Below the pieces are notes generated by a model that was not told the origin of the DNA, made no database searches, and saw only the letters and a list, made by a program, of their open reading frames with translations. From the NCBI GenBank assembly GCA_964567555.1, contig CAZMNA010000002.1, forward strand, positions 71,795-117,318: a stretch of 45,524 nt of DNA. Direction: 5' to 3'. This stretch comes from an uncultured Candidatus Saccharibacteria bacterium. Its GTDB lineage: Bacteria; Patescibacteriota; Saccharimonadia; Saccharimonadales; UBA10212. A program made the position numbers and the translations under genes. Below are positions 1 to 45,524 of this stretch, piece by piece. How positions within the stretch are numbered: position 1 is the first letter of the stretch; each line of letters opens with the position of its first letter.

Positions 1-2290
1 TATTCAAACTAATTTTTACCAGACGAGGGTTAATAATGCCTGGCTCAAAATCATCAGGAATGATTAATAGTTTGCCATATGTACCCACAAGACTTATCAA
101 TACGTCGCCTGCCTTGATTTTGCAGCTTTCTAGCGACTTATATCTCTTCTCGTCAATATAGTAATCACCGTAATGTGCATCATGACGTATAACCTGCTCT
201 TGCCCATAAATTTTATATCCCGATGATGTGTAAAACTCCTTTTTAAGAGCTGAGCCAAAAGGTCCTGCTTTTATGGCGTTTTTCTCAGCTCTTGCTACGT
301 CCTGGATCTTGAGTCTTTGCCAAGCTGGATCAATTTTTACTGTCGGCTTATAGTTTTCTACGACTTGGCGGGCACCGTCGATGATTTTTTGGTAGCCGTC
401 TAGCTCGTCGACGATTTGTTTCTGTGCTTCAATCGGTGGTAGCGGTATTTTAATCTTCTTCAAGATTCCTACGGAGACAAAATTAAATGAGGTTTTTCCG
501 CTGAGTCTTTCTAACTCATCCTTGAATGTGGAGGTCAGCCAAAAAAGGAATTTTGGCAGCAAAACTTTTCTATCTTTTACGACTAGCCCGTTGAATTGCT
601 GGTTGGTGGTTAATTCTATCTCTGTAAATGCGTACTCTCCAACAGACGCAGTACAGCACAAAAGCACGGTTTCTTTTGGCAGGAGTTTGACACTAGTTTT
701 GTTCAGCGCATTCTCGGTTATATGTTTTGCTGTCTCGCGTATAGTGCGACCTTGCGATCGTATATCCTCGATAGTGAACCAGGGCACGTTGCCTTTATAC
801 CAAAATTCGGAGTTAGTTTTTGACGGTGTGCTGCCGTTAGAAATGTCTACAACCTCCCCGAGTTCTTTTATAGGCCAGCTTGTGTTTTGCAGTAGTTCAT
901 TCTCAATGTAGCGGCTGGCGCTGAGGTTATAGTCACCCGATTCAGCGATTTTTGATCGCTCGACCAAATTGACTTCGATAACTTTGCTAAATTCTCCTAT
1001 ATTACGAGTAGCCGCCTCTGATTCTAGATAATCATTAATCTGCTCCAGCTTGGTGAAGTCTCCGCTTCTGAATTTCAGCAGCACCTTGGCAATGGTTGGT
1101 AAATCATTTTTGTCGGGCGTCGGACGGCGCTGAGCGCCAAGATCAAAACCGTCGTGCTCCACTTTGGCAAATACAATATGCTTGGATAGCTTGGCCCTAT
1201 TGTTATCAAAAATCAAAATGCTGGTTTTTACTCCAGCGTAAGGATTAAAAACACCAGACGGCAAAGATACAACGGCCAACAAGCCATCCTCTACTAAAGC
1301 TTTGCGAAGCTGCACATACGCTTTGCCGCTTTGAAAGATAATGCCCTCCGGCACTATGATGCCAGCGCGGCCTTTTTGTTTAAGATGGCTCATTATATAG
1401 TCAACGAATAAGACCTCTGCCCGAGTTGCATCCACGCCAAATTTTTTATGTGGGGTAATGCCGCCCTTTGGGCTCATAAATGGTGGGTTAGCTATAATTA
1501 CGTCAAACATTTCATCCCAGCGCTCTTGGCTGGAAAGCGTGTCGTACTCGTATATTTTTGGTTGGCTGTTGCCATGCAGGTACATATTTACGCGAGCTAG
1601 CTTAACCATGTCGCTGCTAATGTCGTAGCCCTCTAGGTTGTCCATGAGCTTTTGTTTTTCGCCGTAAGTTAAGGGCTTTTTATCTTTGCCCTCATGCTTA
1701 CCGACAATGTGGTTGTAGGCACTGATTAAAAAGCCGGCGGTGCCGCAGGCAGGGTCAAGAATTGTGTCGCCAATGTCCGGGTCTATAACATCGACCATGA
1801 AGTCGATAATGTGGCGCGGCGTGCGGAACTGGCCGGCGTCACCCTGCGAGCCCATAATGCTAAGCAAATATTCAAAAGCGTTGCCTAGTTCTTCCGAATG
1901 GTTGTAGTCAAAAAACTCAATTTCTTTTAGGAATAAATCCAGGGTATGCGGATCGCGGTATGGCAAGAATGCTTGGCGGAAAATATCGCGGAATAGCGGC
2001 GGCAGACCGGCGGCGGTGCTAAATTTTTCCAGTGCTTCAGTGTACATATTTAACCGGTCTTGCGCGCCTGTGCGCGGATTCATTAATTTGCGCCAGGAAT
2101 ATTTTTCTAGGTCACTAGTGAAGAAGGTAGGTTTGCCACCAGCATCGATGGACTTTACGTCCATATCGTCCATGAATTTATAAATTAGCGCATTAGTTAT
2201 TTGATCTATTTGCGCCTTTGGGTCCGGCACTTTGCCAACCAAAACCTGCCGCGCCGCGTCAATATGTCTCTTTGTCTCAACAGTTAGCAC
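1..2290 (-). CDS. Type I-like N6-adenine methyltransferase fused to specificity (TRD) domains (HsdM-HsdS fusion), truncated by the window edge
   Basis: Missing from the ORF track because it runs off the edge. Hand translation from GTG at 2290 is open to position 2: MLTVETKRHIDAARQVLVGKVPDP..., GQFRTPRHII, motif I ILDPACGTAGF, motif IV IANPPF, then HsdS-like WPIKELGEVV...GSTPSK and KIPLPPIEAQKQIV followed by a second TRD. GGAGG and TATAAT (2311-2316) lie upstream. Confidence 0.9.
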   Translation of the reverse strand, partial: MLTVETKRHIDAARQVLVGKVPDPKAQIDQITNALIYKFMDDMDVKSIDAGGKPTFFTSDLEKYSWRKLMNPRTGAQDRLNMYTEALEKFSTAAGLPPLFRDIFRQAFLPYRDPHTLDLFLKEIEFFDYNHSEELGNAFEYLLSIMGSQGDAGQFRTPRHIIDFMVDVIDPDIGDTILDPACGTAGFLISAYNHIVGKHEGKDKKPLTYGEKQKLMDNLEGYDISSDMVKLARVNMYLHGNSQPKIYEYDTLSSQERWDEMFDVIIANPPFMSPKGGITPHKKFGVDATRAEVLFVDYIMSHLKQKGRAGIIVPEGIIFQSGKAYVQLRKALVEDGLLAVVSLPSGVFNPYAGVKTSILIFDNNRAKLSKHIVFAKVEHDGFDLGAQRRPTPDKNDLPTIAKVLLKFRSGDFTKLEQINDYLESEAATRNIGEFSKVIEVNLVERSKIAESGDYNLSASRYIENELLQNTSWPIKELGEVVDISNGSTPSKTNSEFWYKGNVPWFTIEDIRSQGRTIRETAKHITENALNKTSVKLLPKETVLLCCTASVGEYAFTEIELTTNQQFNGLVVKDRKVLLPKFLFWLTSTFKDELERLSGKTSFNFVSVGILKKIKIPLPPIEAQKQIVDELDGYQKIIDGARQVVENYKPTVKIDPAWQRLKIQDVARAEKNAIKAGPFGSALKKEFYTSSGYKIYGQEQVIRHDAHYGDYYIDEKRYKSLESCKIKAGDVLISLVGTYGKLLIIPDDFEPGIINPRLVKISLN

Positions 2291-2397
2291 TCGACCCTCC
2301 GCTTAGAGATATTATACTTCGTTTGAATACGAATTTGCGGCATCGGCTCAAACAGAAGTTCAAAATGGCATCAGTATATGCGTGCGATAATGACTAT

Positions 2398-3888
2398 ATG
2401 ACCAAAAAAGCTTATTTATCGAAGTCGGATTTTTTGAAGTATTTGGTTTGCCCGCAATATCTGTGGCTTTATAAATTCAAGCGTGAAGTTGTGCCACCAG
2501 ACGATGACTTTGTTGCCAAGCAAAGAATGAAGCAAGGCAATGAAGTAGAAGAGTGGGCACGTAAGCTCTACCCTGACGGGAAAATGGTTGATGAAAAGTT
2601 TGACGAAGCCCGCACACAAACTGAAAAGCTGGTTGCAGATGGAGCCAAGACAATTTTTCAAGCGACAGTTTTTACCGACAGCGGACTGCTAGTTAAGGCT
2701 GACGTTTTTAACTTTGACGAAAAAAGCAAAAGCTGGGAGATCCGCGAAGTAAAATCATCCACCAAGATCAAGAAGGACAGATTCCACATTGAGGACGTTG
2801 CCTTCCAAAAAGCCGCCTTTGAAAGTGCTGGATATAAAATCGGTAAAACTTACTTGGTGCATCTAGATAAAACCTACTCCCGTCACGGCGAGTTAAGTCC
2901 CAGGGGATTGTTTGAAGAAGAGGATGTTAGCGAGCAAGTTGATAAAATATCGCCCCAAATTAAAACTATGGCGGACGATGCACTGAAAATGCTCAAAGGG
3001 ACCGAAGAACCTAAGACTTGCAGTTGCCGGCTAAAATCCAAGACCAAACACTGCCCAACATTTAGCTACCTAAACCCGGATATCCCAGAATATTCCGTCT
3101 TTAACATTGCGCGAATCGCCGGGAAAAATTTAGCGCTACTGGTTGATAGTGAGGTCTATAACGTTGACGAAGTATCTGAGGACATCAAGCTTTCGCCAAT
3201 CCAAAGAAACCAAGTTAATGCGGCCAAAACCAAGCAACCGATTATTGACGGTGGAGAGATTGCTAAGGTTCTGGATGAACTTGAGTTTCCACTGTACTTT
3301 TTGGACTATGAAACTCTCAACCTGGCGCTACCTATTTACCAAGGCCACAAGCCATACCAGCATGTGCCGTTCCAGTACTCACTGCATGTTTTACCCGACC
3401 ATAACGCAGAGCTGGAACATTATGAGTTTCTAGACCGAGTAGGCAAACAACCGCCGGAACCGGAACTTTTGGAAAATTTGACCAAGCAAATTGGCAAAAC
3501 CGGCAATGTAATTGTTTGGAACAAATCATTTGAGATAGGCCGGAATAAAGATATGGCCGAGACATACAGCCAGTACGCTAATTTTCTAAACGACCTAAAT
3601 GACAGGGTATTTGACCTGATGGAGGTTTTTAGCAAGCAATTATTTATACACCCGGGTTTTATGGGCAGTAGCTCTATTAAAAAAGTTCTGCCGGTGATGG
3701 TGCCAGAATTTAGCTACAAAGAAATGGACATTCAAAGCGGCGACGTGGCCGCTATACGCTGGTATGACGCAACTAGTGGCAACGTTAGCAAAAGCCAAGC
3801 AGAAAAAACGTTTGACTCACTGATTAAGTACTGCGGGCTTGACACTCTGGCGATGGTCAAAATCTACGAAGCACTCAAAGCTGTATAA
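2398..3888 (+). CDS. DUF2779-domain protein: Cas4/AddB-like PD-(D/E)xK nuclease with Cys staple plus RNase H-like domain
   Basis: LSKSDFLKYLVCP, KADVF...EIREVKSS, CSCRLKSKTKHCP, FLDYET, PFQYSLH, YCGLDTLAM. Start moved from 2218 to ATG 2398, which lies 6 nt after TGcGATAAT. Confidence 0.8.
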   Translation: MTKKAYLSKSDFLKYLVCPQYLWLYKFKREVVPPDDDFVAKQRMKQGNEVEEWARKLYPDGKMVDEKFDEARTQTEKLVADGAKTIFQATVFTDSGLLVKADVFNFDEKSKSWEIREVKSSTKIKKDRFHIEDVAFQKAAFESAGYKIGKTYLVHLDKTYSRHGELSPRGLFEEEDVSEQVDKISPQIKTMADDALKMLKGTEEPKTCSCRLKSKTKHCPTFSYLNPDIPEYSVFNIARIAGKNLALLVDSEVYNVDEVSEDIKLSPIQRNQVNAAKTKQPIIDGGEIAKVLDELEFPLYFLDYETLNLALPIYQGHKPYQHVPFQYSLHVLPDHNAELEHYEFLDRVGKQPPEPELLENLTKQIGKTGNVIVWNKSFEIGRNKDMAETYSQYANFLNDLNDRVFDLMEVFSKQLFIHPGFMGSSSIKKVLPVMVPEFSYKEMDIQSGDVAAIRWYDATSGNVSKSQAEKTFDSLIKYCGLDTLAMVKIYEALKAV

Positions 3889-3918
3889 AATGGGTCTGGG
3901 CATCGGCTTTTTTCGAAT

Positions 3919-5073
3919 TTATGCGGCGACTGGGAACTCTAGCCACTTTTGGTCTTGGACAGCGCCGCGATTTTTAATCCAGATTACCGGCTCGTCTGTT
4001 ACACTGCCAATTTCTTTACCTGTTAGGCCGTGTTTTTTGCCTACTTCAATAACACTATCTGGATCTGACGTTACTACTATCAAACCTGTGCCCATGCATA
4101 AAGTATTGTAGGCTTCTTTGTCTGGCACCATTCCAAGCCTTTGTACTAAATCCATCGGTGTTGGAGGTTGAAAAGGGTTGTCGATAATAGCGCCGCAACC
4201 ACTGGCTTTGAGCAAACTCCCGAGCTTTTCTGGTATACCACCACCGCTGATATTGACCGCACCGTCGAATTCCGCCAGTGCCGGCCGCCTAAGGTCATAG
4301 CCACCTGTCATATCAACGAGCGCCGGCGTATAAACCTCGGACGGCCGAAGCACAAGATCGGCCAACCGCTGCCCCATGAAGATTTCCTCGCCCCAATCGG
4401 GCCCATAATAATATTCGAGAATATCTCTTACCAACGAATGGCCGTTGGTGCGGAAACCCGGCTCGAGGAAACCAACTAGTGGTTCGCCCGGCTTAATTTT
4501 GGAACTGTCGACTAGCCGCGATTCATGGCTGTAACCAGTCATCATTCCGGCTAGCTCAAACCTAAATTGGTCTAACGACCCCATTGTATTGTCTTGGGCT
4601 AGTTCGCCATTAGAGATTGATATGCCCAGGCGAGCCGTGGCGTCTACGGATCCTGCAGCAAGTTCCTGGATTTGCCTAAGCCGGTCATTGTCCTGCCCTA
4701 AAGTATTAACCTTTACATGAACAACAAGATGGACTGGTTCATATCCTCTGCAGGCGGCATCGGCGCCGCTTGCTTCGGCAAGGTCGGTGTAGATCGTACG
4801 TAAATTTCCGGCAATCCTGGCTATTTCAGGCTTACTGCCAGCACCGTCTGCAAACTCGTAAGTGACTGTTCCGGCAGGCAATTCCCCGACATCGGAATAC
4901 CGGACACCGCGAAAATCGTCATGCAGAGTGGTTATTTCGCCCAGCCTGCCCAGCCGATTTTTACTTGTAAGCTGTGAATATTCATATAGAGTCCGCGATG
5001 CTTCAGCCTCTACATGCACATCCACGCCTGATTCACCGTAACTAAAGCTTTTGGGCTTCCATGCTTCCGCCAT
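3919..5073 (-). CDS. purM: Phosphoribosylformylglycinamidine cyclo-ligase (AIR synthase) homolog, divergent
   Basis: SYGESGVD, DGAGSK, GELAQ, IKPGEPLVG...TNGHSLVR, NISGGGIPEKL and EAYNTLCMGTG match PurM motifs in order. Confidence 0.75.
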   Translation of the reverse strand: MAEAWKPKSFSYGESGVDVHVEAEASRTLYEYSQLTSKNRLGRLGEITTLHDDFRGVRYSDVGELPAGTVTYEFADGAGSKPEIARIAGNLRTIYTDLAEASGADAACRGYEPVHLVVHVKVNTLGQDNDRLRQIQELAAGSVDATARLGISISNGELAQDNTMGSLDQFRFELAGMMTGYSHESRLVDSSKIKPGEPLVGFLEPGFRTNGHSLVRDILEYYYGPDWGEEIFMGQRLADLVLRPSEVYTPALVDMTGGYDLRRPALAEFDGAVNISGGGIPEKLGSLLKASGCGAIIDNPFQPPTPMDLVQRLGMVPDKEAYNTLCMGTGLIVVTSDPDSVIEVGKKHGLTGKEIGSVTDEPVIWIKNRGAVQDQKWLEFPVAA

Positions 5074-5179
5074 AACTAAATCTTAGACTGCCAAGACAGC
5101 CTAACCAAGCATATGCGGAATGTGTTTTATAGCCGTTTTGGCATCTTTAAAAGATTCAGGCTCGAGAAAACCTTGTGAG

Positions 5180-5375
5180 TCTGGGCATCGGCTCTTTATT
5201 TCGGACCCAGGGCCAACGGATAAATTTTTACGCTAGCGAGCTAACCGTTTGGCGAGGACTGTCTGACCCGCCAGCTGGCGGGGAGTTCCGCAGCCACGGT
5301 GTGGGCCAGTAAAAATTTAATCCAGTTCGGCGAATGTCCGAGAGTTTTGGCCACACCTTTTCGGCAAAAGGTGTG
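5180..5375. repeat. Structured intergenic element R1 (candidate ncRNA or miniature mobile element), related to R2
   Basis: Long imperfect rod (GGATAAATTTTTAC/GTAAAAATTTAATCC, ACCGT/ACGGT, palindrome CCCGCCAGCTGGCGGG). Both end motifs are shared with 7276-7503. Confidence 0.5.
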
Positions 5376-5400
5376 AAACTTAGTTTGCTATGATTTATGA

Positions 5401-5820
5401 ATGAAACACTACCAAGACAAACAAAAATACATCGTAGTTTTGAAAAAGGGCGAAGATTTAATGGAAGGTCTACGCCAGTTTTGCAAAGAGAGTGGCGTCA
5501 ACGAAGCTTGGCTACAGGGTCTGGGGGCCGCACTGAGCGTAGAACTTGGTTATTACCACCTAGATGACCAAAAATACACGTGGAAAACTTTTGACGGCCC
5601 TATGGAGATTACCAGCCTGAACGGCAACATCGTCCAAAAAGACGGCCAGCCGATGTTTCACATGCACGGCACCTTTAGTGGCCCCGATTACGGCACCATA
5701 GGCGGCCACATAAAGTCCCTGACCATAGCCGGCACCTGTGAAATACTGGTGCACAAAATGGATACCAAACTTACCCGCGCCCACGACGAGCAAGTCGGCC
5801 TAGACCTCCTCTGCCCTTAA
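5401..5820 (+). CDS. PPC/DUF296 domain protein
   Basis: VLKKGEDLMEGL, GLGA, EITSLNGNI, HMHGTF, IGGH, EI. Confidence 0.85.
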   Translation: MKHYQDKQKYIVVLKKGEDLMEGLRQFCKESGVNEAWLQGLGAALSVELGYYHLDDQKYTWKTFDGPMEITSLNGNIVQKDGQPMFHMHGTFSGPDYGTIGGHIKSLTIAGTCEILVHKMDTKLTRAHDEQVGLDLLCP

Positions 5821-5867
5821 AAACGTAAGCAATTTTCTATCCGCAAAATTCTGGTAAAGTAGCTTTC

Positions 5868-6479
5868 ATGGCAGACCCTTATGAGCGGGTAGAAGGTGGT
5901 TTAAGCCCGTCGGACCTAACGCAGGCAGCTTTTTATGTTGGCAGGATTGGCAGCAAGGGGTTAGTAGAGGTAGCAGAAGTAGCTGTTCCCAATCTTGTAG
6001 CTGCGGATGGCTCTGTGAGGGTAATGGCCGCTAGTTTGCTAAGACTGGCTAGGAGGGCGGCGGAAGAAGACAGCGTAATTTTGATCCGTGCAGCAGGTAA
6101 GAATGGTAACCAAGCAGAACCCACTGATGAACTGGAGCCCACAGTACTAGCGGGCGGACGAGTTGTTATTGATCACTTGGGGATGGACGTAGTGGTAGAC
6201 GAAGAGCCTAAAGGCTTGCAACGAAGGCCCTATCAAATACTAGAGCTGCTAGCTCAACAACAAGGCCGTGTACTTACCCAGAAGGCGATAATGAAGCATG
6301 TCTGGGGCAGCACATATGTATCTAGTAGGATAGTTGATGTTAACGTTGGTGTAATCCGAAAAGCATTAGGCGATGAGCTAAGGGACCTTATCGAAACTAG
6401 ACGTGGTATTGGTTATATTATCCCGAGGGAGAAAGACCAGCCAGAAGACTCACCCGTACCGCCCGACCCCGAGACATAA
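5868..6479 (+). CDS. OmpR/PhoB-type winged-helix protein lacking a recognisable receiver domain
   Basis: C-terminal ILELLAQQQGRVLT...VWG...RIVDVNVGVIRKALG...IETRRGIGY. Confidence 0.75.
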   Translation: MADPYERVEGGLSPSDLTQAAFYVGRIGSKGLVEVAEVAVPNLVAADGSVRVMAASLLRLARRAAEEDSVILIRAAGKNGNQAEPTDELEPTVLAGGRVVIDHLGMDVVVDEEPKGLQRRPYQILELLAQQQGRVLTQKAIMKHVWGSTYVSSRIVDVNVGVIRKALGDELRDLIETRRGIGYIIPREKDQPEDSPVPPDPET

Positions 6480-6602
6480 AACTTTGGCATCTCAAAAACC
6501 GGCCATCGGCTCATTGGTCTGTGAACCAAAAGTTGTAAAAATTTCAACAAACGTGCTATAGTTACAAGTAACAAGTCGACACTAAAAGTACATTTTTGAG
6601 GG

Positions 6603-6657
6603 AGTGTTACCAAAAGCGCCGGACGATAGTCCCTAAACGTTCGAGAAAGGTAACACT
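6603..6657 (+). promoter_or_regulatory. 5' leader stem enclosing the RBS region of the downstream gene
   Basis: AGTGTTACC (6603-6611) pairs with GGTAACACT (6649-6657) immediately before ATG 6658. Inner hairpin GGAC-GATA-GTCC. Confidence 0.35.
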
Positions 6658-7239
6658 ATGCCAATAAGCACCGCAAATTTTTTGGGTAGATACGCTATTG
6701 CCCAGAACAACTACTTTGAAGAAGAAGCCATTCGTTTGGCAAAACCTGTCAGCAACAGAAAGATTAAAAGTCTGAGAAAACGGTTAACTCTTGGGCGTGG
6801 TCCGTTTGCGCCCAGGCTGGATACTGCCACGGAAAAACTCATCGGCATGACCGATGGGGCACATGAAAACCTGATTTCTGCCAATACGGTTTTCCCGTTT
6901 GTGCTGTTCCCGGACACCATCAGTGTGGATAGACAAAAACTAACCATTACTCACAGATCGTTCTTCCAGACATCAAGCACAATTAGTGTTCAGATTGACG
7001 ATGTTCAACTGGCAAAAGTAGATGTTGGGCCATTTTTTGGCTCGGTTCACCTGGCTTCTAAGTTTTTTGTAGATAACATTCAATCAATTAACTTCCTAAG
7101 CAGAGGAGACGCTCTGGCAATCCAAAGATTATTGCAGGGTTACATGATAGCCCACCACCGGCAAATTGACTGCTCCTCTATAGACAATGCCCAGCTGGTA
7201 GTTCTACTGAATGAACTCGGCCAAAGCTCCGGAAGCTAA
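6658..7239 (+). CDS. Hypothetical protein, probable bacterial PH-like domain
   Basis: FPFVLFPDTISVDRQKLTITHRSFF...ISVQIDDV...VDVGPFFGSV pattern recalled from CPR PH-like proteins. Confidence 0.55.
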   Translation: MPISTANFLGRYAIAQNNYFEEEAIRLAKPVSNRKIKSLRKRLTLGRGPFAPRLDTATEKLIGMTDGAHENLISANTVFPFVLFPDTISVDRQKLTITHRSFFQTSSTISVQIDDVQLAKVDVGPFFGSVHLASKFFVDNIQSINFLSRGDALAIQRLLQGYMIAHHRQIDCSSIDNAQLVVLLNELGQSSGS

Positions 7240-7275
7240 AAGTTCCCCTGCCCTAGAAATCTCCGGAGCCCTAAA

Positions 7276-7503
7276 TTCGGACCCAGATCCGACAGATGAA
7301 TTTGGTTATTTATTCGGCATCTCTTGAGCCCTGATTTGATGTTGTGAGAATCAGGCGTGTTTGGCCGCGAGAGTTGTTTGACGAGGAAATATGCTGGGAG
7401 CATATTTTTGAGGGGTTCTCGAGCGAGCCTGATTTTTATCAACAGCGTGTCACGGCAAAAAAAACAGCCGAGAGTTTGGCGCCACCTTTTCGGCAAAAGG
7501 TGG
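7276..7503. repeat. Structured intergenic element R2, related to R1
   Basis: Between convergent genes. TTCGGACCCAG..CC.AC.GAT.AATTT is 23/28 identical to R1, and the terminal hairpin CACCTTTTCGGCAAAAGGTG is identical to R1. Confidence 0.5.
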
Positions 7504-7511
7504 TAAAAATT

Positions 7512-8099
7512 TTACTTTTTACCAAAAAGCTCCGGATGTTTTTCTAAAATCCTCAAAAGTTGCTCGTAATATTCATTGATTCTGGCATCCTGGTCAATCT
7601 TGCCAATTTTGATACTTTTCATTTGTTCAAATGTTATCCCATGGTTGTGCCAAGCGCCGCCTTCATACAGATAATTGTTGATTATGGGTACCAGCTTATC
7701 GAGGGCGTAGACAAATTTGGCTTCCTCTGAAGATAGGTTTTCGTATTCATCAATCAGCTCATGGAGGGATGTAAAGGCTGGCCACTCTTTTTTAAGTTTT
7801 TGTACGGCCTGGGCTTCTTTTTGCTTGGCCTTGGCTAGCTTGCTAGATGACGCAAAAGCCAGAGTATCACCAGCATAGACTTCAACAATATCGTGGGCCA
7901 TAGCTATGCAGGCCGCTTTGAACTTATCTAGTTTAAGCTTGTCTTTATCGATTATGTACCAAGCCGTCATTGCAAGTTGATAGCCGTGCTCGGCGTCATT
8001 TTCATGGCTACCTTTTTCTAGAATTATTGCTCGCTCAATGTTACGGATTGCGTGCGTAAATTTAATAAACTCGATTAGATTATCAATACCCTTGCTCAC
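7512..8099 (-). CDS. HD-domain phosphohydrolase (HD_3/YfbR-like)
   Basis: ENDAEHGY, AHDIVEVYAGD, EAKFVYALDKL. Confidence 0.85.
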   Translation of the reverse strand: MSKGIDNLIEFIKFTHAIRNIERAIILEKGSHENDAEHGYQLAMTAWYIIDKDKLKLDKFKAACIAMAHDIVEVYAGDTLAFASSSKLAKAKQKEAQAVQKLKKEWPAFTSLHELIDEYENLSSEEAKFVYALDKLVPIINNYLYEGGAWHNHGITFEQMKSIKIGKIDQDARINEYYEQLLRILEKHPELFGKK

Positions 8100-8123
8100 A
8101 GTTCGCCCTGGTTTTTGCTTGTT

Positions 8124-8939
8124 CTACAGCACATCCGTTGGGTCCCAACACGTCCGCATATCTCGCTCCAGCTTCTTAATCTCGGACATATCGGCTGAAT
8201 CGAGCTTGAAGTCAAAAATTTCAAAGTTCTCTTTGATGCGCTCGGCGTGAGTCGATTTAGGCAGTGGCACAGCGCCAATCTCTACACACCAGCGCAGCAT
8301 AGTTTGGGCGTTGGTTTTGCCATGTTTTTTAGCGATTTTGCTAAGAACCGGGTCATCTATTCCCTTGCCGTGAGCCAGCGGCGAATAGGCTTCCACCACA
8401 ATGCCCTTCTTGCGGCAGTACTCGACCTCGTCACGCATTTGCAAGAAAACGTGCAGCTCTATTTGGTTGACCGCCGGCTGAACGCTGGCGTAACTTTCCA
8501 TCTCTTTTAGGTGTTTGACCATGTAATTGCTGACGCCAATGGCCTTGGCCCGACCGGATTTATAAATCTTTTCCAGCTCCAGCCAGGCTTCGCGGCGGTG
8601 TTCGGTGACTGGGAAATGGACCAGTAATAAATCAACATAGTCGGTCTTGAGTTTAGCCAAAGACTTTTCAAAACTTGGCAGAACATCTTCTTTAGCCAGG
8701 TTTTTGGTCTGAATTTTGGTGGTGATGAAGTAATTTTCGCGCTTGCCTACCCCCGTGATGGTTGCACCCAAGTGCTGTTCGTTATGGTAGGCCTGTGCAT
8801 CATCAAAGTGCGTATAGCCGACACTAAGCGCCTCTTTGACCGCCTTGCGGCAGACAAAGCCCGGCAAAACCTGCCACAGCCCCAGCCCAACCTGCGGAAT
8901 TGTTTTGCCACTACTCATCTTTAAATTTGGTACTGCCAT
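8124..8939 (-). CDS. Aldo/keto reductase (DkgA-like)
   Basis: IPQVGLGLWQ, D.AQAYHNE, TTK, DLLLVHFP, IGVSNY, NQIELH, AYSPL, LPKS. Confidence 0.92.
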   Translation of the reverse strand: MAVPNLKMSSGKTIPQVGLGLWQVLPGFVCRKAVKEALSVGYTHFDDAQAYHNEQHLGATITGVGKRENYFITTKIQTKNLAKEDVLPSFEKSLAKLKTDYVDLLLVHFPVTEHRREAWLELEKIYKSGRAKAIGVSNYMVKHLKEMESYASVQPAVNQIELHVFLQMRDEVEYCRKKGIVVEAYSPLAHGKGIDDPVLSKIAKKHGKTNAQTMLRWCVEIGAVPLPKSTHAERIKENFEIFDFKLDSADMSEIKKLERDMRTCWDPTDVL

Positions 8940-8952
8940 AGTGCCTCCTTTT

Positions 8953-9993
8953 TTAATAGTTAAAGAAAATTTTCTTTTGCTTAGAATCGATACGGCCCTT
9001 TTGCCCTGCCGGGACTACAATCTGCGGATCGGTGTGGCCAAACTCCATGTTCTGAATCACCGGAATGTGTCTATTATAAAAACGAATAGAATCAATAACT
9101 GCTTTCTGCTGGGCTTGCCTGAACTTAACCTTCTCTTCAAGTGATAGCATGCGGTGGAAGTTCCATGCCTTCGGTCGACCAAACAAAACGCCCTGAAGCC
9201 TGTCAAACCAGCCGCGCTCCCCTAGTCCATTCAAAAAGTGAGCTACCATCCACGGCTCGGGCATCTCCTCGGACGTTTCCAAAAACAAAATGCAGCCTTC
9301 AATATCCTGGTTGCTGGGGACTGGCTGTCCAGCGGCAAAGGTTGCAATATAGGCCTCGAGACAGCCGCCCCACAAAATTCCTTCGGCGTCTTTATCGCCG
9401 TCCCAAAGCCAGCCGTCACTTTTCTCTGCCTTGGGTGGATTCCGCCAGTTCTTTTGATCTTCCCAAGAAATGGCTTCGTCGTTAAATTCCTTTGAGGCAC
9501 TTAACTCAAACTCTCCTTTATCAAACAAGGCGTGCTTTAGGTATTTGTCGGTTAGCGCAGAATTCACATACGAATGGCCAAATTGAATCATTACTCCACC
9601 ACCATAGTAGCTCGGAATGCCCAGATTCCAGAGGTAATTGACTAGATGCGCGTTGTCACTGTAGCCAAAGAAAGGCTTTGGATTATCGGTAAAGACCTTT
9701 GCGTCAAGGTGTTTAAGCAGGCGTACTTGATCGTAGCCACCCAGCGTAGAAATCACAGCTTTGTTTTTTGGGTCAGCAAAAGCTTCCATTAGTTCACTAG
9801 CTTTTTCTTGGTGAGTGGCGGCAAGTTTCCGGGTAAATGGATACTCTTTTGGCGACAAACCAAATTCCTTTTCTATCCGCTCAACGCCAAATTTGTAAAC
9901 CCATGGGAAACGGGCCGCAGCATCGCCCGCCGGAGACACCAGGGCCACCCGGTCGCCGGGTTTGAGCTTTGGAAGTTCTACGAACTGTTTCAT
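8953..9993 (-). CDS. S66 family peptidase (LD-carboxypeptidase/MccF-like)
   Basis: LKPGDRVALVSPA, GGYD, FFGYSDN, LWGGCLE, LFLETSEE, FGHTDP. Confidence 0.9.
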   Translation of the reverse strand: MKQFVELPKLKPGDRVALVSPAGDAAARFPWVYKFGVERIEKEFGLSPKEYPFTRKLAATHQEKASELMEAFADPKNKAVISTLGGYDQVRLLKHLDAKVFTDNPKPFFGYSDNAHLVNYLWNLGIPSYYGGGVMIQFGHSYVNSALTDKYLKHALFDKGEFELSASKEFNDEAISWEDQKNWRNPPKAEKSDGWLWDGDKDAEGILWGGCLEAYIATFAAGQPVPSNQDIEGCILFLETSEEMPEPWMVAHFLNGLGERGWFDRLQGVLFGRPKAWNFHRMLSLEEKVKFRQAQQKAVIDSIRFYNRHIPVIQNMEFGHTDPQIVVPAGQKGRIDSKQKKIFFNY

Positions 9994-12806
9994 AGTTCGC
10001 CCCAGTTTTTGCCTATTAAAATATCAGCTTTAAGTTTTACAGGCAGTTTGTAGGCCGATTCCATTACGTCTTTGACTAGTTTGCCGACTCTTTCTGCCTG
10101 ATTAGCCGGCGTCTCTAAAATCAAGCTGTCATGAATCTGCAAAAGTATTTTGCAATCATCGTCCAGCTTAGCGGCCAGCTGAACCATGGCCAGCTTCATA
10201 ATATCGGCGGCCGTCCCCTGCATGGGATGGTTGATAGCGGCGCGGTAAGCCGCCTCCCTCACGATGAAATTACTTGAGTGAATATCCGGCGTGGGCCGGC
10301 GCCGGCCCAGCAAAGTCTCTACATAGCCCTGCTTTTCTGCCAGAGCACGAGTTTTTTCTATGTAGGCTTTGAGGGCTGGGCGGATTTGGAAATAGCGTTT
10401 TATAAAATCACGGGCTGCACCAAAATCCATGCCAGTGGATTGGGAAAGGGCGTGCGGGCCAAGGCCATACATGATGCCAAAATTGACCTCTTTAACAGAT
10501 GAGCGCTGAGTTTTGGTGACCTTGTCTGCTGGGATACCGTAAAGTTCGGCTGCCGTTTCTGCGTGAATGTCAGCATCATTGTTAAAGGCCTTTATCATGT
10601 TGCCATCACCACTCAGAGAAGCCGCAATACGGAGTTCAAACTGGCTGTAATCCGCACTGATAAGCAGGTTACCTTTTTCTGCCACAAAGGCTGTACGGAT
10701 ATTGCGACCAAGCTCCGTCTTGACTGGAATGTTCTGCAAATTGGGGCCTTCTGAACTTAACCGACCGGTTGGTGCGACAGTTAAATTGAATGTTGTGTGC
10801 ACGCGCGAGTTTTTATCAACCTGTCCGGGCAGAGTGTCTGCATAAGTATTTTTGAGCTTAGTGGCCTCGCGGTACTGCGAGATTAAATCGATGATAGGAT
10901 GGGCGCCTTGGAGTTTAGCAAGTTCGCTGGCAGCGGTTGAGTAACCAGTCTTTCCTTTCTTAATGCTCCACGCCCCTTGCACCATACCAACCTGCTCACC
11001 GGCAGAGCCGGTAACACTGTTGGTACTGGCGACGGCTGACTGCGTTGAAGCCTGCGTCTGCTCCTTCAGCGCACCATCTTTGTGCGCCTTAGTCCGCTGC
11101 TCGGCTTCGCCTTGTCCCCCACTCGCCTGCACAAAGCGTGAACTGCCTCGTGTCGGTAATTGAAGTTTTATAAACAAAACTTCGGCCAGCTGAATTGGCG
11201 AACTGATGTTGAACTCAAAGTCGGCATAACCATAAATTTTTTGTTCAATGTCGCTGATATCGCCTTCCAGCTTGGCAGCAAACTTCTTTAAATAGCTGGT
11301 GTCTAGTTTGATGCCGGCCATCTCCATATCCGCCAAAACGTGTGTTAGCGGCCATTCAATTTCTTTAGCCAGCTTGTTCACTTTGGGCATTTGCTCTAGC
11401 GCCAGCTTCTGGCCACTGTAAAGTTCACTAGTTACGGCCATGATTTCATCGCCCCGGGCCAACAAATCCTCGGTGGGCAAATCATCCAGGCTAGGGCCGT
11501 CATAATCAAGACCGGCTGAGGCTAGTTCTGTCAGGCTTTGGGCGCGTACCAATGGATTTATCAAAAAAGCGCCGACCAAAATATCGTGTTCTACCGGAGG
11601 GTAATCTACGCCTAGATTTTTTAATACCTTGAGGCCATTTTTAACGTCATAGCCGATTAAACTTTTGCCTTTGAGGATTTGGCCGACTGCTTTGGCGGCT
11701 TTAGCGCCATCTAGACCAGCCAGGTCAAAACCAAGCGCCTCGGTTGGGTTGCCTAAAATTATCATTCGCGGGTCCGCGCCGTGCGCACCTGTGGCCCGGC
11801 TATATATAAAAATTTGCTCGCCGGCCAGTTTTAGCCCCGCCAGCCCCGTGTCACGCGCAATAATTTTGTACTTGGGCAGTTTGATTTTTGATGCAATTTG
11901 GTTGGCCGGTGCATCCGGTACCTGCATGTTGGCTGGCAAATTGCGCAGCAAGCTCCTAAACTCCAGCTGTTCCAGCAGTTTATGCAGGTGAGTTACATCA
12001 ATTTTAGAACTGTCCATCTCTTTGAGGTTGAGTTTCATCGGCGCGTCACACCAAATAGCGGCAATTTTTTTGCTCAGATATGCGCTGTCTTTGCCGGCCA
12101 CCAGTTTTTTACGCACGGAGTCTTTTATTAGGTCAATATTTTCATACACACCGTCCAGGGTTTTATATTGTTTGAGCAGTTCAATGGCTGTTTTCTCGCC
12201 AATGCCCGGTACGCCCGGGATGTTATCGGAACTATCACCCTTTAAGGCTTTAAGGTCCAAAAATTGCGTAGCCTGAAGGCCATATTTGGCCTCAAAACTT
12301 TCCGGATGGTATTCCTCTATGTTAGAAAAGCCTTTTTTGAGCGCATAGACCTTAACGTGGTGGGTAATTAGCTGGAGTACGTCCAGATCGGAGGTAATTA
12401 GCAGTGTTTCAACGTCTTTTTTCTCGGCCTGCACAGCAAGCGTTCCCATAATATCGTCGGCTTCATAATCATCCAGCTCATAAAGCGGCCAGCCAAAAGC
12501 GCTAAGCAGGTCATGCAGAATCGGGATTTGGGTATAAAAGTCCGGGGGAGCCGGTTTGCGCCCAGCTTTGTACTCCGGATACATCTCTTTGCGTTTTCTA
12601 ATGTTGGTTTTGGGCTTGTCCCACGCCACGCAGACATAATCTGGCTGAAGTTTTTTAATTAGCTCCAGCGCCATAGCGGCAAAACCAAACACACCGCCGG
12701 TGGGTACGCCGTCACCCGTAGAAAGATTGGGCATGGCGTAATAACCACGGTAAAACACACTTTTACCATCAATAATCGCCAGCTTTTTTCTAGCCTCCGC
12801 CATCAC
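9990..12806 (-). CDS. polA: DNA polymerase I with a 60-aa in-frame insertion
   Basis: 5' nuclease motifs (IDGKS..YRGYYA, YEADD, GDSSDNIPGVPGIGEK) and polymerase motifs (GRLSSEGPNLQNIP, ADYSQFELR, KEVNFGIMYG, QGTAAD, LLQIHDSL). Confidence 0.97.
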   Translation of the reverse strand: MMAEARKKLAIIDGKSVFYRGYYAMPNLSTGDGVPTGGVFGFAAMALELIKKLQPDYVCVAWDKPKTNIRKRKEMYPEYKAGRKPAPPDFYTQIPILHDLLSAFGWPLYELDDYEADDIMGTLAVQAEKKDVETLLITSDLDVLQLITHHVKVYALKKGFSNIEEYHPESFEAKYGLQATQFLDLKALKGDSSDNIPGVPGIGEKTAIELLKQYKTLDGVYENIDLIKDSVRKKLVAGKDSAYLSKKIAAIWCDAPMKLNLKEMDSSKIDVTHLHKLLEQLEFRSLLRNLPANMQVPDAPANQIASKIKLPKYKIIARDTGLAGLKLAGEQIFIYSRATGAHGADPRMIILGNPTEALGFDLAGLDGAKAAKAVGQILKGKSLIGYDVKNGLKVLKNLGVDYPPVEHDILVGAFLINPLVRAQSLTELASAGLDYDGPSLDDLPTEDLLARGDEIMAVTSELYSGQKLALEQMPKVNKLAKEIEWPLTHVLADMEMAGIKLDTSYLKKFAAKLEGDISDIEQKIYGYADFEFNISSPIQLAEVLFIKLQLPTRGSSRFVQASGGQGEAEQRTKAHKDGALKEQTQASTQSAVASTNSVTGSAGEQVGMVQGAWSIKKGKTGYSTAASELAKLQGAHPIIDLISQYREATKLKNTYADTLPGQVDKNSRVHTTFNLTVAPTGRLSSEGPNLQNIPVKTELGRNIRTAFVAEKGNLLISADYSQFELRIAASLSGDGNMIKAFNNDADIHAETAAELYGIPADKVTKTQRSSVKEVNFGIMYGLGPHALSQSTGMDFGAARDFIKRYFQIRPALKAYIEKTRALAEKQGYVETLLGRRRPTPDIHSSNFIVREAAYRAAINHPMQGTAADIMKLAMVQLAAKLDDDCKILLQIHDSLILETPANQAERVGKLVKDVMESAYKLPVKLKADILIGKNWGEL
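10965..11144 (-). mobile_element. 180-nt in-frame palindromic insertion in polA (RPE-like)
   Basis: Interrupts LPTRG|IKKGKTGYST. Ends AGTTCACGCTTTGTGCA and TGCAAGGGGCGTGGAGC pair with G-U wobbles. Internal GGC-GAA-GCC and GCGCAC/GTGCGC hairpins. Confidence 0.65.
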
Positions 12807-12830
12807 GCTAAATTATACGCGTTACTAAGC

Positions 12831-13871
12831 TTATTGCTCAGGTGTGGTTGGATCGACTTCTAAGATCTGGCGCAGTCTTTGTAGCTCAACTGCAGCTTTG
12901 TGCGCCTCGCTAGCCACCTGGCCAAGCGGCGGCTGGGATGGATCTTCACCTTTTACGTCGGCAAGCTCGTGCGTACCATATGTTACGACTCCGATGTTTC
13001 TGGTTTTACCGACGCGTTCTAGCTCAAGCATGGTCATTACAGCATCTGTTTCCCTTGACGGTTGATAAGTTGAACTGGTAACAAAGCCCACTTCTCGGTC
13101 CTCACTTTCAGGCAATTGGGCAAGGAAATTATTTATTACTTTCATCAAGCCAGCTGGTCCTAAGGTATTATATTTCTTAGGGTCGTCAGGGTCTGGATAT
13201 TCACGATCAACTCTGAGTAGATGCACTGGAGTTATATGATCGACAAAACCTAGGTTCTTTAGTTGCCCTGTTTTACTTTCTGTCTGTACTTCGCCCTCAA
13301 TGCTATAGCCAAAGTGTAAGACTTCCACTGGGCGAGGTTGCATACGAGGAATTTTATAAGCTACCTGTTGGGCCACATCGTACTCAGTCGGGCCGACAGA
13401 GTCTGTATTTAGACCAAGTACTCTCGCGGTAATCTCTCTTTCCTTAGCTTTGTCCTCATCAGTTGCAGGAATTGCCCGCTCAGGGGTAGCGGCTATAATG
13501 ATGGCACTTGGTTTAGCTGTTGCGTCTGACAAAACTACAAAGATTTCAGCTAGCATTTTATGCGCCTGACCGCCTTCTATAATTGCAACGTAACCATTCC
13601 TTAAACCAGCCTCGCTAGCAGTTAGATTGGTCTCCCGGCCAACGCCAAGTTTAGCCATGGCCTCACGAAGAGCGGTCTCCTGGCCAGTATCTAAAGTATA
13701 TTCAGTGTCCGCTCGACGCTCGCCAGGTTCGGGAAAAATTTCAAGCGGACTTGCGCCACTATTGGCCGGCTCTACAGCAACCACCGCTTCTGCTAAAGCC
13801 CCCGCCATTTTATCTAGTGTTTGGCGGGCTTTTTCTTCAGCTGAAACCGGGTAGCCTTCGTGTTTTGTCAT
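12831..13871 (-). CDS. Hypothetical protein (possible distant YdcF/DUF218-like fold)
   Basis: 346-aa ORF with TATAGT 7 nt before the ATG. FVTSSTYQPSR only loosely resembles the YdcF VTSxxHxxR motif. Confidence 0.55.
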   Translation of the reverse strand: MTKHEGYPVSAEEKARQTLDKMAGALAEAVVAVEPANSGASPLEIFPEPGERRADTEYTLDTGQETALREAMAKLGVGRETNLTASEAGLRNGYVAIIEGGQAHKMLAEIFVVLSDATAKPSAIIIAATPERAIPATDEDKAKEREITARVLGLNTDSVGPTEYDVAQQVAYKIPRMQPRPVEVLHFGYSIEGEVQTESKTGQLKNLGFVDHITPVHLLRVDREYPDPDDPKKYNTLGPAGLMKVINNFLAQLPESEDREVGFVTSSTYQPSRETDAVMTMLELERVGKTRNIGVVTYGTHELADVKGEDPSQPPLGQVASEAHKAAVELQRLRQILEVDPTTPEQ

Positions 13872-13904
13872 AAATCAGACTATACCATATTTTCTGACTA
13901 ATTG

Positions 13905-14471
13905 CTAGAGGTTGAGCGTTTTTTTGACTTGAGCCTTGAAAGCTTCTAAGTCATTACTGCCGTTCTCAATAAAAATGTCGGCGTTTTTTTTAACAGCAGC
14001 CATATTGAGCGTGGCGTCATCGCCGCTGTGGGCCATCTCAGCTTTTTCTTCGGCTAAAAACTGTTGATAGGTCTTTTGGTCTTTATCACCTTGAGCGCGG
14101 CTGTAGATGCGCTCGTAACGAACGTGTGGGCTTGCGTCTACCCAAACAACCTTACCGCCAAGCTCGTGCACACGCTGCACTTCCCCGGGATGACGCAAAC
14201 TACCCACTACAAGACCTTCATATTTTTTACCGGAGGATTCACACAGCTTCACGGCCCGGTCTACCACCGCACCCATACCCTCTTTTTGACGCCACTCAGT
14301 CGTCAGAGCAGACATTTGCTCACGCTCCAGCGGGCGTCCAAGACGTTTGAGTTCCGGGATGATTAAATCACCAGAAGATGATACAAAAAACCAGCCATAA
14401 TCATCCTTTAACAACGCTGCCAAGCTATCTTTGCCCGAACCATTTGTGCCGGCAATACCTAGAATTTTCAT
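13905..14471 (-). CDS. P-loop nucleotide kinase (dephospho-CoA/NMP kinase-like)
   Basis: GIAGTNGSGKD Walker A, SLRHPGE, VWVDASPHVRYERI..R. Confidence 0.75.
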   Translation of the reverse strand: MKILGIAGTNGSGKDSLAALLKDDYGWFFVSSSGDLIIPELKRLGRPLEREQMSALTTEWRQKEGMGAVVDRAVKLCESSGKKYEGLVVGSLRHPGEVQRVHELGGKVVWVDASPHVRYERIYSRAQGDKDQKTYQQFLAEEKAEMAHSGDDATLNMAAVKKNADIFIENGSNDLEAFKAQVKKTLNL

Positions 14472-15079
14472 TTATTATCTCTCTCGCCTTCGATATATAG
14501 CCGAACAAGGTCTGGAACAAGTTCGTCCACTTTGTTAGGCTCAATGCCTATCCTCTCAGCTAATTCTCCTCTTAGTTGCCGAGCGCCGGCAAGCCCACCA
14601 ATACCGAGTTCGTTGCCCACTTCGGCCCATGTTCTACCTTCATCTATCATTTCCAGCGCTTCAAATTCTTGGGGACTAAGACCAACAGCAATACTGCCTA
14701 AATCTAGGCTGGTTTGTGTTTTTGCTTTTTGAATATCTTCCGCCATTTTTTCCAAGGGTAGCGTATGAGGACCTAGGTGCATCCCCGCTCTCTTGAAGAG
14801 TCTTTGTGCATTGGTCTTGGATATAGCCATGTAGTCCGCTATTTCGCTAAAGGGCATCGGCCCGCTTTTTCCGGATAAGCCCAGGTGGAGTTCGTAAGCT
14901 CGGCGCAATTTATAATCTAAATGGCGCAGAGCTTGTAGGGCCATTTTGCGAGGGTCGTCCTCAACAATTCTTGCAACGGCTTCGGGCACATGCATTGCCA
15001 GTTCCCTTTCCAGCTCCTCAATCGTAGGCAGCTCCCTGGATCTGGGGTCAAAAGGGTCGGGTGTTTCTTCTTCAGCCAT
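14468..15079 (-). CDS. Hypothetical protein with sigma70 region 4-like HTH and LuxR-like HTH
   Basis: ALRHLDYKLRRAYELHLGL...MPFSEIADYMAISKTNAQRL.KRA and LSPQEFEALEMIDEGRTWAEVGNELGI. Confidence 0.55.
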   Translation of the reverse strand: MAEEETPDPFDPRSRELPTIEELERELAMHVPEAVARIVEDDPRKMALQALRHLDYKLRRAYELHLGLSGKSGPMPFSEIADYMAISKTNAQRLFKRAGMHLGPHTLPLEKMAEDIQKAKTQTSLDLGSIAVGLSPQEFEALEMIDEGRTWAEVGNELGIGGLAGARQLRGELAERIGIEPNKVDELVPDLVRLYIEGERDNK

Positions 15080-15088
15080 TTGAAAAAT

Positions 15089-16339
15089 TTATTGTAAATA
15101 CTCGTGCAGGCGGCGGGTATCTTTGTTCTTGCGCAGTTTGGCCAGAGCCTTGGCTTCAATTTGACGAATGCGCTCACGGGTGACGCTAAATTCTTGGCCG
15201 ACTTCTTCAAGCGTGTGGCTTTTGCCGTCTTCTAGCCCAAAGCGTAGCTTTAAAATCTTTTGCTCGCGGTCGGTTAAAGACGACAATATCCGGCGGACTT
15301 GTTCTTTGAGCAGTTGCTCAGAAGCCGACTCGGTCGGGGTTTTGGCGTCTTCATCTTCAATAAAGTCACCCAGTACTGAATCTTCCTCATCGTCGCGCAC
15401 AGACGCGTCCAGGCTGGAAATGTCCTGCTTGATTTTCATGATGTGCTCAACTTTATCTACGTCCATTTCCATAGCCACGGCGATTTCTTCGTTGGTAGGT
15501 TCGCGGTTGAGCTCTTGGGTTAATCTACGCTGGGTTCTAAGCAGTTTATTGATGGTCTCTACCATATGCACCGGAATACGAATGGTACGGGCTTGGTCGG
15601 CAATGGCCCGGGTGATGGCTTGGCGGATCCACCAAGTGGCATAGGTGGAGAATTTAAAGCCGCGGTCAGGGTCAAATTTTTCCACCGCTCTAAGCAGGCC
15701 GGTATTGCCTTCCTGAATTAAGTCCAGTAAATCCAAGCCACGCCCTACGTAACGCTTGGCGATGGACACAACCAGGCGCATGTTAGCCTCGGCCATGGCG
15801 TCCTTGGCGCGTTTTTCACCGCGCTTTACCCGGCGGGCCAGTGCCAGCTCTTCCTCGGCCGTCAGCAGCGGGATTTTACCGATTTCACGCAAGTAAAGCC
15901 GCACAGAGTCGTCTGAAATATCATCCAGGAAGGCGGCGTCTGGCGTGACGGTTTTTTCTTCGGGTTCGTCTTCCCATTCGGCTAAGTCGGTGGCTTCTGG
16001 AGCCTCCACCGGCACCAGCTCAATATCGTTTTCGCTCATTTCGGCATAGAGCCGCTCCAGCACATCAATATTGGCAGGCGTATCGGGTATAAGAGTAAAT
16101 ATTTCGCGCTGTTCTAGCTTGCCATCGCGCTTGGCCTGTTCCAATAACTGGGAAATTTCGCGGTCGTAGCTTTTGGAGGTACGGCGTGGGCCGCGTTTAG
16201 CAGCCACTTTAGCTACAGCCGGCTTTTTAGCCACCGGTTTCTTAACCACCGGTTTTTTAACGGCAGCAGCTTTTTTGGGGGCAGCTTTTTTTATCGCCGG
16301 TTTTTTGGCTTTGGGCTTCGCGGTATCTTTTTTAGGCAT
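15089..16339 (-). CDS. rpoD: Primary RNA polymerase sigma factor RpoD
   Basis: [37 protein letters not shown]-type region ([33 protein letters not shown]), [13 protein letters not shown]. Confidence 0.97.
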
Positions 16340-16344
16340 AGGGG

Positions 16345-18102
16345 CTAACCTTCCTGATTCATTAGTTGATTAAGAGTATCCACCTTTTTTATAAGTTGTT
16401 TCATCTTTTTATCATCACTAGTTTCGCGCATTTGCGCGGCTAGTTTTTGCTTTTGGAGAGTTATGTAGCGGCTAATAAGCCGGTGAGCTAAATTGTTAGA
16501 CTGCTCTTCTAGGTCACTAAAGGGCAGGTCTTTATATAGCTCCTCAAATTGTAACGTTATTATTTTAACATAATCAGATATATCCCGCAATTTGGCAGCA
16601 GTTTTTGCATCCTTGGTAAAGTCCGGGTTATCCTGCAAAAATCCTAGAACCTTTTGGCGTGTATCATCTGTAAAATATTCGGCTTTTATATTTTTGAGTA
16701 GCCAGCGTAGTTTGGGCTGAGCAAACGTGATGGCCAAAAAATGGTCCTGCATACGCTGGTATTCTGACGCTACAACATCAATCTCGGTCTCCAGCCCTTT
16801 AGGTTTTTTAAATAGCGGCTGAGCTACGGGAGATTTGGTGAACTTGGCCTGCACGGCTTCTAAGCTGGTATCCGTCAATTCGGCGATTTTTTTAAGATAA
16901 TGTTCCCGCTCTACTGGATCGGTCAGTGCGCGGATGACGTTAAGCAGCGCATCAGTAAAAGCCCGTTTGCCATCGGCAGTGGAAAGATCCAGTTCAGCTG
17001 CATAAAGCTTTATGAGCCAATCGGGCGCATAGACAGCCGCTTCGACCGCCCTTTGCCAGGCTCCGGCGTCTTTGCTTACCAGCTCGTCGGGATCCTTGGC
17101 GCCGGTAATGGTAATAATTTTGAGCGATACGTCTGTCTTTTGGGCTAGCGGAATAATGCGTTCGGTGGCAGCAATACCGGCGCTGTCGGCATCAAAACAA
17201 AGCCGGGTATCACCGGTGAAACGTTTTAGAATTTTAAGATGATGCTCGGTCATGGCCGTACCGGCGCTGGCTACCACATTGGGAAAACCGGCCTGGTGAC
17301 AGCCAATCACGTCCATATTGCCTTCTACCACAACCACGTAGCCGTCTTTGCGGATAGACGCCTTGGCCAGATCCAGCCCATACACCTGGCGGCTTTTGTC
17401 ATACAAAATAGTTTGAGGTGTATTGATGTATTTGGGAGCGCCAGGCTCGTCTGCCAGCAATCTGGCCGTAAAGCCCACCACCGAACCGGCTTGGTCGGCT
17501 AGGGGAATCATGATCCGGCCGCGGAACATATCGCGCGCACCGCTTGCGCGCATCGTTACCAAACCTGCCCGCTTCATCTCATCGGTGCTAAAGCCGCGCT
17601 TGGTCAAAAAATTAGTTAAGGCTGTGCCGCTACTGGGCGAATAGCCCAACCGCCATTGCAAGATAGTCTTTTTGGTTAAACTCCGCTGCCTTATTAAGTA
17701 CTTTAGGGCGGGCTGATTTGCGGAAAGCTGTGTTTGATAAAACTTGACGGCCAGCTCCAGAGCTTCAGTGGCCCGAGTTTTTAATTTAGTGTTAGCTGTT
17801 TTTGGGCCAGTTTTGTACTGATCTAGGTCCACGCCGGCTTGACGGGCTAGGTGTGCTAGCGCACCAGCAAAATCCAACCCTTCCATCTCCATGATAAAGC
17901 TAAAGACGTCGCCGCCTTTACCAGAGCTAAAATCGTGCCAAATCTGTTTTTCGGGGCTGACTATGAAACTCGGTGTCTTTTCATTAGTCCAGGGTGAGAG
18001 GCCCTTAAAATTGCGACCGGCGCGTTTTAGCTGAACGTACCCACTAACTACGTCTTCAATATTCAAACGAGCCTTAACTTCACCTGCCGCATCCATATCC
18101 AT
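16345..18102 (-). CDS. dnaG: DNA primase
   Basis: [54 protein letters not shown]. Confidence 0.97.
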
Positions 18103-18143
18103 AAGTTTATAGCGCGCGGGCTCAACCTAAAAGCACGAGCAGT

Positions 18144-18220
18144 TTATGTATTGGCCGTGACTAGTCCGTAGGAATGTCTTATCAAGTCTTTGATTTCATC
18201 ATCACCCACTGACCGGTAAG
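18144..18220 (-). pseudogene. Duplicated 3'-end fragment of an mmcQ/yjbR-family gene
   Basis: Translates LTGQ(-1 nt)GDDEIKDLIRHSYGLVTANT*, compared with the intact gene end LTGQLSWDEVKDLINHSYNLVIG* at 18307-18378. Confidence 0.8.
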
Positions 18221-18306
18221 AGCGGCTCCGCCTTATGAGACAAACCAAAGGTGTTTCTCATCGCGCCGGGCAAAAAGCGCGATTTTTGCTCGGGCTCTCT
18301 TTTCCT

Positions 18307-18627
18307 TCAGCCAATCACCAGATTGTAAGAGTGATTTATTAAGTCCTTGACCTCATCCCAAGAAAGTTGTCCCGTTAAAACAATTGTGTTCCAGTGCTTT
18401 TTGTTCAAGTGGTAGCCCGGCATGACGGTTTCATACTTCTCACGCAGAGTTTGGGCTAAAAGTGGATCACATTTTAGGCTTACTTGGATGGGCTCTTTTC
18501 CTTCTTGGATGAGAGCAAACATTTTGTCACCAACCTTATAGACAGCCGTCTTTTCACCGAACGGATAATCAAGCTTGGCGTCTGGCAGGCTTAAAATATA
18601 CTTTTCCAGGCGCGAAAAGCTTAGCAT
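18307..18627 (-). CDS. MmcQ/YjbR family protein
   Basis: DYPFGEKTAVYKVGDKMFAL, LKCDP, PGYHLNKKHWNT. Confidence 0.9.
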   Translation of the reverse strand: MLSFSRLEKYILSLPDAKLDYPFGEKTAVYKVGDKMFALIQEGKEPIQVSLKCDPLLAQTLREKYETVMPGYHLNKKHWNTIVLTGQLSWDEVKDLINHSYNLVIG

Positions 18628-18857
18628 TAGTCCTTAGCTATACGGGAAATTAACTCGGCTAGAACTAGGCTAATACCAAAACCGGCCACTTGCCGCCAAG
18701 TCACGCTCCACCAGGCAGCCCAGCCAGGCACACCAAAAGATTCGGACGCGAAACTAATTAAATTAGCTAGCGAAAAGGCGACCAAAATGCCAACTATGAT
18801 GTTGTTGGTTGATTTTTCGCGCAGGACACCGTGGAGTTTGGGTTTTAATGAGCTCAT
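18627..18857 (-). CDS. Small hypothetical membrane protein
   Basis: Two hydrophobic segments; 1-nt overlap with the mmcQ start. Confidence 0.55.
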   Translation of the reverse strand: MSSLKPKLHGVLREKSTNNIIVGILVAFSLANLISFASESFGVPGWAAWWSVTWRQVAGFGISLVLAELISRIAKD

Positions 18858-18886
18858 AACTACCTCTTTATAGCTTGGACTATAGC

Positions 18887-19297
18887 TTATTTTCCGGCCG
18901 GTTTAAAGTCTAAGCAGGCCGAATTAATACAATAGTGCTTGTCGTGAACTTCGCCCGGTACGTCTTCAAATAAATGTCCCAGGTGGCTGCCGCAATTAGC
19001 ACAAGAAATCTCTACCCCACGCATCCCCATGCTGTCATCGTCCGTCAATTTAATTGCTTCAGAGCGAGCAACATCAGAAAAGCTAGGCCAGCCCGTAAGC
19101 CCCGGAGCAGTTGATTCAAACTTGGTGTCAGAACTAAACAGCTCCGCGCCGCAGACAACGCACCTATACATGCCTTTTTCAGAATGATTAACGTATTTAC
19201 CTGAAAATGGTGCCTCTGTGCCCTTTTCGCGCAATAAATGATACTGCTCTGGCGTCAGCTTCTTTTTTAATTCTTCGTCATCTAACTGCTTGGTCAT
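18887..19297 (-). CDS. msrB: Peptide-methionine (R)-S-oxide reductase
   Basis: LTPEQY..LREKGTE.PFSG, CVVCG, GWPSF, CANCGSHLGH.F, YCINS. Start set at ATG 19297, just after the argS stop. Confidence 0.95.
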   Translation of the reverse strand: MTKQLDDEELKKKLTPEQYHLLREKGTEAPFSGKYVNHSEKGMYRCVVCGAELFSSDTKFESTAPGLTGWPSFSDVARSEAIKLTDDDSMGMRGVEISCANCGSHLGHLFEDVPGEVHDKHYCINSACLDFKPAGK

Positions 19298-19298
19298 T

Positions 19299-20951
19299 TT
19301 ACACTTGCTCCGGCGCATCTATGTTAAGTAAACCAAGCCCGTGCTTTAAAACATCTGCGTAGGCACCAACCAGTTTTAGCCGGGTAGCTTCCCGCTCATT
19401 GCCAATCACACGATTCTTCTCATAAAAGCGGTTAAAGGCTTGGGCTAGCTCGTACAAATAAGTGCAGACGTGTGAGGGCAATAGCTCCCCAGTGGCTTGG
19501 GCTACCACATCTGGATATTCACTGATTTTGCGCGCTAAAGCGCGTTCATCGGACTCTAAATTATCAATCTTCCCGGCTTTGACGTCACCAGCTTTTTTCA
19601 AGATACTTTTGGCCCGCGCATGAGCATACTGCAAATACGGCCCGGAGTTGCCTTCTAAACTGACCGATTCCGCTGGATTGTAGACCATGTCAGCGCCTAT
19701 ACGATTTTTTAAAAAGCTGTATTTCACTGCGCCTAGAGCTACTGTAAAGTTTTCTTTTTGGTTGATCTTTTTGTTAGCTGTATCGGCCATATCCAACACT
19801 GCTTCGGCGCTTACTATATTGCCCTTGCGGCTACTCATCTTTACACCGCCGGGCATTTTTACCAATCCATGGCTGACGTGCGTAGTCTTCTTTACCAGCT
19901 CCGGGGCAAATTGTTCGACTGCTTTTAGTACAACCTGCATATATTCGTAAATTTCGTTGCCGGTAATTACCACCGATTGGTCAAAATGATAATCCTCCCA
20001 CTTTTTTAGCAGTAAGCCTATGTCTTTGGTCTCATAAGTCGGCAGACCCTGACTATTTATAAATACTCGCGTATGCATATTGTGAACTTCGCCCTTAAAC
20101 ACCACTGCGCCCTCTGATTTTTCAAAAACCTTGCCCATGTTTTCTTTAACAGCTTTGAGACCTAGTTCTACTGTTTGACTTTCCGGATAATATTTCTCGA
20201 ATTGAGTTCCAATCTTGGCATAAAACTCGTCAAAATAGTCGTAGCTCCACTGGCGCGTAGTCCAGTATATTTTTGCGAGCGAAGAATTTTTATCATTGTG
20301 TTCGTACAGACTATAAATTTGCTTGTTTAGCGCTTCGATTGTTATTTTAGCCTCAGGTTTCTCGTAAAAATCATTGCCCTCAACGTAACGAGCAGTCATC
20401 CATTGCGCTCTCCCATCTTTTGGAACGTTGCTGAGCTTGTCCGGCAGCTCACCACCAAGGTTTTGGATGATGGCATACATTGTCTTGGCAACGTGTAGCC
20501 CGACATCGCCGCCAAAATTCACCCGATGGACTGTCGCGCCAGCGGATTCTAACAAGTTAGCGATAGCGTCACCCACGATACTCGTATAAAGATGGCCAAC
20601 GTGCAGCACCTTGAAAGGATTAGGATCAGAGTACTCTGCCACTATTTCTTGGTCCTTGAGCGGTTTAGGTATTTTAGTGGCGCCAATTGCAGCTTTGGCA
20701 ATAGCCTCGTCCGGCAACGTTATGTTAATAAAGCCCGGGCCGGCTACTTTGGCGCCGTCAATTTTAACGGCTATAGATTCTGCGATATCGCTAGGCTTTT
20801 TATCCAGTTGCTTGGCGAGCTGCATGGCAACATTGGTAGAAAAATCACCAAACTTCTCGTCCGGCCGGCTAAGCTGTGGCTCTACTTCCTGCCCAAATAA
20901 ATCCCGACAGGCAGACTTGAGTAAATTTTTTATGTCTTGGCTATTCACCAC
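19299..20951 (-). CDS. argS: Arginine--tRNA ligase
   Basis: FGDFSTN, GPGFINI, EYSDPNPFKVLHVGH, GDVG, KMSSRKG, EGNSGPYLQYAHAR. Confidence 0.96.
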   Translation of the reverse strand: MVNSQDIKNLLKSACRDLFGQEVEPQLSRPDEKFGDFSTNVAMQLAKQLDKKPSDIAESIAVKIDGAKVAGPGFINITLPDEAIAKAAIGATKIPKPLKDQEIVAEYSDPNPFKVLHVGHLYTSIVGDAIANLLESAGATVHRVNFGGDVGLHVAKTMYAIIQNLGGELPDKLSNVPKDGRAQWMTARYVEGNDFYEKPEAKITIEALNKQIYSLYEHNDKNSSLAKIYWTTRQWSYDYFDEFYAKIGTQFEKYYPESQTVELGLKAVKENMGKVFEKSEGAVVFKGEVHNMHTRVFINSQGLPTYETKDIGLLLKKWEDYHFDQSVVITGNEIYEYMQVVLKAVEQFAPELVKKTTHVSHGLVKMPGGVKMSSRKGNIVSAEAVLDMADTANKKINQKENFTVALGAVKYSFLKNRIGADMVYNPAESVSLEGNSGPYLQYAHARAKSILKKAGDVKAGKIDNLESDERALARKISEYPDVVAQATGELLPSHVCTYLYELAQAFNRFYEKNRVIGNEREATRLKLVGAYADVLKHGLGLLNIDAPEQV

Positions 20952-20965
20952 TTAATAATAAGCTT

Positions 20966-21628
20966 TTATGACGTGCTTTTAAAACCGCCGGCTAGCCGCC
21001 AGACAGCAAAATAACCAACGCTTAGGGTCACAAAAAATAGGCTGGTCATGTTTATGGCGCTGGGGTGGCCAAGCGGATCAATAATGCGGTCTGAAACGTT
21101 TAGAATCAGCCCGCCAGGGTTAGATAGCGCATCCCAACTGTTCCAGCGCAGTATGCGACCTAAATAAATGGCAAAGCTGACAGTTAAAATTATTGCCTCT
21201 ACCAGCTGGTATGCCCGGGCCGGCTTAAAGCGCCTGAGCAGCTGCCGGTGCACTAAAAGCAGGCTCCTAAAACCGAGCAAAAACCCCGTCATAGTTAAAA
21301 CGCCAAGCAGTACCGCATCAAAAACAACGGATATTTCACCCGTGGGGTAAAGATGAATAAAGTCCGTAATAACATACCAGGTATTGGGCAAGAAGAAGAT
21401 CCAAACGATGGTGAGTAAGATATTTTGCCAGGTGCTCCAAAGCTGACGGGCTAACCTTTGCGTCAACCACCAGCCGGAGGCATAACCCAGCCAAGCCAAA
21501 GCCAAGTTACCCGGGATGAATCCGTAACGCCAGGTGCCGGCCATAATAAAGCGGACACCAACCAACCCCAGCACCAGCAGGCTTAGAGCAACTGCTGCTT
21601 CTAGGAAGTTTCTCTCCTCTTTTGACAT
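20966..21628 (-). CDS. DUF1361 family membrane protein
   Basis: NLALAW, WIFFLPNTWYVITDFIHL, AIYLGRILRWNSWD. Confidence 0.85.
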   Translation of the reverse strand: MSKEERNFLEAAVALSLLVLGLVGVRFIMAGTWRYGFIPGNLALAWLGYASGWWLTQRLARQLWSTWQNILLTIVWIFFLPNTWYVITDFIHLYPTGEISVVFDAVLLGVLTMTGFLLGFRSLLLVHRQLLRRFKPARAYQLVEAIILTVSFAIYLGRILRWNSWDALSNPGGLILNVSDRIIDPLGHPSAINMTSLFFVTLSVGYFAVWRLAGGFKSTS

Positions 21629-21654
21629 ACCACCAATTATACCAGTCTGGCAAT

Positions 21655-21698
21655 ATCTAAATTTATATATTTACATGTTTAGATGTATGTGTTAAATT
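21655..21698 (+). promoter_or_regulatory. Sigma70-type promoter and inverted repeat (probable ArsR operator)
   Basis: TTTACA (21670-75)-N17-TAAATT (21693-98). Inverted repeat ATCTAAA-N16-TTTAGAT spans the -35. Confidence 0.5.
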
Positions 21699-21704
21699 AA
21701 ACGG

Positions 21705-21977
21705 GTGGGTGATAACAAAGTGATTGATGTTTTAAAAAGTTTGGCCGACCCTACCAGGCTGGCGATAGTACGTAGCCTGGCAACTTGCGAGAGCGGCCAA
21801 AAAAGCTGTAGTGACATTTCCGCCAAAATTAAATTGAGCCAGCCGGCCATGAGCCACCATTTTGGCAAGCTGGTAGATAGCGGCGTGGTTATTGAAGCCA
21901 AAGACGGTACCAAGAAAATTTACCGGCTTAACACCGCCCTGCTGGCAACAGTAGGTATTAACGCCGCTAAATTATAA
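21705..21977 (+). CDS. ArsR/SmtB family transcriptional regulator
   Basis: LKSLADPTRLAIV, LSQPAMSHHF..L..SGVV. Confidence 0.9.
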   Translation: MGDNKVIDVLKSLADPTRLAIVRSLATCESGQKSCSDISAKIKLSQPAMSHHFGKLVDSGVVIEAKDGTKKIYRLNTALLATVGINAAKL

Positions 21978-21986
21978 GGAGAAACT

Positions 21987-22562
21987 ATGAAATTAATGGT
22001 CATTTGGGGAAGTTCCCGCCAGGACCGCCAGGGCGGCGTAGTCGCTGACTGGGTAAAAACGGGTGCTCAAAAAGACGGCCGTTTTGAAGTAGACTTTGTT
22101 GATTTTCAAAAGACTGTTCTACCCTTTTTTGATGAACCCATCAGCCCGTTTTCTATGAAATCAGCCGGTGCGGACTACACTCACCCGGAAGGCAAAGCCT
22201 GGGCCGAGCGAGTAGCCAAGGCGGATGGTTTTATAATTGTTACGCCCGAATATAACCACGGCTATACAGCTGTACTTAAAAACGCCCTGGATTGGGTTGG
22301 GCCTGAATGGGTTGATAAGCCGGTTGGTTTTGTCAGCTACGGCGGCATTTCCGGCGGCGCCCGCGTCGTTGAACAACTGCGGACTGTGACGATTGAACTT
22401 GGCCTGGTGCAAGTCGCCAACCCGATACATTTTGTCTACTTCCCTCGGGAGTTTGACGAACAAGGTAAGCCCAAAGAAGCCGAAAAATATAACGGCCAGC
22501 TAAAAAAGATGTTTGATGAGCTCAACCGCCTGCATGGGCTGTTTAGTAAATCAAGAGCCTAG
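21987..22562 (+). CDS. NADPH-dependent FMN reductase
   Basis: GSSRQDRQG, ADGFIIVTPEYNHGY..VLKNALDW, VSYGGISGG. Confidence 0.9.
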   Translation: MKLMVIWGSSRQDRQGGVVADWVKTGAQKDGRFEVDFVDFQKTVLPFFDEPISPFSMKSAGADYTHPEGKAWAERVAKADGFIIVTPEYNHGYTAVLKNALDWVGPEWVDKPVGFVSYGGISGGARVVEQLRTVTIELGLVQVANPIHFVYFPREFDEQGKPKEAEKYNGQLKKMFDELNRLHGLFSKSRA

Positions 22563-23230
22563 GAAAAGAAGTGCAGCCACTGCGGGCTGTCCACGATATG
22601 CTCCAGCCTAAAGCCTAAGTCTTTAAGCGTACTGTCACGCTGGGCGTCGCTTGAACCCAGCACATTCAAAGCTACATACGGGTCATGTACATTCAGACCG
22701 CAAAAAGCCAGCGTGCCCCAATTAATCGGGTAGAGCATTTGTTCAACGGAGGCTTTGTGCTGTCCGCCAGCCGAATAATACTGGGCCGGGTGGCCGGCCG
22801 ACATTATCATCATTGCCTGCTTACCACGCAGCAGCCCATTTTCATAAAACTTGCCACTGTCCCATGCAAAGCCCATGGCCAGTACCCTATCAAACCAACC
22901 CTTAAGCATGGCCGGCACGCTTGACCACCAAAGCGGTGATATAAAAATTATGACGTCGGCGTTTGTAACCTTTTGCATCTCGCCGGTTATGTCCGGAGAA
23001 AAGGCCATGGACAATCTAGCAGCGTGTTTTTGCTCCATCATGTAATTAAAATGTTCGCCGGATGTAGTTACAAAATCCCATTTTTGGGCAACGGGGCTAA
23101 AGCCTTGGCCATACAGATCAGTAAGCACCACGTTATGGCCCTGGCGGCCTAAAACCTCCAGCACCACGTTCTTCATTGCGGCTGTAAAACTGCTCGGTTC
23201 AAAATGCGAATAAACAATTAAAATATTCAA
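22559..23230 (-). CDS. NAD(P)H-dependent oxidoreductase (flavodoxin-like, quinone reductase family)
   Basis: ILIVYSHFEPSSF, DLY, PLWWSSVPAMLKGWFDRV. Confidence 0.9.
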   Translation of the reverse strand: MNILIVYSHFEPSSFTAAMKNVVLEVLGRQGHNVVLTDLYGQGFSPVAQKWDFVTTSGEHFNYMMEQKHAARLSMAFSPDITGEMQKVTNADVIIFISPLWWSSVPAMLKGWFDRVLAMGFAWDSGKFYENGLLRGKQAMMIMSAGHPAQYYSAGGQHKASVEQMLYPINWGTLAFCGLNVHDPYVALNVLGSSDAQRDSTLKDLGFRLEHIVDSPQWLHFFS

Positions 23231-23283
23231 ACTGCCACCCTCTGGTAATACTAATGATTATTGTAACAGTTTAGGGACCGGTT

Positions 23284-23718
23284 TTAGGCAGCAATCGCGT
23301 GGACCGATTGGTCGTTTAGACGGAAAATCATCTGGCTAATCTTCCAGGTGCCACTTGATGTCTTGACCAAAATATAGTCAACAGAGCCGCGGACCGTCCA
23401 AACATAGCGTTCTCCCCGGTCAGCTACATAATGTTTGTGTTCCACGGACGTGGTAACGCGGGCGCGGCGCGAGCTAAGCATCCGTACACCCAAACGATTA
23501 ATGAAGCGGCGAGTGGCATAAAAGTAACTGCCGATTTCTTTGCGCCAGCTGTCAATCAGTCTTTTGCGCGGCACATTGGCGGGTGTCTCACCGGACAGTG
23601 ATTTATTGTCAACAAATGGGTTCTTTACAAAGTATTCTTCCAATTGCTCCCACTGGCGCAAGTCTTGCAAGCTGGAAACGTGGGTTACGATTTCTTTTAT
23701 TTGCTCTTTGTCTGTCAT
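23284..23718 (-). CDS. SnoaL/NTF2-like domain protein
   Basis: QDLRQWEQL..YF...PFVDNKSLSG...WKIS pattern of SnoaL_4 proteins. Confidence 0.65.
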   Translation of the reverse strand: MTDKEQIKEIVTHVSSLQDLRQWEQLEEYFVKNPFVDNKSLSGETPANVPRKRLIDSWRKEIGSYFYATRRFINRLGVRMLSSRRARVTTSVEHKHYVADRGERYVWTVRGSVDYILVKTSSGTWKISQMIFRLNDQSVHAIAA

Positions 23719-23826
23719 GGGTGCCTCGCTATCACTTGGTTACGCTTTTATAATACCGCGATTTAGCTGAGAAAATCCTAAGAATGTTACTTGTTCTTCC
23801 CTCTCGAGCCTAGGTAGGTACTTAGC

Positions 23827-24579
23827 CTAAACAGGCTTAGCCAACGCCCATTGCTGGAAGAAGTAAGTCCTCAGAGCTTCAATCATAGCTTCGTTATAAA
23901 TAACTACGCCACTTCGCTCTTTGCTCTGTTTAGGATTGCTGGCAGACAGAATAGCTGACGAATTATCGAAAATATTTAAATGGTAGCCTTCGCCGGGTAG
24001 ATGCCTGACCGACACGCCCATGGCTCGCCAACGCTTGATTAGCATATTATTTTCTTTGTCGTTTTTATGAAAAATAAACTTAGGACTGACATCTCTGCCG
24101 ATAGCATTTTCCGTAATTGACCAAATGGATTCTGGCACGGGTTCGCCAATGCTTATCACTAAAAATTCTTGCTCGGCTTCTTTAGCTAGATCAACGAACC
24201 TATCAAACAGTTCTTTCCGCCCAGTTAGCAACTCCATGTTTAGGCGATTAGGATTTTTCTTGATATCTAACTTCCTAACAGCCGACTGACTAGAATCTTT
24301 AATTTTAAGGATTTGCTTGGTTGCCAACTGCTCTATAGCGACACTTGGAGTTACGGCTTGAAACTGCTTTGGAGTGACATCCAATTCTTTTATGAGTCCT
24401 TTGTGCAGAAGGGCGTTGGTTGCCCGGTAAACACTATTAACTATAATGCTCAGCCGTTCGGAGATATTCTTAGCAGTCAAAGCTCCTTCATTGACTAGTA
24501 GCAAATACATTCTGATTTCGTCAGAACTTAGTCCTAGCTCGGATAGATACCCTTTAACAGAGCTTGAAGAGTAGTCCAC
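23827..24579 (-). CDS. TrmB family transcriptional regulator
   Basis: LSELGLSSDEIRMYLLL...LTAKNIS...VYRATNALLHKGLI N-terminal wHTH, plus a C-terminal PLD-like effector region. Confidence 0.8.
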   Translation of the reverse strand: MDYSSSSVKGYLSELGLSSDEIRMYLLLVNEGALTAKNISERLSIIVNSVYRATNALLHKGLIKELDVTPKQFQAVTPSVAIEQLATKQILKIKDSSQSAVRKLDIKKNPNRLNMELLTGRKELFDRFVDLAKEAEQEFLVISIGEPVPESIWSITENAIGRDVSPKFIFHKNDKENNMLIKRWRAMGVSVRHLPGEGYHLNIFDNSSAILSASNPKQSKERSGVVIYNEAMIEALRTYFFQQWALAKPV

Positions 24580-24585
24580 ACGCAG

Positions 24586-24609
24586 ATTTTAGCAAAGTTT
24601 TGCTAAAAT
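24586..24609. promoter_or_regulatory. 11-2-11 palindrome containing divergent extended -10 boxes (probable TrmB operator)
   Basis: ATTTTAGCAAA-GT-TTTGCTAAAAT gives TGcTAAAAT on both strands. Confidence 0.55.
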
Positions 24610-24643
24610 TGCTAATTATCTCATTGCCGAAATATAGTAATTA

Positions 24644-26005
24644 TTGAATAATATGCACACCATGAAGAGACATGAGACCGTAAAAGAAAGTTCAAATTTA
24701 GCTAACTATGAAACCATGCGCTTGCCCGCCATGGACCCTTTAGATGCCTTGGAAACATTGGTCGGAAGTGATCCAAACAGAGACTTTTGGGTATATGGTT
24801 CGGATGATGAAACCATCATGGCGCTTGACCCAATCGGTGAGATTGTTGTTGCTGGGGATCAAATATATTCATCCTGGGCAGGTGAACACCTGGCTCATGA
24901 AACCGCATCTGACCCTTTCGCTCAAGTTGGCCGCCTGCTAAACGAAATGCCAGTAGAAAATTGGCGAGCTTTCGGCCACATATCATTTGATGCAGCTGGT
25001 TACTATTTGCCTTATCCCCTGCAAGCATCCACTCCCGTGATGAGATTCGTTATTCCAAAAACAGAGCTAGTTTTCACTAAGGAAACGACCGATATTCGTA
25101 CTCTCGGCAATCCAGCCCAAATAGCAGAGTCTTTAAGTAAGATTGAGCATTTCTCGCACTCTGAACCGAATGTACCAGCTCCTAGTGAAACGGATCGAAA
25201 AAGCTACGAGCGTGGAGTCGCAGAATTAGTAAAAGATATCCGTGCCGAGCATTTGGCTAAGGTCGTTTTTGCTCGTCACGTGCATTTACCCGGTAGTATA
25301 GATATCTTCTCGACACTTAACTCTATCCGACAACCGAATTCAGCAGCACGGACTTATTGTTTCCATGAAAAAGATTTGACTGGTATAGGGTCAAGCCCCG
25401 AACTTCTGATGCGAACAACTCCCGAAGGATTGATTCAAACAACTCCGCTAGCGGGGACGAGACCGCGGGGCGGAACGCCAGAACGTGATGCGGCTCTACG
25501 CCACGAACTCCAAACTGATCCCAAAGAAGTTATAGAACACATGCTGTCGGTAATACTCGTCCAGAAAGAAGAACTGAAAGGCATTTGCGAGACTGACAGT
25601 GTGTGTATTAAAGATGCGATGCAAGTCAAGCAATTTCGTACCGTCCAACACTTGGCATCTAGGGTGGAGGGGCAGCTCAAGGAGGGCTTAACGCTATGGG
25701 ATGGTCTGAGAGCGCTTTTCCCAGGAGTGACAGTTTCCGGCATTGATAAGCCTACGGCTTTAGAAAAAATTGCCCAGTTCGAAAAAGTGCCGCGCGGGCC
25801 ATACGCTGGTTGCGCAGGCTGGGTAGATTCAAACGGTGCATCTGATCTTACGATTACTCTTCGTTCTGCCTTTGAGGATGAAAATGGTGTTTCTATCAGC
25901 GCAGGGGCTGGCATTATCGCTCAATCGTTCCCCACGCGAGAGTACGATGAAACAGCTCACAAGATGCGGACAATACAATCTCTATTAGTACTGTCGGAAT
26001 CTTAA
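24644..26005 (+). CDS. Chorismate-binding enzyme, salicylate synthase (Irp9/MbtI-like)
   Basis: WRAFGHISFD, KVVFAR, SSPELL, PLAGTR, DPKEVIEHMLSV, VQHLAS, LFPGVTVSGIDK, RGPYAG, LRSAF, AGAGII. The exact start codon is uncertain. Confidence 0.75.
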   Translation: MNNMHTMKRHETVKESSNLANYETMRLPAMDPLDALETLVGSDPNRDFWVYGSDDETIMALDPIGEIVVAGDQIYSSWAGEHLAHETASDPFAQVGRLLNEMPVENWRAFGHISFDAAGYYLPYPLQASTPVMRFVIPKTELVFTKETTDIRTLGNPAQIAESLSKIEHFSHSEPNVPAPSETDRKSYERGVAELVKDIRAEHLAKVVFARHVHLPGSIDIFSTLNSIRQPNSAARTYCFHEKDLTGIGSSPELLMRTTPEGLIQTTPLAGTRPRGGTPERDAALRHELQTDPKEVIEHMLSVILVQKEELKGICETDSVCIKDAMQVKQFRTVQHLASRVEGQLKEGLTLWDGLRALFPGVTVSGIDKPTALEKIAQFEKVPRGPYAGCAGWVDSNGASDLTITLRSAFEDENGVSISAGAGIIAQSFPTREYDETAHKMRTIQSLLVLSES

Positions 26006-26023
26006 AAAGTTCCACTTTCTAAC

Positions 26024-26210
26024 TGGAGGGGGCAGGGATAGCGGCTACGCCTTCTCCGCTGCGGCGTGCTCAGAATAAATTCTTGCGCGCGTCCTCGCTC
26101 CGCCGAACCCTCTGCTCCGCAGCACGGGTTCTCAAGCTCTTAATTCCTGCCAACTTGTTCAGCCGGGCAAGCCCGAACGAACAATTTGGCGGGACAGACG
26201 GGTCTGGAAC
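26024..26210 (-). repeat. tRNA-linked palindromic repeat with two degenerate tRNA 3'-end fragments
   Basis: Minus-strand ATCCCTGCCCCCTCCA (26024-39) and ...ACCCGTCTGTCCCGCCA (26187-26203). 9-bp imperfect inverted repeat at 26031-39/26143-51; internal GAACCC/GGGTTC stem. Confidence 0.6.
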
Positions 26211-26230
26211 TCTACTCGATACTGAGGGAG

Positions 26231-27268
26231 TTATTCTGGCAACAAAGTTTTGCCGGTGTTTACAATCAATACTTTCTTGTCTTTGGGAATTTTTCTTTTT
26301 AGTTGCAAAAGTAATGCAAGCCCCGCGATGCCTGAAGCCTCCGCCTCAACACCTTGTTTTGCGGCCAACTTAAGGGCTTTGTCAATATATTTTTCTTTGA
26401 CTATGTAGACGTCAGATTCTTGGCCGCAGTAGCCGGCTGACTTATAGGACCGTATCCATTGTTCATTGAAATGCACAAACGGCAGGTGGGGCGAATAGAG
26501 TTTGTCAGCCTTGCTGTGTGGGTTATTCGTTGTTGCTCCCATAAAATTACAGTGTTTCAGGACATTTCTATCACCCGAAAACCGGGGGTCATGTTTTGTC
26601 GTTGAGACTTCAACGCGGTTTATGTTGAGAATGTTTTCATATAGGTTCCCAGTGCCGAACGGGATGAAACAATAGTCCGGAGTGCTATTGATAATCTCAT
26701 AGCTCATCCAGTCGTAAAAACGTGTGTTTGGCCCCAACGCTTGATCTGAGGTGATATCGATGCCGCTCGGGTTGCGCGTAAGTGCTAGGATTTCTGTCCA
26801 GTCCAATGGCTTCCTGTTAAGATCCGTTTCGTACACTTCACACCCAATGCGTTCCAGAGAATCCTTAACATTTTTCGATGTTTTGAAATCAATTAATACT
26901 TTTAGAGCTGGAAGCCGATATTTTTTTAGCATGGTTTGAATTGCCATTGCCGCAGACCCCGATGAGATTATTGACATACGGGGCAGTGTGCCCTTTACTT
27001 GTCCGCGCTTCTTTGCTTGCAGAAAGTTCCAGTATGTTACTACAATCTCCCAAGCCATTCGGTCTTTGTGCGTGCCGGTCGGATTTGTGCTTTCATCTTT
27101 GAGCCACACATTCGTAAAGCCGGGCACTTGGATTTGATAGGTGGGAGTAGCTGGAAAGCGGGGATTGTCTGGCGGGAACTCCGGTTTGTTAGGGTCATTC
27201 TCCGATCCAATAACAATAGAGCCCAATATTCTTTGTTCAGATTGCGAAAGTTTTACCACTTTTACCAT
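26231..27268 (-). CDS. PLP-dependent enzyme, fold type II (threonine synthase/cysteine synthase-like)
   Basis: VWLKDESTNPTGTHKDRMA (Schiff-base Lys), SSGSAA, PFGTGN, EASGIAGLA, VLIVNTG. Confidence 0.85.
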   Translation of the reverse strand: MVKVVKLSQSEQRILGSIVIGSENDPNKPEFPPDNPRFPATPTYQIQVPGFTNVWLKDESTNPTGTHKDRMAWEIVVTYWNFLQAKKRGQVKGTLPRMSIISSGSAAMAIQTMLKKYRLPALKVLIDFKTSKNVKDSLERIGCEVYETDLNRKPLDWTEILALTRNPSGIDITSDQALGPNTRFYDWMSYEIINSTPDYCFIPFGTGNLYENILNINRVEVSTTKHDPRFSGDRNVLKHCNFMGATTNNPHSKADKLYSPHLPFVHFNEQWIRSYKSAGYCGQESDVYIVKEKYIDKALKLAAKQGVEAEASGIAGLALLLQLKRKIPKDKKVLIVNTGKTLLPE

Positions 27269-27272
27269 TATA

Positions 27273-27363
27273 TGGCGGAGGGACAGGGATTCGAACCCTG
27301 GATGCCGTTGCCGACAAACCGCCTTTCCAAGGCGGCGCCATAGACCAACTAGGCGACCCCTCC
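27273..27363 (-). tRNA. tRNA-Ser(GGA)
   Basis: GGAGGGG...CCGCC-TTGGAAA-GGCGG, long variable arm, GGTTCGAATCC, encoded CCA. Confidence 0.95.
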
Positions 27364-27612
27364 CTGCCTCAGATATTTTAGCAAAGTTACCCCTGATTTT
27401 TTATCCGCACAGTGCTTTTTGGAAGTTCCGTAATCTGATTGCAGACTGCTTCACTCTGAAAAGATGAGGGACTCTATCCGCTGTAGCCGATTTCGCAACC
27501 TTTTATTTTTGTAAGCATCGCGTGCCAGAGCGTAAACTATGAATATGAGGTGGGGAGGCAAACTTAGATTTATACCCGAAAGAAAGCGCGGGTTCAGCTT
27601 TATTAATACAAA

Positions 27613-28449
27613 ATGGCACTTATCCAACTCAAAGAACTCTCCAAGATTTACGGCTTCGGTGATGCTACAGTATTGGCGCTAGATGAAGTTGACTTGGTCG
27701 TTAAGCGCGGCGAGTTCGTGGCCATCATGGGTCCCAGCGGCTGCGGTAAAACAACGCTTCTTAATATGATTGGCTTGCTGGATAAACCGACCCACGGCAC
27801 ATACTTGTTAGAAGGCCGTCACGCCTCCCGCCAGCGCGCCGACCGGTTGGCAAAATTGCGCCGGGACCGGATTGGCTTTGTTTTTCAGTCTTATAATTTG
27901 CTGCCGCGCTTAAATGTTTTGGATAATGTTGCCCTGCCCCTGGCCTATAAAGGCATGTCACCGGTGAGGCGGGCAACAAAAGCCAGCGATATTTTAGAAA
28001 TCGTCGGTCTACGCGACCGCGAATATTACTACCCGCGCCAGCTGTCCGGTGGCCAAGCCCAGCGCGCCGCTATCGCCCGCGCGCTAGTCAATAATCCGGA
28101 AATATTAATTGCCGATGAACCAACCGGCAACCTAGACAGCACCGACAGTAAAGTTGTTATGGAACTGCTCAGCGACATCAACCGCCGGGGCAACACAATA
28201 CTAATGGTCACCCACAATCCAGAGTTAACGCGGTATGCCCAGCGGGTAATTTACATGCGCGATGGCCGGATAGTTGGCGATGAAAAAACCCGCCTTGGGG
28301 AAGTAGCCAAGGGCGCTCGCCGCTTATATTACAAACTGCGCCCGTTTAGCGATGATGAAATCTTAAGCGGTGTCTCAGCCCTCATGAAGCGCGTAGAAAC
28401 CAAACCCTCATCCCGCCGCAATACTAAAAAGAAAGCCAAGAACGCGTGA
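27613..28449 (+). CDS. ABC transporter ATP-binding protein (MacB/LolD-like)
   Basis: GPSGCGKTT, LSGGQAQR, ILIADEPTGNLD, VTH. Confidence 0.95.
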   Translation: MALIQLKELSKIYGFGDATVLALDEVDLVVKRGEFVAIMGPSGCGKTTLLNMIGLLDKPTHGTYLLEGRHASRQRADRLAKLRRDRIGFVFQSYNLLPRLNVLDNVALPLAYKGMSPVRRATKASDILEIVGLRDREYYYPRQLSGGQAQRAAIARALVNNPEILIADEPTGNLDSTDSKVVMELLSDINRRGNTILMVTHNPELTRYAQRVIYMRDGRIVGDEKTRLGEVAKGARRLYYKLRPFSDDEILSGVSALMKRVETKPSSRRNTKKKAKNA

Positions 28450-29672
28450 AGATTAATATTTATTCCGGCAATGTGAAATCGGCCTGGTACAGCCTGCGGG
28501 CCAGCCGCGTGCGCTCGTTTTTTACGATGCTAGGCGTGATTATCGGGATTACCAGCGTAGTTACCGTTGTCAGCCTGGGTACGGGCTTAAAGCACCAACT
28601 CTCCGGCCAAATCAACCGCCTAGGCCCGGATGTTCTAAGTGTTCGCTCTGGCCAAATTAACGCTAGCAACACCAGCAGCTTAACGACTTTGTCGCTACTT
28701 GGCATCAGCAGTATTACGCCGGCTGATGTCACCACTCTAGGCAAAGTTCCGCAGCTAAAAGCCGTGGCACCGTTTGATTTTGTAACCAACACAGTAACCA
28801 AAAACGGTACCAGGCTTGGTAATGTTTTTGTAATTGGTACAACGCCGGACCTAGCCAGCGTAGCTAAGCTAGACCCTAGGTTTGGCAATTTTTTATCCGG
28901 CGATACGGATAGTCAAAATGTTGCTGTGCTGGGTAGTAGCGTCGCCCTCAAATTGTTTAATGAACTTAACCCGGTTGGTGAAAGTTTTAATGTTGATGGG
29001 CAACCCTTCACCGTTTACGGTGTATTGCCGCAATCGCCCGGTGGTCTACTGTCCGTCGCCCAGACCGATTTTAATTCATCGGTTTTTATACCGTTTTCTA
29101 CCGCTCAACGTTTAAACGCTGGCCACGCCGATATTTTGCAGGTACTCGTCAAAGCAGCTGACTCTAAAAAAGTTAACCAGGCGGCGCTGGCGGCGCAGTC
29201 TGCCCTGGCCCGCTCACATCCGGGCGCCAGCTTTTCGGTTTTAACCCAAAAACAGCTAGCCGATATTGCCAATGGTGTAATCAACACGGCTACCAAATTT
29301 ATATCGGCGGTTGCAGGCATATCGCTTTTAGTCGGAGGTATTGGCATCATGGACGTCATGCTTGTAAGTGTGTCCGAGCGCACACGTGAAATCGGCCTTA
29401 GAAAGGCCGTGGGCGCTACTAACCGTCAGGTCTTAAACCAGTTTATGATTGAGGGTCTGGTTTTGAGTGTTGGCGGTGGCATAATTGGCATTTTGGCTTC
29501 ACTTCTCGTAGATTTACTGCTCAAACTTTACACTAACTGGCAGCCGGTGCTTGATTGGCCAATACTTGTTGTCGCAGCCATAGTCTCAGTGGATGTTGGT
29601 ATAGTTTTCTCGGCCGTTCCAGCCATTAAAGCTGCTGCCAAAAACCCCATCGAAGCCCTCAGAAGCGAATAA
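28446..29672 (+). CDS. ABC transporter permease (MacB/FtsX family)
   Basis: RSFFTMLGVIIG, LLVGGIGIM..MLVSVSERTREIGLRKAVGA, PAIKAAAKNPIEALR. Confidence 0.95.
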   Translation: MKINIYSGNVKSAWYSLRASRVRSFFTMLGVIIGITSVVTVVSLGTGLKHQLSGQINRLGPDVLSVRSGQINASNTSSLTTLSLLGISSITPADVTTLGKVPQLKAVAPFDFVTNTVTKNGTRLGNVFVIGTTPDLASVAKLDPRFGNFLSGDTDSQNVAVLGSSVALKLFNELNPVGESFNVDGQPFTVYGVLPQSPGGLLSVAQTDFNSSVFIPFSTAQRLNAGHADILQVLVKAADSKKVNQAALAAQSALARSHPGASFSVLTQKQLADIANGVINTATKFISAVAGISLLVGGIGIMDVMLVSVSERTREIGLRKAVGATNRQVLNQFMIEGLVLSVGGGIIGILASLLVDLLLKLYTNWQPVLDWPILVVAAIVSVDVGIVFSAVPAIKAAAKNPIEALRSE

Positions 29673-29698
29673 AAACCGCCAGGAGTATCTGGCGGTTT
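29673..29698. terminator. Bidirectional hairpin between convergent genes
   Basis: AAACCGCCAG-GAGTAT-CTGGCGGTTT. Confidence 0.7.
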
Positions 29699-29717
29699 AG
29701 AAACATGTGGTGGATTT

Positions 29718-30245
29718 CTACGCCGCTTTGGGTTGGTCGGTTTCCTCTTGCCTACCTTTCTCGATTTTGTTATTTATGCGTTTCAGTGCGAGTTTTGTAA
29801 TTAAGGGTGCGGCTTCTGGTGAAGAAAATTCATGTATGTATCCTGCTCGTTTGACTTCTGCCTTGCCCTGCCCAGAAGTCGTAGTTAGGCCCTCGTACGC
29901 TACTTCCTGACCCGAGTTTGTTGCGTGGCGAGTTCGTGCGTCAACAGTTTTATGTTCAACTATAGGGTTATTTACATCGCTTCGTGTACTGACCAAAGAG
30001 CCTTCAAGATCGGATATGCTTGAGGTATCTTCCATTCTCCCTGGAGCAAACCAATCACCGCTTGATTCACGTACATTGACACCGCCCGGCAGCTCTTTGC
30101 CCTGCCATCTGCTTCCTCTGTAAGATCCTGGCGTCTCACCATATAGACGCGATATCTCTCCGCTTGTATCATAGTAATTTTTGCGTGCTATATCTCGCGC
30201 TTTTTCCCAAGCTTCTTTGCCTGCGGATGAAAGTTCTTCGCTCAT
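29718..30245 (-). CDS. Hypothetical protein
   Basis: 175-aa ORF ending at the shared terminator; no family recognised. Confidence 0.55.
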   Translation of the reverse strand: MSEELSSAGKEAWEKARDIARKNYYDTSGEISRLYGETPGSYRGSRWQGKELPGGVNVRESSGDWFAPGRMEDTSSISDLEGSLVSTRSDVNNPIVEHKTVDARTRHATNSGQEVAYEGLTTTSGQGKAEVKRAGYIHEFSSPEAAPLITKLALKRINNKIEKGRQEETDQPKAA

Positions 30246-30315
30246 TTCTGTCTTCCTTTTTGATTTTTACGAACTATGGGCCTACGCTATCATACTTATG
30301 CTTAATTTGCAAGTG

Positions 30316-31338
30316 TTAACCGAGTTCTTTTTTAAACTTTTCTACAAAATCTACCGGCGCTGGATTCACGCCGTTTAAAAGCCCCAAATAAATAGTCACA
30401 AAATCACCATATCCAATCGCCCAAAGCAGCTGCTCCAGCAAATCATTCCCTTGCACACTAATCACATGCGGTGCCGGGCGGCGGCCGGACAATAACTTTT
30501 CCGCAACTTCAAAACGCCGCAGGATTCTTGGGTTCTCTAGACTGGAGCGCAGCTCCACCACCGCATACGGTTTTTGAACTGGGTGCGATGTCCAGCCAAT
30601 CAGCTCGTTATGGTCAAACTCCGGCAGCTCGTTCCACCAAGCTACATTTTTGGCATTTTCATTAACATTGATCTTCCATTTGTAGGCAGATGGTGCCATC
30701 AACGGGCCACCGTAAATAACAACCGACTTACCGGCCAGCTCCATGGCCAATTTCTTAGCCGGGTTATCGCTCATTGGCACGGTTGGCAGCCACGCCTTAA
30801 CGGCACCTGCCAAGAATTCTACGCCCTCGGCGATTTCCCTGCCTTGCTCGGGCGCTAGGCCTGCCGCTTTTAGGATACTTTCCACCGCCTTTAGCATATA
30901 AAGCACCGCGTAGCGCGGCTGCTCGGCCTTGGGAACTAGAACAAACGCGTGGCTGCCTGCCTCAGCCAGTTCTTTAAGCTTGCCACCGCCTGCCATAACC
31001 ACAATGCGCGCTCTGGCTTTTACGGCTTCGTCTAAAGCCGAGAGTGTTTCTTCCGTATTACCCGAATAGGAGCAAGCAATAAATAGCGTATCGGGCCCCA
31101 CATAGGCCGGAACGTGGTAATTCCTAACCACTTCAAACGGCACCTTGGCGCCTGGCCAAACTTTGGCAAAAAGTGCCGGCAAAGCCGAGCCGCCCATACC
31201 TGCAAAAACAACATTTTTATAAAAGCCGCCAAGATCCGGCACGCTAAACTCATGCTTTAGCTGAGTAGCTTGGCGCTCAGCCACACCCAGAGCGTCTTGC
31301 CCGTCCCGCTGGTGTATGTATTTTAAATCATCTAGCAC
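30316..31338 (-). CDS. Bifunctional phosphoglucose/phosphomannose isomerase (SIS domains)
   Basis: VFAGMGGSA, SYSGNTEETL, QPR, NENAK, LPEFDHNE. Confidence 0.92.
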   Translation of the reverse strand: MLDDLKYIHQRDGQDALGVAERQATQLKHEFSVPDLGGFYKNVVFAGMGGSALPALFAKVWPGAKVPFEVVRNYHVPAYVGPDTLFIACSYSGNTEETLSALDEAVKARARIVVMAGGGKLKELAEAGSHAFVLVPKAEQPRYAVLYMLKAVESILKAAGLAPEQGREIAEGVEFLAGAVKAWLPTVPMSDNPAKKLAMELAGKSVVIYGGPLMAPSAYKWKINVNENAKNVAWWNELPEFDHNELIGWTSHPVQKPYAVVELRSSLENPRILRRFEVAEKLLSGRRPAPHVISVQGNDLLEQLLWAIGYGDFVTIYLGLLNGVNPAPVDFVEKFKKELG

Positions 31339-31374
31339 TAAGGCTATTTTAGCTCAAAAGTGTATATTTTGTGT

Positions 31375-31773
31375 TTAGAGGTTTTTGCGACGGTTTATGA
31401 TGTAGTGGCCTGTGCCAGCCAGTGCGCTGGTGCCAACAAACAGTTCAGTCACGTCACCGGGCCCAGTGTTAGGCACTTCATTTGGCTTATTGGCTGACGC
31501 AGAACTGTTGCTTTTAGCGGCTTTGGACTTACTACCGGTCTGGTGTTGAGACGTTTGCTGGCTTGTCCCGGCAGAGCTGGCAGTTTGATTGGCCTTACTG
31601 TGATGATGAATTGCCCTGCCAATGAAAATTGCAATAACCAGGATAATAACGGCTCCAAGTACCCGCACAGGCCAGTTTAATCTGCCAATGGATTTGTTAT
31701 AAAAATCTTTGGCAGGCAAACGCTTGCCTTCACTTTCCGTTTCTTCCACCGGATTCTTTAAATCTTCGTCCAT
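31375..31773 (-). CDS. Small membrane protein with LPXTG-like (VPNTG) C-terminal sorting-type signal
   Basis: N-terminal TM, Ser/Gln-rich linker, VPNTG, moderately hydrophobic stretch, RRK tail. Confidence 0.6.
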   Translation of the reverse strand: MDEDLKNPVEETESEGKRLPAKDFYNKSIGRLNWPVRVLGAVIILVIAIFIGRAIHHHSKANQTASSAGTSQQTSQHQTGSKSKAAKSNSSASANKPNEVPNTGPGDVTELFVGTSALAGTGHYIINRRKNL

Positions 31774-31826
31774 AAAACCTCCAAGTGACCCATTTATACC
31801 ACCATTTTACCAAGTGTGCAAGATGG

Positions 31827-33302
31827 CTAGCTTACAGATTCCTTCTTCGTAGAGGCTTGTCGCTCGGCTTCCAGGCGCTGGGCGATGGCATCCCCAATCA
31901 GCCGGCTGGCCGTTGGGCGATACTCGTTGGTCAGAACTTTGCCAATCTTCGTACGCGCCATAATTGCCGTAACGGCTGAGCGGAAATTCAACTCTCCGTT
32001 GCTGGCTTCTACTTCGCCAATTAAACCTTGTTGTCTCAAACTTTCCAGTAATTCTAGGTTGTCAATTTTTATAAGAGTTGTGTGACCCAGACGGTAACCA
32101 CGGTTTTTCAAAATGGTTATCGCACGATTGGCTTCTTCCACAAAGTGCCGCTCCCAGCTGAAAACATAACCTCCACGCACAAAAATAGGGACGGGCTCTA
32201 GTGTCTCTTGGTCCTTAACTTGCCCTCCATACCTTGGGTTGCTACCTGCCACAGATTCCTCTAGTTTTTGCGGCATATACGACTCAACATCTAGTAGCCC
32301 AGCCTCAGACGCCTCCATCACAAAAATTCCAGCTTGAATTGGTTTGATCCCTAACTTAGCTTTTACAGATCTTACGTTGTCTTGAATTACATTACTAGTA
32401 CATTGGAGGCTACCGGCAATTTCCCTTTGAGCCATACCAGTAGATAGTCCACATAAGACTCTCGTTTCTTGTTCGGTTAGCTCGCTTATTTTAGTTGGAT
32501 CGATTTTTAGCTGTCGGGCTAGCTCATCTTTGAATATTGAGTAGGCCAAAGTTGCGGCTATGGTTTGATTTGAAACTTCAGTTTGGCGGATAATTGTCGA
32601 TCTGTGTGCATTGACCGTATGATGGTTTATGCTAGCCTGTCTTGCTATTTCTTTATCGGTATTACCCAGTACAATTAGCTTCCAAATTTTTACAGTACGT
32701 GGGCTTAGCCCAAATTGATTACTAACCGATCCTTCATGGGATACTGGCGGATCTGGATCCTTAGCCATGCTCTTCTCTGCTTCCAGCCAGCCTATCACGC
32801 TAATCTGCAGTCTGTTAGAACAACCTGCTTTTTTATAAATTTCTTTCACTTGTGAGGCTACTGTGGCAGAACTAATCCCAAGCTCACTCGCTATCTGCTC
32901 ATTACTTAGTCCTTCCTTGACTTGGTCAAACACCTTGCGCTCGTCGGGCGATAAAGAATCTAGACGTTCTACGTCTAGGTCAGGTATAAATTGGCTCCGA
33001 TTGGGACGCTGAGCATAGGCTTCACAAGCGGCCAATGCAGCTTCCCTGCGGTTTCCGGCACCGACTTGTTGCAACACCGTTCGAACGTGTGACGCAACCG
33101 TATGATGAGGTAACGAAAGGCTAGTCGCAATCTCCTCATTAGTCAGCCCTTGAGTCATAAGTTGCAAAACTTTTAGACTTTCCTCACTCAGGTCGAACGG
33201 AGACTCTAAACCTTCTGCCTCTTCGTTACGCAAATGCTGCCTCATTAGATTAACGCGTACAGCAATCGGTATCTTGCGTTCTAATTGAATACCAAGCAAC
33301 AA
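31827..33302 (-). CDS. Protein with four tandem LuxR-type HTH domains (frame open upstream to an in-frame TAA at 33510-33512)
   Basis: Four LS/LT..E..V..L...G.TN.EIA..L.....TV..H repeats. An in-frame ATG at 33536 is separated from the rest by a single TAA. Confidence 0.75.
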   Translation of the reverse strand: MLLGIQLERKIPIAVRVNLMRQHLRNEEAEGLESPFDLSEESLKVLQLMTQGLTNEEIATSLSLPHHTVASHVRTVLQQVGAGNRREAALAACEAYAQRPNRSQFIPDLDVERLDSLSPDERKVFDQVKEGLSNEQIASELGISSATVASQVKEIYKKAGCSNRLQISVIGWLEAEKSMAKDPDPPVSHEGSVSNQFGLSPRTVKIWKLIVLGNTDKEIARQASINHHTVNAHRSTIIRQTEVSNQTIAATLAYSIFKDELARQLKIDPTKISELTEQETRVLCGLSTGMAQREIAGSLQCTSNVIQDNVRSVKAKLGIKPIQAGIFVMEASEAGLLDVESYMPQKLEESVAGSNPRYGGQVKDQETLEPVPIFVRGGYVFSWERHFVEEANRAITILKNRGYRLGHTTLIKIDNLELLESLRQQGLIGEVEASNGELNFRSAVTAIMARTKIGKVLTNEYRPTASRLIGDAIAQRLEAERQASTKKESVS

Positions 33303-33540
33303 AGCAGTGTTGCCAATTTGGTCTAGAGTTTGTCGGTAATCTTCTGGCAGGTTAGGGTTTCTGGACAGTCCCTCTCCGCTCTTTTGACCACTTACCTGTA
33401 CAGCAATCTGCCCAAAACGAACAAATAAATCATAAGCTTCTGACTGCGCCTCAGCAGGGAAAAAATACCGACCATCAAGACGGGCAGTTTCATCTGCAAA
33501 AGTAATGGCTTACGCTTCTTCTTGGTTAGGTGACATAATA

Positions 33541-33569
33541 AATAAAACTCCCTTGTAGGGAGCTTTATT
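33541..33569 (-). terminator. groEL terminator-like hairpin
   Basis: Plus-strand AATAAAACTCCC-TTGTA-GGGAGCTTTATT about 30 nt after the groEL stop, with a T-rich tail on the minus strand. Confidence 0.6.
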
Positions 33570-33596
33570 ATAAAACTTTTACGTTTTTTTAGCAAG

Positions 33597-35237
33597 CTAC
33601 ATCATGCCCATGCCGCCGCCCATGTCTGGAGCGGCTGGAGCCTGCTTCTCTGGCACATCAGCCACCAGCGCGCCCATGGTCATGGCCGTACCGGCAATAG
33701 ACACCGCATTTTGTACAACTTCCTTGACCACCCGAGTCGGGTCCACTACGCCAATTTCTTTCATGTTAGCCGTGGCTTCCGGGCTGTTGACGTCAAAGCC
33801 GACACCGGCTTTGGCCTCCAAAACTTTCTCCAGCTTGGCCTCGGCGTTTAGGCCGGCGTTGCTCATCAGTTGCTTAAACGGCTCTAGCAGCGCATTTTTT
33901 AAGATGCCTGCGCCAGCTGCCACAGAATCGTTACCATCCGCCTTCATTTGCTTAGACAGATCAACTAGCGTCACCCCACCACCCGGCACGATGCCTTCAT
34001 CCAGCGCCGCTTTAACAGCTGCCACAGCGTCATCCACCCGGAATTTTTTCTCTTCAATTTCGGTCTCGGTTGCACCGCCAACTTTGATGACAGCCACCTT
34101 GCCTTCCAGCGCCGCTCGGCGCTTTTCTAAGTTTTCTTTATCGTATTCGCTGGATGCAGCTTCAACCTGCTTTGTGATTTGGGCAATGCGGGCTTTGATA
34201 GCCGCGTCAGTGCCAGCACCTTCAATGATGGTCGTCTCGTCTTTTGTCACAATCACCCGACGGGCACTGCCTAACATGGCAACTTCCGCGTTTTCAAATG
34301 TGGCACCAGTGTCTTCAGAAATTACTTCCCCGCCCGTCAAGATGGCTAGGTCGGCTAAGATCTCTTTGCGCTGATCACCAAAGCTCGGTGCCTTAACCGC
34401 CACGGTGTTAAATACACCTTTGAGTTTGTTGAGTACCAGCGTACCTAGCGCCTCGCCCTCAACATCATCGGCAACAATCACCAAATCTTTTTTGCCAGCT
34501 TGAGCCAGCTTTTCAAGCAGCGGTAAAAATTCCTGGACACTTGAAACCTTTTGGTCGGTTATTAAAATCAGTGGCTTGTCATAGACAGCTTCCATGCGGG
34601 CAGTGTCGGTCACCATATACGGGCTGACGTAGCCGCGATCCATGGTAAAGCCTTCCACGACTTCACTCTCCATGGCCAAGCCTTGGCCTTCTTCAACCGT
34701 CACCACGCCGTCTTTGCCGACTTTGTCCATGACATCAGCAATTAGCGTACCGATTTGTTCATCGCCGGCACTAATGGTAGCGACCTCAGACACACGCGTC
34801 TTTTTGCCAGCGACAGGTTCGCTCATGCCGGTCAGTTTGGCCAGAACATCCTTAGCGGCAGCTTCCAAACCTTTTCTAAGTAGCATCGGGTTGTGACCAG
34901 CGGCAATCAATTTATTGGCCTCACTCAGTATGTGGTAAGTCAGCACTGTTACAGTAGTGGTGCCATCGCCGGCCACGTCGTTCATCTTGCTGGCGGCTTC
35001 TTTAATCAGCTCCGCGCCGACTTTGTAGCCCAAGGTTTCATCGTCTTTGTCTTCTAGCTCCACGCCCTTGGCAACGGTCACACCGTCATGGGTGACGGTT
35101 GGTGTGCCATAGGATTTGCTGATGACCACGTTGCGGCCCTTGGGGCCCATGGTTGTCCTAACCGCGTTATATAAAATCTCCGCGCCTTTTAATACTCGTT
35201 GCCGCGCATCTTCATCATAAAAAACTTTTTTAGCCAT
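33597..35237 (-). CDS. groL: Chaperonin GroEL
   Basis: [24 protein letters not shown]-type motif ([13 protein letters not shown]), GIVPGGG, C-terminal GGMGMM. Confidence 0.98.
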
Positions 35238-35247
35238 ATTTTCCTCC

Positions 35248-35508
35248 TTATTTTACTGTCGCTAACACATCTTCTTCTTTTACAAGGATGTACTCTTTGC
35301 CATCAACTTTGGCTTCTTGGGACGAGTAAGTCTTATAAATTATCCGCTCGCCCGCTTTAATATTTTTTACGTCATTGCCAACTTTTAAAACCTTGGCAAC
35401 TTTAGGCTTTTCGGCCGCTTTATCAGGCAAATAAAGACCGCTTGATGTTTTGGTCTCTGCCCCTTCTTGTTCGGCCAGTACCCAATCAGCTAAAGGATTC
35501 AAGCTCAC
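35248..35508 (-). CDS. groS: Co-chaperonin GroES
   Basis: LNPLADWV, KTSSGLYLP, ILVKEEDVLA; GGAGG RBS upstream of the GTG. Confidence 0.95.
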   Translation of the reverse strand: MSLNPLADWVLAEQEGAETKTSSGLYLPDKAAEKPKVAKVLKVGNDVKNIKAGERIIYKTYSSQEAKVDGKEYILVKEEDVLATVK

Positions 35509-35536
35509 TTTAAAACCTCCCTAAGATTTATATAAA

Positions 35537-35575
35537 CTAGCACTCATAATAGCCGAGTGCCAAATTGTCTGTCAA
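35537..35575 (-). promoter_or_regulatory. CIRCE element overlapping a sigma70 promoter of groESL
   Basis: Minus strand TTGGCACTC-N9-GAGTGCTAG (35563-35537); TTGACA (35575-35570)-N18-TATTAT (35551-35546). Confidence 0.9.
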
Positions 35576-35587
35576 GGCAAACAAAAA

Positions 35588-35647
35588 ACCCGCTGTTTTT
35601 AAAGCGGGTGTTTGCGAGTGCGGGGGTCGGCCGTGGCCGACCCCCGC
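35588..35647 (-). terminator. Two tandem hairpins downstream of the GC-rich orphan
   Basis: ACCCGCT/AGCGGGT and the perfect 13-bp GCGGGGGTCGGCC/GGCCGACCCCCGC. Confidence 0.6.
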
Positions 35648-35659
35648 CGATCCGTCGTC

Positions 35660-36328
35660 CTAGCTCCGAACGATCAAGGACTTGGGCTCGTAGCGGCCCC
35701 AGTCCCAGCCCTCTGGGTCTCCCCAGTCGGGTTCGGTCTGGGCTCCGCGCTGAAGGCGGTCAATTACATCCGCTCGGCTGAGCGGACCGCCGCCGTATTC
35801 CACGTGGAATTCCGGCGGTAGCTCCACCGCACCATCGAGCTCCTCGAAAAGACTGAGGATGTCAGGGTCTACCGCGTCGAGCGGGTCGTCATCGGGGTCT
35901 CCGAGCTCAGCGGGCTCACGGAGGACCGCGTAGTCCACCTCGCTATGCGCCGGCTCCGGCACAGGTGCCGGAACATCGAGCACGGCTCTTGCGGGAAGCG
36001 ATACCGCGACACGTGGGTTCGGCGTGGTCAGATACGTCTCCGGCTCGGGGACGTAGACCTTGCTGCCGTGGTGGCGCCTGCGCACCCTGTAGGTGCGGCG
36101 GCGTTCTCCGCGGAGGCAGCGCTGCGCGCTGATCAGCACGACATTGTCTGTCGTGGCCTCCTCCTCGTAGAACTCGCGCTTCTCGAGCGCGACAAGACCG
36201 TCAATGGCGGCCTTGCGCTGCTCGTAGCAGCGTTCCACCTCCCACGCCATTCTTTCTTCGGGTGTGGGATCCAACTGTGCGAGTGCCGACATGGTCAGCT
36301 CCTTCAGGTCGTAGGGACGGATCGTCAC
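35660..36328 (-). CDS. GC-rich orphan hypothetical protein
   Basis: 222-aa ORF, acidic/Pro-rich C-half, followed by a strong hairpin. The start may be the second ATG (MSALAQ). Confidence 0.55.
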   Translation of the reverse strand: MTIRPYDLKELTMSALAQLDPTPEERMAWEVERCYEQRKAAIDGLVALEKREFYEEEATTDNVVLISAQRCLRGERRRTYRVRRRHHGSKVYVPEPETYLTTPNPRVAVSLPARAVLDVPAPVPEPAHSEVDYAVLREPAELGDPDDDPLDAVDPDILSLFEELDGAVELPPEFHVEYGGGPLSRADVIDRLQRGAQTEPDWGDPEGWDWGRYEPKSLIVRS

Positions 36329-36421
36329 CAGAAAGTACTACTCTGGTGAATGGGCATATTTTACCATAACAACTTTAAAAAGCAAACGTTTATGCTTAGG
36401 CGGATTGTTATACTAAAATCT

Positions 36422-37216
36422 ATGTCCAAAAAAGTCTTGATGTGTCCTCCAACCTATTTTGATATTGAGTACGAAATCAATATTTGGATGCATCAGGATA
36501 ATCAACCAGCCGAGGAAACCGCCTCCCAGCAGTGGCAAAAACTACACGATGTTTATACCCAAAAACTGGGCTGGCAAGTTGAGTTAATTGACCCAGTCAA
36601 AGGCCTGCCAGACATGGTCTTTGCCACCGATTGCTGCGTACTGATTGGCGGCCGTGCCCTGCTCTCCTCCTTCCGTCACCCGGAACGTCAGCCCGAAACT
36701 GGGCATTTTGAAAAGTGGCTTACCGAACATGGTTTTAGCGATTATAAACAGGCTGAGAATTTTTTTGAGGGCGGCGGGGACAACCTAGTTTGTGGCAACA
36801 AAATTCTGGCCGGTCACGGCTTCCGCTCTGCCCCCGAAGCGGCCAAAGAGCTGGAAAAATTTTTCGGCCTAGAAGTCGTGCCGCTTAAAATCGTTGACCC
36901 ACGTTTTTATCATCTGGACACCAGCCTGGCAGTATTATCTGATGACACAGTTGCCAGCTACCTCCCCGCCTTGGATAGAGCCAGCCAAGCCCGTTTAAAA
37001 GCAGCTATCCCTAACGTCATAGAAGCCACCGAAGAAGAAGCCAAAGGCTTTGGCTTAAATGCCGTTTCTGACGGCAAGACTATCATTACCTCGGATGCCT
37101 CTGCCAGCCTGCTAGATAAATACCGCTCAGCTGGTTTTGAAATCATCGGCACACCAATCTTGGAGTTTAGAAAATCTGGCGGCGGCGTTAAATGCCTAAC
37201 GCTCAATCTTAACTAG
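36422..37216 (+). CDS. Amidinotransferase/dimethylarginine dimethylaminohydrolase-family hydrolase
   Basis: VLMCPP..F, PDMVFATD, FEGGGD, FYHLDT, GGGVKCLTL (catalytic Cys). ATG 36422 lies 7 nt after TGtTATACT. Confidence 0.88.
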   Translation: MSKKVLMCPPTYFDIEYEINIWMHQDNQPAEETASQQWQKLHDVYTQKLGWQVELIDPVKGLPDMVFATDCCVLIGGRALLSSFRHPERQPETGHFEKWLTEHGFSDYKQAENFFEGGGDNLVCGNKILAGHGFRSAPEAAKELEKFFGLEVVPLKIVDPRFYHLDTSLAVLSDDTVASYLPALDRASQARLKAAIPNVIEATEEEAKGFGLNAVSDGKTIITSDASASLLDKYRSAGFEIIGTPILEFRKSGGGVKCLTLNLN

Positions 37217-37456
37217 TGATGGAATTTCGCCAGAACGCCAGGCTTCAAATCGGTCTTCGTCTCTTAAATCCCCTTTTAGTTCTTTAAATTGCCGCCGCAA
37301 CTTAAGCTCTTCGGCTAGCTTTGTTTCAGCCATCTTCTTAGCAAATGGGTCAGTGAACTTGTTTTTGAACAGTAGTCTAGCGATAACACAGGCTATAGTT
37401 GCAGTCGGTGCAAATTCCCATAATCGTTCCTGGATCTTTTCTTGGTTAAGTCTCAT
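37196..37456 (-). CDS. Hypothetical protein
   Basis: 86-aa ORF overlapping the murE stop and the end of the convergent gene. Confidence 0.35.
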   Translation of the reverse strand: MRLNQEKIQERLWEFAPTATIACVIARLLFKNKFTDPFAKKMAETKLAEELKLRRQFKELKGDLRDEDRFEAWRSGEIPSLVKIER

Positions 37457-38747
37457 CTCTTAAAATTTTAGTCGCCAAAGCCACCTCGTCCCATGGGTGT
37501 TCGCCATCAGCCCGCTCTATAGTTTTCTCGTGGCCCTTACCTAGCAGTAGCACCGTATCGCCTTTTTTGGCTCGGGAAAGAGTAAACTTAATCGCCTCTT
37601 CCCGGTTATGAACTAAAAACAGGTTTTTATCCCGCGTTTTACCGGCCTTTTCTGCCCCACCAGCAATCTGATTCATAATTTCTGTACCATCAATATCCCG
37701 GTCATCCTCCTCTGTTATTACCACCTCGTCGCAGTATTTTCCGGCCAGCTCACCCTGCACCACCCGCTTGGCCTCGTCGCGCCGGCCAGCGCTGCCAAAC
37801 ATTGCAATTAGTTTGCCTTTAACCATCGGCTTGATATCGCGGAATAACTTTTCAAAGCTGTCCGGCGTATGAGCAAAATCTACAATTACCGAGAAGTCCT
37901 GGCCGGCCTCCACTTTTGTCATCCTGCCCTCCACACTCCGCAAAGCAGAAATTCCTTGTTCTATCTGTTTTTTATCTAAGCCGATAGCTCGCCCGACACT
38001 AACAGCCGCTAGCGCGTTATAGACATTAAAACTGCCCGGCAAGTTGCAGACAATGTCATACTCTTCTTCTGGACCTTTGGCCGTAAATCTGCTGCCTTCG
38101 GGTGTCGTCTGAACATTTTTCGCTTTAATATCACCATGCTTCACTCCGTAAATTATCGGTACGGCAATGTCGCTGGCAAAGGCTTTGGCGCTTGGATCGT
38201 CTCCGTTAATGACGCCGATTCTTAAACCGTGGTCGTTATTATCAGCCAGCCGAAAGAGCTTGCGTTTGGCGCTTAGGTAATTTTTAAACGTGCCGTGGTA
38301 ATCAAGGTGCTCATGTGTGACATTGGTCATCGCCGCCACGGAAAATGGAATGCTCCAAACCCGGTACTGCGCCAAGGCATGAGAAGTAACTTCCAGTACC
38401 AGCCAGTCAGCACCACGTTTCTTCATCCGCTTAAGGCGCTTGATCAGCTCTGGCACAGGCACATTGGTCATATGTTTGACCTGAGGCCGTATATCATTCC
38501 CGACCCCGTAAGCCACCGTAGTCATCAGGCCGGCATTATATCCAGCCTCGGTAAGCATTTTATGAATCAAAAAGCAGGTGGTAGTTTTGCCGTTGGTGCC
38601 GGTAACCCCAATTACTTGCATATCCTTTGCTGGCGAGCCACCGCTCAGCGTATTGAACAGAACCGCTTCCATAAGATGTCCGGCTGGTTCAATTTTCCTA
38701 AACAGACTTTTTGGGATGATGGCTTTGACCGCCGACCGTAAATTCAT
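37446..38747 (-). CDS. murE: UDP-N-acetylmuramoyl-dipeptide--amino acid ligase (MurE family)
   Basis: IGVTGTNGKTTT, LEVTSHAL, TNVTHEHLDYHGT, VEGRM, VDFAHTPDS, LGKGHE. Confidence 0.92.
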   Translation of the reverse strand: MNLRSAVKAIIPKSLFRKIEPAGHLMEAVLFNTLSGGSPAKDMQVIGVTGTNGKTTTCFLIHKMLTEAGYNAGLMTTVAYGVGNDIRPQVKHMTNVPVPELIKRLKRMKKRGADWLVLEVTSHALAQYRVWSIPFSVAAMTNVTHEHLDYHGTFKNYLSAKRKLFRLADNNDHGLRIGVINGDDPSAKAFASDIAVPIIYGVKHGDIKAKNVQTTPEGSRFTAKGPEEEYDIVCNLPGSFNVYNALAAVSVGRAIGLDKKQIEQGISALRSVEGRMTKVEAGQDFSVIVDFAHTPDSFEKLFRDIKPMVKGKLIAMFGSAGRRDEAKRVVQGELAGKYCDEVVITEEDDRDIDGTEIMNQIAGGAEKAGKTRDKNLFLVHNREEAIKFTLSRAKKGDTVLLLGKGHEKTIERADGEHPWDEVALATKILRDET

Positions 38748-38770
38748 GCTTAAAGTATAATACTTCTAAA

Positions 38771-39793
38771 GTGAATATCCTGGGAATTGAATCATCATGC
38801 GATGAAACCGCCGCTGCTGTAGTGGCTGACGGCACCCGACTTTTATCTAGCGTAGTGGCCTCTAGCGTAGATTTACATCGAGCCCACGGGGGGGTTGTTC
38901 CAGAAATCGCCGCTCGCTCCCACCTTGAAAGCATCCTCCCAGTGGTTGAGGAAGCACTTAAAAAAGCCCGAGTGGGTTGGCCAGAAATTGATGCCATCGC
39001 CGTAACCCAGGGGCCTGGTTTAATCGGTAGTTTGCTGATTGGTGTTCTGACTGCCCGCACGCTGGCTATCTGTAAAAATAAGAAGTTATTTGCCGTCAAT
39101 CATGTCGCGGCACACCCCTTTGGAGCATATGTAGATAAGAAACCGCCTGCCCTGCCGTGCTTAGTCATGGTTGTCTCCGGTGGCCACACTTTTATTGCCT
39201 TAATGAAAAGACATGGTCAATATAAATTGCTTGGCCAGACCAAAGATGATGCCGTCGGCGAGGCCTTCGATAAAGTAGCCAAAATTTTAGGCCTTCCCTA
39301 CCCCGGTGGCCCGGCTGTCAGTCACCTGGCCGATGTTGGCGACCAAAAAAAATATCCTCTACCGGGGGCGAACATGACTGGGAGCTATGATTTTAGCTAC
39401 TCCGGGCTTAAAACCGCCGTTTTAAGGACTGCTCAAGCAATTGTCGGTAAAGACTATACCCTGCCCTCGCACGAGCTTCCTGGGCTTTTAAATAAGGTTC
39501 AGAAGGCAGATTTAGCAGCCAGCTTCCGTGCTGCTGCCATTGATTCGCTGACAGCCACGCTAAAAAGTGCATCTCAAGCCTATAAACCAGCCTGCATTAT
39601 CGTGGCTGGCGGAGTCGCCGCCGAAAGTGAGCTGCGCCGCCAACTGGGTAGGTGCAGATGGGGCTCCCCTGTTCTTATTCCGCCCCTGGAACTATGCACA
39701 GATAACGCCGCTATGATTGCATCGTGTGCATACTTCACCCGCAAGCCAGCCGACCCCTATAGATTAGCCCCTGAGCCATCTCTAGTTTGGTAG
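38771..39793 (+). CDS. tsaD: tRNA N6-threonylcarbamoyladenosine synthesis protein TsaD
   Basis: ILGIESSCDETAAA, GGVVPEIAARSH, NHVAAH, VSGGHT, DDAVGEAFDKVAK, CTDNAAMIA. Confidence 0.96.
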   Translation: MNILGIESSCDETAAAVVADGTRLLSSVVASSVDLHRAHGGVVPEIAARSHLESILPVVEEALKKARVGWPEIDAIAVTQGPGLIGSLLIGVLTARTLAICKNKKLFAVNHVAAHPFGAYVDKKPPALPCLVMVVSGGHTFIALMKRHGQYKLLGQTKDDAVGEAFDKVAKILGLPYPGGPAVSHLADVGDQKKYPLPGANMTGSYDFSYSGLKTAVLRTAQAIVGKDYTLPSHELPGLLNKVQKADLAASFRAAAIDSLTATLKSASQAYKPACIIVAGGVAAESELRRQLGRCRWGSPVLIPPLELCTDNAAMIASCAYFTRKPADPYRLAPEPSLVW

Positions 39794-39869
39794 CTTGAAA
39801 GTGCTAGCCATTGTTGTTATGCTTAAATCAAACAAACAGCGGAACTCAACCCCAAAACACTGCTCTTTA

Positions 39870-39883
39870 GTTTCACGTGAAAC
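39870..39883. promoter_or_regulatory. parS-type ParB-binding palindrome
   Basis: GTTTCACGTGAAAC matches the 14-bp core of the widespread TGTTTCACGTGAAACA consensus. Confidence 0.75.
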
Positions 39884-39946
39884 CACCGAGCAGTGTTTTT
39901 CTTAAATTACCTCTGTTAAAAATACTGTTATACTCTAAGCGTAGCC

Positions 39947-42499
39947 ATGAAACTTACTTCTGCCTATAAACCTTTTGAGCATGAAGCCCACATCTATAAA
40001 CTCTGGGAGAACAGTGGTGCCTTTAAGCCTGCCAAAGTAAAAAACGGCTACTTCAGTATTGTCGCTCCACCGCCCAACGCCAACGGCAACCTACACCTTG
40101 GGCATGGCTTGACGATGGCCATTGAGGATACGCTTGTGCGTTATAACAGATTAAAGGGCAGGGAGAGCTTATTTGTCCCTGGCGCTGATCACGCCGGCTT
40201 TGAAACCTGGGTTGTTTATGAGAAAAAACTTGAGCAAGAAGGGAAGAGCCGCTTTGATTACAGCAGGGAGGAGCTATACCGACAAGTTTGGGATTTTGTG
40301 GCGGCTAACAGAGCTAATTTTGAAAAACAATTCCGACGCTTGGGCGCCAGCACAGATTGGGACTACTTTACGTTTACTTTAGACGACAAAGTCGTAAAGC
40401 AAGCTTATAAAACCTTCAAGAAGATGTGGGATGAGGGATTAATTTACAGGGGTGAGCGCTTGGTTAACTTCTGTACCTACCATGGGACTAGTTTTGCTGA
40501 CGTAGAAGTGGAATATAAAGAGACCGACGGCAGTTTGTGGCATTTAAAGTACCCACTGACAGATGGCTCAGGCGAAATTACTGTAGCTACAACCCGTCCT
40601 GAAACCATGCTTGGAGACACGGCTGTGGCTGTTAACCCAACAGATAAACGCTACACTAAATTCGTCGGCAAAAGTGTTACTCTGCCGCTCGTCGGAAGAG
40701 AAGTGCCGATTGTATCTGATGCAATGGTAGATAAAGAGTTTGGCACTGGTGCTGTTAAGATTACCCCTGCTCATGACCCGAACGATTTTGAACTTGCCGA
40801 ACGCCACAGTTTGCCCCGAATAACGGTTATCGATTTTGAAGGTAAGCTTAATCAACACGTACCCGAACAATATCGTGGTTTAGGTGTTAAAGAAGCTCGC
40901 CAGACTGTCGTTAAGGACCTAAAAGAGCAGGGTGCCCTAGCAAAAGTTGAAGAATATACTCACAGTGTTGGCCACTGCTATAAGTGCGGCACCGTAATTG
41001 AGCCGCTGTTGCGTGAACAGTGGTTTATTGACACCAAATTGCTAGCCAAAAAAGCTATCACCGCTCTTAGGCAGAATAAGATAGAATTTTACCCTGTCTC
41101 TAAAAAGGACCAGCTAATTGGCTACTTTAAGGAGTTAAAAGACTGGAATATCAGCCGTCAGATTGCTTGGGGGATCCCAATTCCAGCCTTTCAAAACCTT
41201 GATAACCCGGATGACTGGCGGTTCGATGAACGTACTGAGCAGGAATTTATAGAGGTTAACGGCCAAAAATACCGCCGCGACCCAGATGTTTTTGACACAT
41301 GGTTTTCTTCTAGCTCGTGGCCGTATGTTACTTTGGATTACCCGAGTGAAGACTTTAAAAAATTCTATCCGTTATCTGTTATGGAGACTGGTAATGAAAT
41401 TCTTTACCCTTGGGTCTCGCGCATGATTATGCTCGGGCTATATACAACAGGGGACGTTCCTTTTAAGAAAGTTTACATCCATGGGTATGTTATGGCCGAG
41501 AGCGGCGCCAAAATGAGTAAATCTCTAGGTAATGTCATTGATTTAACAGAGGTCATTGACAAATACGGATCCGATGCCCTGCGTATGGGTCTAATAGCTG
41601 GGCGTGTACCGGGTGTCAACAGGGGTTATGACAGCCGCAGGGTAGAAGAAGCCCGCAATTTTTGTAATAAACTCTGGAATGTCGCAAGATTTATTCAGTC
41701 ACTAGGTGATTCCGGCGGGGAGGGGAAGTCAAACAGCATGGTGGATACTTGGATACTTAACAAGTTAAGTAAAACTATCTCCTCAGTTGAAAATGACCTA
41801 GAACAGTTCCGCTTTAGTGAAGCCTACGAGAGTCTTTACCACTTTGTGTGGGATGATTTGGCGGATTGGTATGTTGAGGTTCTAAAGGTTGAGCCCAGCC
41901 CATCCGTAGCTACCCAAGTTTTAGAAGCTACTTTAAAGATTACGCATCCTTTTGCACCGTTTGTAACCGAGACCATCTGGCAAACACTTGGCTGGCAAAA
42001 GTCACTTTTAGCCACCGCCGATTGGCCCAAAGCTCCAGCGGCAGACCCAAAACAAGCGGCTAATTTTGAGGGGCTGATTAAACTTGTTGGCGAAATCCGG
42101 CGAATTAATAGTGTTCTCAAGCTCAAACAACCAATTTTGAGTATGCCAAAGCTTCCGGTCTGGCTAGAAGGGCAGGTGGAAACTCTGCAGCAGCTGGCAC
42201 AACTTGGCCAGGTCAACCAGCAGCCAACACCGCGCGGCCTTCGCTTGGCCTCTATTTCAAGCGAGGCTCGCTTGGAAGTACAAGCCGCCCAAGCTAAAAA
42301 ATACCAAGTTAAGCTAGATCAAGAAGTTCAACAGACAAAATCAGCCGTGGAGCTTTTGGAAAAACGGTTAGCAAATAAACATTACCTGGCCAAAGCACCG
42401 GCAGAACTGGTGAGAGATTCTAAAGCTCAACTAGCTGAGAATAAAGACAATTTAAAAAGGCTGGAAGCAGAGGCTTCTTCTTGGGCCGACATTACTTAA
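39947..42499 (+). CDS. valS: Valine--tRNA ligase
   Basis: PPPNANGNLHLGH, ATTRPET, DWNISRQIAWG, DVFDTWFSS, KMSKSLGN, C-terminal coiled coil. Confidence 0.97.
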   Translation: MKLTSAYKPFEHEAHIYKLWENSGAFKPAKVKNGYFSIVAPPPNANGNLHLGHGLTMAIEDTLVRYNRLKGRESLFVPGADHAGFETWVVYEKKLEQEGKSRFDYSREELYRQVWDFVAANRANFEKQFRRLGASTDWDYFTFTLDDKVVKQAYKTFKKMWDEGLIYRGERLVNFCTYHGTSFADVEVEYKETDGSLWHLKYPLTDGSGEITVATTRPETMLGDTAVAVNPTDKRYTKFVGKSVTLPLVGREVPIVSDAMVDKEFGTGAVKITPAHDPNDFELAERHSLPRITVIDFEGKLNQHVPEQYRGLGVKEARQTVVKDLKEQGALAKVEEYTHSVGHCYKCGTVIEPLLREQWFIDTKLLAKKAITALRQNKIEFYPVSKKDQLIGYFKELKDWNISRQIAWGIPIPAFQNLDNPDDWRFDERTEQEFIEVNGQKYRRDPDVFDTWFSSSSWPYVTLDYPSEDFKKFYPLSVMETGNEILYPWVSRMIMLGLYTTGDVPFKKVYIHGYVMAESGAKMSKSLGNVIDLTEVIDKYGSDALRMGLIAGRVPGVNRGYDSRRVEEARNFCNKLWNVARFIQSLGDSGGEGKSNSMVDTWILNKLSKTISSVENDLEQFRFSEAYESLYHFVWDDLADWYVEVLKVEPSPSVATQVLEATLKITHPFAPFVTETIWQTLGWQKSLLATADWPKAPAADPKQAANFEGLIKLVGEIRRINSVLKLKQPILSMPKLPVWLEGQVETLQQLAQLGQVNQQPTPRGLRLASISSEARLEVQAAQAKKYQVKLDQEVQQTKSAVELLEKRLANKHYLAKAPAELVRDSKAQLAENKDNLKRLEAEASSWADIT

Positions 42500-43341
42500 A
42501 ATTCTAGGTGTTTTTTTACCCGGGCGATGCTTTCCTTGGGTTCGTAAGAATTAAAGCGTGAAATTTGCCAGCCGGCTTTATCCGCCAGGACAATAGCGAT
42601 TTTGTCATCGTCTACTAAAAGCGTTTGCTCGGGCGCATAGCCAGCTTTAGCCAGGGCCAACTCGTAAATTTTGGGGCTGGTTTTAAGCATTTTTACCTCG
42701 GATGAGTCAACTACTTGGCTGAATTTGTCTAGCGGCAACTTACCTGCCTTGTCCAAGCCATCAATCAGACCTGGCATAGTGCCGGATAATAAACCAATTT
42801 CATAATGCGAAGCAGTCCAGTCAATAAGCTCTTTGATTCCCTCTACAGGCTCTACTGAGTCAAGGTAATAATCTGTCCAGTCAAAATCGCTTAAGCCCAG
42901 CTTTTGACCAACTGACCTATTGTAATCATCCATAGAAATCTGGCCGGAGCAGACCTCGTCATCATAGCGCCAAAAGGTAGCTTCTACAGTGTCCATTGGC
43001 ATGCCTGAGAGCTTGGCAATCATAGGGAAAGCCTTTGCATAACCACGGACCAAAGTGCCGTTTAAATCAAAATATATAAACTTTATCCCTGTTTTGGAAG
43101 TTTTTTTATTGCCCGCTGATTGGGGAGTTGCCATGCCTAAAAGGCTTTCTACTGTCGTGCCGGTAGCCGTGGCGATGGATGTGACCGTAAACACACTTGG
43201 CGCTTTGATGGCACCACGCTCAATTTTTGCCAGTGTGGAATAGCTCAAACCCGCCTTATGACACAACTCTTGTTGTGTCAGCCCAGCCGCCCGGCGAGCC
43301 TGAGCCAAGCGCTGCCCTAGCGCCTCCGCGTTTTCCCCCAT
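42496..43341 (-). CDS. XRE-type HTH fused to HAD-family phosphatase
   Basis: RRAAGLTQQELCHKAGLSYSTLAKIERG, then FDLNGTL, KTSPKIY, LVDDD. Confidence 0.85.
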   Translation of the reverse strand: MGENAEALGQRLAQARRAAGLTQQELCHKAGLSYSTLAKIERGAIKAPSVFTVTSIATATGTTVESLLGMATPQSAGNKKTSKTGIKFIYFDLNGTLVRGYAKAFPMIAKLSGMPMDTVEATFWRYDDEVCSGQISMDDYNRSVGQKLGLSDFDWTDYYLDSVEPVEGIKELIDWTASHYEIGLLSGTMPGLIDGLDKAGKLPLDKFSQVVDSSEVKMLKTSPKIYELALAKAGYAPEQTLLVDDDKIAIVLADKAGWQISRFNSYEPKESIARVKKHLEF

Positions 43342-43389
43342 ATGGCCATATACTACCAGTAGCCCGCGATTTTGGGTAGTTGTAACGGA

Positions 43390-43773
43390 CTAAAAGGCTA
43401 GTCTTTTGGCCATCTCGGCTAGCTCGGACTGTGAAGCAACGTATGCTTTGTGATAAAAATCTTCAGCCGAGCTGATTGGGATTAGATGAACGTGGGCATG
43501 GGGCACTTCTTCGCCGATTACCCTTACAGCAACGCGCTCCACTTTCAAAACTTGCCTAAGCCTTTGCGCCACTTTCTTAACGGTGGCCATTACTGCTTGA
43601 TAGTCCTTTTCCGAAAGATCCCATAACTGATCGACTTGTTTTTTAGGAACTACTAGTGCCTGACCGGGTTGGGTTGGTTCAATAGTTAAAAATACAAATG
43701 TTTTATCGTCTTCGTAAATTTTATAAGAGGGAACCTCGCCTCTGATGATTTTAGTAAAGATACTGTCTGCCAT
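43390..43773 (-). CDS. HIT family hydrolase
   Basis: SIFTKII.GE.P, VPHAHVHLIP histidine triad. Confidence 0.92.
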   Translation of the reverse strand: MADSIFTKIIRGEVPSYKIYEDDKTFVFLTIEPTQPGQALVVPKKQVDQLWDLSEKDYQAVMATVKKVAQRLRQVLKVERVAVRVIGEEVPHAHVHLIPISSAEDFYHKAYVASQSELAEMAKRLAF

Positions 43774-43944
43774 TTAAAAAACAACGCTCAAGATTATAAG
43801 AACGACTATAAAGATTAATACTCCAGAAACAGAGGTGGCTAGCACAGATTGACGGGTGTTGTGGCCGCTGTGGTTTTGAAGCTTGGAGAAAATCCAGGCT
43901 GAAGAGCCGATAGCCAAAAGTAGACTTATCCAAAAATTGCTCAT
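43774..43944 (-). CDS. Small two-TM membrane protein (56 aa), not in the ORF track
   Basis: Hand translation MSNFWISLLLAIGSSAWIFSKLQNHSGHNTRQSVLATSVSGVLIFIVVLIILSVVF*. The TAA abuts the HIT ATG; TGtTATCAT lies upstream. Confidence 0.7.
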   Translation of the reverse strand: MSNFWISLLLAIGSSAWIFSKLQNHSGHNTRQSVLATSVSGVLIFIVVLIILSVVF

Positions 43945-43992
43945 AGCCTTTATATGATAACAAAGCAGGTACTTTAGTATAATTCCTTTGCT

Positions 43993-44082
43993 GGAGAGGT
44001 GCAGGAGTGGTTGAACTGGCCGCTCTCGAAAAGCGGTAAGGCCGCAAGGCTTTCGTGGGTTCGAATCCCACCCTCTCCGCCA
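43993..44082 (+). tRNA. tRNA-Ser(CGA)
   Basis: GGAGAGG...CCGCT-CTCGAAA-AGCGG, long variable arm, GGTTCGAATCC, CCA end; TATAAT upstream. Confidence 0.95.
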
Positions 44083-44151
44083 GGAGTCGTCAAAAAGTCA
44101 TACTGGTTTGTTAATTTCTGGTTTAATTAAACCCAGGGAGAATTACTAAAG

Positions 44152-44559
44152 ATGTTTAAAGAATTCAAAAAATTTATCTTGCGCGGCAACGTGGTTGACC
44201 TAGCCGTCGGCGTGGTTATTGGTGCTGCTTTTAACAGCGTTATTCAAGCAATGGTTAAGGACATGATTACCCCCGTTATTTCGGCGATTGGTGGGACTAA
44301 ACACTTTGCCAACGCTGCTTTTACCGTTCACGGCAGCCAGTTTTTATACGGCGATTTTTTGAATGCTTTGATTTCGTTTTTGGTTGTGGCGGCAGTAGTC
44401 TTTTTCTTCGTCGTGCAGCCTATCAATAAATTGACAGCTTTGGCTATGAGGTCAAAGGGAACAGAGGAACCAGATACCAAAAAATGCGATTACTGCATTA
44501 GCGAAATCCCCAAAGACGCCACCAAGTGCAAGTTCTGTACAGCTGATTTAAAAAAATAA
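44152..44559 (+). CDS. mscL: Large-conductance mechanosensitive channel
   Basis: MFKEFKKFILRGNVVDLAVGVVIGAAF; C-terminal C..C...IP..A.KC.FCT. Confidence 0.95.
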   Translation: MFKEFKKFILRGNVVDLAVGVVIGAAFNSVIQAMVKDMITPVISAIGGTKHFANAAFTVHGSQFLYGDFLNALISFLVVAAVVFFFVVQPINKLTALAMRSKGTEEPDTKKCDYCISEIPKDATKCKFCTADLKK

Positions 44560-44561
44560 CT

Positions 44562-45365
44562 TTAGTACAGCAGCGGCTCGCAGGTTTCACCCATAATCAG
44601 CGTGCCGATCGAGGCACCGTTAGTTTCGTGTCTTAGGACGTCGTCTAGTTTGTGCTTGCTTTCTTGAAAGACGTGCATTGTCATGCCGCTTTCGGCAAGC
44701 TGCTCTAAGCTACCCTTGTCAACTACGTCAAAGTTATCGTAATCTTTAAGCATCTCTGTAGCACTAATTCGCTTAAAGCGGGGCGGCTCTTGCTCTGATT
44801 CGGCGGGGTCACTTGCGTAAACTCCGTCCACGGTCGTGGTACTCTTTAGAATCATAATTTCACCCTCGTACACCTCCTGGTAGTCACGAGCGTAAAAAAC
44901 TACCGCATCGTCCGTTGTAACACCGTTTTTACCGGTACCGCCGCCGACAACTACAACCTGCTGCGCATCATGCGCTTCTTTTACCAGGTCCCGGTTGTAG
45001 GCTGGAGGTTTGATATTAACGTCAAAAAAACCTTGGCCATGGGCATTGAATAGAGCTACGGGTACGCCCGCTGCCTTTAATAGTTCAGTTAATACCAGAG
45101 CGTTTTGGATTGTGCCTAGCCTGCCGATGCTGTCATGGTACTTACTTACACCTACTTCTTTAAGGGCATTGCCTCTGCCTACATTACCGGCGCCGGGAAC
45201 TATGGTTAGACCTTCCAGTTTGAGCTCGTTGCGGCTTTTATATACCTCGGCTATGTTGGCTACCACCGATGCCGCACCTAGTTTGGTCCAATTACCGCCA
45301 CCATTGCCTTGCATAAGGCTTTCGCCAGATTGCTTTAAGAATACGGCCCGTGTTTCACCTGCCAT
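44562..45365 (-). CDS. pyrH: UMP kinase homolog (amino acid kinase family), divergent
   Basis: LKQSGESL, PGAGNVGRG, GTIQNAL, GGGTG...TTD, VDGVYASDP. Start set at ATG 45365. Confidence 0.7.
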   Translation of the reverse strand: MAGETRAVFLKQSGESLMQGNGGGNWTKLGAASVVANIAEVYKSRNELKLEGLTIVPGAGNVGRGNALKEVGVSKYHDSIGRLGTIQNALVLTELLKAAGVPVALFNAHGQGFFDVNIKPPAYNRDLVKEAHDAQQVVVVGGGTGKNGVTTDDAVVFYARDYQEVYEGEIMILKSTTTVDGVYASDPAESEQEPPRFKRISATEMLKDYDNFDVVDKGSLEQLAESGMTMHVFQESKHKLDDVLRHETNGASIGTLIMGETCEPLLY

Positions 45366-45469
45366 AAATTGAGGCCAGCATAGCACGCAATCTGACAATT
45401 AAAAAGAGCTAATGGCTGGACGCTTCCATTTATATCTGTTTTTTGCTAGAATTACCCCTGTTAGTTTAA

Positions 45470-45524
45470 GCGCGTGTAGCTCAGCTGGATAGAGCGTCGG
45501 CTTGCGGAGCCGAAGGTCGTAGGT
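45470..45524 (+). tRNA. tRNA-Arg(GCG), truncated by the window end
   Basis: GCGCGTG-TA-GCTCAGCTGGATAGAGC-G-TCGGC-TTGCGGA-GCCGA; anticodon at 45504-45506. Confidence 0.85.

Follow-up and report, generated by a model that had tools for sequence, protein, structure and literature searches.

Several described RNAs and repeats resemble, in part, the two intergenic elements reported here. The 6S RNA (ssrS, RF00013) and the mycobacterial Ms1 share with them the free-standing gene, the length of about 200 nt, the mostly double-stranded form with paired ends and, in some genomes, the presence of paralogues. The bacterial Y RNAs (YrlA-type, associated with Rsr/Ro60) are similar in that their ends pair, that diverged copies are clustered and that a protein-binding role is presumed. 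Long imperfect intergenic palindromes in several copies, one of them internally deleted, recall the ERIC, REP and MITE repeats, while the raiA motif RNA, OLE, ROOL and HEARO offer parallels for a lineage-restricted RNA with a covariation-supported complex fold and no assigned function.

Each of these comparisons also meets clear differences. The family described here is devoid of the open-promoter-like central bubble of 6S and Ms1, the arm past its main loop is too short, and it possesses an apical three-way junction and loop of its own. Unlike the Y RNAs, it gave no match to the Rfam Y-RNA models, and TROVE/Rsr was not a recurrent neighbour, a statement that can be made for protein families matching at least two neighbours. 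In contrast to ERIC, REP and MITE elements, the unpaired core rather than the ends is conserved across species, no contig has more than three copies and these are old, the wobble pairs favour one strand, and neither inverted-repeat termini nor target duplications nor an association with transposases were seen. A sequence or structure match to raiA motif RNA, OLE, ROOL or HEARO is missing in Rfam 15; OLE, ROOL and GOLLD are larger RNAs, and the family does not lie beside raiA or IscB/TnpB genes. A likeness to the ykkC/guanidine-I riboswitch, with its GGGUUCCG ... GGUCCGAGAG, consists of the short strings GGAGUUCCG and GUCCGAGAG occurring in the same order in R1. RF00442 gave no match at E ≤ 10, the elements are not situated in 5' UTRs, and the resemblance is due to chance, because the 3' strand of the family helix P1 varies freely (GCCCGGGAG, GUCUGGGA, GCUCAAAA).

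The window analyzed here is the whole stretch of 45,524 nt from an uncultured Candidatus Saccharibacteria bacterium (assembly GCA_964567555.1, contig CAZMNA010000002.1, positions 71,795 to 117,318). Two of its intergenic elements, R1 and R2, very likely both belong to one genuine, conserved family of structured RNA genes; a covariance model built without the R1 of the window scores both of them (131 and 23.7 bits). With almost the same assurance we regard them as paralogous genes of a structured ncRNA family that is outside Rfam 15 and apparently belongs to the Saccharimonadales (Saccharibacteria/TM7, candidate phyla radiation). R2 is a canonical member and R1 a diverged paralogue type that is kept in a second species. 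Their parts are as follows, in window coordinates.

5157-5375, plus strand: R1 as a whole, the divergent 'R1-type' paralogue, through its 3' hairpin H1; predicted extent, from the fold (z = -4.1) and the model match
5157-5163 and 5177-5183, plus strand: possible 5' hairpin within R1, CAGGCUC with GAGUCUG
5200-5227, plus strand: left motif in R1, TTCGGACCCAGGGCCAACGGATAAATTT, an integral part of the RNA that comprises the P1 5' strand UUCGGAC (5200-5206) and the 5' strands of the next helices
5251-5296, plus strand: R1 core, GGCGAGGACU-GUCUGACCC-GCCAGCUGGC-GGGGAGUUCCGCAGCCA, with P3, a modified internal loop and a P4 of reduced length
5336-5342, plus strand: P1 3' strand of R1, GUCCGAG, from the fold
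5352-5375, plus strand: 3' hairpin H1 of R1, 10 bp
7265-7504, plus strand: R2 as a whole, a canonical family member, beginning with the outer pairing GGAGCC/GGC and including the 3' hairpin H1; predicted extent
7276-7303, plus strand: left motif in R2, TTCGGACCCAGATCCGACAGATGAATTT, an additional 5' segment that precedes the canonical P1 strand of the family and is shared with R1 only
7313-7318, plus strand: P1 5' strand of R2 in the family register, UUCGGC, from the alignment and the per-copy duplex analysis
7322-7464, plus strand: R2 core rod, with P1b/P2, mini-hairpin, P3, internal loop and P4
within 7322-7464, plus strand: R2 mini-hairpin with UUG loop, GUGUUUGGCC
within 7322-7464, plus strand: R2 P3, GCGAGAG/CUCGAGC
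within 7322-7464, plus strand: R2 internal loop, GUUUGACGA/GAGGGGUU
within 7322-7464, plus strand: R2 P4, AAAUAUGCU-GGG-AGCAUAUUU
7467-7472, plus strand: P1 3' strand of R2, GCCGAG, followed by AG and the UUUGGC linker
7481-7504, plus strand: 3' hairpin H1 of R2, 10 bp, loop UCGG/CGGC
7515-7529, plus strand: second small hairpin H2, CUUUUU-ACC-AAAAAG

The first-pass annotation had noticed a left motif, a right module and an identical hairpin in both elements, and these were found as described. The left motifs are identical at 23 of 28 positions and form the direct-repeat family that ranked second in the window. CCGAGAG starts 138 nt past the left motif in R1 (5338) and 192 nt past it in R2 (7468), and is followed in both by TTT(T)GGC and the identical 20-nt hairpin CACCTTTTCGGCAAAAGGTG (5354-5373 and 7483-7502), so that the right modules, 33-35 nt long, agree by 88% over 33 nt. 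With up to 3 mismatches the hairpin has 2 matches in the window against 0.01 expected by chance, a number reached in none of 100 shuffles. The 11-nt string TTCGGACCCAG alone is unremarkable (8 matches against 9.5 expected at 2 mismatches); it is the complete 28-nt motif, together with the 3' module, that carries the repeat evidence. The pairs flanking the hairpin extend the H1 stem and do covary between the elements, as had been proposed (R1 C5352-G5375 and A5353-U5374; R2 G7481.U7504 and C7482-G7503), and the suggested pairing of the left TTCGG with the right CCGAG is present in the minimum-free-energy folds of R1 (z = -4.1) and R2 (z = -3.0). In R2, the UUCGG at 7276-7280 is, according to the per-copy duplex analysis, an alternative partner of the P1 3' strand. 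The conserved ends of R1 and R2 are P1 and the 3' module of class B, defined below; the near-identity of these ends in the neighbouring copies probably goes back to gene conversion or shared constraint. The middles, which had been called different, look unrelated, but according to the model both hold the family core of P3, internal loop and P4.

A degenerate pattern of the core retrieved 61 metagenome loci, about 50 of them true, and a pattern of the 3' module retrieved one GTDB genome, a Ca. Saccharimonadales MAG. The approximately 50 environmental contigs with the family appear to be Saccharibacterial, a taxonomic label being attached to one homologue only (L015; homologous loci are given by L numbers). 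Further copies on the same contig occur at L046, L074, L029 (three), L015 and L010. Up to three copies are found within 13 kb, three being the maximum per contig, and they are diverged, the L029 copies scoring 138, 99 and 72 bits. One copy type, marked by GUUCGACGC, stands back to back with a canonical copy, and L010 contains at about 4240-4300 on the minus strand an internally shortened 'mini' version, or solo 3' module, with the same 3' module.

Searches against known families and the literature returned no described relative. In the whole window only tRNAs reached the gathering score of an Rfam 15 model, and the region 5000-7700 gave three chance-level matches at E ≤ 10, the best with 32.6 bits against a gathering score of 51. 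None of 16 further homologous loci had a match at gathering score, and L047 (1900-2260) had none at E ≤ 10. Full-text literature searches on ncRNAs of Saccharibacteria, Patescibacteria, CPR or TM7 brought up only an unrelated lysM-TM7 leader motif and TIGR-Tas arrays. The Rfam scan proposed in the first-pass annotation ended without a confident match, and the suggestion of an undescribed ncRNA family is supported by about 50 homologous contigs with strong covariation.

The alignment of 41 sequences predicts a rod of about 190-250 nt, in which the 5' and 3' ends are paired in P1. Above P1 follow the long helix P1b/P2, then a three-way junction bearing a very small UUG-loop hairpin, P3, usually with tandem G.A/A.G, a conserved internal loop (5' GUUUGACGA, 3' GAGGAGUU) and the variable hairpin P4. 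In class A, P1 is extended to 20-25 bp and H1 is missing; in class B, to which the elements of the window belong, a short P1 is followed by the linker UUUUGC and the 3' hairpin H1. Across species the apical core is kept and the ends vary between these classes. RNAalifold found 45 pairs in the 41 sequences, 30 of them with compensatory changes. The named structure has 89.8% of its cells paired against 38-48% when the partners were slid, double-sided changes in 38 of 53 pairs against 15-23, and a covariation score of 0.444 against 0.055-0.133; no observed measure of pairing or covariation was reached by any of 500 shuffles. Each of the 45 copies examined forms P1 immediately beside the core, from a wide variety of sequences, and the H1 stems covary over 33 class-B copies (R2 and 32 from other contigs). 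Among the variable pairs, 79 G.U cells stand against 24 A.C cells, about 3 to 1, and this large excess indicates which strand is probably transcribed. Part of the apparent invariance of GUUUGACGA/GAGGAGUUC among the pattern-derived matches is circular, as the bases concerned were prescribed by the scan pattern; copies that the model detected afterwards vary at the conserved loop (GUUUGAGGA, GUUCGACGC, GUCUGACCC).

R2 fits this architecture closely. It obtained 131.3 bits (E 9e-33) on 7322-7464 with the model built without the R1 of the window, and it can be aligned along its length with L015, L022, L063 and L065, these closest relatives aligning from about 7311 onward only. The second hairpin, H2, shares bases with the 3' end of the HD-domain gene that converges on R2, and many relatives have an H2 in the same place. 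R1, by comparison, reached with the same model a modest 23.7 bits (E 3.5e-4), over the 46 nt of the core only, and differs in its loop (GUCUGACCC/GGGGAGU) and by a shorter P4. A continuous non-canonical helix is proposed for the apical domain (G-C, U.U, U.U, U.G, G.A, A.G, C-G, G.A, A.G), and the R1 type appears to turn part of it into C-G pairs, with CGA->CCC on the 5' side and GAGG->GGGG on the 3' side. An earlier register that equated GTTTGGCGAGGA of R1 with GTTTGACGAGGA of R2 was wrong, the covariance model placing GCGAGGACU-GUCUGACCC of R1 there. A second species holds an R1-type copy at L010 (6248-6362), which has the upstream TTCAGGCTCGAGAAAAC in common with R1. The cores of about 47 nt are identical but for 2 bases, whereas the flanks have diverged, P1 covaries (CGGAC/GUCCG in R1, CAGGC/GCCUG in L010), and the A/U helix shows a compensatory change as well. 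The near-identical core amid diverged flanks and these compensatory changes indicate that the R1 type is under selection. L010 was found via homologues of the PCC protein, around which the synteny comparison revealed no conserved gene order, and its R1-type copy does not adjoin the PCC gene.

Checking of coordinates and strands confirmed that R1 lies between divergent genes (3919-5073 on the minus and 5401-5820 on the plus strand) and R2 between convergent ones (6658-7239 on the plus and 7512-8099 on the minus strand). The view that neither is a simple 5' leader also holds for the family: where a downstream ORF can be called, it is convergent in roughly four fifths of the contigs, and unrelated housekeeping genes make up the neighbourhood. 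In a Pfam survey of 69 flanking proteins no family occurred in more than 4, and only small synteny blocks were seen (RNase J 3, RarA/MgsA 3, ComM-like 2). The mostly convergent downstream gene and the unrelated neighbours suggest a free-standing RNA gene and not a leader. Hexamers resembling a -10 element are present just upstream of the predicted 5' ends, for example TGTATAAT in L027/L061. An internal promoter, for which TTGACG in the conserved loop was considered, was rejected; no -10 partner of TTGACG is conserved, the sequence at the place of a -10 being the covarying 3' strand of P4. A search for RNA-seq runs containing the window or L062 returned none, and four sequencing runs containing L016 showed low, gene-wide, DNA-like coverage; transcription, transcript ends and abundance of the RNA are what we infer.

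Several other explanations have to be weighed against a family of free-standing structured RNA genes. The rod could bind RNA polymerase by mimicking promoter DNA in the manner of 6S RNA and Ms1, with R1 and R2 analogous to 6S-1 and 6S-2. Size, rod shape, paired ends, a gene that stands by itself and the presence of two or more paralogues in a genome would suit such a role; however, a large central bubble is missing, the rods of L016 and L027 being almost fully paired in single-sequence folds. The only loop of notable size sits at the apex, and the P4 that caps it has 9-11 bp, which, considering the 6S architecture, seems too short for a mimic of the upstream duplex; moreover, up to three copies are clustered within 13 kb, and at E ≤ 10 RF00013 and, chance-level matches aside, all other Rfam families remained silent. 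Hence, we regard a 6S-like function as improbable. Slightly less probable still is a palindromic or mobile repeat similar to MITE, ERIC or REP elements, the ends of which would be kept for a transposase or for housekeeping at the DNA or RNA level while the fold is incidental; a non-autonomous mobile element had also been among the initial proposals. The long imperfect intergenic palindromes, often between convergent genes, the several copies per contig, the identical ends and differing middles of R1 and R2, and the shortened version with the same 3' module in L010 could be read in this way. But conservation across species resides in the apical core while the ends are variable, copies on the same contig are old and diverged, as the scores at L029 exemplify, and the roughly threefold excess of G.U over A.C points to selection on one transcribed strand. 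Furthermore, the end complementarity is limited to the 5-7 bp of P1 without further terminal inverted repeats, a target-site duplication is not evident (R1 flanks …CTTTAT/AAACTT…, R2 flanks …CCTAAA/TAAAAA…), transposases, integrases or reverse transcriptases do not recur among the 69 neighbours, and neither core pattern matched viral contigs.

A riboswitch or attenuator, with the core as an aptamer that P1 closes and with H1 as a terminator, appears just as unlikely as the mobile repeat. The layout of conserved core, P1 and hairpin is compatible with it, the H1 of R1 is situated 26 nt upstream of the ATG of the PCC gene at 5401, and the P1 3' strand GCCGAGAG of R2 and of the copies closest to it can alternatively pair with the 5' arm and loop of H1, CUUUUCGGC (z -2.8 to -3.7). 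This alternative pairing has a z of about -3 in R2, L022 and L063, but the family median is -1.1 and only 6 of 25 copies are below -1.64; the signal for a terminator/antiterminator switch is weak and limited to one subclade. In most contigs the downstream gene is convergent, leaving nothing to regulate, class A members lack H1, no U-tract adjoins H1, a regulated gene set does not recur (no protein family above 4 of 69 neighbours), and the R1-type copy of L010 lies away from the PCC gene. Finally, the left motif might encode SDP(G/D)PTD(K/E)F in two micro-peptide genes of 38 codons each. The short ORFs indeed exist (5120-5236 and 7211-7327, reading SDPGPTDKF and SDPDPTDEF), and of the 5 differences between the motifs, 2 are synonymous changes at third positions. 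Nevertheless, peptide and DNA motif occur in one species only and are absent from the other approximately 45 members, six-frame translation included, the two peptides share nothing beyond the 9 residues, the second ORF begins inside the gene 6658-7239, and in R1 the motif bases form paired strands in the predicted RNA fold. Coding of a micro-peptide is therefore hardly credible.

For the preferred reading, a family of free-standing structured RNA genes, the following mode of action might be envisaged. The RNA would be transcribed on its own and act in trans, with the long rod serving as a stable scaffold and the apical module, composed of the junction, the UUG loop and the non-Watson-Crick loop, as the possible site at which a conserved partner, most probably a protein, is recognized. 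That the RNA acts by protein binding is a tentative guess from its architecture, to which we would give somewhat less than an even chance.

What is new here is an RNA family without a detectable relative. Saccharibacteria are mostly uncultured epibionts on other bacteria; their genomes measure about 1 Mb, and the regulators known from them are very few. An RNA of about 200 nt that is supported by covariation and of which they keep several diverged copies is probably not dispensable. Because it is missing from Rfam, the family is invisible to current genome annotation; naming it would provide a model for annotating Saccharibacteria genomes, a clear target for deletion or pull-down experiments in those few strains that can be manipulated genetically, and a compact conserved motif for structural work, consisting of the three-way junction, the UUG loop and the G.A-rich internal loop. 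On balance, we lean slightly towards the view that it represents a new Saccharibacterial, possibly CPR-wide, RNA class with several diverged paralogues per genome (canonical, 'R1-type' and 'GUUCGACGC' type), the apical module of which may be a new RNA-protein or RNA-ligand recognition unit that matters for the reduced, epibiotic way of life of these bacteria.

The suggestion of the first-pass annotation that R1 (5157-5375, +) and R2 (7265-7504, +) represent an undescribed ncRNA family proved right, and both its size and the evidence for it go well beyond what that annotation could show, with 50 relatives, covariation and no Rfam match. The features it had described in the window were recovered. 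The 28-nt left motif is found at 5200-5227 and 7276-7303 with 23/28 identical positions and ranks second among the direct-repeat families of the whole 45.5-kb window; CCGAGAG lies 138 nt (R1) or 192 nt (R2) past it and is followed by TTT(T)GGC. The identical 20-nt hairpin (5354-5373 and 7483-7502) has only these two matches in the window at up to three mismatches, with 0.01 expected, and the two pairs beside its stem covary as claimed (C-G and A-U in R1 vs G.U and C-G in R2). The proposed TTCGG/CCGAG pairing is seen in folds of both elements, which are far more stable than shuffled controls (z = -4.1 for R1 and -3.0 for R2). Likewise, the gene calls agree with a divergent context around R1 and a convergent one around R2:

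3919-5073, minus strand: AIR-synthase-related gene, divergent neighbour of R1
5401-5820, plus strand: PCC-domain gene, other neighbour of R1
6658-7239, plus strand: 193-aa gene of unknown family, neighbour of R2
7512-8099, minus strand: HD-domain gene, convergent neighbour of R2

Rfam 15 at the gathering score returned three tRNAs and nothing else from the whole window, at E<=10 just three chance-level matches within 5000-7700, and likewise no known family for the homologues found later. The tRNA genes, two with long variable arms and the third cut by the window end, are:

43993-44079, plus strand
27276-27363, minus strand
45470-45524, plus strand

Gene order is not kept around homologues of the PCC protein. 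A second species (L010, PCC 82% identical) carries the 3' module, i.e. the 3' strand of the closing stem P1, a U-rich linker and the hairpin H1, in opposite orientation upstream of its PCC gene, and the hairpin shows a compensatory T-A to A-T change. A pattern scan of GTDB species genomes for this module gave one match, a Candidatus Saccharimonadales MAG (L015), which aligns with R2 across the whole middle and has a covarying apical hairpin. A shared core was proposed from the comparison of R1, R2 and L015, and the pattern GTTTGRCGANNA-N(12-40)-GRGGRGTTCYNNAGC matched 61 loci in a metagenome collection, 50 of them clear relatives from many different projects. The remaining 11 match by chance and fall within coding DNA or the 5' half of tRNA-Tyr genes; the latter (contigs L038 ~532-592 and L076 2951-3010; GGAGGGGTTCCCGAGCGGTC...) resemble the GRGGRGTTCYNNAGC half by chance and are not homologues. 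Together with the two window copies the relatives comprise 47 distinct sequences, and the taxonomic placement of the family is based on one labelled genome. Since the search pattern required the bases GUUUGACGA/GAGGAGUUC, ascertainment accounts in part for their near-invariance in the pattern-derived matches; it has no bearing on the conservation of the UUG loop, on that of the P2 sequence or on any of the covariation.

The consensus structure of 41 sequences (MAFFT and RNAalifold) is a long rod composed of:

P1b/P2: base of the rod, e.g. AGAUGUUGU..AAAA..AGGC pairing with GCCUGUUUU.AACAACAGAU
Mini-hairpin: two base pairs with a nearly invariant UUG loop, creating a three-way junction
P3: GCGAGAG/CUCGAGC, the central G.A/A.G becoming Watson-Crick in some members (GGCUUUGG/CCAAAGCC, GGCUGAAG/CUUCAGCC)
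Internal loop: 5' GUUUGACGA, 3' GAGGAGUU
P4: 9-11-bp hairpin, free in sequence and covarying at almost every pair

RNAalifold found compensatory double changes in 30 of 45 predicted pairs. When the 3' partners of the named structure were slid by 1-3 columns, standard pairs fell from 89.8% of cells to 38-48%, double-sided changes from 38 of 53 pairs to 15-23, and the covariation score from 0.444 to 0.055-0.133; none of 500 shuffles reached any observed measure. P1 is misaligned in the 41-sequence alignment and just 58% paired there. When the copies are taken one at a time, the end of the 5' flank pairs with the start of the 3' flank in each of the 45 examined, and the sequences involved differ widely (UUCGGC/GCCGAG, UCCAGAC/GUCUGGG, UUUUGAGC/GCUCAAAA, CAAAC/GUUUG). 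Variable pairs include 79 G.U cells vs 24 A.C cells, therefore the folded strand is the one given in the window.

The ends follow two architectures. In class A (contigs L016, L034, L047, L051 and others) P1 is prolonged to form a 20-25-bp closing stem, with duplex z down to -7. Class B, including both window copies, has a short P1, a U-rich linker and H1, often with a second small hairpin 3' of it, and the H1 stems covary in 33/33 copies examined (CCACCUUUU/AAAAGGUGG, CCUACUUUUUGG/CCAAAAAGUAGG, GCAACCUUUG/CAAAGGUUGC etc.). The conserved ends of R1 and R2 thus correspond to P1 together with the 3' module of class B. The 3' module of L010 is part of a "mini" element (~4240-4300, minus strand), which separates the PCC gene from a divergently oriented 147-aa gene and has a small hairpin in place of the whole RNA body: a short stem CUCU..CUUUGU-GUCG-ACAAAG..GAGAG, then CUUUGGC and H1 (CCACCUUUACGGCUAAAGGUGG). 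A palindrome with 24-nt arms elsewhere in the window (39854-39899, AAAACACTGCTC...GAGCAGTGTTTT, between two same-strand genes) has A and T tracts and resembles a classical bidirectional intrinsic terminator, in contrast to the H1 hairpins.

The middles of R1 and R2, described as different in the first-pass annotation, turned out to be homologous. A covariance model of 42 core sequences, built with R1 excluded, scores R2 at 131.3 bits and independently finds R1 at 5251-5296 (23.7 bits, E 3.5e-4). The R1 core (GGCGAGGACU-GUCUGACCC-GCCAGCUGGC-GGGGAGUUCCGCAGCC) combines a GCGAGGA/UCCGCAGC-type P3 with a changed loop and a very short P4. R1 is not a degenerating copy. Its ~47-nt core recurs with two base differences in L010 (6248-6362) between diverged flanks, where P1 has changed in a compensatory way (CGGAC/GUCCG vs CAGGC/GCCUG), the A/U-rich helix differs in sequence with complementarity kept, and a 13-bp H1 is unrelated in sequence to that of R1. 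The R1-type changes CGA to CCC (5') and GAGG to GGGG (3') in these two sequences would fit a "loop" that is a continuous non-canonical helix, with G.A/A.G pairs replaced by C-G. The model also found copies missed by the pattern, namely second ones in contigs L046 and L074 and a weak second one in L015, and three copies inside 13 kb of contig L029. Two genomes carry a divergent pair, a canonical (R2-like) copy and a 'GUUCGA(A)CGC' variant, ~50 nt apart:

L029: 3578-3723 (minus) and 3776-3923 (plus)
L015: 4480-4623 (minus) and 4673-4826 (plus)

The same arrangement in both indicates that the paralogue pair predates their split, and it suggests an old conserved pair with a shared bidirectional promoter region. 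The family has multiple copies and diverged, conserved paralogue types, a pattern that speaks against single-copy housekeeping RNAs, e.g. SRP or RNase P RNA.

Both the left motif and the peptide SDPxPTDxF are confined to contigs of this species (L001-L007 and the window), with no other family member sharing them, and the micro-peptide locus once considered is to be dropped. In R1 the motif forms the 5' strand of P1 and strands of the helices that follow. In R2 it is additional, sits ~35 nt 5' of the canonical P1 strand (UUCGGC, 7313-7318) and supplies a second UUCGG. The motif and the near-identical 3' modules probably reflect homogenised ends of two genes 2 kb apart rather than coding constraint. 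Two relic-like segments lie 5' of the R1 P1 strand, UUCAGGCUCGAGAAAAC (5157-5175), identical to the 5' P1 region of the R1-type copy in L010, and GGGCAUCGGCUC (5184-5195), which resembles the canonical 5' region and is also present upstream of the L063 copy; they suggest past recombination among paralogues. The PCC-domain gene has an extended -10 (TGnTATGAT) ending few bases before the ATG in both species (window 5386-5403; L010 4303-4328), consistent with a leaderless mRNA, in which case H1 of R1 would overlap the -35 region.

Where a downstream ORF can be called, it is convergent in roughly four fifths of the contigs, and the upstream ORF runs in either direction, hence the earlier view that neither element is a simple 5' leader holds for the family. 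The neighbours are unrelated housekeeping genes (ClpC-like, IleRS, RNase J, RmuC, ribonucleotide reductase, DNA polymerase I, RarA), and several members have a -10-like hexamer few bases 5' of the predicted 5' end, e.g. TGTATAAT in L027 and L061. The family is a free-standing RNA gene, predicted to be transcribed, rather than a 5' leader. Several members (L039, L051, L071; variants in L034, L049, L062) have an 18-nt near-palindrome, TACTTAACAAGTTAAGTA, ~30 nt ahead of the predicted 5' end, a possible promoter or operator box. Its one exact occurrence in the window is inside an 850-aa ORF (39947-42499), reading ..WILNKLSK... The sites are:

Window: 41754-41771
L039: 3317-3334
L051: 1264-1281
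L071: 4117-4134
L016: 147-164
L035: three sites
L064: 2608-2625
L068: 509-526

A riboswitch could draw on an alternative fold excluding both P1 and H1, since the P1 3' strand GCCGAGAG can pair with the H1 5' arm and loop, CUUUUCGGC (window 7467-7494). However, this pairing is strong in R2 and its nearest relatives (L022, L063) without being a family trait, and a downstream gene is usually missing; the riboswitch reading was rejected. The same applies to a 6S-like RNA, because the central bubble is absent, L016 and L027 have a nearly fully paired rod, and RF00013 gives no signal. The internally shortened "mini" version in L010 is the sole hint at the non-autonomous mobile element considered earlier, a reading given up because inverted-repeat termini and target duplications are lacking, the copies are old, conservation between species lies in the core and not in the ends, and viral contigs gave no matches. 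Moreover, in a Pfam survey of 69 neighbours no family was shared by more than four, and transposases, integrases or reverse transcriptases did not recur. Our best, still tentative, guess is a protein-binding RNA acting in trans: the rod would provide the scaffold, and recognition would take place at the apical module of junction and loop.

Follow-up and report, generated by a model that had tools for sequence, protein, structure and literature searches.

The A-type and B-type repeats described here are best explained, with somewhat more than even confidence, as non-coding structured interspersed repeats of Saccharimonadia that behave as non-autonomous mobile DNA. The analysis demonstrates the repeat family, its structure, its scattered distribution, the duplications flanking its copies and the geometry of its junctions. 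It concerns a 45,524-nucleotide stretch from an uncultured Candidatus Saccharibacteria bacterium (the window, to which coordinates refer), in which a preliminary description had placed two similar 14-nt motifs, AAGGCGGAGCCGCT at 18234-18221(-) and AAGGCGTAGCCGCT at 26053-26040(-). Both are present at these positions, and their occurrence there is more than chance. That description took the motif to be a free-standing junction signal; instead it is a mini-hairpin that optionally forms the 3' end of short structured repeats, 65-100 nt long, in two related families, and it is present in about 25-30% of copies.

The full A-type copy of the window is 87 nt long (18221..18307, minus strand) and has a conserved 5' stretch, AAGGAAAAGAG, two hairpins, and a 3' module; its first base, 18307, is the A of the yjbR stop codon. 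The A-type core of about 75 nt consists of a GGAAAAGAGCAG stretch, hairpin 1, GCGCG, and hairpin 2 (ATGAGA...TCTCAT), with or without a AAGGCGNAGCCGC module. Hairpin 1 (18263..18295, minus strand) has a conserved base, GCCCGAG...CCCGGCGC, and a variable upper stem and loop; its helices 1 and 2 are 94-99% paired, with compensatory changes in eight of ten pairs according to RNAalifold and pair counts. Hairpin 2 (18235..18261, minus strand) is a 12-bp stem with a conserved A.G mismatch, and this third helix is 98% paired, with compensatory change in five pairs. In total, 13 of 19 pairs have compensatory changes, 96.6% of alignment cells are paired (80.2% in shuffles), and the covariation score is 0.419, compared to 0.119 in shuffles and no more than 0.13 in slid controls. 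The covariance model proposed in the preliminary description could be built, with strong covariation in both A-type hairpins; this model (R1) scores 74.5 bits on the window copy (E 5.5e-20), its sole match in the window. No Rfam family matched the A-type repeat. The elements have no terminal inverted repeats and their 5' ends vary by 1-48 nt, which is unlike the result of a precise transposase cut.

About 110 A-type homologues have been recovered from other Saccharimonadia and from soil contigs. Around the window copy, which has homologues in L037, L022, L015, L009, and others, Logan contigs are stacked 3-10x on 18221-18296 only, and metagenome contigs matching the depth of this genome carry additional A-type and B-type copies. 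Within syntenic regions the copies occupy different intergenic sites; around dnaG, for example, there are 11 A-type copies in 10 of 80 species, at differing sites. Nineteen tRNA genes have an A-type copy 4-13 nt upstream; other copies precede 5S, lie between rplW and rplB, rpsS and rplV, or rplE and rpsN, or fall in the helix-45 region and other variable sites of 23S, where other bacteria have a 12-18-nt hairpin. The presence/absence variation anticipated in the preliminary description is seen among relatives, and the window copy is absent from the closest one (L001), but no empty allele was found among ten contigs encoding an identical YjbR, nor in four metagenome runs.

Flanking direct repeats exceed the 99% null level in 17 of 101 A-type copies, and 15 of these represent true duplications of the target, 21-50 nt long; a further one, of 18 nt, is found in L042. 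A recognizable duplication is kept in only about 15% of A-type copies. The duplications cover gene termini, including yjbR 3' ends, msrA 5' ends (four contigs), and the ribosome-binding site and ATG of rpsN. Since gene 5' ends are duplicated as well (msrA, rpsN, and an iscS-like gene), the process is not specifically the 3'-end capture first suggested. In the window the target is the 3' end of an intact yjbR (18307..18627, minus strand; PF04237, Pfam E 2e-31), a gene that keeps its synteny with msrB and dnaG in about 75 of 80 related loci. The duplicated yjbR (mmcQ) 3' end previously noted directly after the first motif is real: a displaced, diverged and frameshifted copy (18144..18220, minus strand; LTGQ / GDDEIKDLIRHSYGLVTANT and stop), read from the sequence, is identical to the intact end at 43 of 59 aligned nt and up to 82% identical to the yjbR ends of L014 and L019. 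This fragment appears to fit the duplication pattern of the family. Some duplicates, including that of the window (65-73%), are much more diverged than the intervening element, and in L101 and L142 the left copy carries on in synonymously recoded form, a sign of homeologous recombination or of import together with the gene end.

If the repeats are mobile, insertion would duplicate a long and variable stretch of target, 18-50 nt and perhaps about 77 nt in the window. Because such a stretch spans a gene terminus in these compact genomes, one intact copy of the gene would survive beside a leftover fragment. The A-type copy of the window would have entered the 3' end of yjbR, with the old end left as a decaying fragment; the B-type unit interrupts the T loop of a partial tRNA-Ser 3'-end copy. 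The sense orientation of copies within rRNA and tRNA transcripts may be tolerated there because the appearance of an intrinsic terminator is confined to the antisense strand. Insertion may involve nicks that are widely staggered, or a template switch during replication, and may be driven by a factor encoded elsewhere; as the preliminary description had it, there is no enzyme gene nearby, the window having no integrase, transposase, reverse transcriptase, recombinase, or HUH gene, and the analysis identified no enzyme that could move the repeats.

Deep sequence conservation accompanied by compensatory changes would be expected of a selected RNA more than of selfish DNA, and counts against mobility. 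It is possible, with distinctly lower probability, that the A-type repeat is a functional RNA module acting in cis on tRNA, rRNA and ribosomal-protein transcripts, as a signal for their processing, stability, insulation or termination; it would be kept by selection and spread only by ordinary duplication and recombination, with the flanking repeats as by-products. In addition to the strong covariation, genomes whose DnaG proteins share only 52-68% identity have invariant unpaired nucleotides, and pair 55-86 occurs as GC in 73 copies and as GU in 18. Placement beside tRNA genes, 5S, the classical 23S intervening sequence (IVS) sites and ribosomal-protein genes is precise, and there is a sense bias within stable-RNA operons (20 of 22 tRNA-adjacent copies, all ten within 23S, and the three copies upstream of 5S). 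The antisense strand resembles a terminator: on the plus strand of the window copy, the hairpin 1 stem followed by GCTCTCTTTT has a terminator-like score. A functional RNA does not explain the near-perfect 33-50-nt target duplications around individual copies or the sporadic, non-orthologous positions in syntenic regions, and orientation relative to protein genes is near-random (downstream copies, 26 same and 28 opposite; copies between co-directional genes, 19 sense and 10 antisense). RNA function and mobility are not mutually exclusive.

The B-type unit of the window (26040..26103, minus strand; 64 nt) has a hairpin whose loop, GAATTTATTC, is shared with many A-type copies, and it ends in the module AAGGCGTAGCCGCT (26040..26053). 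Contigs are stacked 3-4x on 26050-26110, and one of them, 58 kb long, has the depth of this genome; homologues are present in L126 (7370-7499; 95% over 56 nt), L178 and L195. Local alignment of the unit to the A-type copy of L130 has a score of 16, with a shuffle maximum of 15. The module stem is GAC-GAA-GTC in Logan contigs and GGCC-AAA-GGCC in L126. The sequence TGAGAA, previously listed as a shared feature, is present in both window elements, but in non-equivalent parts. Adjacent to the unit is hairpin H1 (26105..26131, minus strand; GAACCC ... GGGTTC), which covaries across four B-type copies (CCC/GGG, CCCT/AGGG, CCTC/GAGG, and CCGG/CCGG) and whose 3' arm supplies the 5' half of a stem resembling a T arm. 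On the other side is the tRNA-3'-like tail ATCCCTGCCCCCTCC (26025..26039, minus strand), corresponding to the 3' strands of the T stem and the acceptor. This tail had been reported as a tRNA-like fragment following the second motif, and it does resemble tRNA-Ser(GGA) (27273..27363, minus strand; ARAGORN and Rfam), the likely source or target of the partial copy. However, the match to the tRNA 3' end is significant only once the preceding 64 nt are removed: AGGGTTCG (26111-26104) joined to ATCCCTGCCCCCTCC aligns to AGGGTTCGAATCCCTGTCCCTCC of the tRNA with a score of 16, equalled in none of 500 shuffles. The tRNA-like piece is therefore split, not merely preceded, by the motif-bearing unit, which lies inside the T loop of a partial copy, about 25 nt long, of the neighboring tRNA-Ser 3' end. 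The same split layout is found in L178, where the flanks without the B-type unit rebuild the 3' end of the neighboring tRNA-Met. This geometry is not a simple target-site duplication.

The B-type locus bears on an unlikely alternative, in which the duplicated ends are attL/attR scars of tyrosine-integrase islands and the motif unit is a conserved arm beside attR of decayed, integrase-less mini-islands (CIME-like). All four B-type copies are downstream of a tRNA gene and have an approximately 25-nt copy of its T arm to 3' end, the block typically duplicated by integrases that target the T loop. The interval from tRNA-Ser to the gene for a SnoaL-like protein is also a variable hot spot: its PALP, chorismate-binding and TrmB genes are absent from relatives, while a second tRNA-3'-like remnant, TCCAGACCCGTCTGTCCCGCCA (26187..26208, minus strand), is kept at the edge of the interval, upstream of the SnoaL-like gene, in L009 and in L020 (in the latter 21 of 22 nt, or 27 of 28 with flanking bases). 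An attR should be uninterrupted, but here the unit breaks up the tRNA-like block within its T loop. The A-type duplications involve many unrelated sequences, which is impossible for a site-specific recombinase, and neither the window nor the immediate surroundings of the inspected copies yielded an integrase.

The model of the preliminary description is less probable still. In such a model the stable GCGNAGC single-stranded DNA mini-hairpin alone would mark or create capture junctions at gene and tRNA 3' ends, either with no enzyme of its own, for instance because it shields the 3' end of single-stranded DNA that is incoming or nascent, or through an HUH- or integron-type recombinase. The earlier observation of a link between the motif and duplicated target ends extends to the whole family, and the preliminary description correctly connected the two loci through a common terminal module. 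In the window A-type copy the module (18221..18234, minus strand) is the mini-hairpin GGC-GGA-GCC, and more generally it is a GC-GNA-GC mini-hairpin, with covariation of the stem from copy to copy (GGC/GCC, GAC/GTC, and GGCC/GGCC), so the fold is under constraint. GCGNA(A)GC occurs within 20 nt after the A-type core in 24 of 99 copies but in 2 of 92 control windows, mostly at an offset of 2-3. In module-bearing copies, the right duplicate begins directly after the module in five and 5-7 nt further on in four msrA-site copies; in copies without a module, it begins 3-7 nt past the core. These data support the module as an edge of inserted DNA that adjoins duplicated target across the family, often a gene 3' end and, at the B-type site, part of a tRNA 3' end. 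The lack of an enzyme gene in the window also speaks for this model, and the left copies of L101, L142 and the window, diverged and synonymously recoded, are compatible with DNA uptake followed by recombination that brought in a gene end plus element. However, the module is absent from 65-75% of copies overall and wholly absent from half of those with clear duplications, and the duplications take in gene 5' ends too. HUH, IS200/IS605, REP and integron systems are not known to leave long duplications of their targets, the features defining REP, PATE or attC sites are absent from the elements, and no RAYT, TnpA or IntI was seen; none of the tests made points to HUH- or integron-type recombination of folded single-stranded DNA.

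The polA occurrence fails every test. The motif copy AAGGCGAAGCCG (11113-11102) within an in-frame, window-specific 59-amino acid insert of polA (10968..11144, minus strand) matches at only 12 of 14 positions, and with up to two mismatches allowed the window has five hits, compared to 1.7 expected. The copy has no repeat pile-up in the metagenome and is not matched by the covariance model; related polA genes span the site without the insert in 10 of the 14 alignments listed. This copy, previously grouped with the other two, is most likely a coincidence outside the repeat family. A chance resemblance of two GC-rich 14-mers is very improbable as a general explanation and is refuted for the two exact sites, being kept for the polA copy only: a 13/14 match between arbitrary 14-mers is calculated to be expected somewhere in 45 kb, and the generic mini-hairpin makes up nine of the 14 nt, but both exact sites are dispersed repeats in the metagenome, and a scan of the window and related loci (2.14 Mb) found the 13-mer AAGGCGNAGCCGC seven times against 0.26 expected, six times as the 3' terminus of an A-type core and once, its sole stand-alone occurrence, at 26040-26053(-).

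The A-type and B-type repeats share features with several known systems. Bacterial interspersed structured repeats co-transcribed with genes include ERIC/IRU, Correia/NEMIS, RUP/BOX/SPRITE, Rickettsia RPE and mycobacterial MIRU. Like the repeats described here, these are short (40-150 nt), non-coding, hairpin-forming and multi-copy, and lie in intergenic or transcribed spacers of compact genomes, sometimes over stop or start codons, with strain-variable presence. The known families either have terminal inverted repeats with a 2-nt duplication, as Correia and RUP do, or have none. To our knowledge, none of these families has been reported with variable 18-50-nt target duplications, class-wide conservation with compensatory changes, or a fixed site 4-13 nt upstream of tRNA genes. 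Unusually long, variable-length target duplications in small genomes are known from Mycoplasma IS1630 (IS30 family; 19-26 bp) and IS1634 (IS4 family; 17 to several hundred bp); however, these are autonomous, with DDE transposases and inverted-repeat ends, while the elements here are 65-100 nt long with no ORF, and no such transposase was seen. SINE/LINE-type target-primed insertion, for which we know of no bacterial precedent, has similar fairly long and variable duplications, a better-defined 3' junction, a variable 5' end, and non-autonomous elements with a small 3' stem-loop, but no reverse transcriptase, tail repeat or series of 5' truncations was shown here, and many copies with duplications have no 3' module. 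Tyrosine-integrase tRNA islets likewise have a partial T-arm-to-3'-end copy downstream of an intact tRNA with variable cargo between (the PALP gene in the window), but here a conserved 64-nt repeat divides the copy within the T loop, and there is no integrase. Finally, the A-type copies in the helix-45 region and other variable 23S sites recall the IVS of 23S (helix 25/45), and 64 of the 66 insertions reported for Saccharibacteria rRNA are short, non-intron sequences that encode no endonuclease (PMC11270868). Classical IVS form extended stems, bound to their sites and cleaved by RNase III, whereas A-type repeats are also found beside tRNAs and protein genes.

On the minus strand of the window, the motif AAGGCGGAGCCGCT occupies 18234-18221 and the motif AAGGCGTAGCCGCT occupies 26053-26040, both exactly as first reported. 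The first follows yjbR (PF04237; also called mmcQ) at a distance of 86 nt and is itself followed by a diverged and frameshifted fragment of the yjbR C terminus, which reads LTGQ and then, in the next frame, GDDEIKDLIRHSYGLVTANT and a stop, and which is identical to the gene's own end at 43 of 59 aligned nucleotides. The second is followed by ATCCCTGCCCCCTCC, a sequence resembling the 3' end of tRNA-Ser(GGA), located 1.2 kb upstream. The link drawn between the two loci in the preliminary description is confirmed, in that both carry related structured interspersed repeats with a terminal mini-hairpin: an approximately 87-nt repeat with two hairpins (A-type, 18221-18307) at the first and a 64-nt unit (B-type, 26103-26040) at the second. 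Judged by Rfam and the literature searched, these two related families were previously undescribed.

A third site had been claimed in polA, and this was not borne out. The motif copy there agrees at only 12 of 14 positions, a stringency at which the window contains 5 matches compared with 1.7 expected, and neither a contig pile-up nor a match to the A-type covariance model was found at the site. The 59-aa insert that carries it (10968-11144, minus strand) is an in-frame, low-complexity, lineage-specific addition to the polymerase domain of PolA, just before the conserved IKKGKTGYST segment; it is absent from related polA genes of the same metagenomes and present in a low-depth variant contig. 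The 12-nt match is treated as coincidence. A different repeat, a 33-nt palindrome (TTTGGCSMCACCTTTTCGGCAAAAGGTG..AAA), is present in two copies 2.1 kb apart (5346-5378 and 7475-7507; 88% identical), and these may be shared terminator hairpins.

In rhizosphere runs containing this genome, metagenome contigs pile up 3-10-fold over a region limited to 18221-18296, with contigs of a depth equal to that of this genome contributing, and the spacer at the first site is therefore a dispersed repeat. Homologues occur in distant Saccharimonadales loci retrieved via DnaG (identity 52-68%), and a metagenome scan with the conserved 17-mer CCCGGCGCGATGAGAAA returned 120 loci, 86 of which have the element. 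Copies are also present in a 243-kb JGI contig and an 895-kb contig. The consensus consists of (A)AGGGAAAAGAGCAGCCCGAG, a variable stem-loop, CCCGGCGCGATGAGA, a variable upper stem, and TCTCAT, with (A/T)AGGCGNAGCCGC added in approximately one-quarter to one-third of the copies. RNAalifold and explicit pair counting support 19 pairs, and compensatory changes are seen in 13 of these; 96.6% of alignment cells are paired, compared with 80.2% in shuffles, and the covariation score is 0.419, compared with 0.119 in shuffles and at most 0.13 in slid controls. A covariance model of the spacers, as had been proposed, was built for the A-type from 93 copies and has exactly one match in the window (18221-18307, 74.5 bits). 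Neither the A nor the B elements of the window or of L126 (designations of this kind denote related Saccharimonadia and metagenome loci) are overlapped by an Rfam 15 family with an E-value of 10 or below, and the only matches at the gathering threshold in the window and 18 loci are to tRNA and rRNA.

Several more specific identities were considered for the A-type element and rejected. The hammerhead core is CUGAUGA ... GAAA; GCGAUGAGA lacks C3/U4, no GAAA follows hairpin 2 (alignment A3), and there is no Rfam ribozyme match, while GAUGAGA lacks core nucleotides whether read as hammerhead or as box C/D. An extra 5' helix between the upstream flank and GGAAAAGAGCAG is not indicated, as the longest complementary runs equal those of shuffled flanks. 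There is little to suggest that hairpin 2 forms a tRNA-like minihelix together with TACCA, which is present in only 5 of 95 copies (TAC in 19 of 95), and a phage origin is dismissed because the six 17-mer matches in IMG/VR are chance and none of those viral contigs has the element.

Evidence for movement of the A-type comes from its positions and its flanks. Across 80 species the dnaG neighbourhood is syntenic, and within it 10 species have a total of 11 copies, at differing positions: after yjbR in L037 and L042, before yjbR in L015, next to polA in L009, L022, and L015, between dnaG and rpoD in L010, and at further places. Between yjbR and dnaG, a copy is absent from L001, the closest relative. 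At that same position most relatives (L003, L006, L012, and approximately 50 others) have an opposite-strand gene of approximately 210 aa, which is missing in the window (18103-18306) and in L001. Against a null of mismatched flanks, 17 of 101 unique copies have flanking direct repeats above the 99% quantile; two of these are adjacent tRNAs that resemble each other and 15 are genuine target duplications of 21-50 nt, several of which are perfect or near-perfect (L114, 38/38; L142, 33/33 and 40/41; L145 and L101, 42/43 each; L037, 48/50); the insertions in L114, L142, and L145 are regarded as recent. A further case, of 18 nt, is that of L042. Insertion of the repeat is associated with long, variable target duplications. 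The right repeat starts immediately after the 3' mini-hairpin module where that module is present (L037, AAGGCGAAGCCGC/CTAAC; L134, AAGGCGTAGCCGC/ATCTAC) and 3-7 nt past CTCAT in other copies, and the left repeat stops 1-48 nt ahead of the core, which is the element minus its module. The proposal that the motif abuts a duplicated target is upheld as a rule across the family, with the amendments that the motif itself is dispensable and that gene 5' ends are duplicated as well as 3' ends.

All target duplications cover a gene terminus, and one intact copy of the gene is therefore left. For yjbR it is the 3' end that is duplicated, for msrA the first 13 codons (in four contigs), for rpsN the ribosome-binding site with the ATG, and for an iscS-like gene the 5' end. 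In L101 and L142, the residues encoded between the left repeat and the core are those of the right copy's continuation, but the codons differ. The yjbR duplicate in the window is 65-73% identical overall; the fragment reaches 82% identity with the yjbR ends of other genera and is closer to typical relatives than the gene's present end, a difference that is suggestive only (means of 0.71 versus 0.67). Such diverged duplicates suggest either old events with partial gene conversion or inter-lineage transfer of a "gene end plus element" by recombination. Junction microhomology was not evident in the two readable insertions (L037 and L142), and comparison of filled with empty alleles, also proposed in the preliminary description, found no empty allele in ten contigs encoding identical YjbR or in four rhizosphere runs.

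The B-type unit has a contig pile-up of its own, 3-4-fold on 26050-26110, and homologues in L126 (95% over 56 nt), L178, and L195. It shares with the A-type a GAATTTATTC-loop hairpin (local alignment score of 16, compared with a shuffle maximum of 15) and the terminal mini-hairpin; it is not a canonical A-type copy, since the covariance model gives no match and the similarity is local, confined to that hairpin and the module. The stem of the B mini-hairpin covaries between copies (GGC-GTA-GCC, GAC-GAA-GTC, and GGCC-AAA-GGCC). When the unit is removed, its flanks join as AGGGTTCG/ATCCCTGCCCCCTCC, matching the tRNA-Ser(GGA) 3' end AGGGTTCGAATCCCTGTCCCTCC, and none of 500 shuffles is as good. The tRNA-3'-like fragment noted at this site is real, and is more precisely one half of a partial tRNA 3' end of approximately 25 nt, the T loop of which is split by the unit. 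A full tRNA-Ser pseudogene is rejected, as similarity to the tRNA is not significant beyond the T arm in the upstream direction (p 0.74). The flanks in L178 likewise match the neighbouring tRNA-Met, further metagenome copies have pairable T-stem halves on either side of the unit that vary among copies (two such copies terminate in CCA), and all four sequenced B copies are downstream of a tRNA gene. In L126, a 35-nt tRNA-Ala-like minihelix (7500-7534; GGGGGCG...CGTCTCCACCA, G3.U) has a B-type unit on one side and an antisense A-type copy on the other; the 3' end of the adjacent tRNA-Ala recurs in it, and its Rfam match to tmRNA is sub-threshold (14.7 bits). Elsewhere in the window there is a second serine tRNA (CGA; 43993-44082, plus strand), 72% complementary to the first over 64 nt, and a further tRNA (45470-45524, plus strand) that is cut by the window end.

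The interval from tRNA-Ser(GGA) to the SnoaL-like gene (23750-27272; SnoaL-like gene, 23284-23718) is a variable, island-like hot spot without an integrase. Its genes encode a PLP-dependent enzyme, a chorismate-binding enzyme, and a TrmB-type regulator. A tblastn search (E <= 1e-5) detected none of these in 40 related loci, where an ABC transporter, the tRNA, and the SnoaL gene are close together. A second tRNA-3'-like remnant, TCCAGACCCGTCTGTCCCGCCA (26187-26208, minus strand), extends from T loop to CCA and is conserved upstream of the SnoaL gene in L020 (4080-4101; 21 of 22 nt, or 27 of 28 with flanking bases) and L009 (764-785), whose cargo genes differ, and may represent an old att scar. 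Because the locus is a variable hot spot and this remnant is conserved, an integrase history for the tRNA-end copy at the B locus is plausible, and a T-loop-targeting unit would then be needed to explain the split.

The A-type has a sense bias at stable RNAs. A tRNA gene on the same strand follows 19 copies at a distance of 4-13 nt and one copy at 34 nt; only two copies have an opposite-strand tRNA at that position; three copies are just upstream of 5S rRNA, and ten are inside 23S rRNA genes, all ten in sense orientation. The 23S sites (the helix-45 region and others) are variable, with a 12-18-nt hairpin in ordinary bacteria and unrelated inserts in other genomes. Among related loci, the 23S genes of L091 and L168 have other insertion sites with AT-rich, internally repetitive inserts (ATTCATTAGTTCATTAGTTCATTCG...) unrelated to the A-type. 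None of the RNA runs contained the window, and soil metatranscriptomes on a 23S locus contained only the rRNA of other bacteria, passing over the insertion sites. Of 66 rRNA insertions reported for Saccharibacteria, 64 are short and neither introns nor endonuclease carriers (PMC11270868), and A-type elements account for at least part of this short class. Other copies are found between rplW and rplB, rpsS and rplV, and rplE and rpsN, and upstream of tuf, dnaJ, and rpoD; relative to protein genes, orientation is nearly random.

The antisense strand is terminator-like, with an 11-bp stem and a T-rich tail (GCTCTCTTTT) in the window (18266-18293, plus strand); the U tract corresponds, in every copy, to the complement of the conserved GGAAAAGAG, and the family consensus has the same character. 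By its sequence, the GC-rich hairpin plus U tract of a predicted intrinsic terminator is found on the antisense strand only. Because antisense copies are terminator-like and presumably counter-selected, only sense copies would persist in stable-RNA transcripts. The antisense GCTGCTCTTTTCC was considered as an rrn boxA and rejected, as its orientation is wrong for rRNA and tRNA genes and the terminator-like reading fits better. The A-type element is a candidate RNA processing or termination signal, and a purely functional RNA module, to which the covariation and the sense orientation at stable RNAs are relevant, is the main rival explanation; beside the target duplications and the differing positions of the copies, we regard it as rather unlikely.

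The repeats are probably non-autonomous mobile DNA that would enter by template switching or through widely staggered breaks and be tolerated, perhaps with a use at the RNA level, and the mobile-DNA and functional-RNA readings may both be true. Enzyme-less capture through folded single-stranded DNA, which the preliminary description advanced, is one of several candidate mechanisms and is not favoured because the hairpin is dispensable. More tentatively, and with no great expectation, the repeats could represent a new kind of small mobile element. Such an element would insert by widely staggered breaks or target-primed copying and so duplicate 20-50 nt of target; hits in gene and tRNA ends would be self-healing in genomes having almost no intergenic DNA; one subtype would home beside tRNA 5' ends and another into tRNA T loops; and copies would be co-opted as RNA signals in pre-tRNA leaders and at 23S insertion sites. 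The genomes of Saccharimonadia (TM7) are tiny and tightly packed, and mobile DNA is considered scarce in them. If true, this reading would show how compact genomes tolerate insertions, the duplication keeping the hit gene intact, and would provide one explanation for the short, uncharacterised insertions in the rRNA of the class and a name for most of those reported. For annotation, gene-end fragments and tRNA-like scraps beside the repeats are by-products, not pseudogenes of separate origin. The repeats also break metagenome assemblies of these organisms, since several copies are at contig ends.

When all 42 substantial ORFs of the window were scanned against Pfam, all that matched were housekeeping or metabolic (polA, dnaG, rpoD, argS, groEL, valS, murein ligase, tsaD, and others). 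Genes for an integrase, a transposase, a reverse transcriptase, or a HUH nuclease (Y1_Tnp-type proteins included) were absent from this set, as was the tyrosine or serine recombinase or HUH gene suggested as a possible companion of the motif. A diversity-generating retroelement has VR/TR repeats that differ at template adenines and a reverse transcriptase nearby; this is rejected, as the L037 copies differ at 2 of 50 positions, only one of them at A, and the window has no reverse transcriptase. For a SINE-like, target-primed retroelement, which depends on a reverse transcriptase and starts its insertion from the 3' end, the evidence is circumstantial and consists of the junction features of the A-type copies. 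MITEs have terminal inverted repeats matching a parent IS and short target-site duplications of fixed length, whereas the two ends of the A-type in the alignment (GGAAAAGAGCAG... and ...CTCAT(AAGGCGNAGCCGC)) lack an inverted-repeat relationship, the target duplications vary in length (18-50 nt), and no IS was seen in the window. REP/REPIN-RAYT and IS200/IS605-derived PATE elements (HUH) insert beside a fixed tetra- or pentanucleotide without target duplication and have a cognate Y1 (HUH) transposase in the genome, in contrast to the long duplications of the A-type and the lack of any Y1_Tnp-type protein among the 42 window ORFs. Integron attC sites are imperfect palindromes with R''-L''/L'-R' boxes, a GTTRRRY core at the cassette boundary, and IntI, whereas the A-type has two independent hairpins in place of a single long, bulged palindrome; GTTRRRY is absent at both window junctions, and no integrase is in the window. 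Tyrosine-integrase islands have an uninterrupted direct repeat of the target 3' end at the far border and an integrase beside the target, whereas at the B site the 64-nt unit interrupts the tRNA-like block, and between tRNA-Ser and the block there is no integrase, the ORF there being a PLP enzyme (PF00291); their hot-spot character is shared by the B locus. The 23S intervening sequences, which are located in helix 25 or 45 and excised from mature rRNA, are matched in location by A-type copies.

What the first reader, a model, noticed from the sequence alone, without database searches (positions are those of the whole stretch)
10965..11144. 60-aa in-frame, stem-closed insertion in the polA thumb region
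Seen: the usual LPT.G-IKK.KTGYST segment is split by 180 nt encoding low-complexity Ser/Ala/Gln/Gly sequence. The DNA ends form a roughly 15-bp imperfect stem whose mismatches are mostly G-U compatible on the coding strand, with internal hairpins. It lacks the Cys/Ser...His-Asn termini of an intein and is too short for one. Established: Rickettsia palindromic elements insert in frame into coding genes. Inference: this is an RPE-like selfish repeat tolerated in a surface loop, or an RNA element that is removed or folds in the mRNA.
Basis: partly seen in the sequence, partly recalled or inferred. Interest (0 to 1): 0.65.

Follow-up and report, generated by a model that had tools for sequence, protein, structure and literature searches.

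The report
Palindromic in-frame insert in polA
A soil Saccharibacteria (TM7) DNA polymerase I gene carries a real 180-base, GC-rich, hairpin-forming insert. It most likely adds a floppy 60-residue loop at the tip of the enzyme's thumb, and it behaves like a separate, recently shared piece of DNA rather than an old part of the gene.

Summary
polA (9990..12803, minus strand) has a clean 180-nt in-frame insert at 10965..11144, between LPTRG and IKKGKTGYST. It is absent from all 120 closest PolA relatives listed. It is 100% identical in three independent assemblies and in contigs of about 12 sequencing runs.

The insert is 62% GC against a 48% background and rich in Ser, Ala, Gln and Gly. AlphaFold predicts disorder. 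A 14-bp helix with four G·U pairs closes it exactly at the alignment-defined ends, which only 0.1% of random windows do.

It is not an intein, a known intron or any Rfam family.

The new result is a second, divergent lineage with the same insert at the same site. Its insert is 88% identical with no gaps, while the adjacent polA codons are only 60% identical. The visible substitutions are 10 nonsynonymous to 2 synonymous. So the peptide drifts freely, yet the DNA is far younger or more constrained than its host gene.

A 40-nt inner hairpin also has 80-89% look-alikes in other contigs with unrelated flanks.

The best reading is a tolerated, translated passenger loop encoded by a discrete palindromic unit that works like an RPE or MITE. 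No second full-length copy was found, so membership of a repeat family is unproven.

The parts
9990..12806 (-). polA (DNA polymerase I). The ORF runs from a GTG at 12806, but the annotated product on record starts at the ATG at 12803 (937 aa).
   Evidence: The Pfam domains are 5_3_exonuc_N, 5_3_exonuc and DNA_pol_A. The best homologues are Saccharibacteria/Saccharimonadales PolA proteins of 851-892 aa.
10965..11144 (-). 180-nt in-frame insert encoding 60 aa. It is 61.7% GC, against 48.3% for the rest of polA and 47.9% for the window.
   Evidence: Only 1.3% of 180-nt windows in the window are as GC-rich.
11128..11142 (-). 5' arm of the closing helix (sense positions 3-17, TTCACGCTTTGTGCA).
   Evidence: Fold. 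Anchoring statistic.
10967..10981 (-). 3' arm of the closing helix (sense positions 164-178, TGCAAGGGGCGTGGA). It encodes Q-G-A-W-S.
11028..11127 (-). Long imperfect hairpin 1 (sense positions 18-117). Its apical stem is GGCGCAC/GTGCGCT.
   Evidence: The same topology appears on both strands.
10985..11026 (-). Hairpin 2 module of 42 nt (GTACCAAC..ACCGGCTCTGCCGGT..GTTGGTA), encoding (S)TNSVTGSAGEQVG. This is the part with look-alikes in other contigs.
   Evidence: The fold is -22 kcal/mol, z = -4.2 on the sense strand and -3.3 on the antisense strand. The repeat finder pair I1. Partial copies A, B, C and E.
11145..11174 (-). Upstream polA flank, K-L-Q-L-P-T-R-G with the preceding codons. This is the end of thumb helix H1 and the canonical x-x-G.
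   Evidence: In the second lineage the insert-spanning 30 nt (11139-11168: the first two insert codons plus this flank) are only 18/30 identical.
10935..10964 (-). Downstream polA flank, I-K-K-G-K-T-G-Y-S-T. This is the conserved thumb-tip motif.

Best explanation
The 180 nt are a discrete, GC-rich, nested quasi-palindromic DNA unit inserted cleanly and in frame between the Gly and Ile codons of the H1-H2 loop at the tip of the Pol I thumb.

It is most likely transcribed and translated with the gene. The product is a compositionally simple, intrinsically disordered 60-residue loop that the enzyme tolerates, because the thumb tip is a recurrent site of insertions in family A polymerases. The peptide itself is a passenger with no sequence-level selection on it.

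The DNA unit has a more recent common origin than the polA genes that host it. It reached, or was exchanged between, two divergent Saccharibacteria lineages as a unit. Its inner 40-nt hairpin belongs to a set of similar modules found in other loci of the same communities. It therefore works like a small non-autonomous palindromic insertion element of the RPE or MITE type.

Shown: the insert and its boundaries, the stem anchoring, the predicted disorder, absence from close relatives, same-site presence in a second lineage, the contrast between insert and flank divergence, and the neutral substitution pattern.

Inferred: translation, horizontal movement and its mechanism, and the relationship to the partial copies.
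For: 1. The insertion is clean and in frame. It is absent from all 120 best homologues, including the nearest NJ neighbours P0001 and P0002, which are 76% identical in protein outside the insert. P0001 also occurs in the same JGI sample.
2. Composition is foreign: 62% GC against 48%.
3. A 14-bp closing helix is anchored at the alignment-defined ends (P about 0.001). The architecture is the same on both strands.
4. AlphaFold2 gives pLDDT 22-43 with no secondary structure across the insert, and 79 or more in the flanks. The insert follows helix H1. Thumb-tip insertions are recurrent in PolA families: the T7 TBD lies before H1, the phiKMV-like insertion after H1, and POPs carry a hairpin there (PMC10201439).
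5. Run X17, from a different study where our strain is absent, has a 259-nt contig matching 10948-11138 with 23 mismatches and no gaps (88%). The same contig continues into polA codons KLNLPTHGSS. These are only 18/30 identical to ours: 9 of 10 codons differ while 8 of 10 residues are the same. Fisher tests give P = 1e-4 to 5e-4 for nucleotide differences, and P = 2e-6 for codons with a synonymous-type change (8/10 in the flank against 2/43 in the insert).
6. Of the 12 visible substitutions, 10 are nonsynonymous and 2 synonymous. No reading frame on either strand shows an excess of synonymous changes. Unpaired positions changed in 3 of 45 cases and paired positions in 9 of 86. Divergence is therefore low and uniform, as expected from recency rather than from peptide or pairing constraint.
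7. Four other contigs match the hairpin-2 region at 80-89% with unrelated distal flanks (A 10991-11031, B 10976-11011, C 10979-11024, E 10986-11023). Contig A stays similar in register for 21 of the next 30 nt.
Against: - No second full-length copy was found in the 45.5-kb window, in about 14 kb of extra flanking genome, or at 80% identity or more in eight metagenome runs that hold the whole organism.
- There is no target-site duplication, and the terminal inverted repeat is weak at DNA level (10 of 15 positions).
- No transposase-like gene was seen among the eight ORFs scanned, five of them flanking polA.
- The second-lineage evidence rests on one low-depth (2.1x) 259-nt contig and 30 nt of flank. 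Eleven of its 23 differences lie in the two 30-nt ends of the alignment, which the tool does not print, so the closing arms may be less conserved than the core.
- The partial copies could not be retrieved. Apart from contig A, 36-46-nt matches at 80-89% are near the noise level for Gb-scale searches with GC-rich queries, as searches show.
- The second lineage's substitutions preserve the fold slightly better than random sets do (P about 0.04). This leaves some room for constraint instead of recency.
Confidence: 0.5

Rival explanations
1. The insert is a one-off local loop expansion. It arose in situ by replication errors, such as hairpin-templated or template-switch synthesis that builds quasi-palindromes. 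It was inherited vertically by two sister lineages and has no mobility or family.
For: Only one copy was found in about 60 kb of genome and none at full length in the metagenomes. The same site carries other, unrelated short inserts: P0032 and P0042 have 14 aa, P0130 12 aa and P0188 about 17 aa. The site is therefore an indel hot spot. The nested palindromic build is what template switching produces.
Against: A neutrally evolving insert of the same age as the split should be as diverged as the synonymous sites of the flank, which are near saturation. It is only about 10-12% diverged, with no indels. Its GC content is 14 points above the local sequence. No local donor sequence was found. Contig A shares about 71 nt with it.
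Confidence: 0.22
2. The sequence is kept for a nucleic-acid function. It could be a structured element in the polA mRNA that modulates translation speed or mRNA decay, or a small RNA or protein-binding site embedded in the gene. The peptide would be a by-product.
For: The sense-strand fold is z = -5.05 with G·U pairs specific to that strand. The peptide evolves neutrally while the nucleotides are 88% conserved. The second lineage's substitutions keep the fold better than composition-matched random sets (MFE -81.4 against -73.4 ± 4.4, P about 0.04). Five of nine changes at paired positions are wobble-compatible. The partners of three 'broken' pairs lie in the unprinted zone, so they may be compensated.
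Against: There is no Rfam match, even at E = 10 or below. There are no promoter-like or terminator-like sites. Unpaired positions are as conserved as paired ones, which pairing constraint does not predict. No double compensatory change is visible. The fold energy is unremarkable against the genome background (z = -2.1). The element is absent from nearly all relatives, so polA does not need it.
Confidence: 0.13
3. The insert is an adaptive protein-level insertion. The loop would bind a partner or DNA at the thumb tip and change processivity, as the T7 thioredoxin-binding domain does.
For: The position is the thumb tip, directly after helix H1, where the T7, phiKMV-like and POP polymerases carry functional insertions. 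Three independent inserts at this site end in W-x-I-K/R-K (GAWS, GAWN, QPWT).
Against: The loop is predicted to be fully disordered and has about zero net charge. Ten of 12 visible substitutions are nonsynonymous, giving 8 amino-acid replacements. This is incompatible with normal purifying selection on a binding surface. No homologue exists among 1.84 billion cluster representatives.
Confidence: 0.08
4. The insert is removed before the mature enzyme forms, as an intein, a self-splicing or other intron, or by translational bypass.
For: The closing stem brings the two gene halves together in the RNA.
Against: At 60 aa it is too short for an intein. There is no Hint domain. It lacks the terminal His-Asn and a +1 Cys, Ser or Thr. 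There is no group I or II or other Rfam hit. The length is a multiple of three and the frame is open in both lineages. There are no matched take-off and landing codons and no stop after the take-off site.
Confidence: 0.03

Closest known systems
Rickettsia palindromic elements (RPEs)
   Same: Short (about 100-150 bp) palindromic, non-coding-capacity elements found inserted in frame in unrelated, even essential, genes, adding a peptide the host protein tolerates (review PMC10969869). Here too the unit is a stem-closed 180 nt, in frame, in a predicted surface-exposed disordered loop, and evolves independently of the host gene.
   Different: RPEs form families with tens of copies per genome and a conserved family peptide. 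Here only one full-length copy per genome was found, the peptide is not conserved, the host is a CPR bacterium (Saccharibacteria), and no sequence relationship to RPEs was tested or is expected.
Bacterial MITEs and hairpin-ended single-strand elements (REP/BIME, IS200/IS605-derived)
   Same: Small size, no coding capacity for a transposase, terminal inverted or hairpin structure, and occasional in-frame fusions. The lack of a target-site duplication and the strand-specific G·T pairing resemble IS200/IS605-type ends; this point is from my own knowledge and was not tested.
   Different: There is no multi-copy family, no identified partner transposase, and no defined target motif. The terminal repeat is only 10 of 15 complementary at DNA level.
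Thumb-tip insertions of family A polymerases (T7 gp5 thioredoxin-binding domain, the phiKMV-like ~100-aa insertion, the POP beta-hairpin)
   Same: The location is the tip of the thumb. Like the phiKMV-like insertion, this one follows helix H1 (PMC10201439).
   Different: Those insertions are structured, conserved at protein level and tied to processivity. This one is predicted to be disordered, compositionally simple and evolving neutrally, and it sits in a canonical bacterial Pol I.
Mini-inteins in replication genes
   Same: An in-frame insertion in a polymerase gene, absent from close relatives.
   Different: There is no Hint fold or motifs, the wrong terminal residues, and less than half the minimal size.
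GC-rich palindromic clusters and 'byp' elements in yeast mitochondrial genes
   Same: GC-rich, hairpin-forming, mobile short inserts sitting inside coding regions of AT-richer genomes. This comparison is from my own knowledge and was not tested.
   Different: Those elements are 27-55 nt, often break the frame and are skipped by the ribosome. This insert is 180 nt, in frame and has no bypass signals.

Membership tests
RPE-like in-frame palindromic repeat family | Palindromic (stem-closed) unit of about 100-200 bp | tested here: met
   A 14-bp closing helix sits at both ends, with nested hairpins. The sense strand gives z = -5.05 and the antisense strand z = -2.7. The anchoring occurs in 0.11% of random windows.
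RPE-like in-frame palindromic repeat family | Inserted in frame in a protein gene, at a position the fold tolerates | tested here: met
   The insert is 180 nt with no stop, lies between G and I of the thumb-tip loop, and has pLDDT 22-43.
RPE-like in-frame palindromic repeat family | Multiple copies per genome, in unrelated genes and intergenic DNA | tested here: not met
   About 60 kb of the genome holds a single copy. No other full-length copy at 80% or more exists in 8 metagenome runs holding the organism. Only 36-71-nt partial look-alikes of unknown genomic origin were seen. The whole genome could not be scanned.
RPE-like in-frame palindromic repeat family | Evolutionary history decoupled from the host gene (presence or absence among relatives; element younger than the gene) | tested here: met
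   The insert is absent from the 120 closest PolA proteins. In the second lineage it is 88% identical, against 60% for the adjacent codons. This rests on one short contig.
RPE-like in-frame palindromic repeat family | Family-specific conserved peptide or sequence homology to known RPE families | not tested
   No Rickettsia sequences were compared. The peptide here is not conserved (10 of 12 substitutions are nonsynonymous).
MITE | Terminal inverted repeats plus a target-site duplication | tested here: not met
   The terminal repeat is imperfect: 10 of 15 Watson-Crick, with the rest G·T on one strand. No direct repeat flanks the junctions GAGGC|AGTTC and GGAGC|ATTAA.
Intein | Hint domain; N-terminal Cys/Ser; C-terminal His-Asn followed by Cys/Ser/Thr; at least about 130 aa | tested here: not met
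   The insert is 60 aa, ends Trp-Ser and is followed by Ile. Pfam finds nothing in it at E = 10 or below.
Group I/II intron or other described structured RNA | Match to a curated covariance model | tested here: not met
   The Rfam gathering scan of the window finds only tRNAs. The permissive scan of 10700-11400 finds nothing relevant.
Functional thumb-tip domain of family A polymerases (TBD-like) | Located at the thumb tip between helices H/H1/H2 | tested here: met
   In the PDB alignment the insert falls between Taq residues of about 505 and 507. In the AF2 model it follows helix H1.
Functional thumb-tip domain of family A polymerases (TBD-like) | Structured, protein-level conserved insertion | tested here: not met
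   It is predicted to be disordered, shows a neutral substitution pattern, and has no homologue among cluster representatives.

The most novel reading that the evidence does not exclude
Soil Saccharibacteria (CPR bacteria) harbour a previously undescribed family of small GC-rich palindromic modules that spread in frame through protein-coding genes. One composite 180-nt member has moved between the polA genes of divergent lineages into exactly the same thumb-tip codon junction. This would be an RPE-like, possibly site-specific, mobile insertion outside Rickettsia, in organisms with tiny genomes and in an essential replication enzyme.
Probability: 0.3. Interest if true: 0.75.

Novelty: new variant of a known kind. 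Interest (0 to 1): 0.55.

Why it matters
In-frame palindromic insertions that create new peptide segments in essential proteins are documented mainly in Rickettsia. Finding the same behaviour in a candidate-phyla-radiation bacterium would show that this route of protein innovation, or parasitism, is more general. It would also show that it operates in very small, streamlined genomes.

The case is unusually clean. The insertion site, the insert-free relatives and a second insert-bearing lineage are all available. Mobility, translation and the effect on the polymerase can therefore be tested directly.

There is also a practical point. Lineage-specific low-complexity inserts in conserved marker genes of CPR genomes need not be assembly errors or ancient loops.

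If the more conservative reading holds, a one-off loop expansion, the finding is ordinary.

Tried and rejected
**Searches for other copies**
- blastn and nhmmer of the insert against the window, five relatives' loci and about 14 kb of extra genome found nothing beyond 11-23-nt chance matches.
- A structural pattern for hairpin 2 matched only itself.

**Public-collection scans that carry little weight**
- Peptide-pattern scans of GTDB genomes, JGI metagenome contigs and IMG/VR returned no confirmed relative. However, a JGI contig from sample 3300028573 does hold the exact insert and one search did not return it.
- Two short-query protein searches failed outright. The second could not even find the protein it was cut from. 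They are uninformative.

**Contig retrieval.** Exact 30-mers from contig A were absent from genome contigs and metagenome contigs. A hairpin pattern was absent from viral contigs.

**Annotated collections.** blastn against plasmids and phages gave only chance-level 20-59-nt hits. One 32-nt Rhizobium acyltransferase hit (E = 1e-3) crosses the insert junction and is therefore coincidental.

**Ancestry from the short insert.** I considered whether the short insert in P0032 and P0042 (..DGAWN-IKK) is the ancestor of this one. I rejected that as the main explanation. Those proteins fall in a different NJ clade, and their insert is AT-rich and unstructured. Only the W-x-IKK ending is shared.

**Antisense ORF.** One antisense frame is open across the insert. 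It shows no synonymous bias and has no start or promoter signal.

**RNA evidence.** No RNA runs were available.

**Control for chance matches.** A control read laying at 15640-15859 landed in a highly conserved gene and did not calibrate chance matches.

**Second stem-closed segment.** A 14-nt inverted repeat pair at 30785/30944 lies in an ordinary part of a SIS-domain gene, not in an insert.
Full report
**What is there**

The window comes from a soil or rhizosphere member of the Saccharibacteria (TM7, Saccharimonadales). The best PolA matches carry those names, and the same DNA occurs in rhizosphere metagenomes.

polA lies on the minus strand at 9990..12806. The product on record starts at the ATG at 12803 and is 937 aa. 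Pfam finds the two 5'-nuclease domains and a DNA_pol_A domain matched in two stretches.

In the alignment with 14 relatives, and in a survey of the 120 best homologues, the thumb-tip segment reads LP-x-x-G-IKKGKTG. 76 proteins fit this exactly. The other 42 that missed the strict pattern are all 851-890 aa, too short for a large insert. In the window, 60 residues are inserted between that Gly and Ile, encoded by 11144..10965.

**Is it real and more than chance?**

The insert is 100% identical in three independent assemblies: ENA ERZ27245399, ENA ERZ27245407 and JGI 3300028573. It is also identical in Logan contigs of eight rhizosphere runs, and no contig joins the flanks without it.

It is 61.7% GC, against 48.3% for the rest of polA. 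Only 1.3% of 180-nt windows are as GC-rich.

The sense strand folds at -83.1 kcal/mol, z = -5.05 against dinucleotide shuffles. The antisense strand adopts the same architecture at z = -2.7, and DNA parameters give z = -2.5. The architecture is therefore a DNA-level nested quasi-palindrome that gains four G·U pairs on the mRNA strand.

I then compared the exact window with 15,116 windows of the same sequence after regressing out composition. It is only at z = -2.1, in the top 2.9%. The raw stability is mostly a GC effect.

What is not a composition effect is the geometry. The 14-bp closing helix starts and ends within 3 nt of the boundaries that the protein alignment defines independently. Only 0.11% of random windows do this.

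**What it is not**

- It is not an intein. It has 60 aa, no Hint domain, ends Trp-Ser and is followed by Ile.
- It matches no Rfam family, including group I and II introns, even in a permissive scan.
- It has no promoter-like or terminator-like sites.
- The antisense frame that happens to be open shows no coding signature.

**Where it sits in the protein**

Alignment to Klentaq places the insert between residues of about 505 and 507.

An AlphaFold2 model of the polymerase domain has pLDDT 22-43 and no secondary structure across the insert. The flanks have pLDDT of 79 or more. The insert directly follows thumb helix H1.

A published reclassification of family A polymerases states three relevant things (PMC10201439):
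- The T7 thioredoxin-binding domain sits on the thumb tip before H1.
- The phiKMV-like insertion of about 100 aa follows H1.
- POPs have an extra hairpin there.

The site is therefore a known tolerant spot. Other canonical PolA proteins carry unrelated short inserts at exactly this junction: P0032 and P0042 have 14 aa, P0130 12 aa and P0188 about 17 aa. Three of these independent inserts end in W-x-I-K/R-K.

The P0042-type insert is AT-rich and unstructured, and its bearers fall in a different NJ clade from the window's PolA. I do not regard it as the precursor.

**Distribution**

None of the 120 closest PolA proteins (90% clusters) has the insert. This includes the nearest NJ neighbours P0001 and P0002, which are 76% identical outside the insert. 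P0001 also occurs in the same JGI sample.

A full HMMER pass over 1.84 billion cluster representatives matched only the flanks. That library shows one protein per 50% cluster, so insert-bearing variants inside clusters would be hidden.

The peptide-pattern scans of GTDB genomes, JGI contigs and IMG/VR were negative. I give them little weight, because a JGI contig that does hold the insert was not returned. The two short-query protein searches failed for technical reasons.

**The key new result: a second lineage**

Run X17 comes from a different study, and the window's strain is absent from it. It contains a 259-nt contig that matches 10948-11138 with 23 mismatches and no gaps, 88% identity.

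Beyond 11138 the same contig continues with 30 printed letters that translate, in frame, to K-L-N-L-P-T-H-G-S-S. The window has K-L-Q-L-P-T-R-G-S-S. This is therefore another polA with the same insert at the same junction.

In those 30 nt only 18 positions agree. Nine of ten codons differ while eight of ten residues are the same. The flank is as diverged as in the relatives that are about 75% identical in protein.

The contrast with the insert is significant:
- 12/30 against 12/130 visible nucleotide differences, P = 1.4e-4.
- Codons with a synonymous-type change, 8/10 against 2/43, P = 2e-6.

Nothing else in X17 matches this polA as well or for as long, and 750 nt upstream of the insert have no match at 80% or more.

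Of the 12 substitutions the tool prints, 10 are nonsynonymous (G24S, L26S, K27R, T30P, S36P, A37S, V38A, M54T) and 2 are synonymous. No frame on either strand shows a synonymous excess.

Unpaired positions changed in 3 of 45 cases and paired positions in 9 of 86. The peptide is therefore not under ordinary purifying selection, and the low divergence is uniform rather than concentrated in stems.

A neutrally evolving segment that is about 10% diverged, inside a gene whose synonymous sites are near saturation, is most simply a segment of more recent common origin. That means it was transferred or exchanged between lineages as a unit.

The high-similarity block ends within 6 nt of the upstream insert boundary. 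This argues against ordinary homologous recombination with long flanking tracts on that side.

Three caveats apply:
- This is one contig at 2.1x depth with 30 nt of flank.
- 11 of the 23 differences lie in the two terminal 30-nt zones that the tool does not print, so the closing arms may be more diverged than the core.
- The second lineage's substitutions keep the fold somewhat better than composition-matched random sets (P about 0.04). Some nucleic-acid-level constraint therefore cannot be excluded.

**Partial copies elsewhere**

Besides the organism's own contig, four other contigs in these metagenomes match the inner 42-nt hairpin (10985-11026; -22 kcal/mol, z = -4.2):
- A matches 10991-11031 with 6 mismatches.
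- B matches 10976-11011 with 5 mismatches.
- C matches 10979-11024 with 9 mismatches.
- E matches 10986-11023 with 4 mismatches.

On the side towards 10965 their flanks are unrelated to polA. On the other side, contig A stays similar in register for 21 of 30 nt (none of about 6,500 control comparisons reached this), B for 16 of 30 (P about 9e-4) and C for 13 of 30 (P about 0.02). E is unrelated on both sides.

Their flanks are 30-50% GC, so the GC-rich module sits in lower-GC surroundings, as in polA.

In the polA sense and frame they read as open frames..STNSVTGSAGEQ.. followed by hydrophobic stretches such as FTSWVILPL and RKFWVILMFM. A and C differ there by three consecutive synonymous changes. 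This suggests coding sequence in that sense, but the middle letters are borrowed from the window.

I could not retrieve these contigs. Matches of this size, other than contig A, are close to what Gb-scale searches return by chance for GC-rich queries. I treat this as suggestive only. It could mean a short repeat family, or a gene family that donated part of the insert.

**Copy number in this genome**

The 45.5-kb window, about 8 kb beyond its right end (L007) and about 6 kb beyond its left end (L009) contain no other copy of the insert or of the hairpin module.

The eight runs that carry the organism at 3-7x hold no other contig with 80% identity or more over more than 46 nt. At full length the element is therefore single-copy in this genome. 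This fails the defining multi-copy feature of RPEs and MITEs.

**Synthesis**

What is shown:
- A real, discrete, stem-closed, GC-rich 180-nt in-frame insert in a tolerant, disordered thumb-tip loop.
- It is restricted to at least two lineages.
- Its peptide drifts neutrally.
- Its DNA is far more alike between those lineages than the gene around it.

The most likely account (about 0.5) is a passenger loop encoded by a small palindromic unit that moves or is exchanged horizontally, working like an RPE or MITE.

I do not file it as a member of those families. The copy-number test and the TIR/TSD test were not met, and homology to RPEs was not tested.

The rivals are an in-situ, vertically inherited loop expansion (0.22), a selected RNA or DNA structure (0.13), an adaptive TBD-like protein loop (0.08), and removal at RNA or protein level (0.03).

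The decisive data already exist in public reads: the X17 lineage, contigs A, B, C and E, and the rest of the genome bin. They could not be reached with the tools at hand.

Noticed in passing
window 35560-36330 (ORF 35660..36328, minus strand): A GC-rich island of 64-66% GC, against about 48% background, encodes a 222-aa ORF with no Pfam match. It sits between an arginine-deiminase-like gene and groES/groEL and looks horizontally acquired. It holds some of the most structured 180-nt windows of the whole sequence. The same ORF position is occupied in the JGI contig L007.
   Followed up: partly
window 35537-35563: A CIRCE-like inverted repeat (CTAGCACTC-N9-GAGTGCCAA, 2 mismatches to the consensus) lies just upstream of groES. 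This is the expected HrcA operator and explains part of the strong local structure.
   Followed up: yes
window 12831..13871 (minus strand): A 346-aa ORF with no Pfam match lies between the AAA-type kinase gene and polA. In relatives L003 and L005 the kinase gene is directly adjacent to polA, so this ORF is an extra, lineage-specific gene next to the finding.
   Followed up: no
window 45470-45524 and beyond (L007 1-8250, L008 1-8250): The window ends in a tRNA gene. Beyond it, two assemblies of the same organism differ. The JGI contig carries a cluster of T4SS-pilin/TrbC genes and a GIY-YIG gene, which may be an integrated element at the tRNA. The ENA contig carries an inverted second copy of the HIT / HTH-HAD / ValRS / TsaD / Mur-ligase block, which could be a real inverted duplication or an assembly chimera.
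   Followed up: no
window 31375..31773 (minus strand): A small 132-aa protein has an N-terminal membrane segment, a Ser/Thr/Gln/Lys-rich low-complexity linker and a C-terminal VPNTG-hydrophobic-RRKNL tail, which is a sortase-type sorting signal. It is the only other strongly low-complexity coding stretch in the window.
   Followed up: partly
P0032, P0042 (L001 4497-4538), P0130, P0188: Other PolA proteins carry unrelated 12-17-aa inserts at exactly the same thumb-tip junction. Three independent inserts, including the window's, end in Trp-x-Ile-Lys/Arg-Lys. This hints at a structural requirement for re-entering the conserved IKKGKTG motif.
   Followed up: partly
L009 12784-20290 (about 6 kb left of the window start): A restriction-modification and defence-like cluster lies there: a fused N6-methylase/Eco57I/specificity protein, Hypoth_Ymh, Fic, and an HsdR-like helicase-nuclease.
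   Followed up: no
P0121 (1698 aa): The top hit of the representative search is a 1698-aa protein made of about 24 identical 68-residue repeats (..GAGWSLSFLSYF..). It matched only by a short low-complexity resemblance. It is probably an assembly or translation artefact and is irrelevant to polA.
   Followed up: yes
window 30785-30798 / 30944-30957: A 14-nt inverted repeat, 93% complementary, encloses 145 nt inside a SIS-domain sugar isomerase gene. It lies in an ordinary conserved part of the protein, not in an insert, so it is probably chance.
   Followed up: partly

Follow-up and report, generated by a model that had tools for sequence, protein, structure and literature searches.

The window that we analyzed was a 45,524-nt stretch of DNA from a Saccharimonadales genome (Saccharibacteria, CPR), and the named homologues of its MmcQ and DnaG proteins were both from Saccharimonadales. 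The locus described here was located in a run of minus-strand genes consisting of argS (19299-20951), msrB (18887-19318), a 76-aa membrane-protein gene (18627-18857), an intact 106-aa mmcQ/YjbR gene (18307-18627), the primase gene dnaG (16345-18102), and rpoD (15089-16339). The mmcQ ORF matched the Pfam family PF04237 (YjbR) at full length (profile positions 1-88 of 88; E value, 2e-31), and its relatives in the PDB were 2A1V and 2FKI. Because dnaG was the conserved downstream neighbour, it served as the anchor for comparing relatives. The two genes were separated by an interval of 204 nt located 3' of mmcQ, and the features of this interval are likewise given on the minus strand.

The intact MmcQ protein ended in LTGQLSWDEVKDLINHSYNLVIG. 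A second, dead copy of this end was found downstream, at positions 18144-18220, and was supported by an HMM match of the repaired peptide, a six-frame HMM match, and the pattern of differences across codon positions. Specifically, this remnant was a frameshifted copy of the last 25 mmcQ codons, located 86 nt 3' of the intact gene end; its first base was 18220, not 18221. It read CTT ACC GGT CAG (LTGQ), 2 nt, and then GGT GAT GAT GAA ATC and on to a TAA stop codon. A 1-nt deletion near 18207-18208 accounted for the frameshift, after which the remnant read GDDEIKDLIRHSYGLVTANT up to the stop. The repaired peptide scored 27.5 bits against an HMM built from 120 MmcQ homologues (E value, 8.8e-6, scaled to all 47,409 segments obtained in six frames from the window and 80 related loci). 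The stop codon of the remnant was followed by 41 nt (18103-18143) leading to the dnaG start, in which we read a TATAAA sequence 4 nt before the ATG.

The working (upstream) copy of the duplicated target was located at 18316-18378 (codons LTGQLSWDEVKDLINHSYNLV), which gave a repeat length of about 63 to 75 nt in the window, or the last 21 to 25 codons of mmcQ. The last two codons and stop of the intact gene, ATT GGC TGA (18307-18315), were junction sequence and not the tail that is typical of the family. When the two copies were compared over 18 cleanly aligned codons, 15 residues were the same, 11 of these 15 were encoded by a different codon, and the differences at codon positions 1, 2, and 3 numbered 3, 2, and 13, respectively. 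The longest exact match between the copies was 6 nt. Thus, the report of a diverged, frameshifted mmcQ end behind 86 nt in the first-pass annotation was upheld; its statement that nearly every shared codon differed was slightly too strong, as the actual number was 11 of 15.

The 204-nt interval between mmcQ and dnaG was identical in 10 independent assemblies or contigs (JGI, ENA, and Logan). In addition, a separate 454-nt Logan contig covering 18048-18501, which included the remnant, the spacer, and the gene end, showed 0 differences. Since the assemblies were identical and the separate contig agreed with them, the duplicated-end structure is not an assembly artefact. A search for RNA sequencing runs containing this stretch returned none.

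We compared the dnaG neighbourhoods of 80 GTDB species, about 70 of which carried mmcQ upstream of dnaG at a distance of 168 to more than 4,000 nt. A six-frame HMM scan of these approximately 70 relatives yielded no second copy of mmcQ, and it yielded only one further remnant of an mmcQ end, in L047, whose DnaG was 54% identical to that of the window. The two gene-end copies of L047 differed at 2 of 50 positions, and the spacer between gene and remnant was homologous to that of the window. The two spacers shared GGAAAAGAG.AGCCCGAG and, further along, CCCGGCGCGATGAGAAA.ACC ... GGTTTGTCTCATAAGGCG.AGCCGC, and the first hairpin in L047 had another sequence with the same pairing. In two other relatives, L211 and L212, a convergent gene of about 196 aa was located between mmcQ and dnaG, and L212 also carried a GDSL lipase gene there; both genes were absent from the window.

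Two diverged gene-end copies side by side might be what is left of a tandem mmcQ paralogue that decayed to its last 25 codons. This origin was scarcely credible, given that none of the relatives with mmcQ beside dnaG had a second copy, that a conserved element and not decayed mmcQ sequence was found between the copies, and that the same layout was found at lepA, msrA, and ribosomal-protein genes. The earlier claim of a duplicated end therefore survived the paralogue check, with the spacer conserved and no second mmcQ in the relatives.

The 86-nt spacer (18221-18306) is one copy of a conserved two-hairpin non-coding element, which we refer to as element E. The window copy scored 86.7 bits with a covariance model of the element (E value, 6e-24) and shared homology with the L047 spacer as well as with copies elsewhere. 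Element E consisted of a 5' tail AGGAAAAGAGAGCC, hairpin 1, a GCGCG junction, hairpin 2, and a 3' tail AAGGCGGAGCCGCT. Both hairpins noted previously in the spacer were found, hairpin 1 at 18266-18293 and hairpin 2 (ATGAGAAACACC / GGTTTGTCTCAT) at 18235-18261. Hairpin 1 varied in sequence and kept its pairing by covariation, and hairpin 2 was the most sequence-conserved part of the element. On the plus strand of the window, hairpin 1 was followed by GCTCTCTTTT and resembled an intrinsic terminator; across the element, the antisense strand carried hairpin 1 followed by GCTCTTTTCC, which is likewise intrinsic-terminator-like. The consensus had no terminal inverted repeats, and the ends of the element were not precisely conserved. 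In metagenome contigs over the locus, the only extra depth was on E and came from other copies of the element. A second hairpin-2-like match in the window (43252-43269) was located inside an HTH-domain gene and was a chance match.

Further copies of element E were found with a profile of the window and L047 spacers (nhmmer), and the covariance model was built from eight copies. In 857 kb of sequence, this model found exactly its eight source copies, and in the window it found one copy. Pairing statistics were derived from an alignment of copies from metagenome loci, among the matches listed. In this alignment, 96% of the cells in the model helices held standard pairs, compared to 75% in shuffles, and double-sided changes numbered 381, compared to 105 in shuffles. 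When the partner columns were slid, pairing dropped to 35 to 54%. Because the search pattern itself specified the ATGAGA/TCTCAT base of hairpin 2, the covariation evidence applies to hairpin 1 and, within hairpin 2, to the upper part. G-U pairs on the sense strand outnumbered A-C pairs (31 versus 17), which was a weak pointer.

Several candidate identities for element E were considered. An encoded peptide was rejected because the reading frames were not conserved, and hammerhead and other ribozyme cores were rejected, the hammerhead because the element had none of its core motifs. An rRNA boxA was not accepted; the boxA-like run TGCTCTTT was on the antisense strand of E. In Rfam 15, the window copy had no match at E values up to 10 and four other copies had no match at E values up to 1, and no description of the element was found in the literature that we searched. 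As far as Rfam and this literature go, the real feature at the locus is a previously undescribed small structured element with long, often allelic target duplications.

Element E was found at the mmcQ end in only 3 of about 70 relatives. Searches of other species with nhmmer and the covariance model placed it at six further sites in or near the argS-msrB-mmcQ-dnaG-rpoD block, namely directly upstream of mmcQ (L025), directly after mmcQ (L052), between dnaG and rpoD (L020), after rpoD (L089), and further downstream (L019 and L032). A pattern scan of metagenome contigs yielded at least 120 stretches of E, and the covariance model identified 92 copies in the 80 loci fetched, among the matches listed; several metagenome contigs carried two to four copies each. 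Relative to protein genes, the copies were mostly intergenic and in either orientation. Sites included the spaces between ribosomal-protein genes and the ends of lepA, msrA, and mmcQ.

The distribution around stable-RNA genes was strand specific. At least 19 of 97 copies preceded a same-strand tRNA gene by 0 to 15 nt, and one or two of the 97 were on the opposite strand at a tRNA gene (among the matches listed in both cases). The adjacent genes represented eleven tRNA types, and some of these copies had a TATAAT box 10 to 20 nt upstream of E. Other copies bordered 23S rRNA on its 5' side or were located in the rRNA spacer or within 23S genes, mostly in the sense orientation, and the internal 23S copy of L097 was at the helix-25 intervening-sequence site, around position 583 of the Rfam model. 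The restriction of E to the sense strand in stable-RNA operons may be explained by selection against an internal terminator.

An alternative is that element E is a fixed functional RNA signal, either a processing or leader element in the transcripts of stable RNAs and operons or a one-way terminator, and that the duplications are by-products of recombination at a conserved sequence. The copies just upstream of same-strand tRNA genes, the mostly sense copies in 23S rRNA and at its 5' end, the strong covariation, the excess of G-U over A-C pairs on the sense strand, and the terminator-like antisense strand were all in line with such a role. However, the presence of E varied at orthologous positions, as shown by its rarity at the mmcQ end and its six other places around the block; its orientation relative to protein genes was mixed; and flanking direct repeats of all lengths were in excess. 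We therefore considered it unlikely that a fixed signal explains the locus, with the proviso that an RNA-signal function and mobility of E are compatible and not mutually exclusive.

To look for duplications, the 150 nt upstream of each copy of E was aligned to the 150 nt downstream of it, and mismatched flanks served as controls. As a result, 14 of 97 copies scored above the 99th percentile of the mismatched-flank controls, and 83 of the 97 had no long flank duplication, among the matches listed. Exact direct repeats of at least 10 nt flanked 13 of 92 copies (among the matches listed), compared to 0.8% of the controls, and flanking direct repeats were in excess at all lengths. About one in seven copies of E was located within a direct target duplication of 10 to about 75 nt. 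The sequence between E and the repeat was a filler of variable length, about 4 to 30 nt on the 5' side and 0 to 19 nt on the 3' side. In the case of the window, the filler supplied the new IG tail of MmcQ, and the stop codon was located at the junction with E. The long repeats almost always spanned a start or stop codon, and as a consequence both neighbouring genes were intact.

The duplicated targets were diverse. At the lepA 3' end, the repeat was 42 nt and identical in L142, and 56 nt and diverged in L128. Another gene's 3' end was duplicated in L117 as a near-identical pair of 44 nt. The msrA 5' end was represented three times, with an identical repeat of 38 nt in L146 and diverged repeats in L106 and L127. 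Diverged repeats were also found at the junction of the rpmC stop and rpsQ start (22 nt, L107) and at the rpsN ribosome-binding site and start (23 nt, L130), and a terminator was duplicated as a near-identical pair of 42 nt in L105. The mmcQ 3' end was duplicated over about 63 nt in L047 and 18 to 23 nt in L052, and the boundaries of the duplication at this gene end differed among the window, L047, and L052. Roughly half of the long repeats were allelic and not near-identical. The earlier proposal that the arrangement at mmcQ was related to an insertion was supported.

We next consider how the two mmcQ ends came to differ. One account is a target-site duplication made in place, after which the downstream copy decayed and the upstream copy stayed under selection. 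The near-identical flank pairs at L047 (2 differences per 50 nt), L142, L146, L117, and L105 are in line with this account. To evaluate this account for the window, we simulated decay after an in-place duplication, with the working copy taking only synonymous changes and the remnant drifting. At equal third-position divergence, the simulated pairs had a mean of 20 differences at codon positions 1 and 2, compared to 5 in the window; the probability of 5 or fewer was 0.0003, and a stop codon arose in 57% of the runs. The same third-position pattern was seen in four other pairs, and the five diverged flank pairs, including the window, together had 7, 3, and 39 differences at positions 1, 2, and 3 in 67 codons. 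Decay in place was thus very improbable for the window. Because the differences fell mainly at third positions and the simulation gave a probability of 0.0003, the copies must have evolved as coding sequence; therefore, the flank copies in the window are alleles that diverged as working genes and not a decayed in-place duplication. Since both copies were coding sequence during most of the time in which they diverged, one of the two derives from a different lineage, and the claim that incoming DNA had supplied an end from elsewhere was borne out on this point.

CPR genomes often carry diversity-generating retroelements, in which a variable repeat at a gene end is paired with a template repeat downstream, and a 3' gene end with a non-coding copy nearby fits that outline. 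The differences in the window were not adenine specific, as just about 6 of the 18 positions that differed had A in the remnant, and they were synonymous and not diversifying. Moreover, no reverse transcriptase was found near the window copy in the neighbouring genes out to about 10 kb, and the targets of E included start codons, ribosome-binding sites, and a terminator. We gave a retroelement almost no weight as the source of the duplicated end.

In another pair, the remnant and a foreign allele could be matched directly. The L128 remnant was 88% identical to the lepA end of L142, and the functional lepA copies were about 72% identical. This likeness is direct evidence of allele import.

To ask which end of the window is native, we turned to the nearest relatives by DnaG, L211 (72% identical) and L212 (70%), neither of which carried E. 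Their MmcQ proteins ended in LTGQLDEQEIKDLIRHSYELVTATSE and LVVQQA, respectively. The seventh residue of the tail was Trp in 176 of 187 family members and in the working copy of the window; it was not Trp in the remnant, L211, or L212. The remnant agreed with the L211 and L212 tails at about 17 to 18 of 22 positions (a rank-based reading) and the working end at 15 of 22, and the remnant tail, LVTANT, was family-typical, whereas the working tail, LVIG, was not. On this basis, it is more probable that the remnant is native and that the working end was imported, a call of moderate confidence that draws on a single rare residue plus a few positions of the tail in relatives whose DnaG proteins were only 70 to 72% identical. 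The displacement of the original end to a downstream position, as first suggested, was accordingly judged the more probable arrangement from the Trp-less tails of the remnant, L211, and L212 and the family-typical tail. The N-terminal 82 residues of MmcQ carried no phylogenetic signal, including for the start of a recombination tract. An MmcQ ending in AG had been considered as a mark of E insertion, which was wrong, as L213 and L214 had this ending without E. A convergent ORF overlapped the mmcQ end in L213.

No empty site from the same species was available among the contigs examined, and all ten contigs with the same MmcQ carried the identical structure. Because these contigs were identical and the nearest relatives were 70 to 72% identical, we infer the insertion event from distant relatives.

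The first-pass annotation had read the locus as an attachment scar. On such a reading, a site-specific recombinase would have put a cargo element carrying a replacement end into the mmcQ 3' end, and the cargo would then have been lost with 86 nt left behind. The order of the two ends, with the replacement first and the displaced one after it, is that of the classic attL/attR layout, the copies were allelic, and the mmcQ-dnaG interval ranged from 168 to more than 4,000 nt among relatives. The 86 nt, however, was a complete, conserved, and dispersed element that was also present at unrelated sites, and the copies had no identical core (longest exact match, 6 nt). In Pfam scans, none of the genes within about 10 kb matched a recombinase, integrase, or transposase. 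A DNA pattern scan of viral contigs for E returned 0 matches, and BLAST searches of plasmids and phages with a copy of E returned no match. Cargo genes were found between two mmcQ ends in none of the relatives examined, and the extra 2 kb of L047 was located past the remnant and not between the copies. Finally, the duplication boundaries varied among the window, L047, and L052, and the same bracketing duplications surrounded E at unrelated genes. An attachment scar of a cargo element was thus improbable, and this part of the earlier interpretation was not supported.

We also looked for a partner protein. The 458 ORFs near copies of E were clustered, and no recurrent recombinase- or transposase-like cluster was found among them. 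The largest clusters consisted of spurious ORFs from within rRNA genes.

The explanation that we favour, and regard as probable, is the insertion of element E with a long target duplication that was spread or exchanged between lineages by homologous recombination. According to this explanation, E (18221-18306) would have been inserted in the last codons of mmcQ and bracketed by the duplicated gene end. The copy on the 5' side of E is still joined to mmcQ and leaves the gene whole, with a new two-residue tail, and the copy on the 3' side is a dead gene end with one frameshift. Because the copies are alleles from separate lineages, we infer that the structure was made, or later exchanged, by homologous recombination with another Saccharimonadales lineage.

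A possible route is as follows. Element E would enter a site with a duplication, and the flanks would at that point be identical, as in L047, L142, and L146. The end-E-end DNA could then reach other lineages by natural transformation, where one donor arm would pair with the single resident gene end. Element E and the other donor copy would remain as a loop that becomes the insertion, and the outcome would be one resident and one foreign copy. Recombination anchored in the conserved E would have the same outcome. Natural competence and the recombination of incoming DNA have both been described in Saccharibacteria (PMC10633639).

Some of our observations bear on how uniform this process may have been. 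Copies of E at one gene end in different lineages had different hairpin-1 sequences, for which independent insertions or hairpin swapping seemed to fit better than the spread of one cassette. The hairpin-1 differences, the varying duplication boundaries, and the majority of copies without a long duplication weigh against one simple story. With regard to function, our guess is that E may be an insert that tolerates read-through on the sense strand and presents a terminator-like hairpin on the other strand.

A more speculative proposal, which we offer as a tentative possibility, is that E is a non-autonomous parasite of competent CPR bacteria. Such a parasite would have no transposase of its own. 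Its bracketed end-E-end cassette would carry homology arms, with which it could enter the corresponding gene in any lineage through transformation and the recombination machinery of the host, and the allelic duplications would be the signature of this homing. The sense strand would be tolerated in pre-tRNA leaders, 23S helix 25, and ribosomal-protein operons, and the antisense strand would terminate transcription.

Saccharibacteria and other CPR bacteria have tiny genomes with few recognised mobile elements, and element E would provide a new handle on genome rearrangement and DNA exchange in them. In the allelic duplications, recombination between lineages is recorded down to the level of single genes. 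A gene end beside E can be a mosaic, a point of importance to phylogeny and annotation, and as a repeat E can break or mis-join metagenome assemblies.

How does element E compare to known systems? The locus was like those of integrative elements that target 3' gene ends and have a replacement end in attP, in that the working end was upstream, the displaced end was downstream, and the replacement was possibly from another lineage. It differed from them in that its boundaries varied and that a recombinase, cargo, and an identical crossover core were all lacking.

Repeats of the MITE and REP type, such as Correia, ERIC, RUP, and Rickettsia palindromic elements, are short, non-coding, multi-copy, hairpin-forming, and mostly intergenic, and some are terminator-like. 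Element E was also short, non-coding, multi-copy, hairpin-forming, and mostly intergenic. Unlike a MITE, it lacked terminal inverted repeats, and its flank repeats, rather than being short and uniform in length, ranged from 8 to about 75 nt; it also differed from MITE and REP repeats in its covarying rather than palindromic conservation and its strong association with the 5' ends of same-strand tRNA genes.

Another comparison is with intervening sequences of 23S rRNA, which occur at helices 25 and 45. In a study of rRNA insertions in Saccharibacteria, 64 of 66 were short, without introns or ORFs, and left uncharacterised (PMC11270868). Element E resembled intervening sequences in that some copies were inside 23S genes and formed short, ORF-less, extended stem-loops. 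The L097 copy was a stem-loop at helix 25, as expected for a 23S intervening sequence; the window copy was between protein genes. Unlike intervening sequences, E was also found in pre-tRNA leaders and at the ends of, and spacers between, protein genes, and it was accompanied by target duplications.

Insertion of IS1549/IS1634 produces long direct repeats of variable length, 8 to 514 bp (PMC2266710). These insertion sequences are 1.5 to 2 kb and have a transposase and terminal inverted repeats, and E has neither. No transposase of the IS1634/IS1549 type was found among the 458 neighbouring ORFs, and the ends of E were not conserved.

The closest parallels were with insertion with long target duplication, which was described by Nobusato et al. 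(2000), as cited by Furuta et al. (2010; PMC2853133). According to the latter paper, this process involves restriction-modification genes, mostly in naturally competent bacteria, and the repeats often span start or stop codons (PMC2853133). Like these insertions, E had long, variable direct repeats (about 63 to 75 nt in the window, above the roughly 30 bp taken as the mark of such insertions) that were represented by one copy in relatives lacking E, the repeats spanned a start or stop codon, and no mobility gene was present. The known inserts are restriction-modification genes of kilobase size, whereas E is an 86-nt non-coding, multi-copy hairpin element, and about half of the long repeats around E were allelic, not near-identical as in the known long target duplications.

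The 86-nt element that lies just 3' of mmcQ in the window was present in multiple copies in rhizosphere communities. In rhizosphere metagenome assemblies, contig depth across the element (window 18228-18315) was 5-10x that of its flanks and many differing sequences ran off both sides of it; thus, the element is multi-copy in those communities. Fragmentation of assemblies by the element is likely.

Some of the copies were associated with tRNA genes. As observed at comparison loci L096, L098, L100, L102, L104, L109, L111, L113, L126, L134, L136, L138, L139, L156, L161, and L162, element copies were located 5' of tRNA genes; tRNA genes of eleven different types had a copy 0-15 nt upstream and on the same strand. 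Some of these copies were themselves preceded, 10-20 nt upstream, by a TATAAT box, an arrangement in which the element would form the 5' leader of the pre-tRNA. Other copies mapped to rRNA regions (L097 69-3630; L157 1-2668; L120 1-3028; L164; L095 6040-6130; L169 1421-1489), where they lay inside 23S genes, in the spacer, or at the 5' edge of the 23S rRNA. In L097, which carried four copies in 5 kb or less, one copy occupied the helix-25 intervening-sequence site of the 23S rRNA. The 23S gene of L120 also held a group I intron.

On the + strand, which is antisense to the window copy, hairpin 1 of the element was followed by GCTCTCTTTT (window 18266-18306), and this arrangement fit the pattern of a putative intrinsic terminator. 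The run that matched the pattern, which reads AAAGAGCA on the sense strand, was at least 90% conserved among element copies.

Insertions of another kind were noted within mmcQ itself. In-frame inserts that added 8-78 residues separated AVYKV from KMFAL in several mmcQ genes (L020 60-249; L036 3140-3381; L033; L024; L042). The inserts of L020 and L036 shared about 80% identity; that of L020, 190 nt long, was predicted to fold strongly and bears no relation to the 86-nt element.

Between mmcQ and dnaG, the nearest relatives (L211 3343-3942; L212 2258-3931; L213 991-1581) held a convergent ORF that encoded about 196 aa and matched no Pfam family, and L212 contained a GDSL lipase gene there in addition. 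Both genes were absent from the window and L011, and therefore the mmcQ-dnaG interval is a variable spot within Saccharimonadales. Downstream of rpoD, a 203-aa ORF (window 14468-15079, - strand) showed a faint sigma-70 region-4 match; many relatives (L011-L039) had one or two further rpoD-like genes there, which were 30-57% identical.

The gene for a 76-aa predicted membrane protein (window 18627-18857, - strand), which had no convincing Pfam match, ended in a 1-nt overlap with the start of mmcQ (ATGCTAA), such that its TAA stop shared the A of the mmcQ ATG. This gene pair was conserved in L211 and L212 (75-76 aa there). In the window, TATAAA preceded the dnaG ATG at 4 nt (18103-18143, - strand), and no Shine-Dalgarno sequence was evident before this ATG. 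Because similar TATACT-type boxes were located directly before the dnaG ATG in L211 and L212 as well, the sequences suggest that the dnaG transcript is leaderless.
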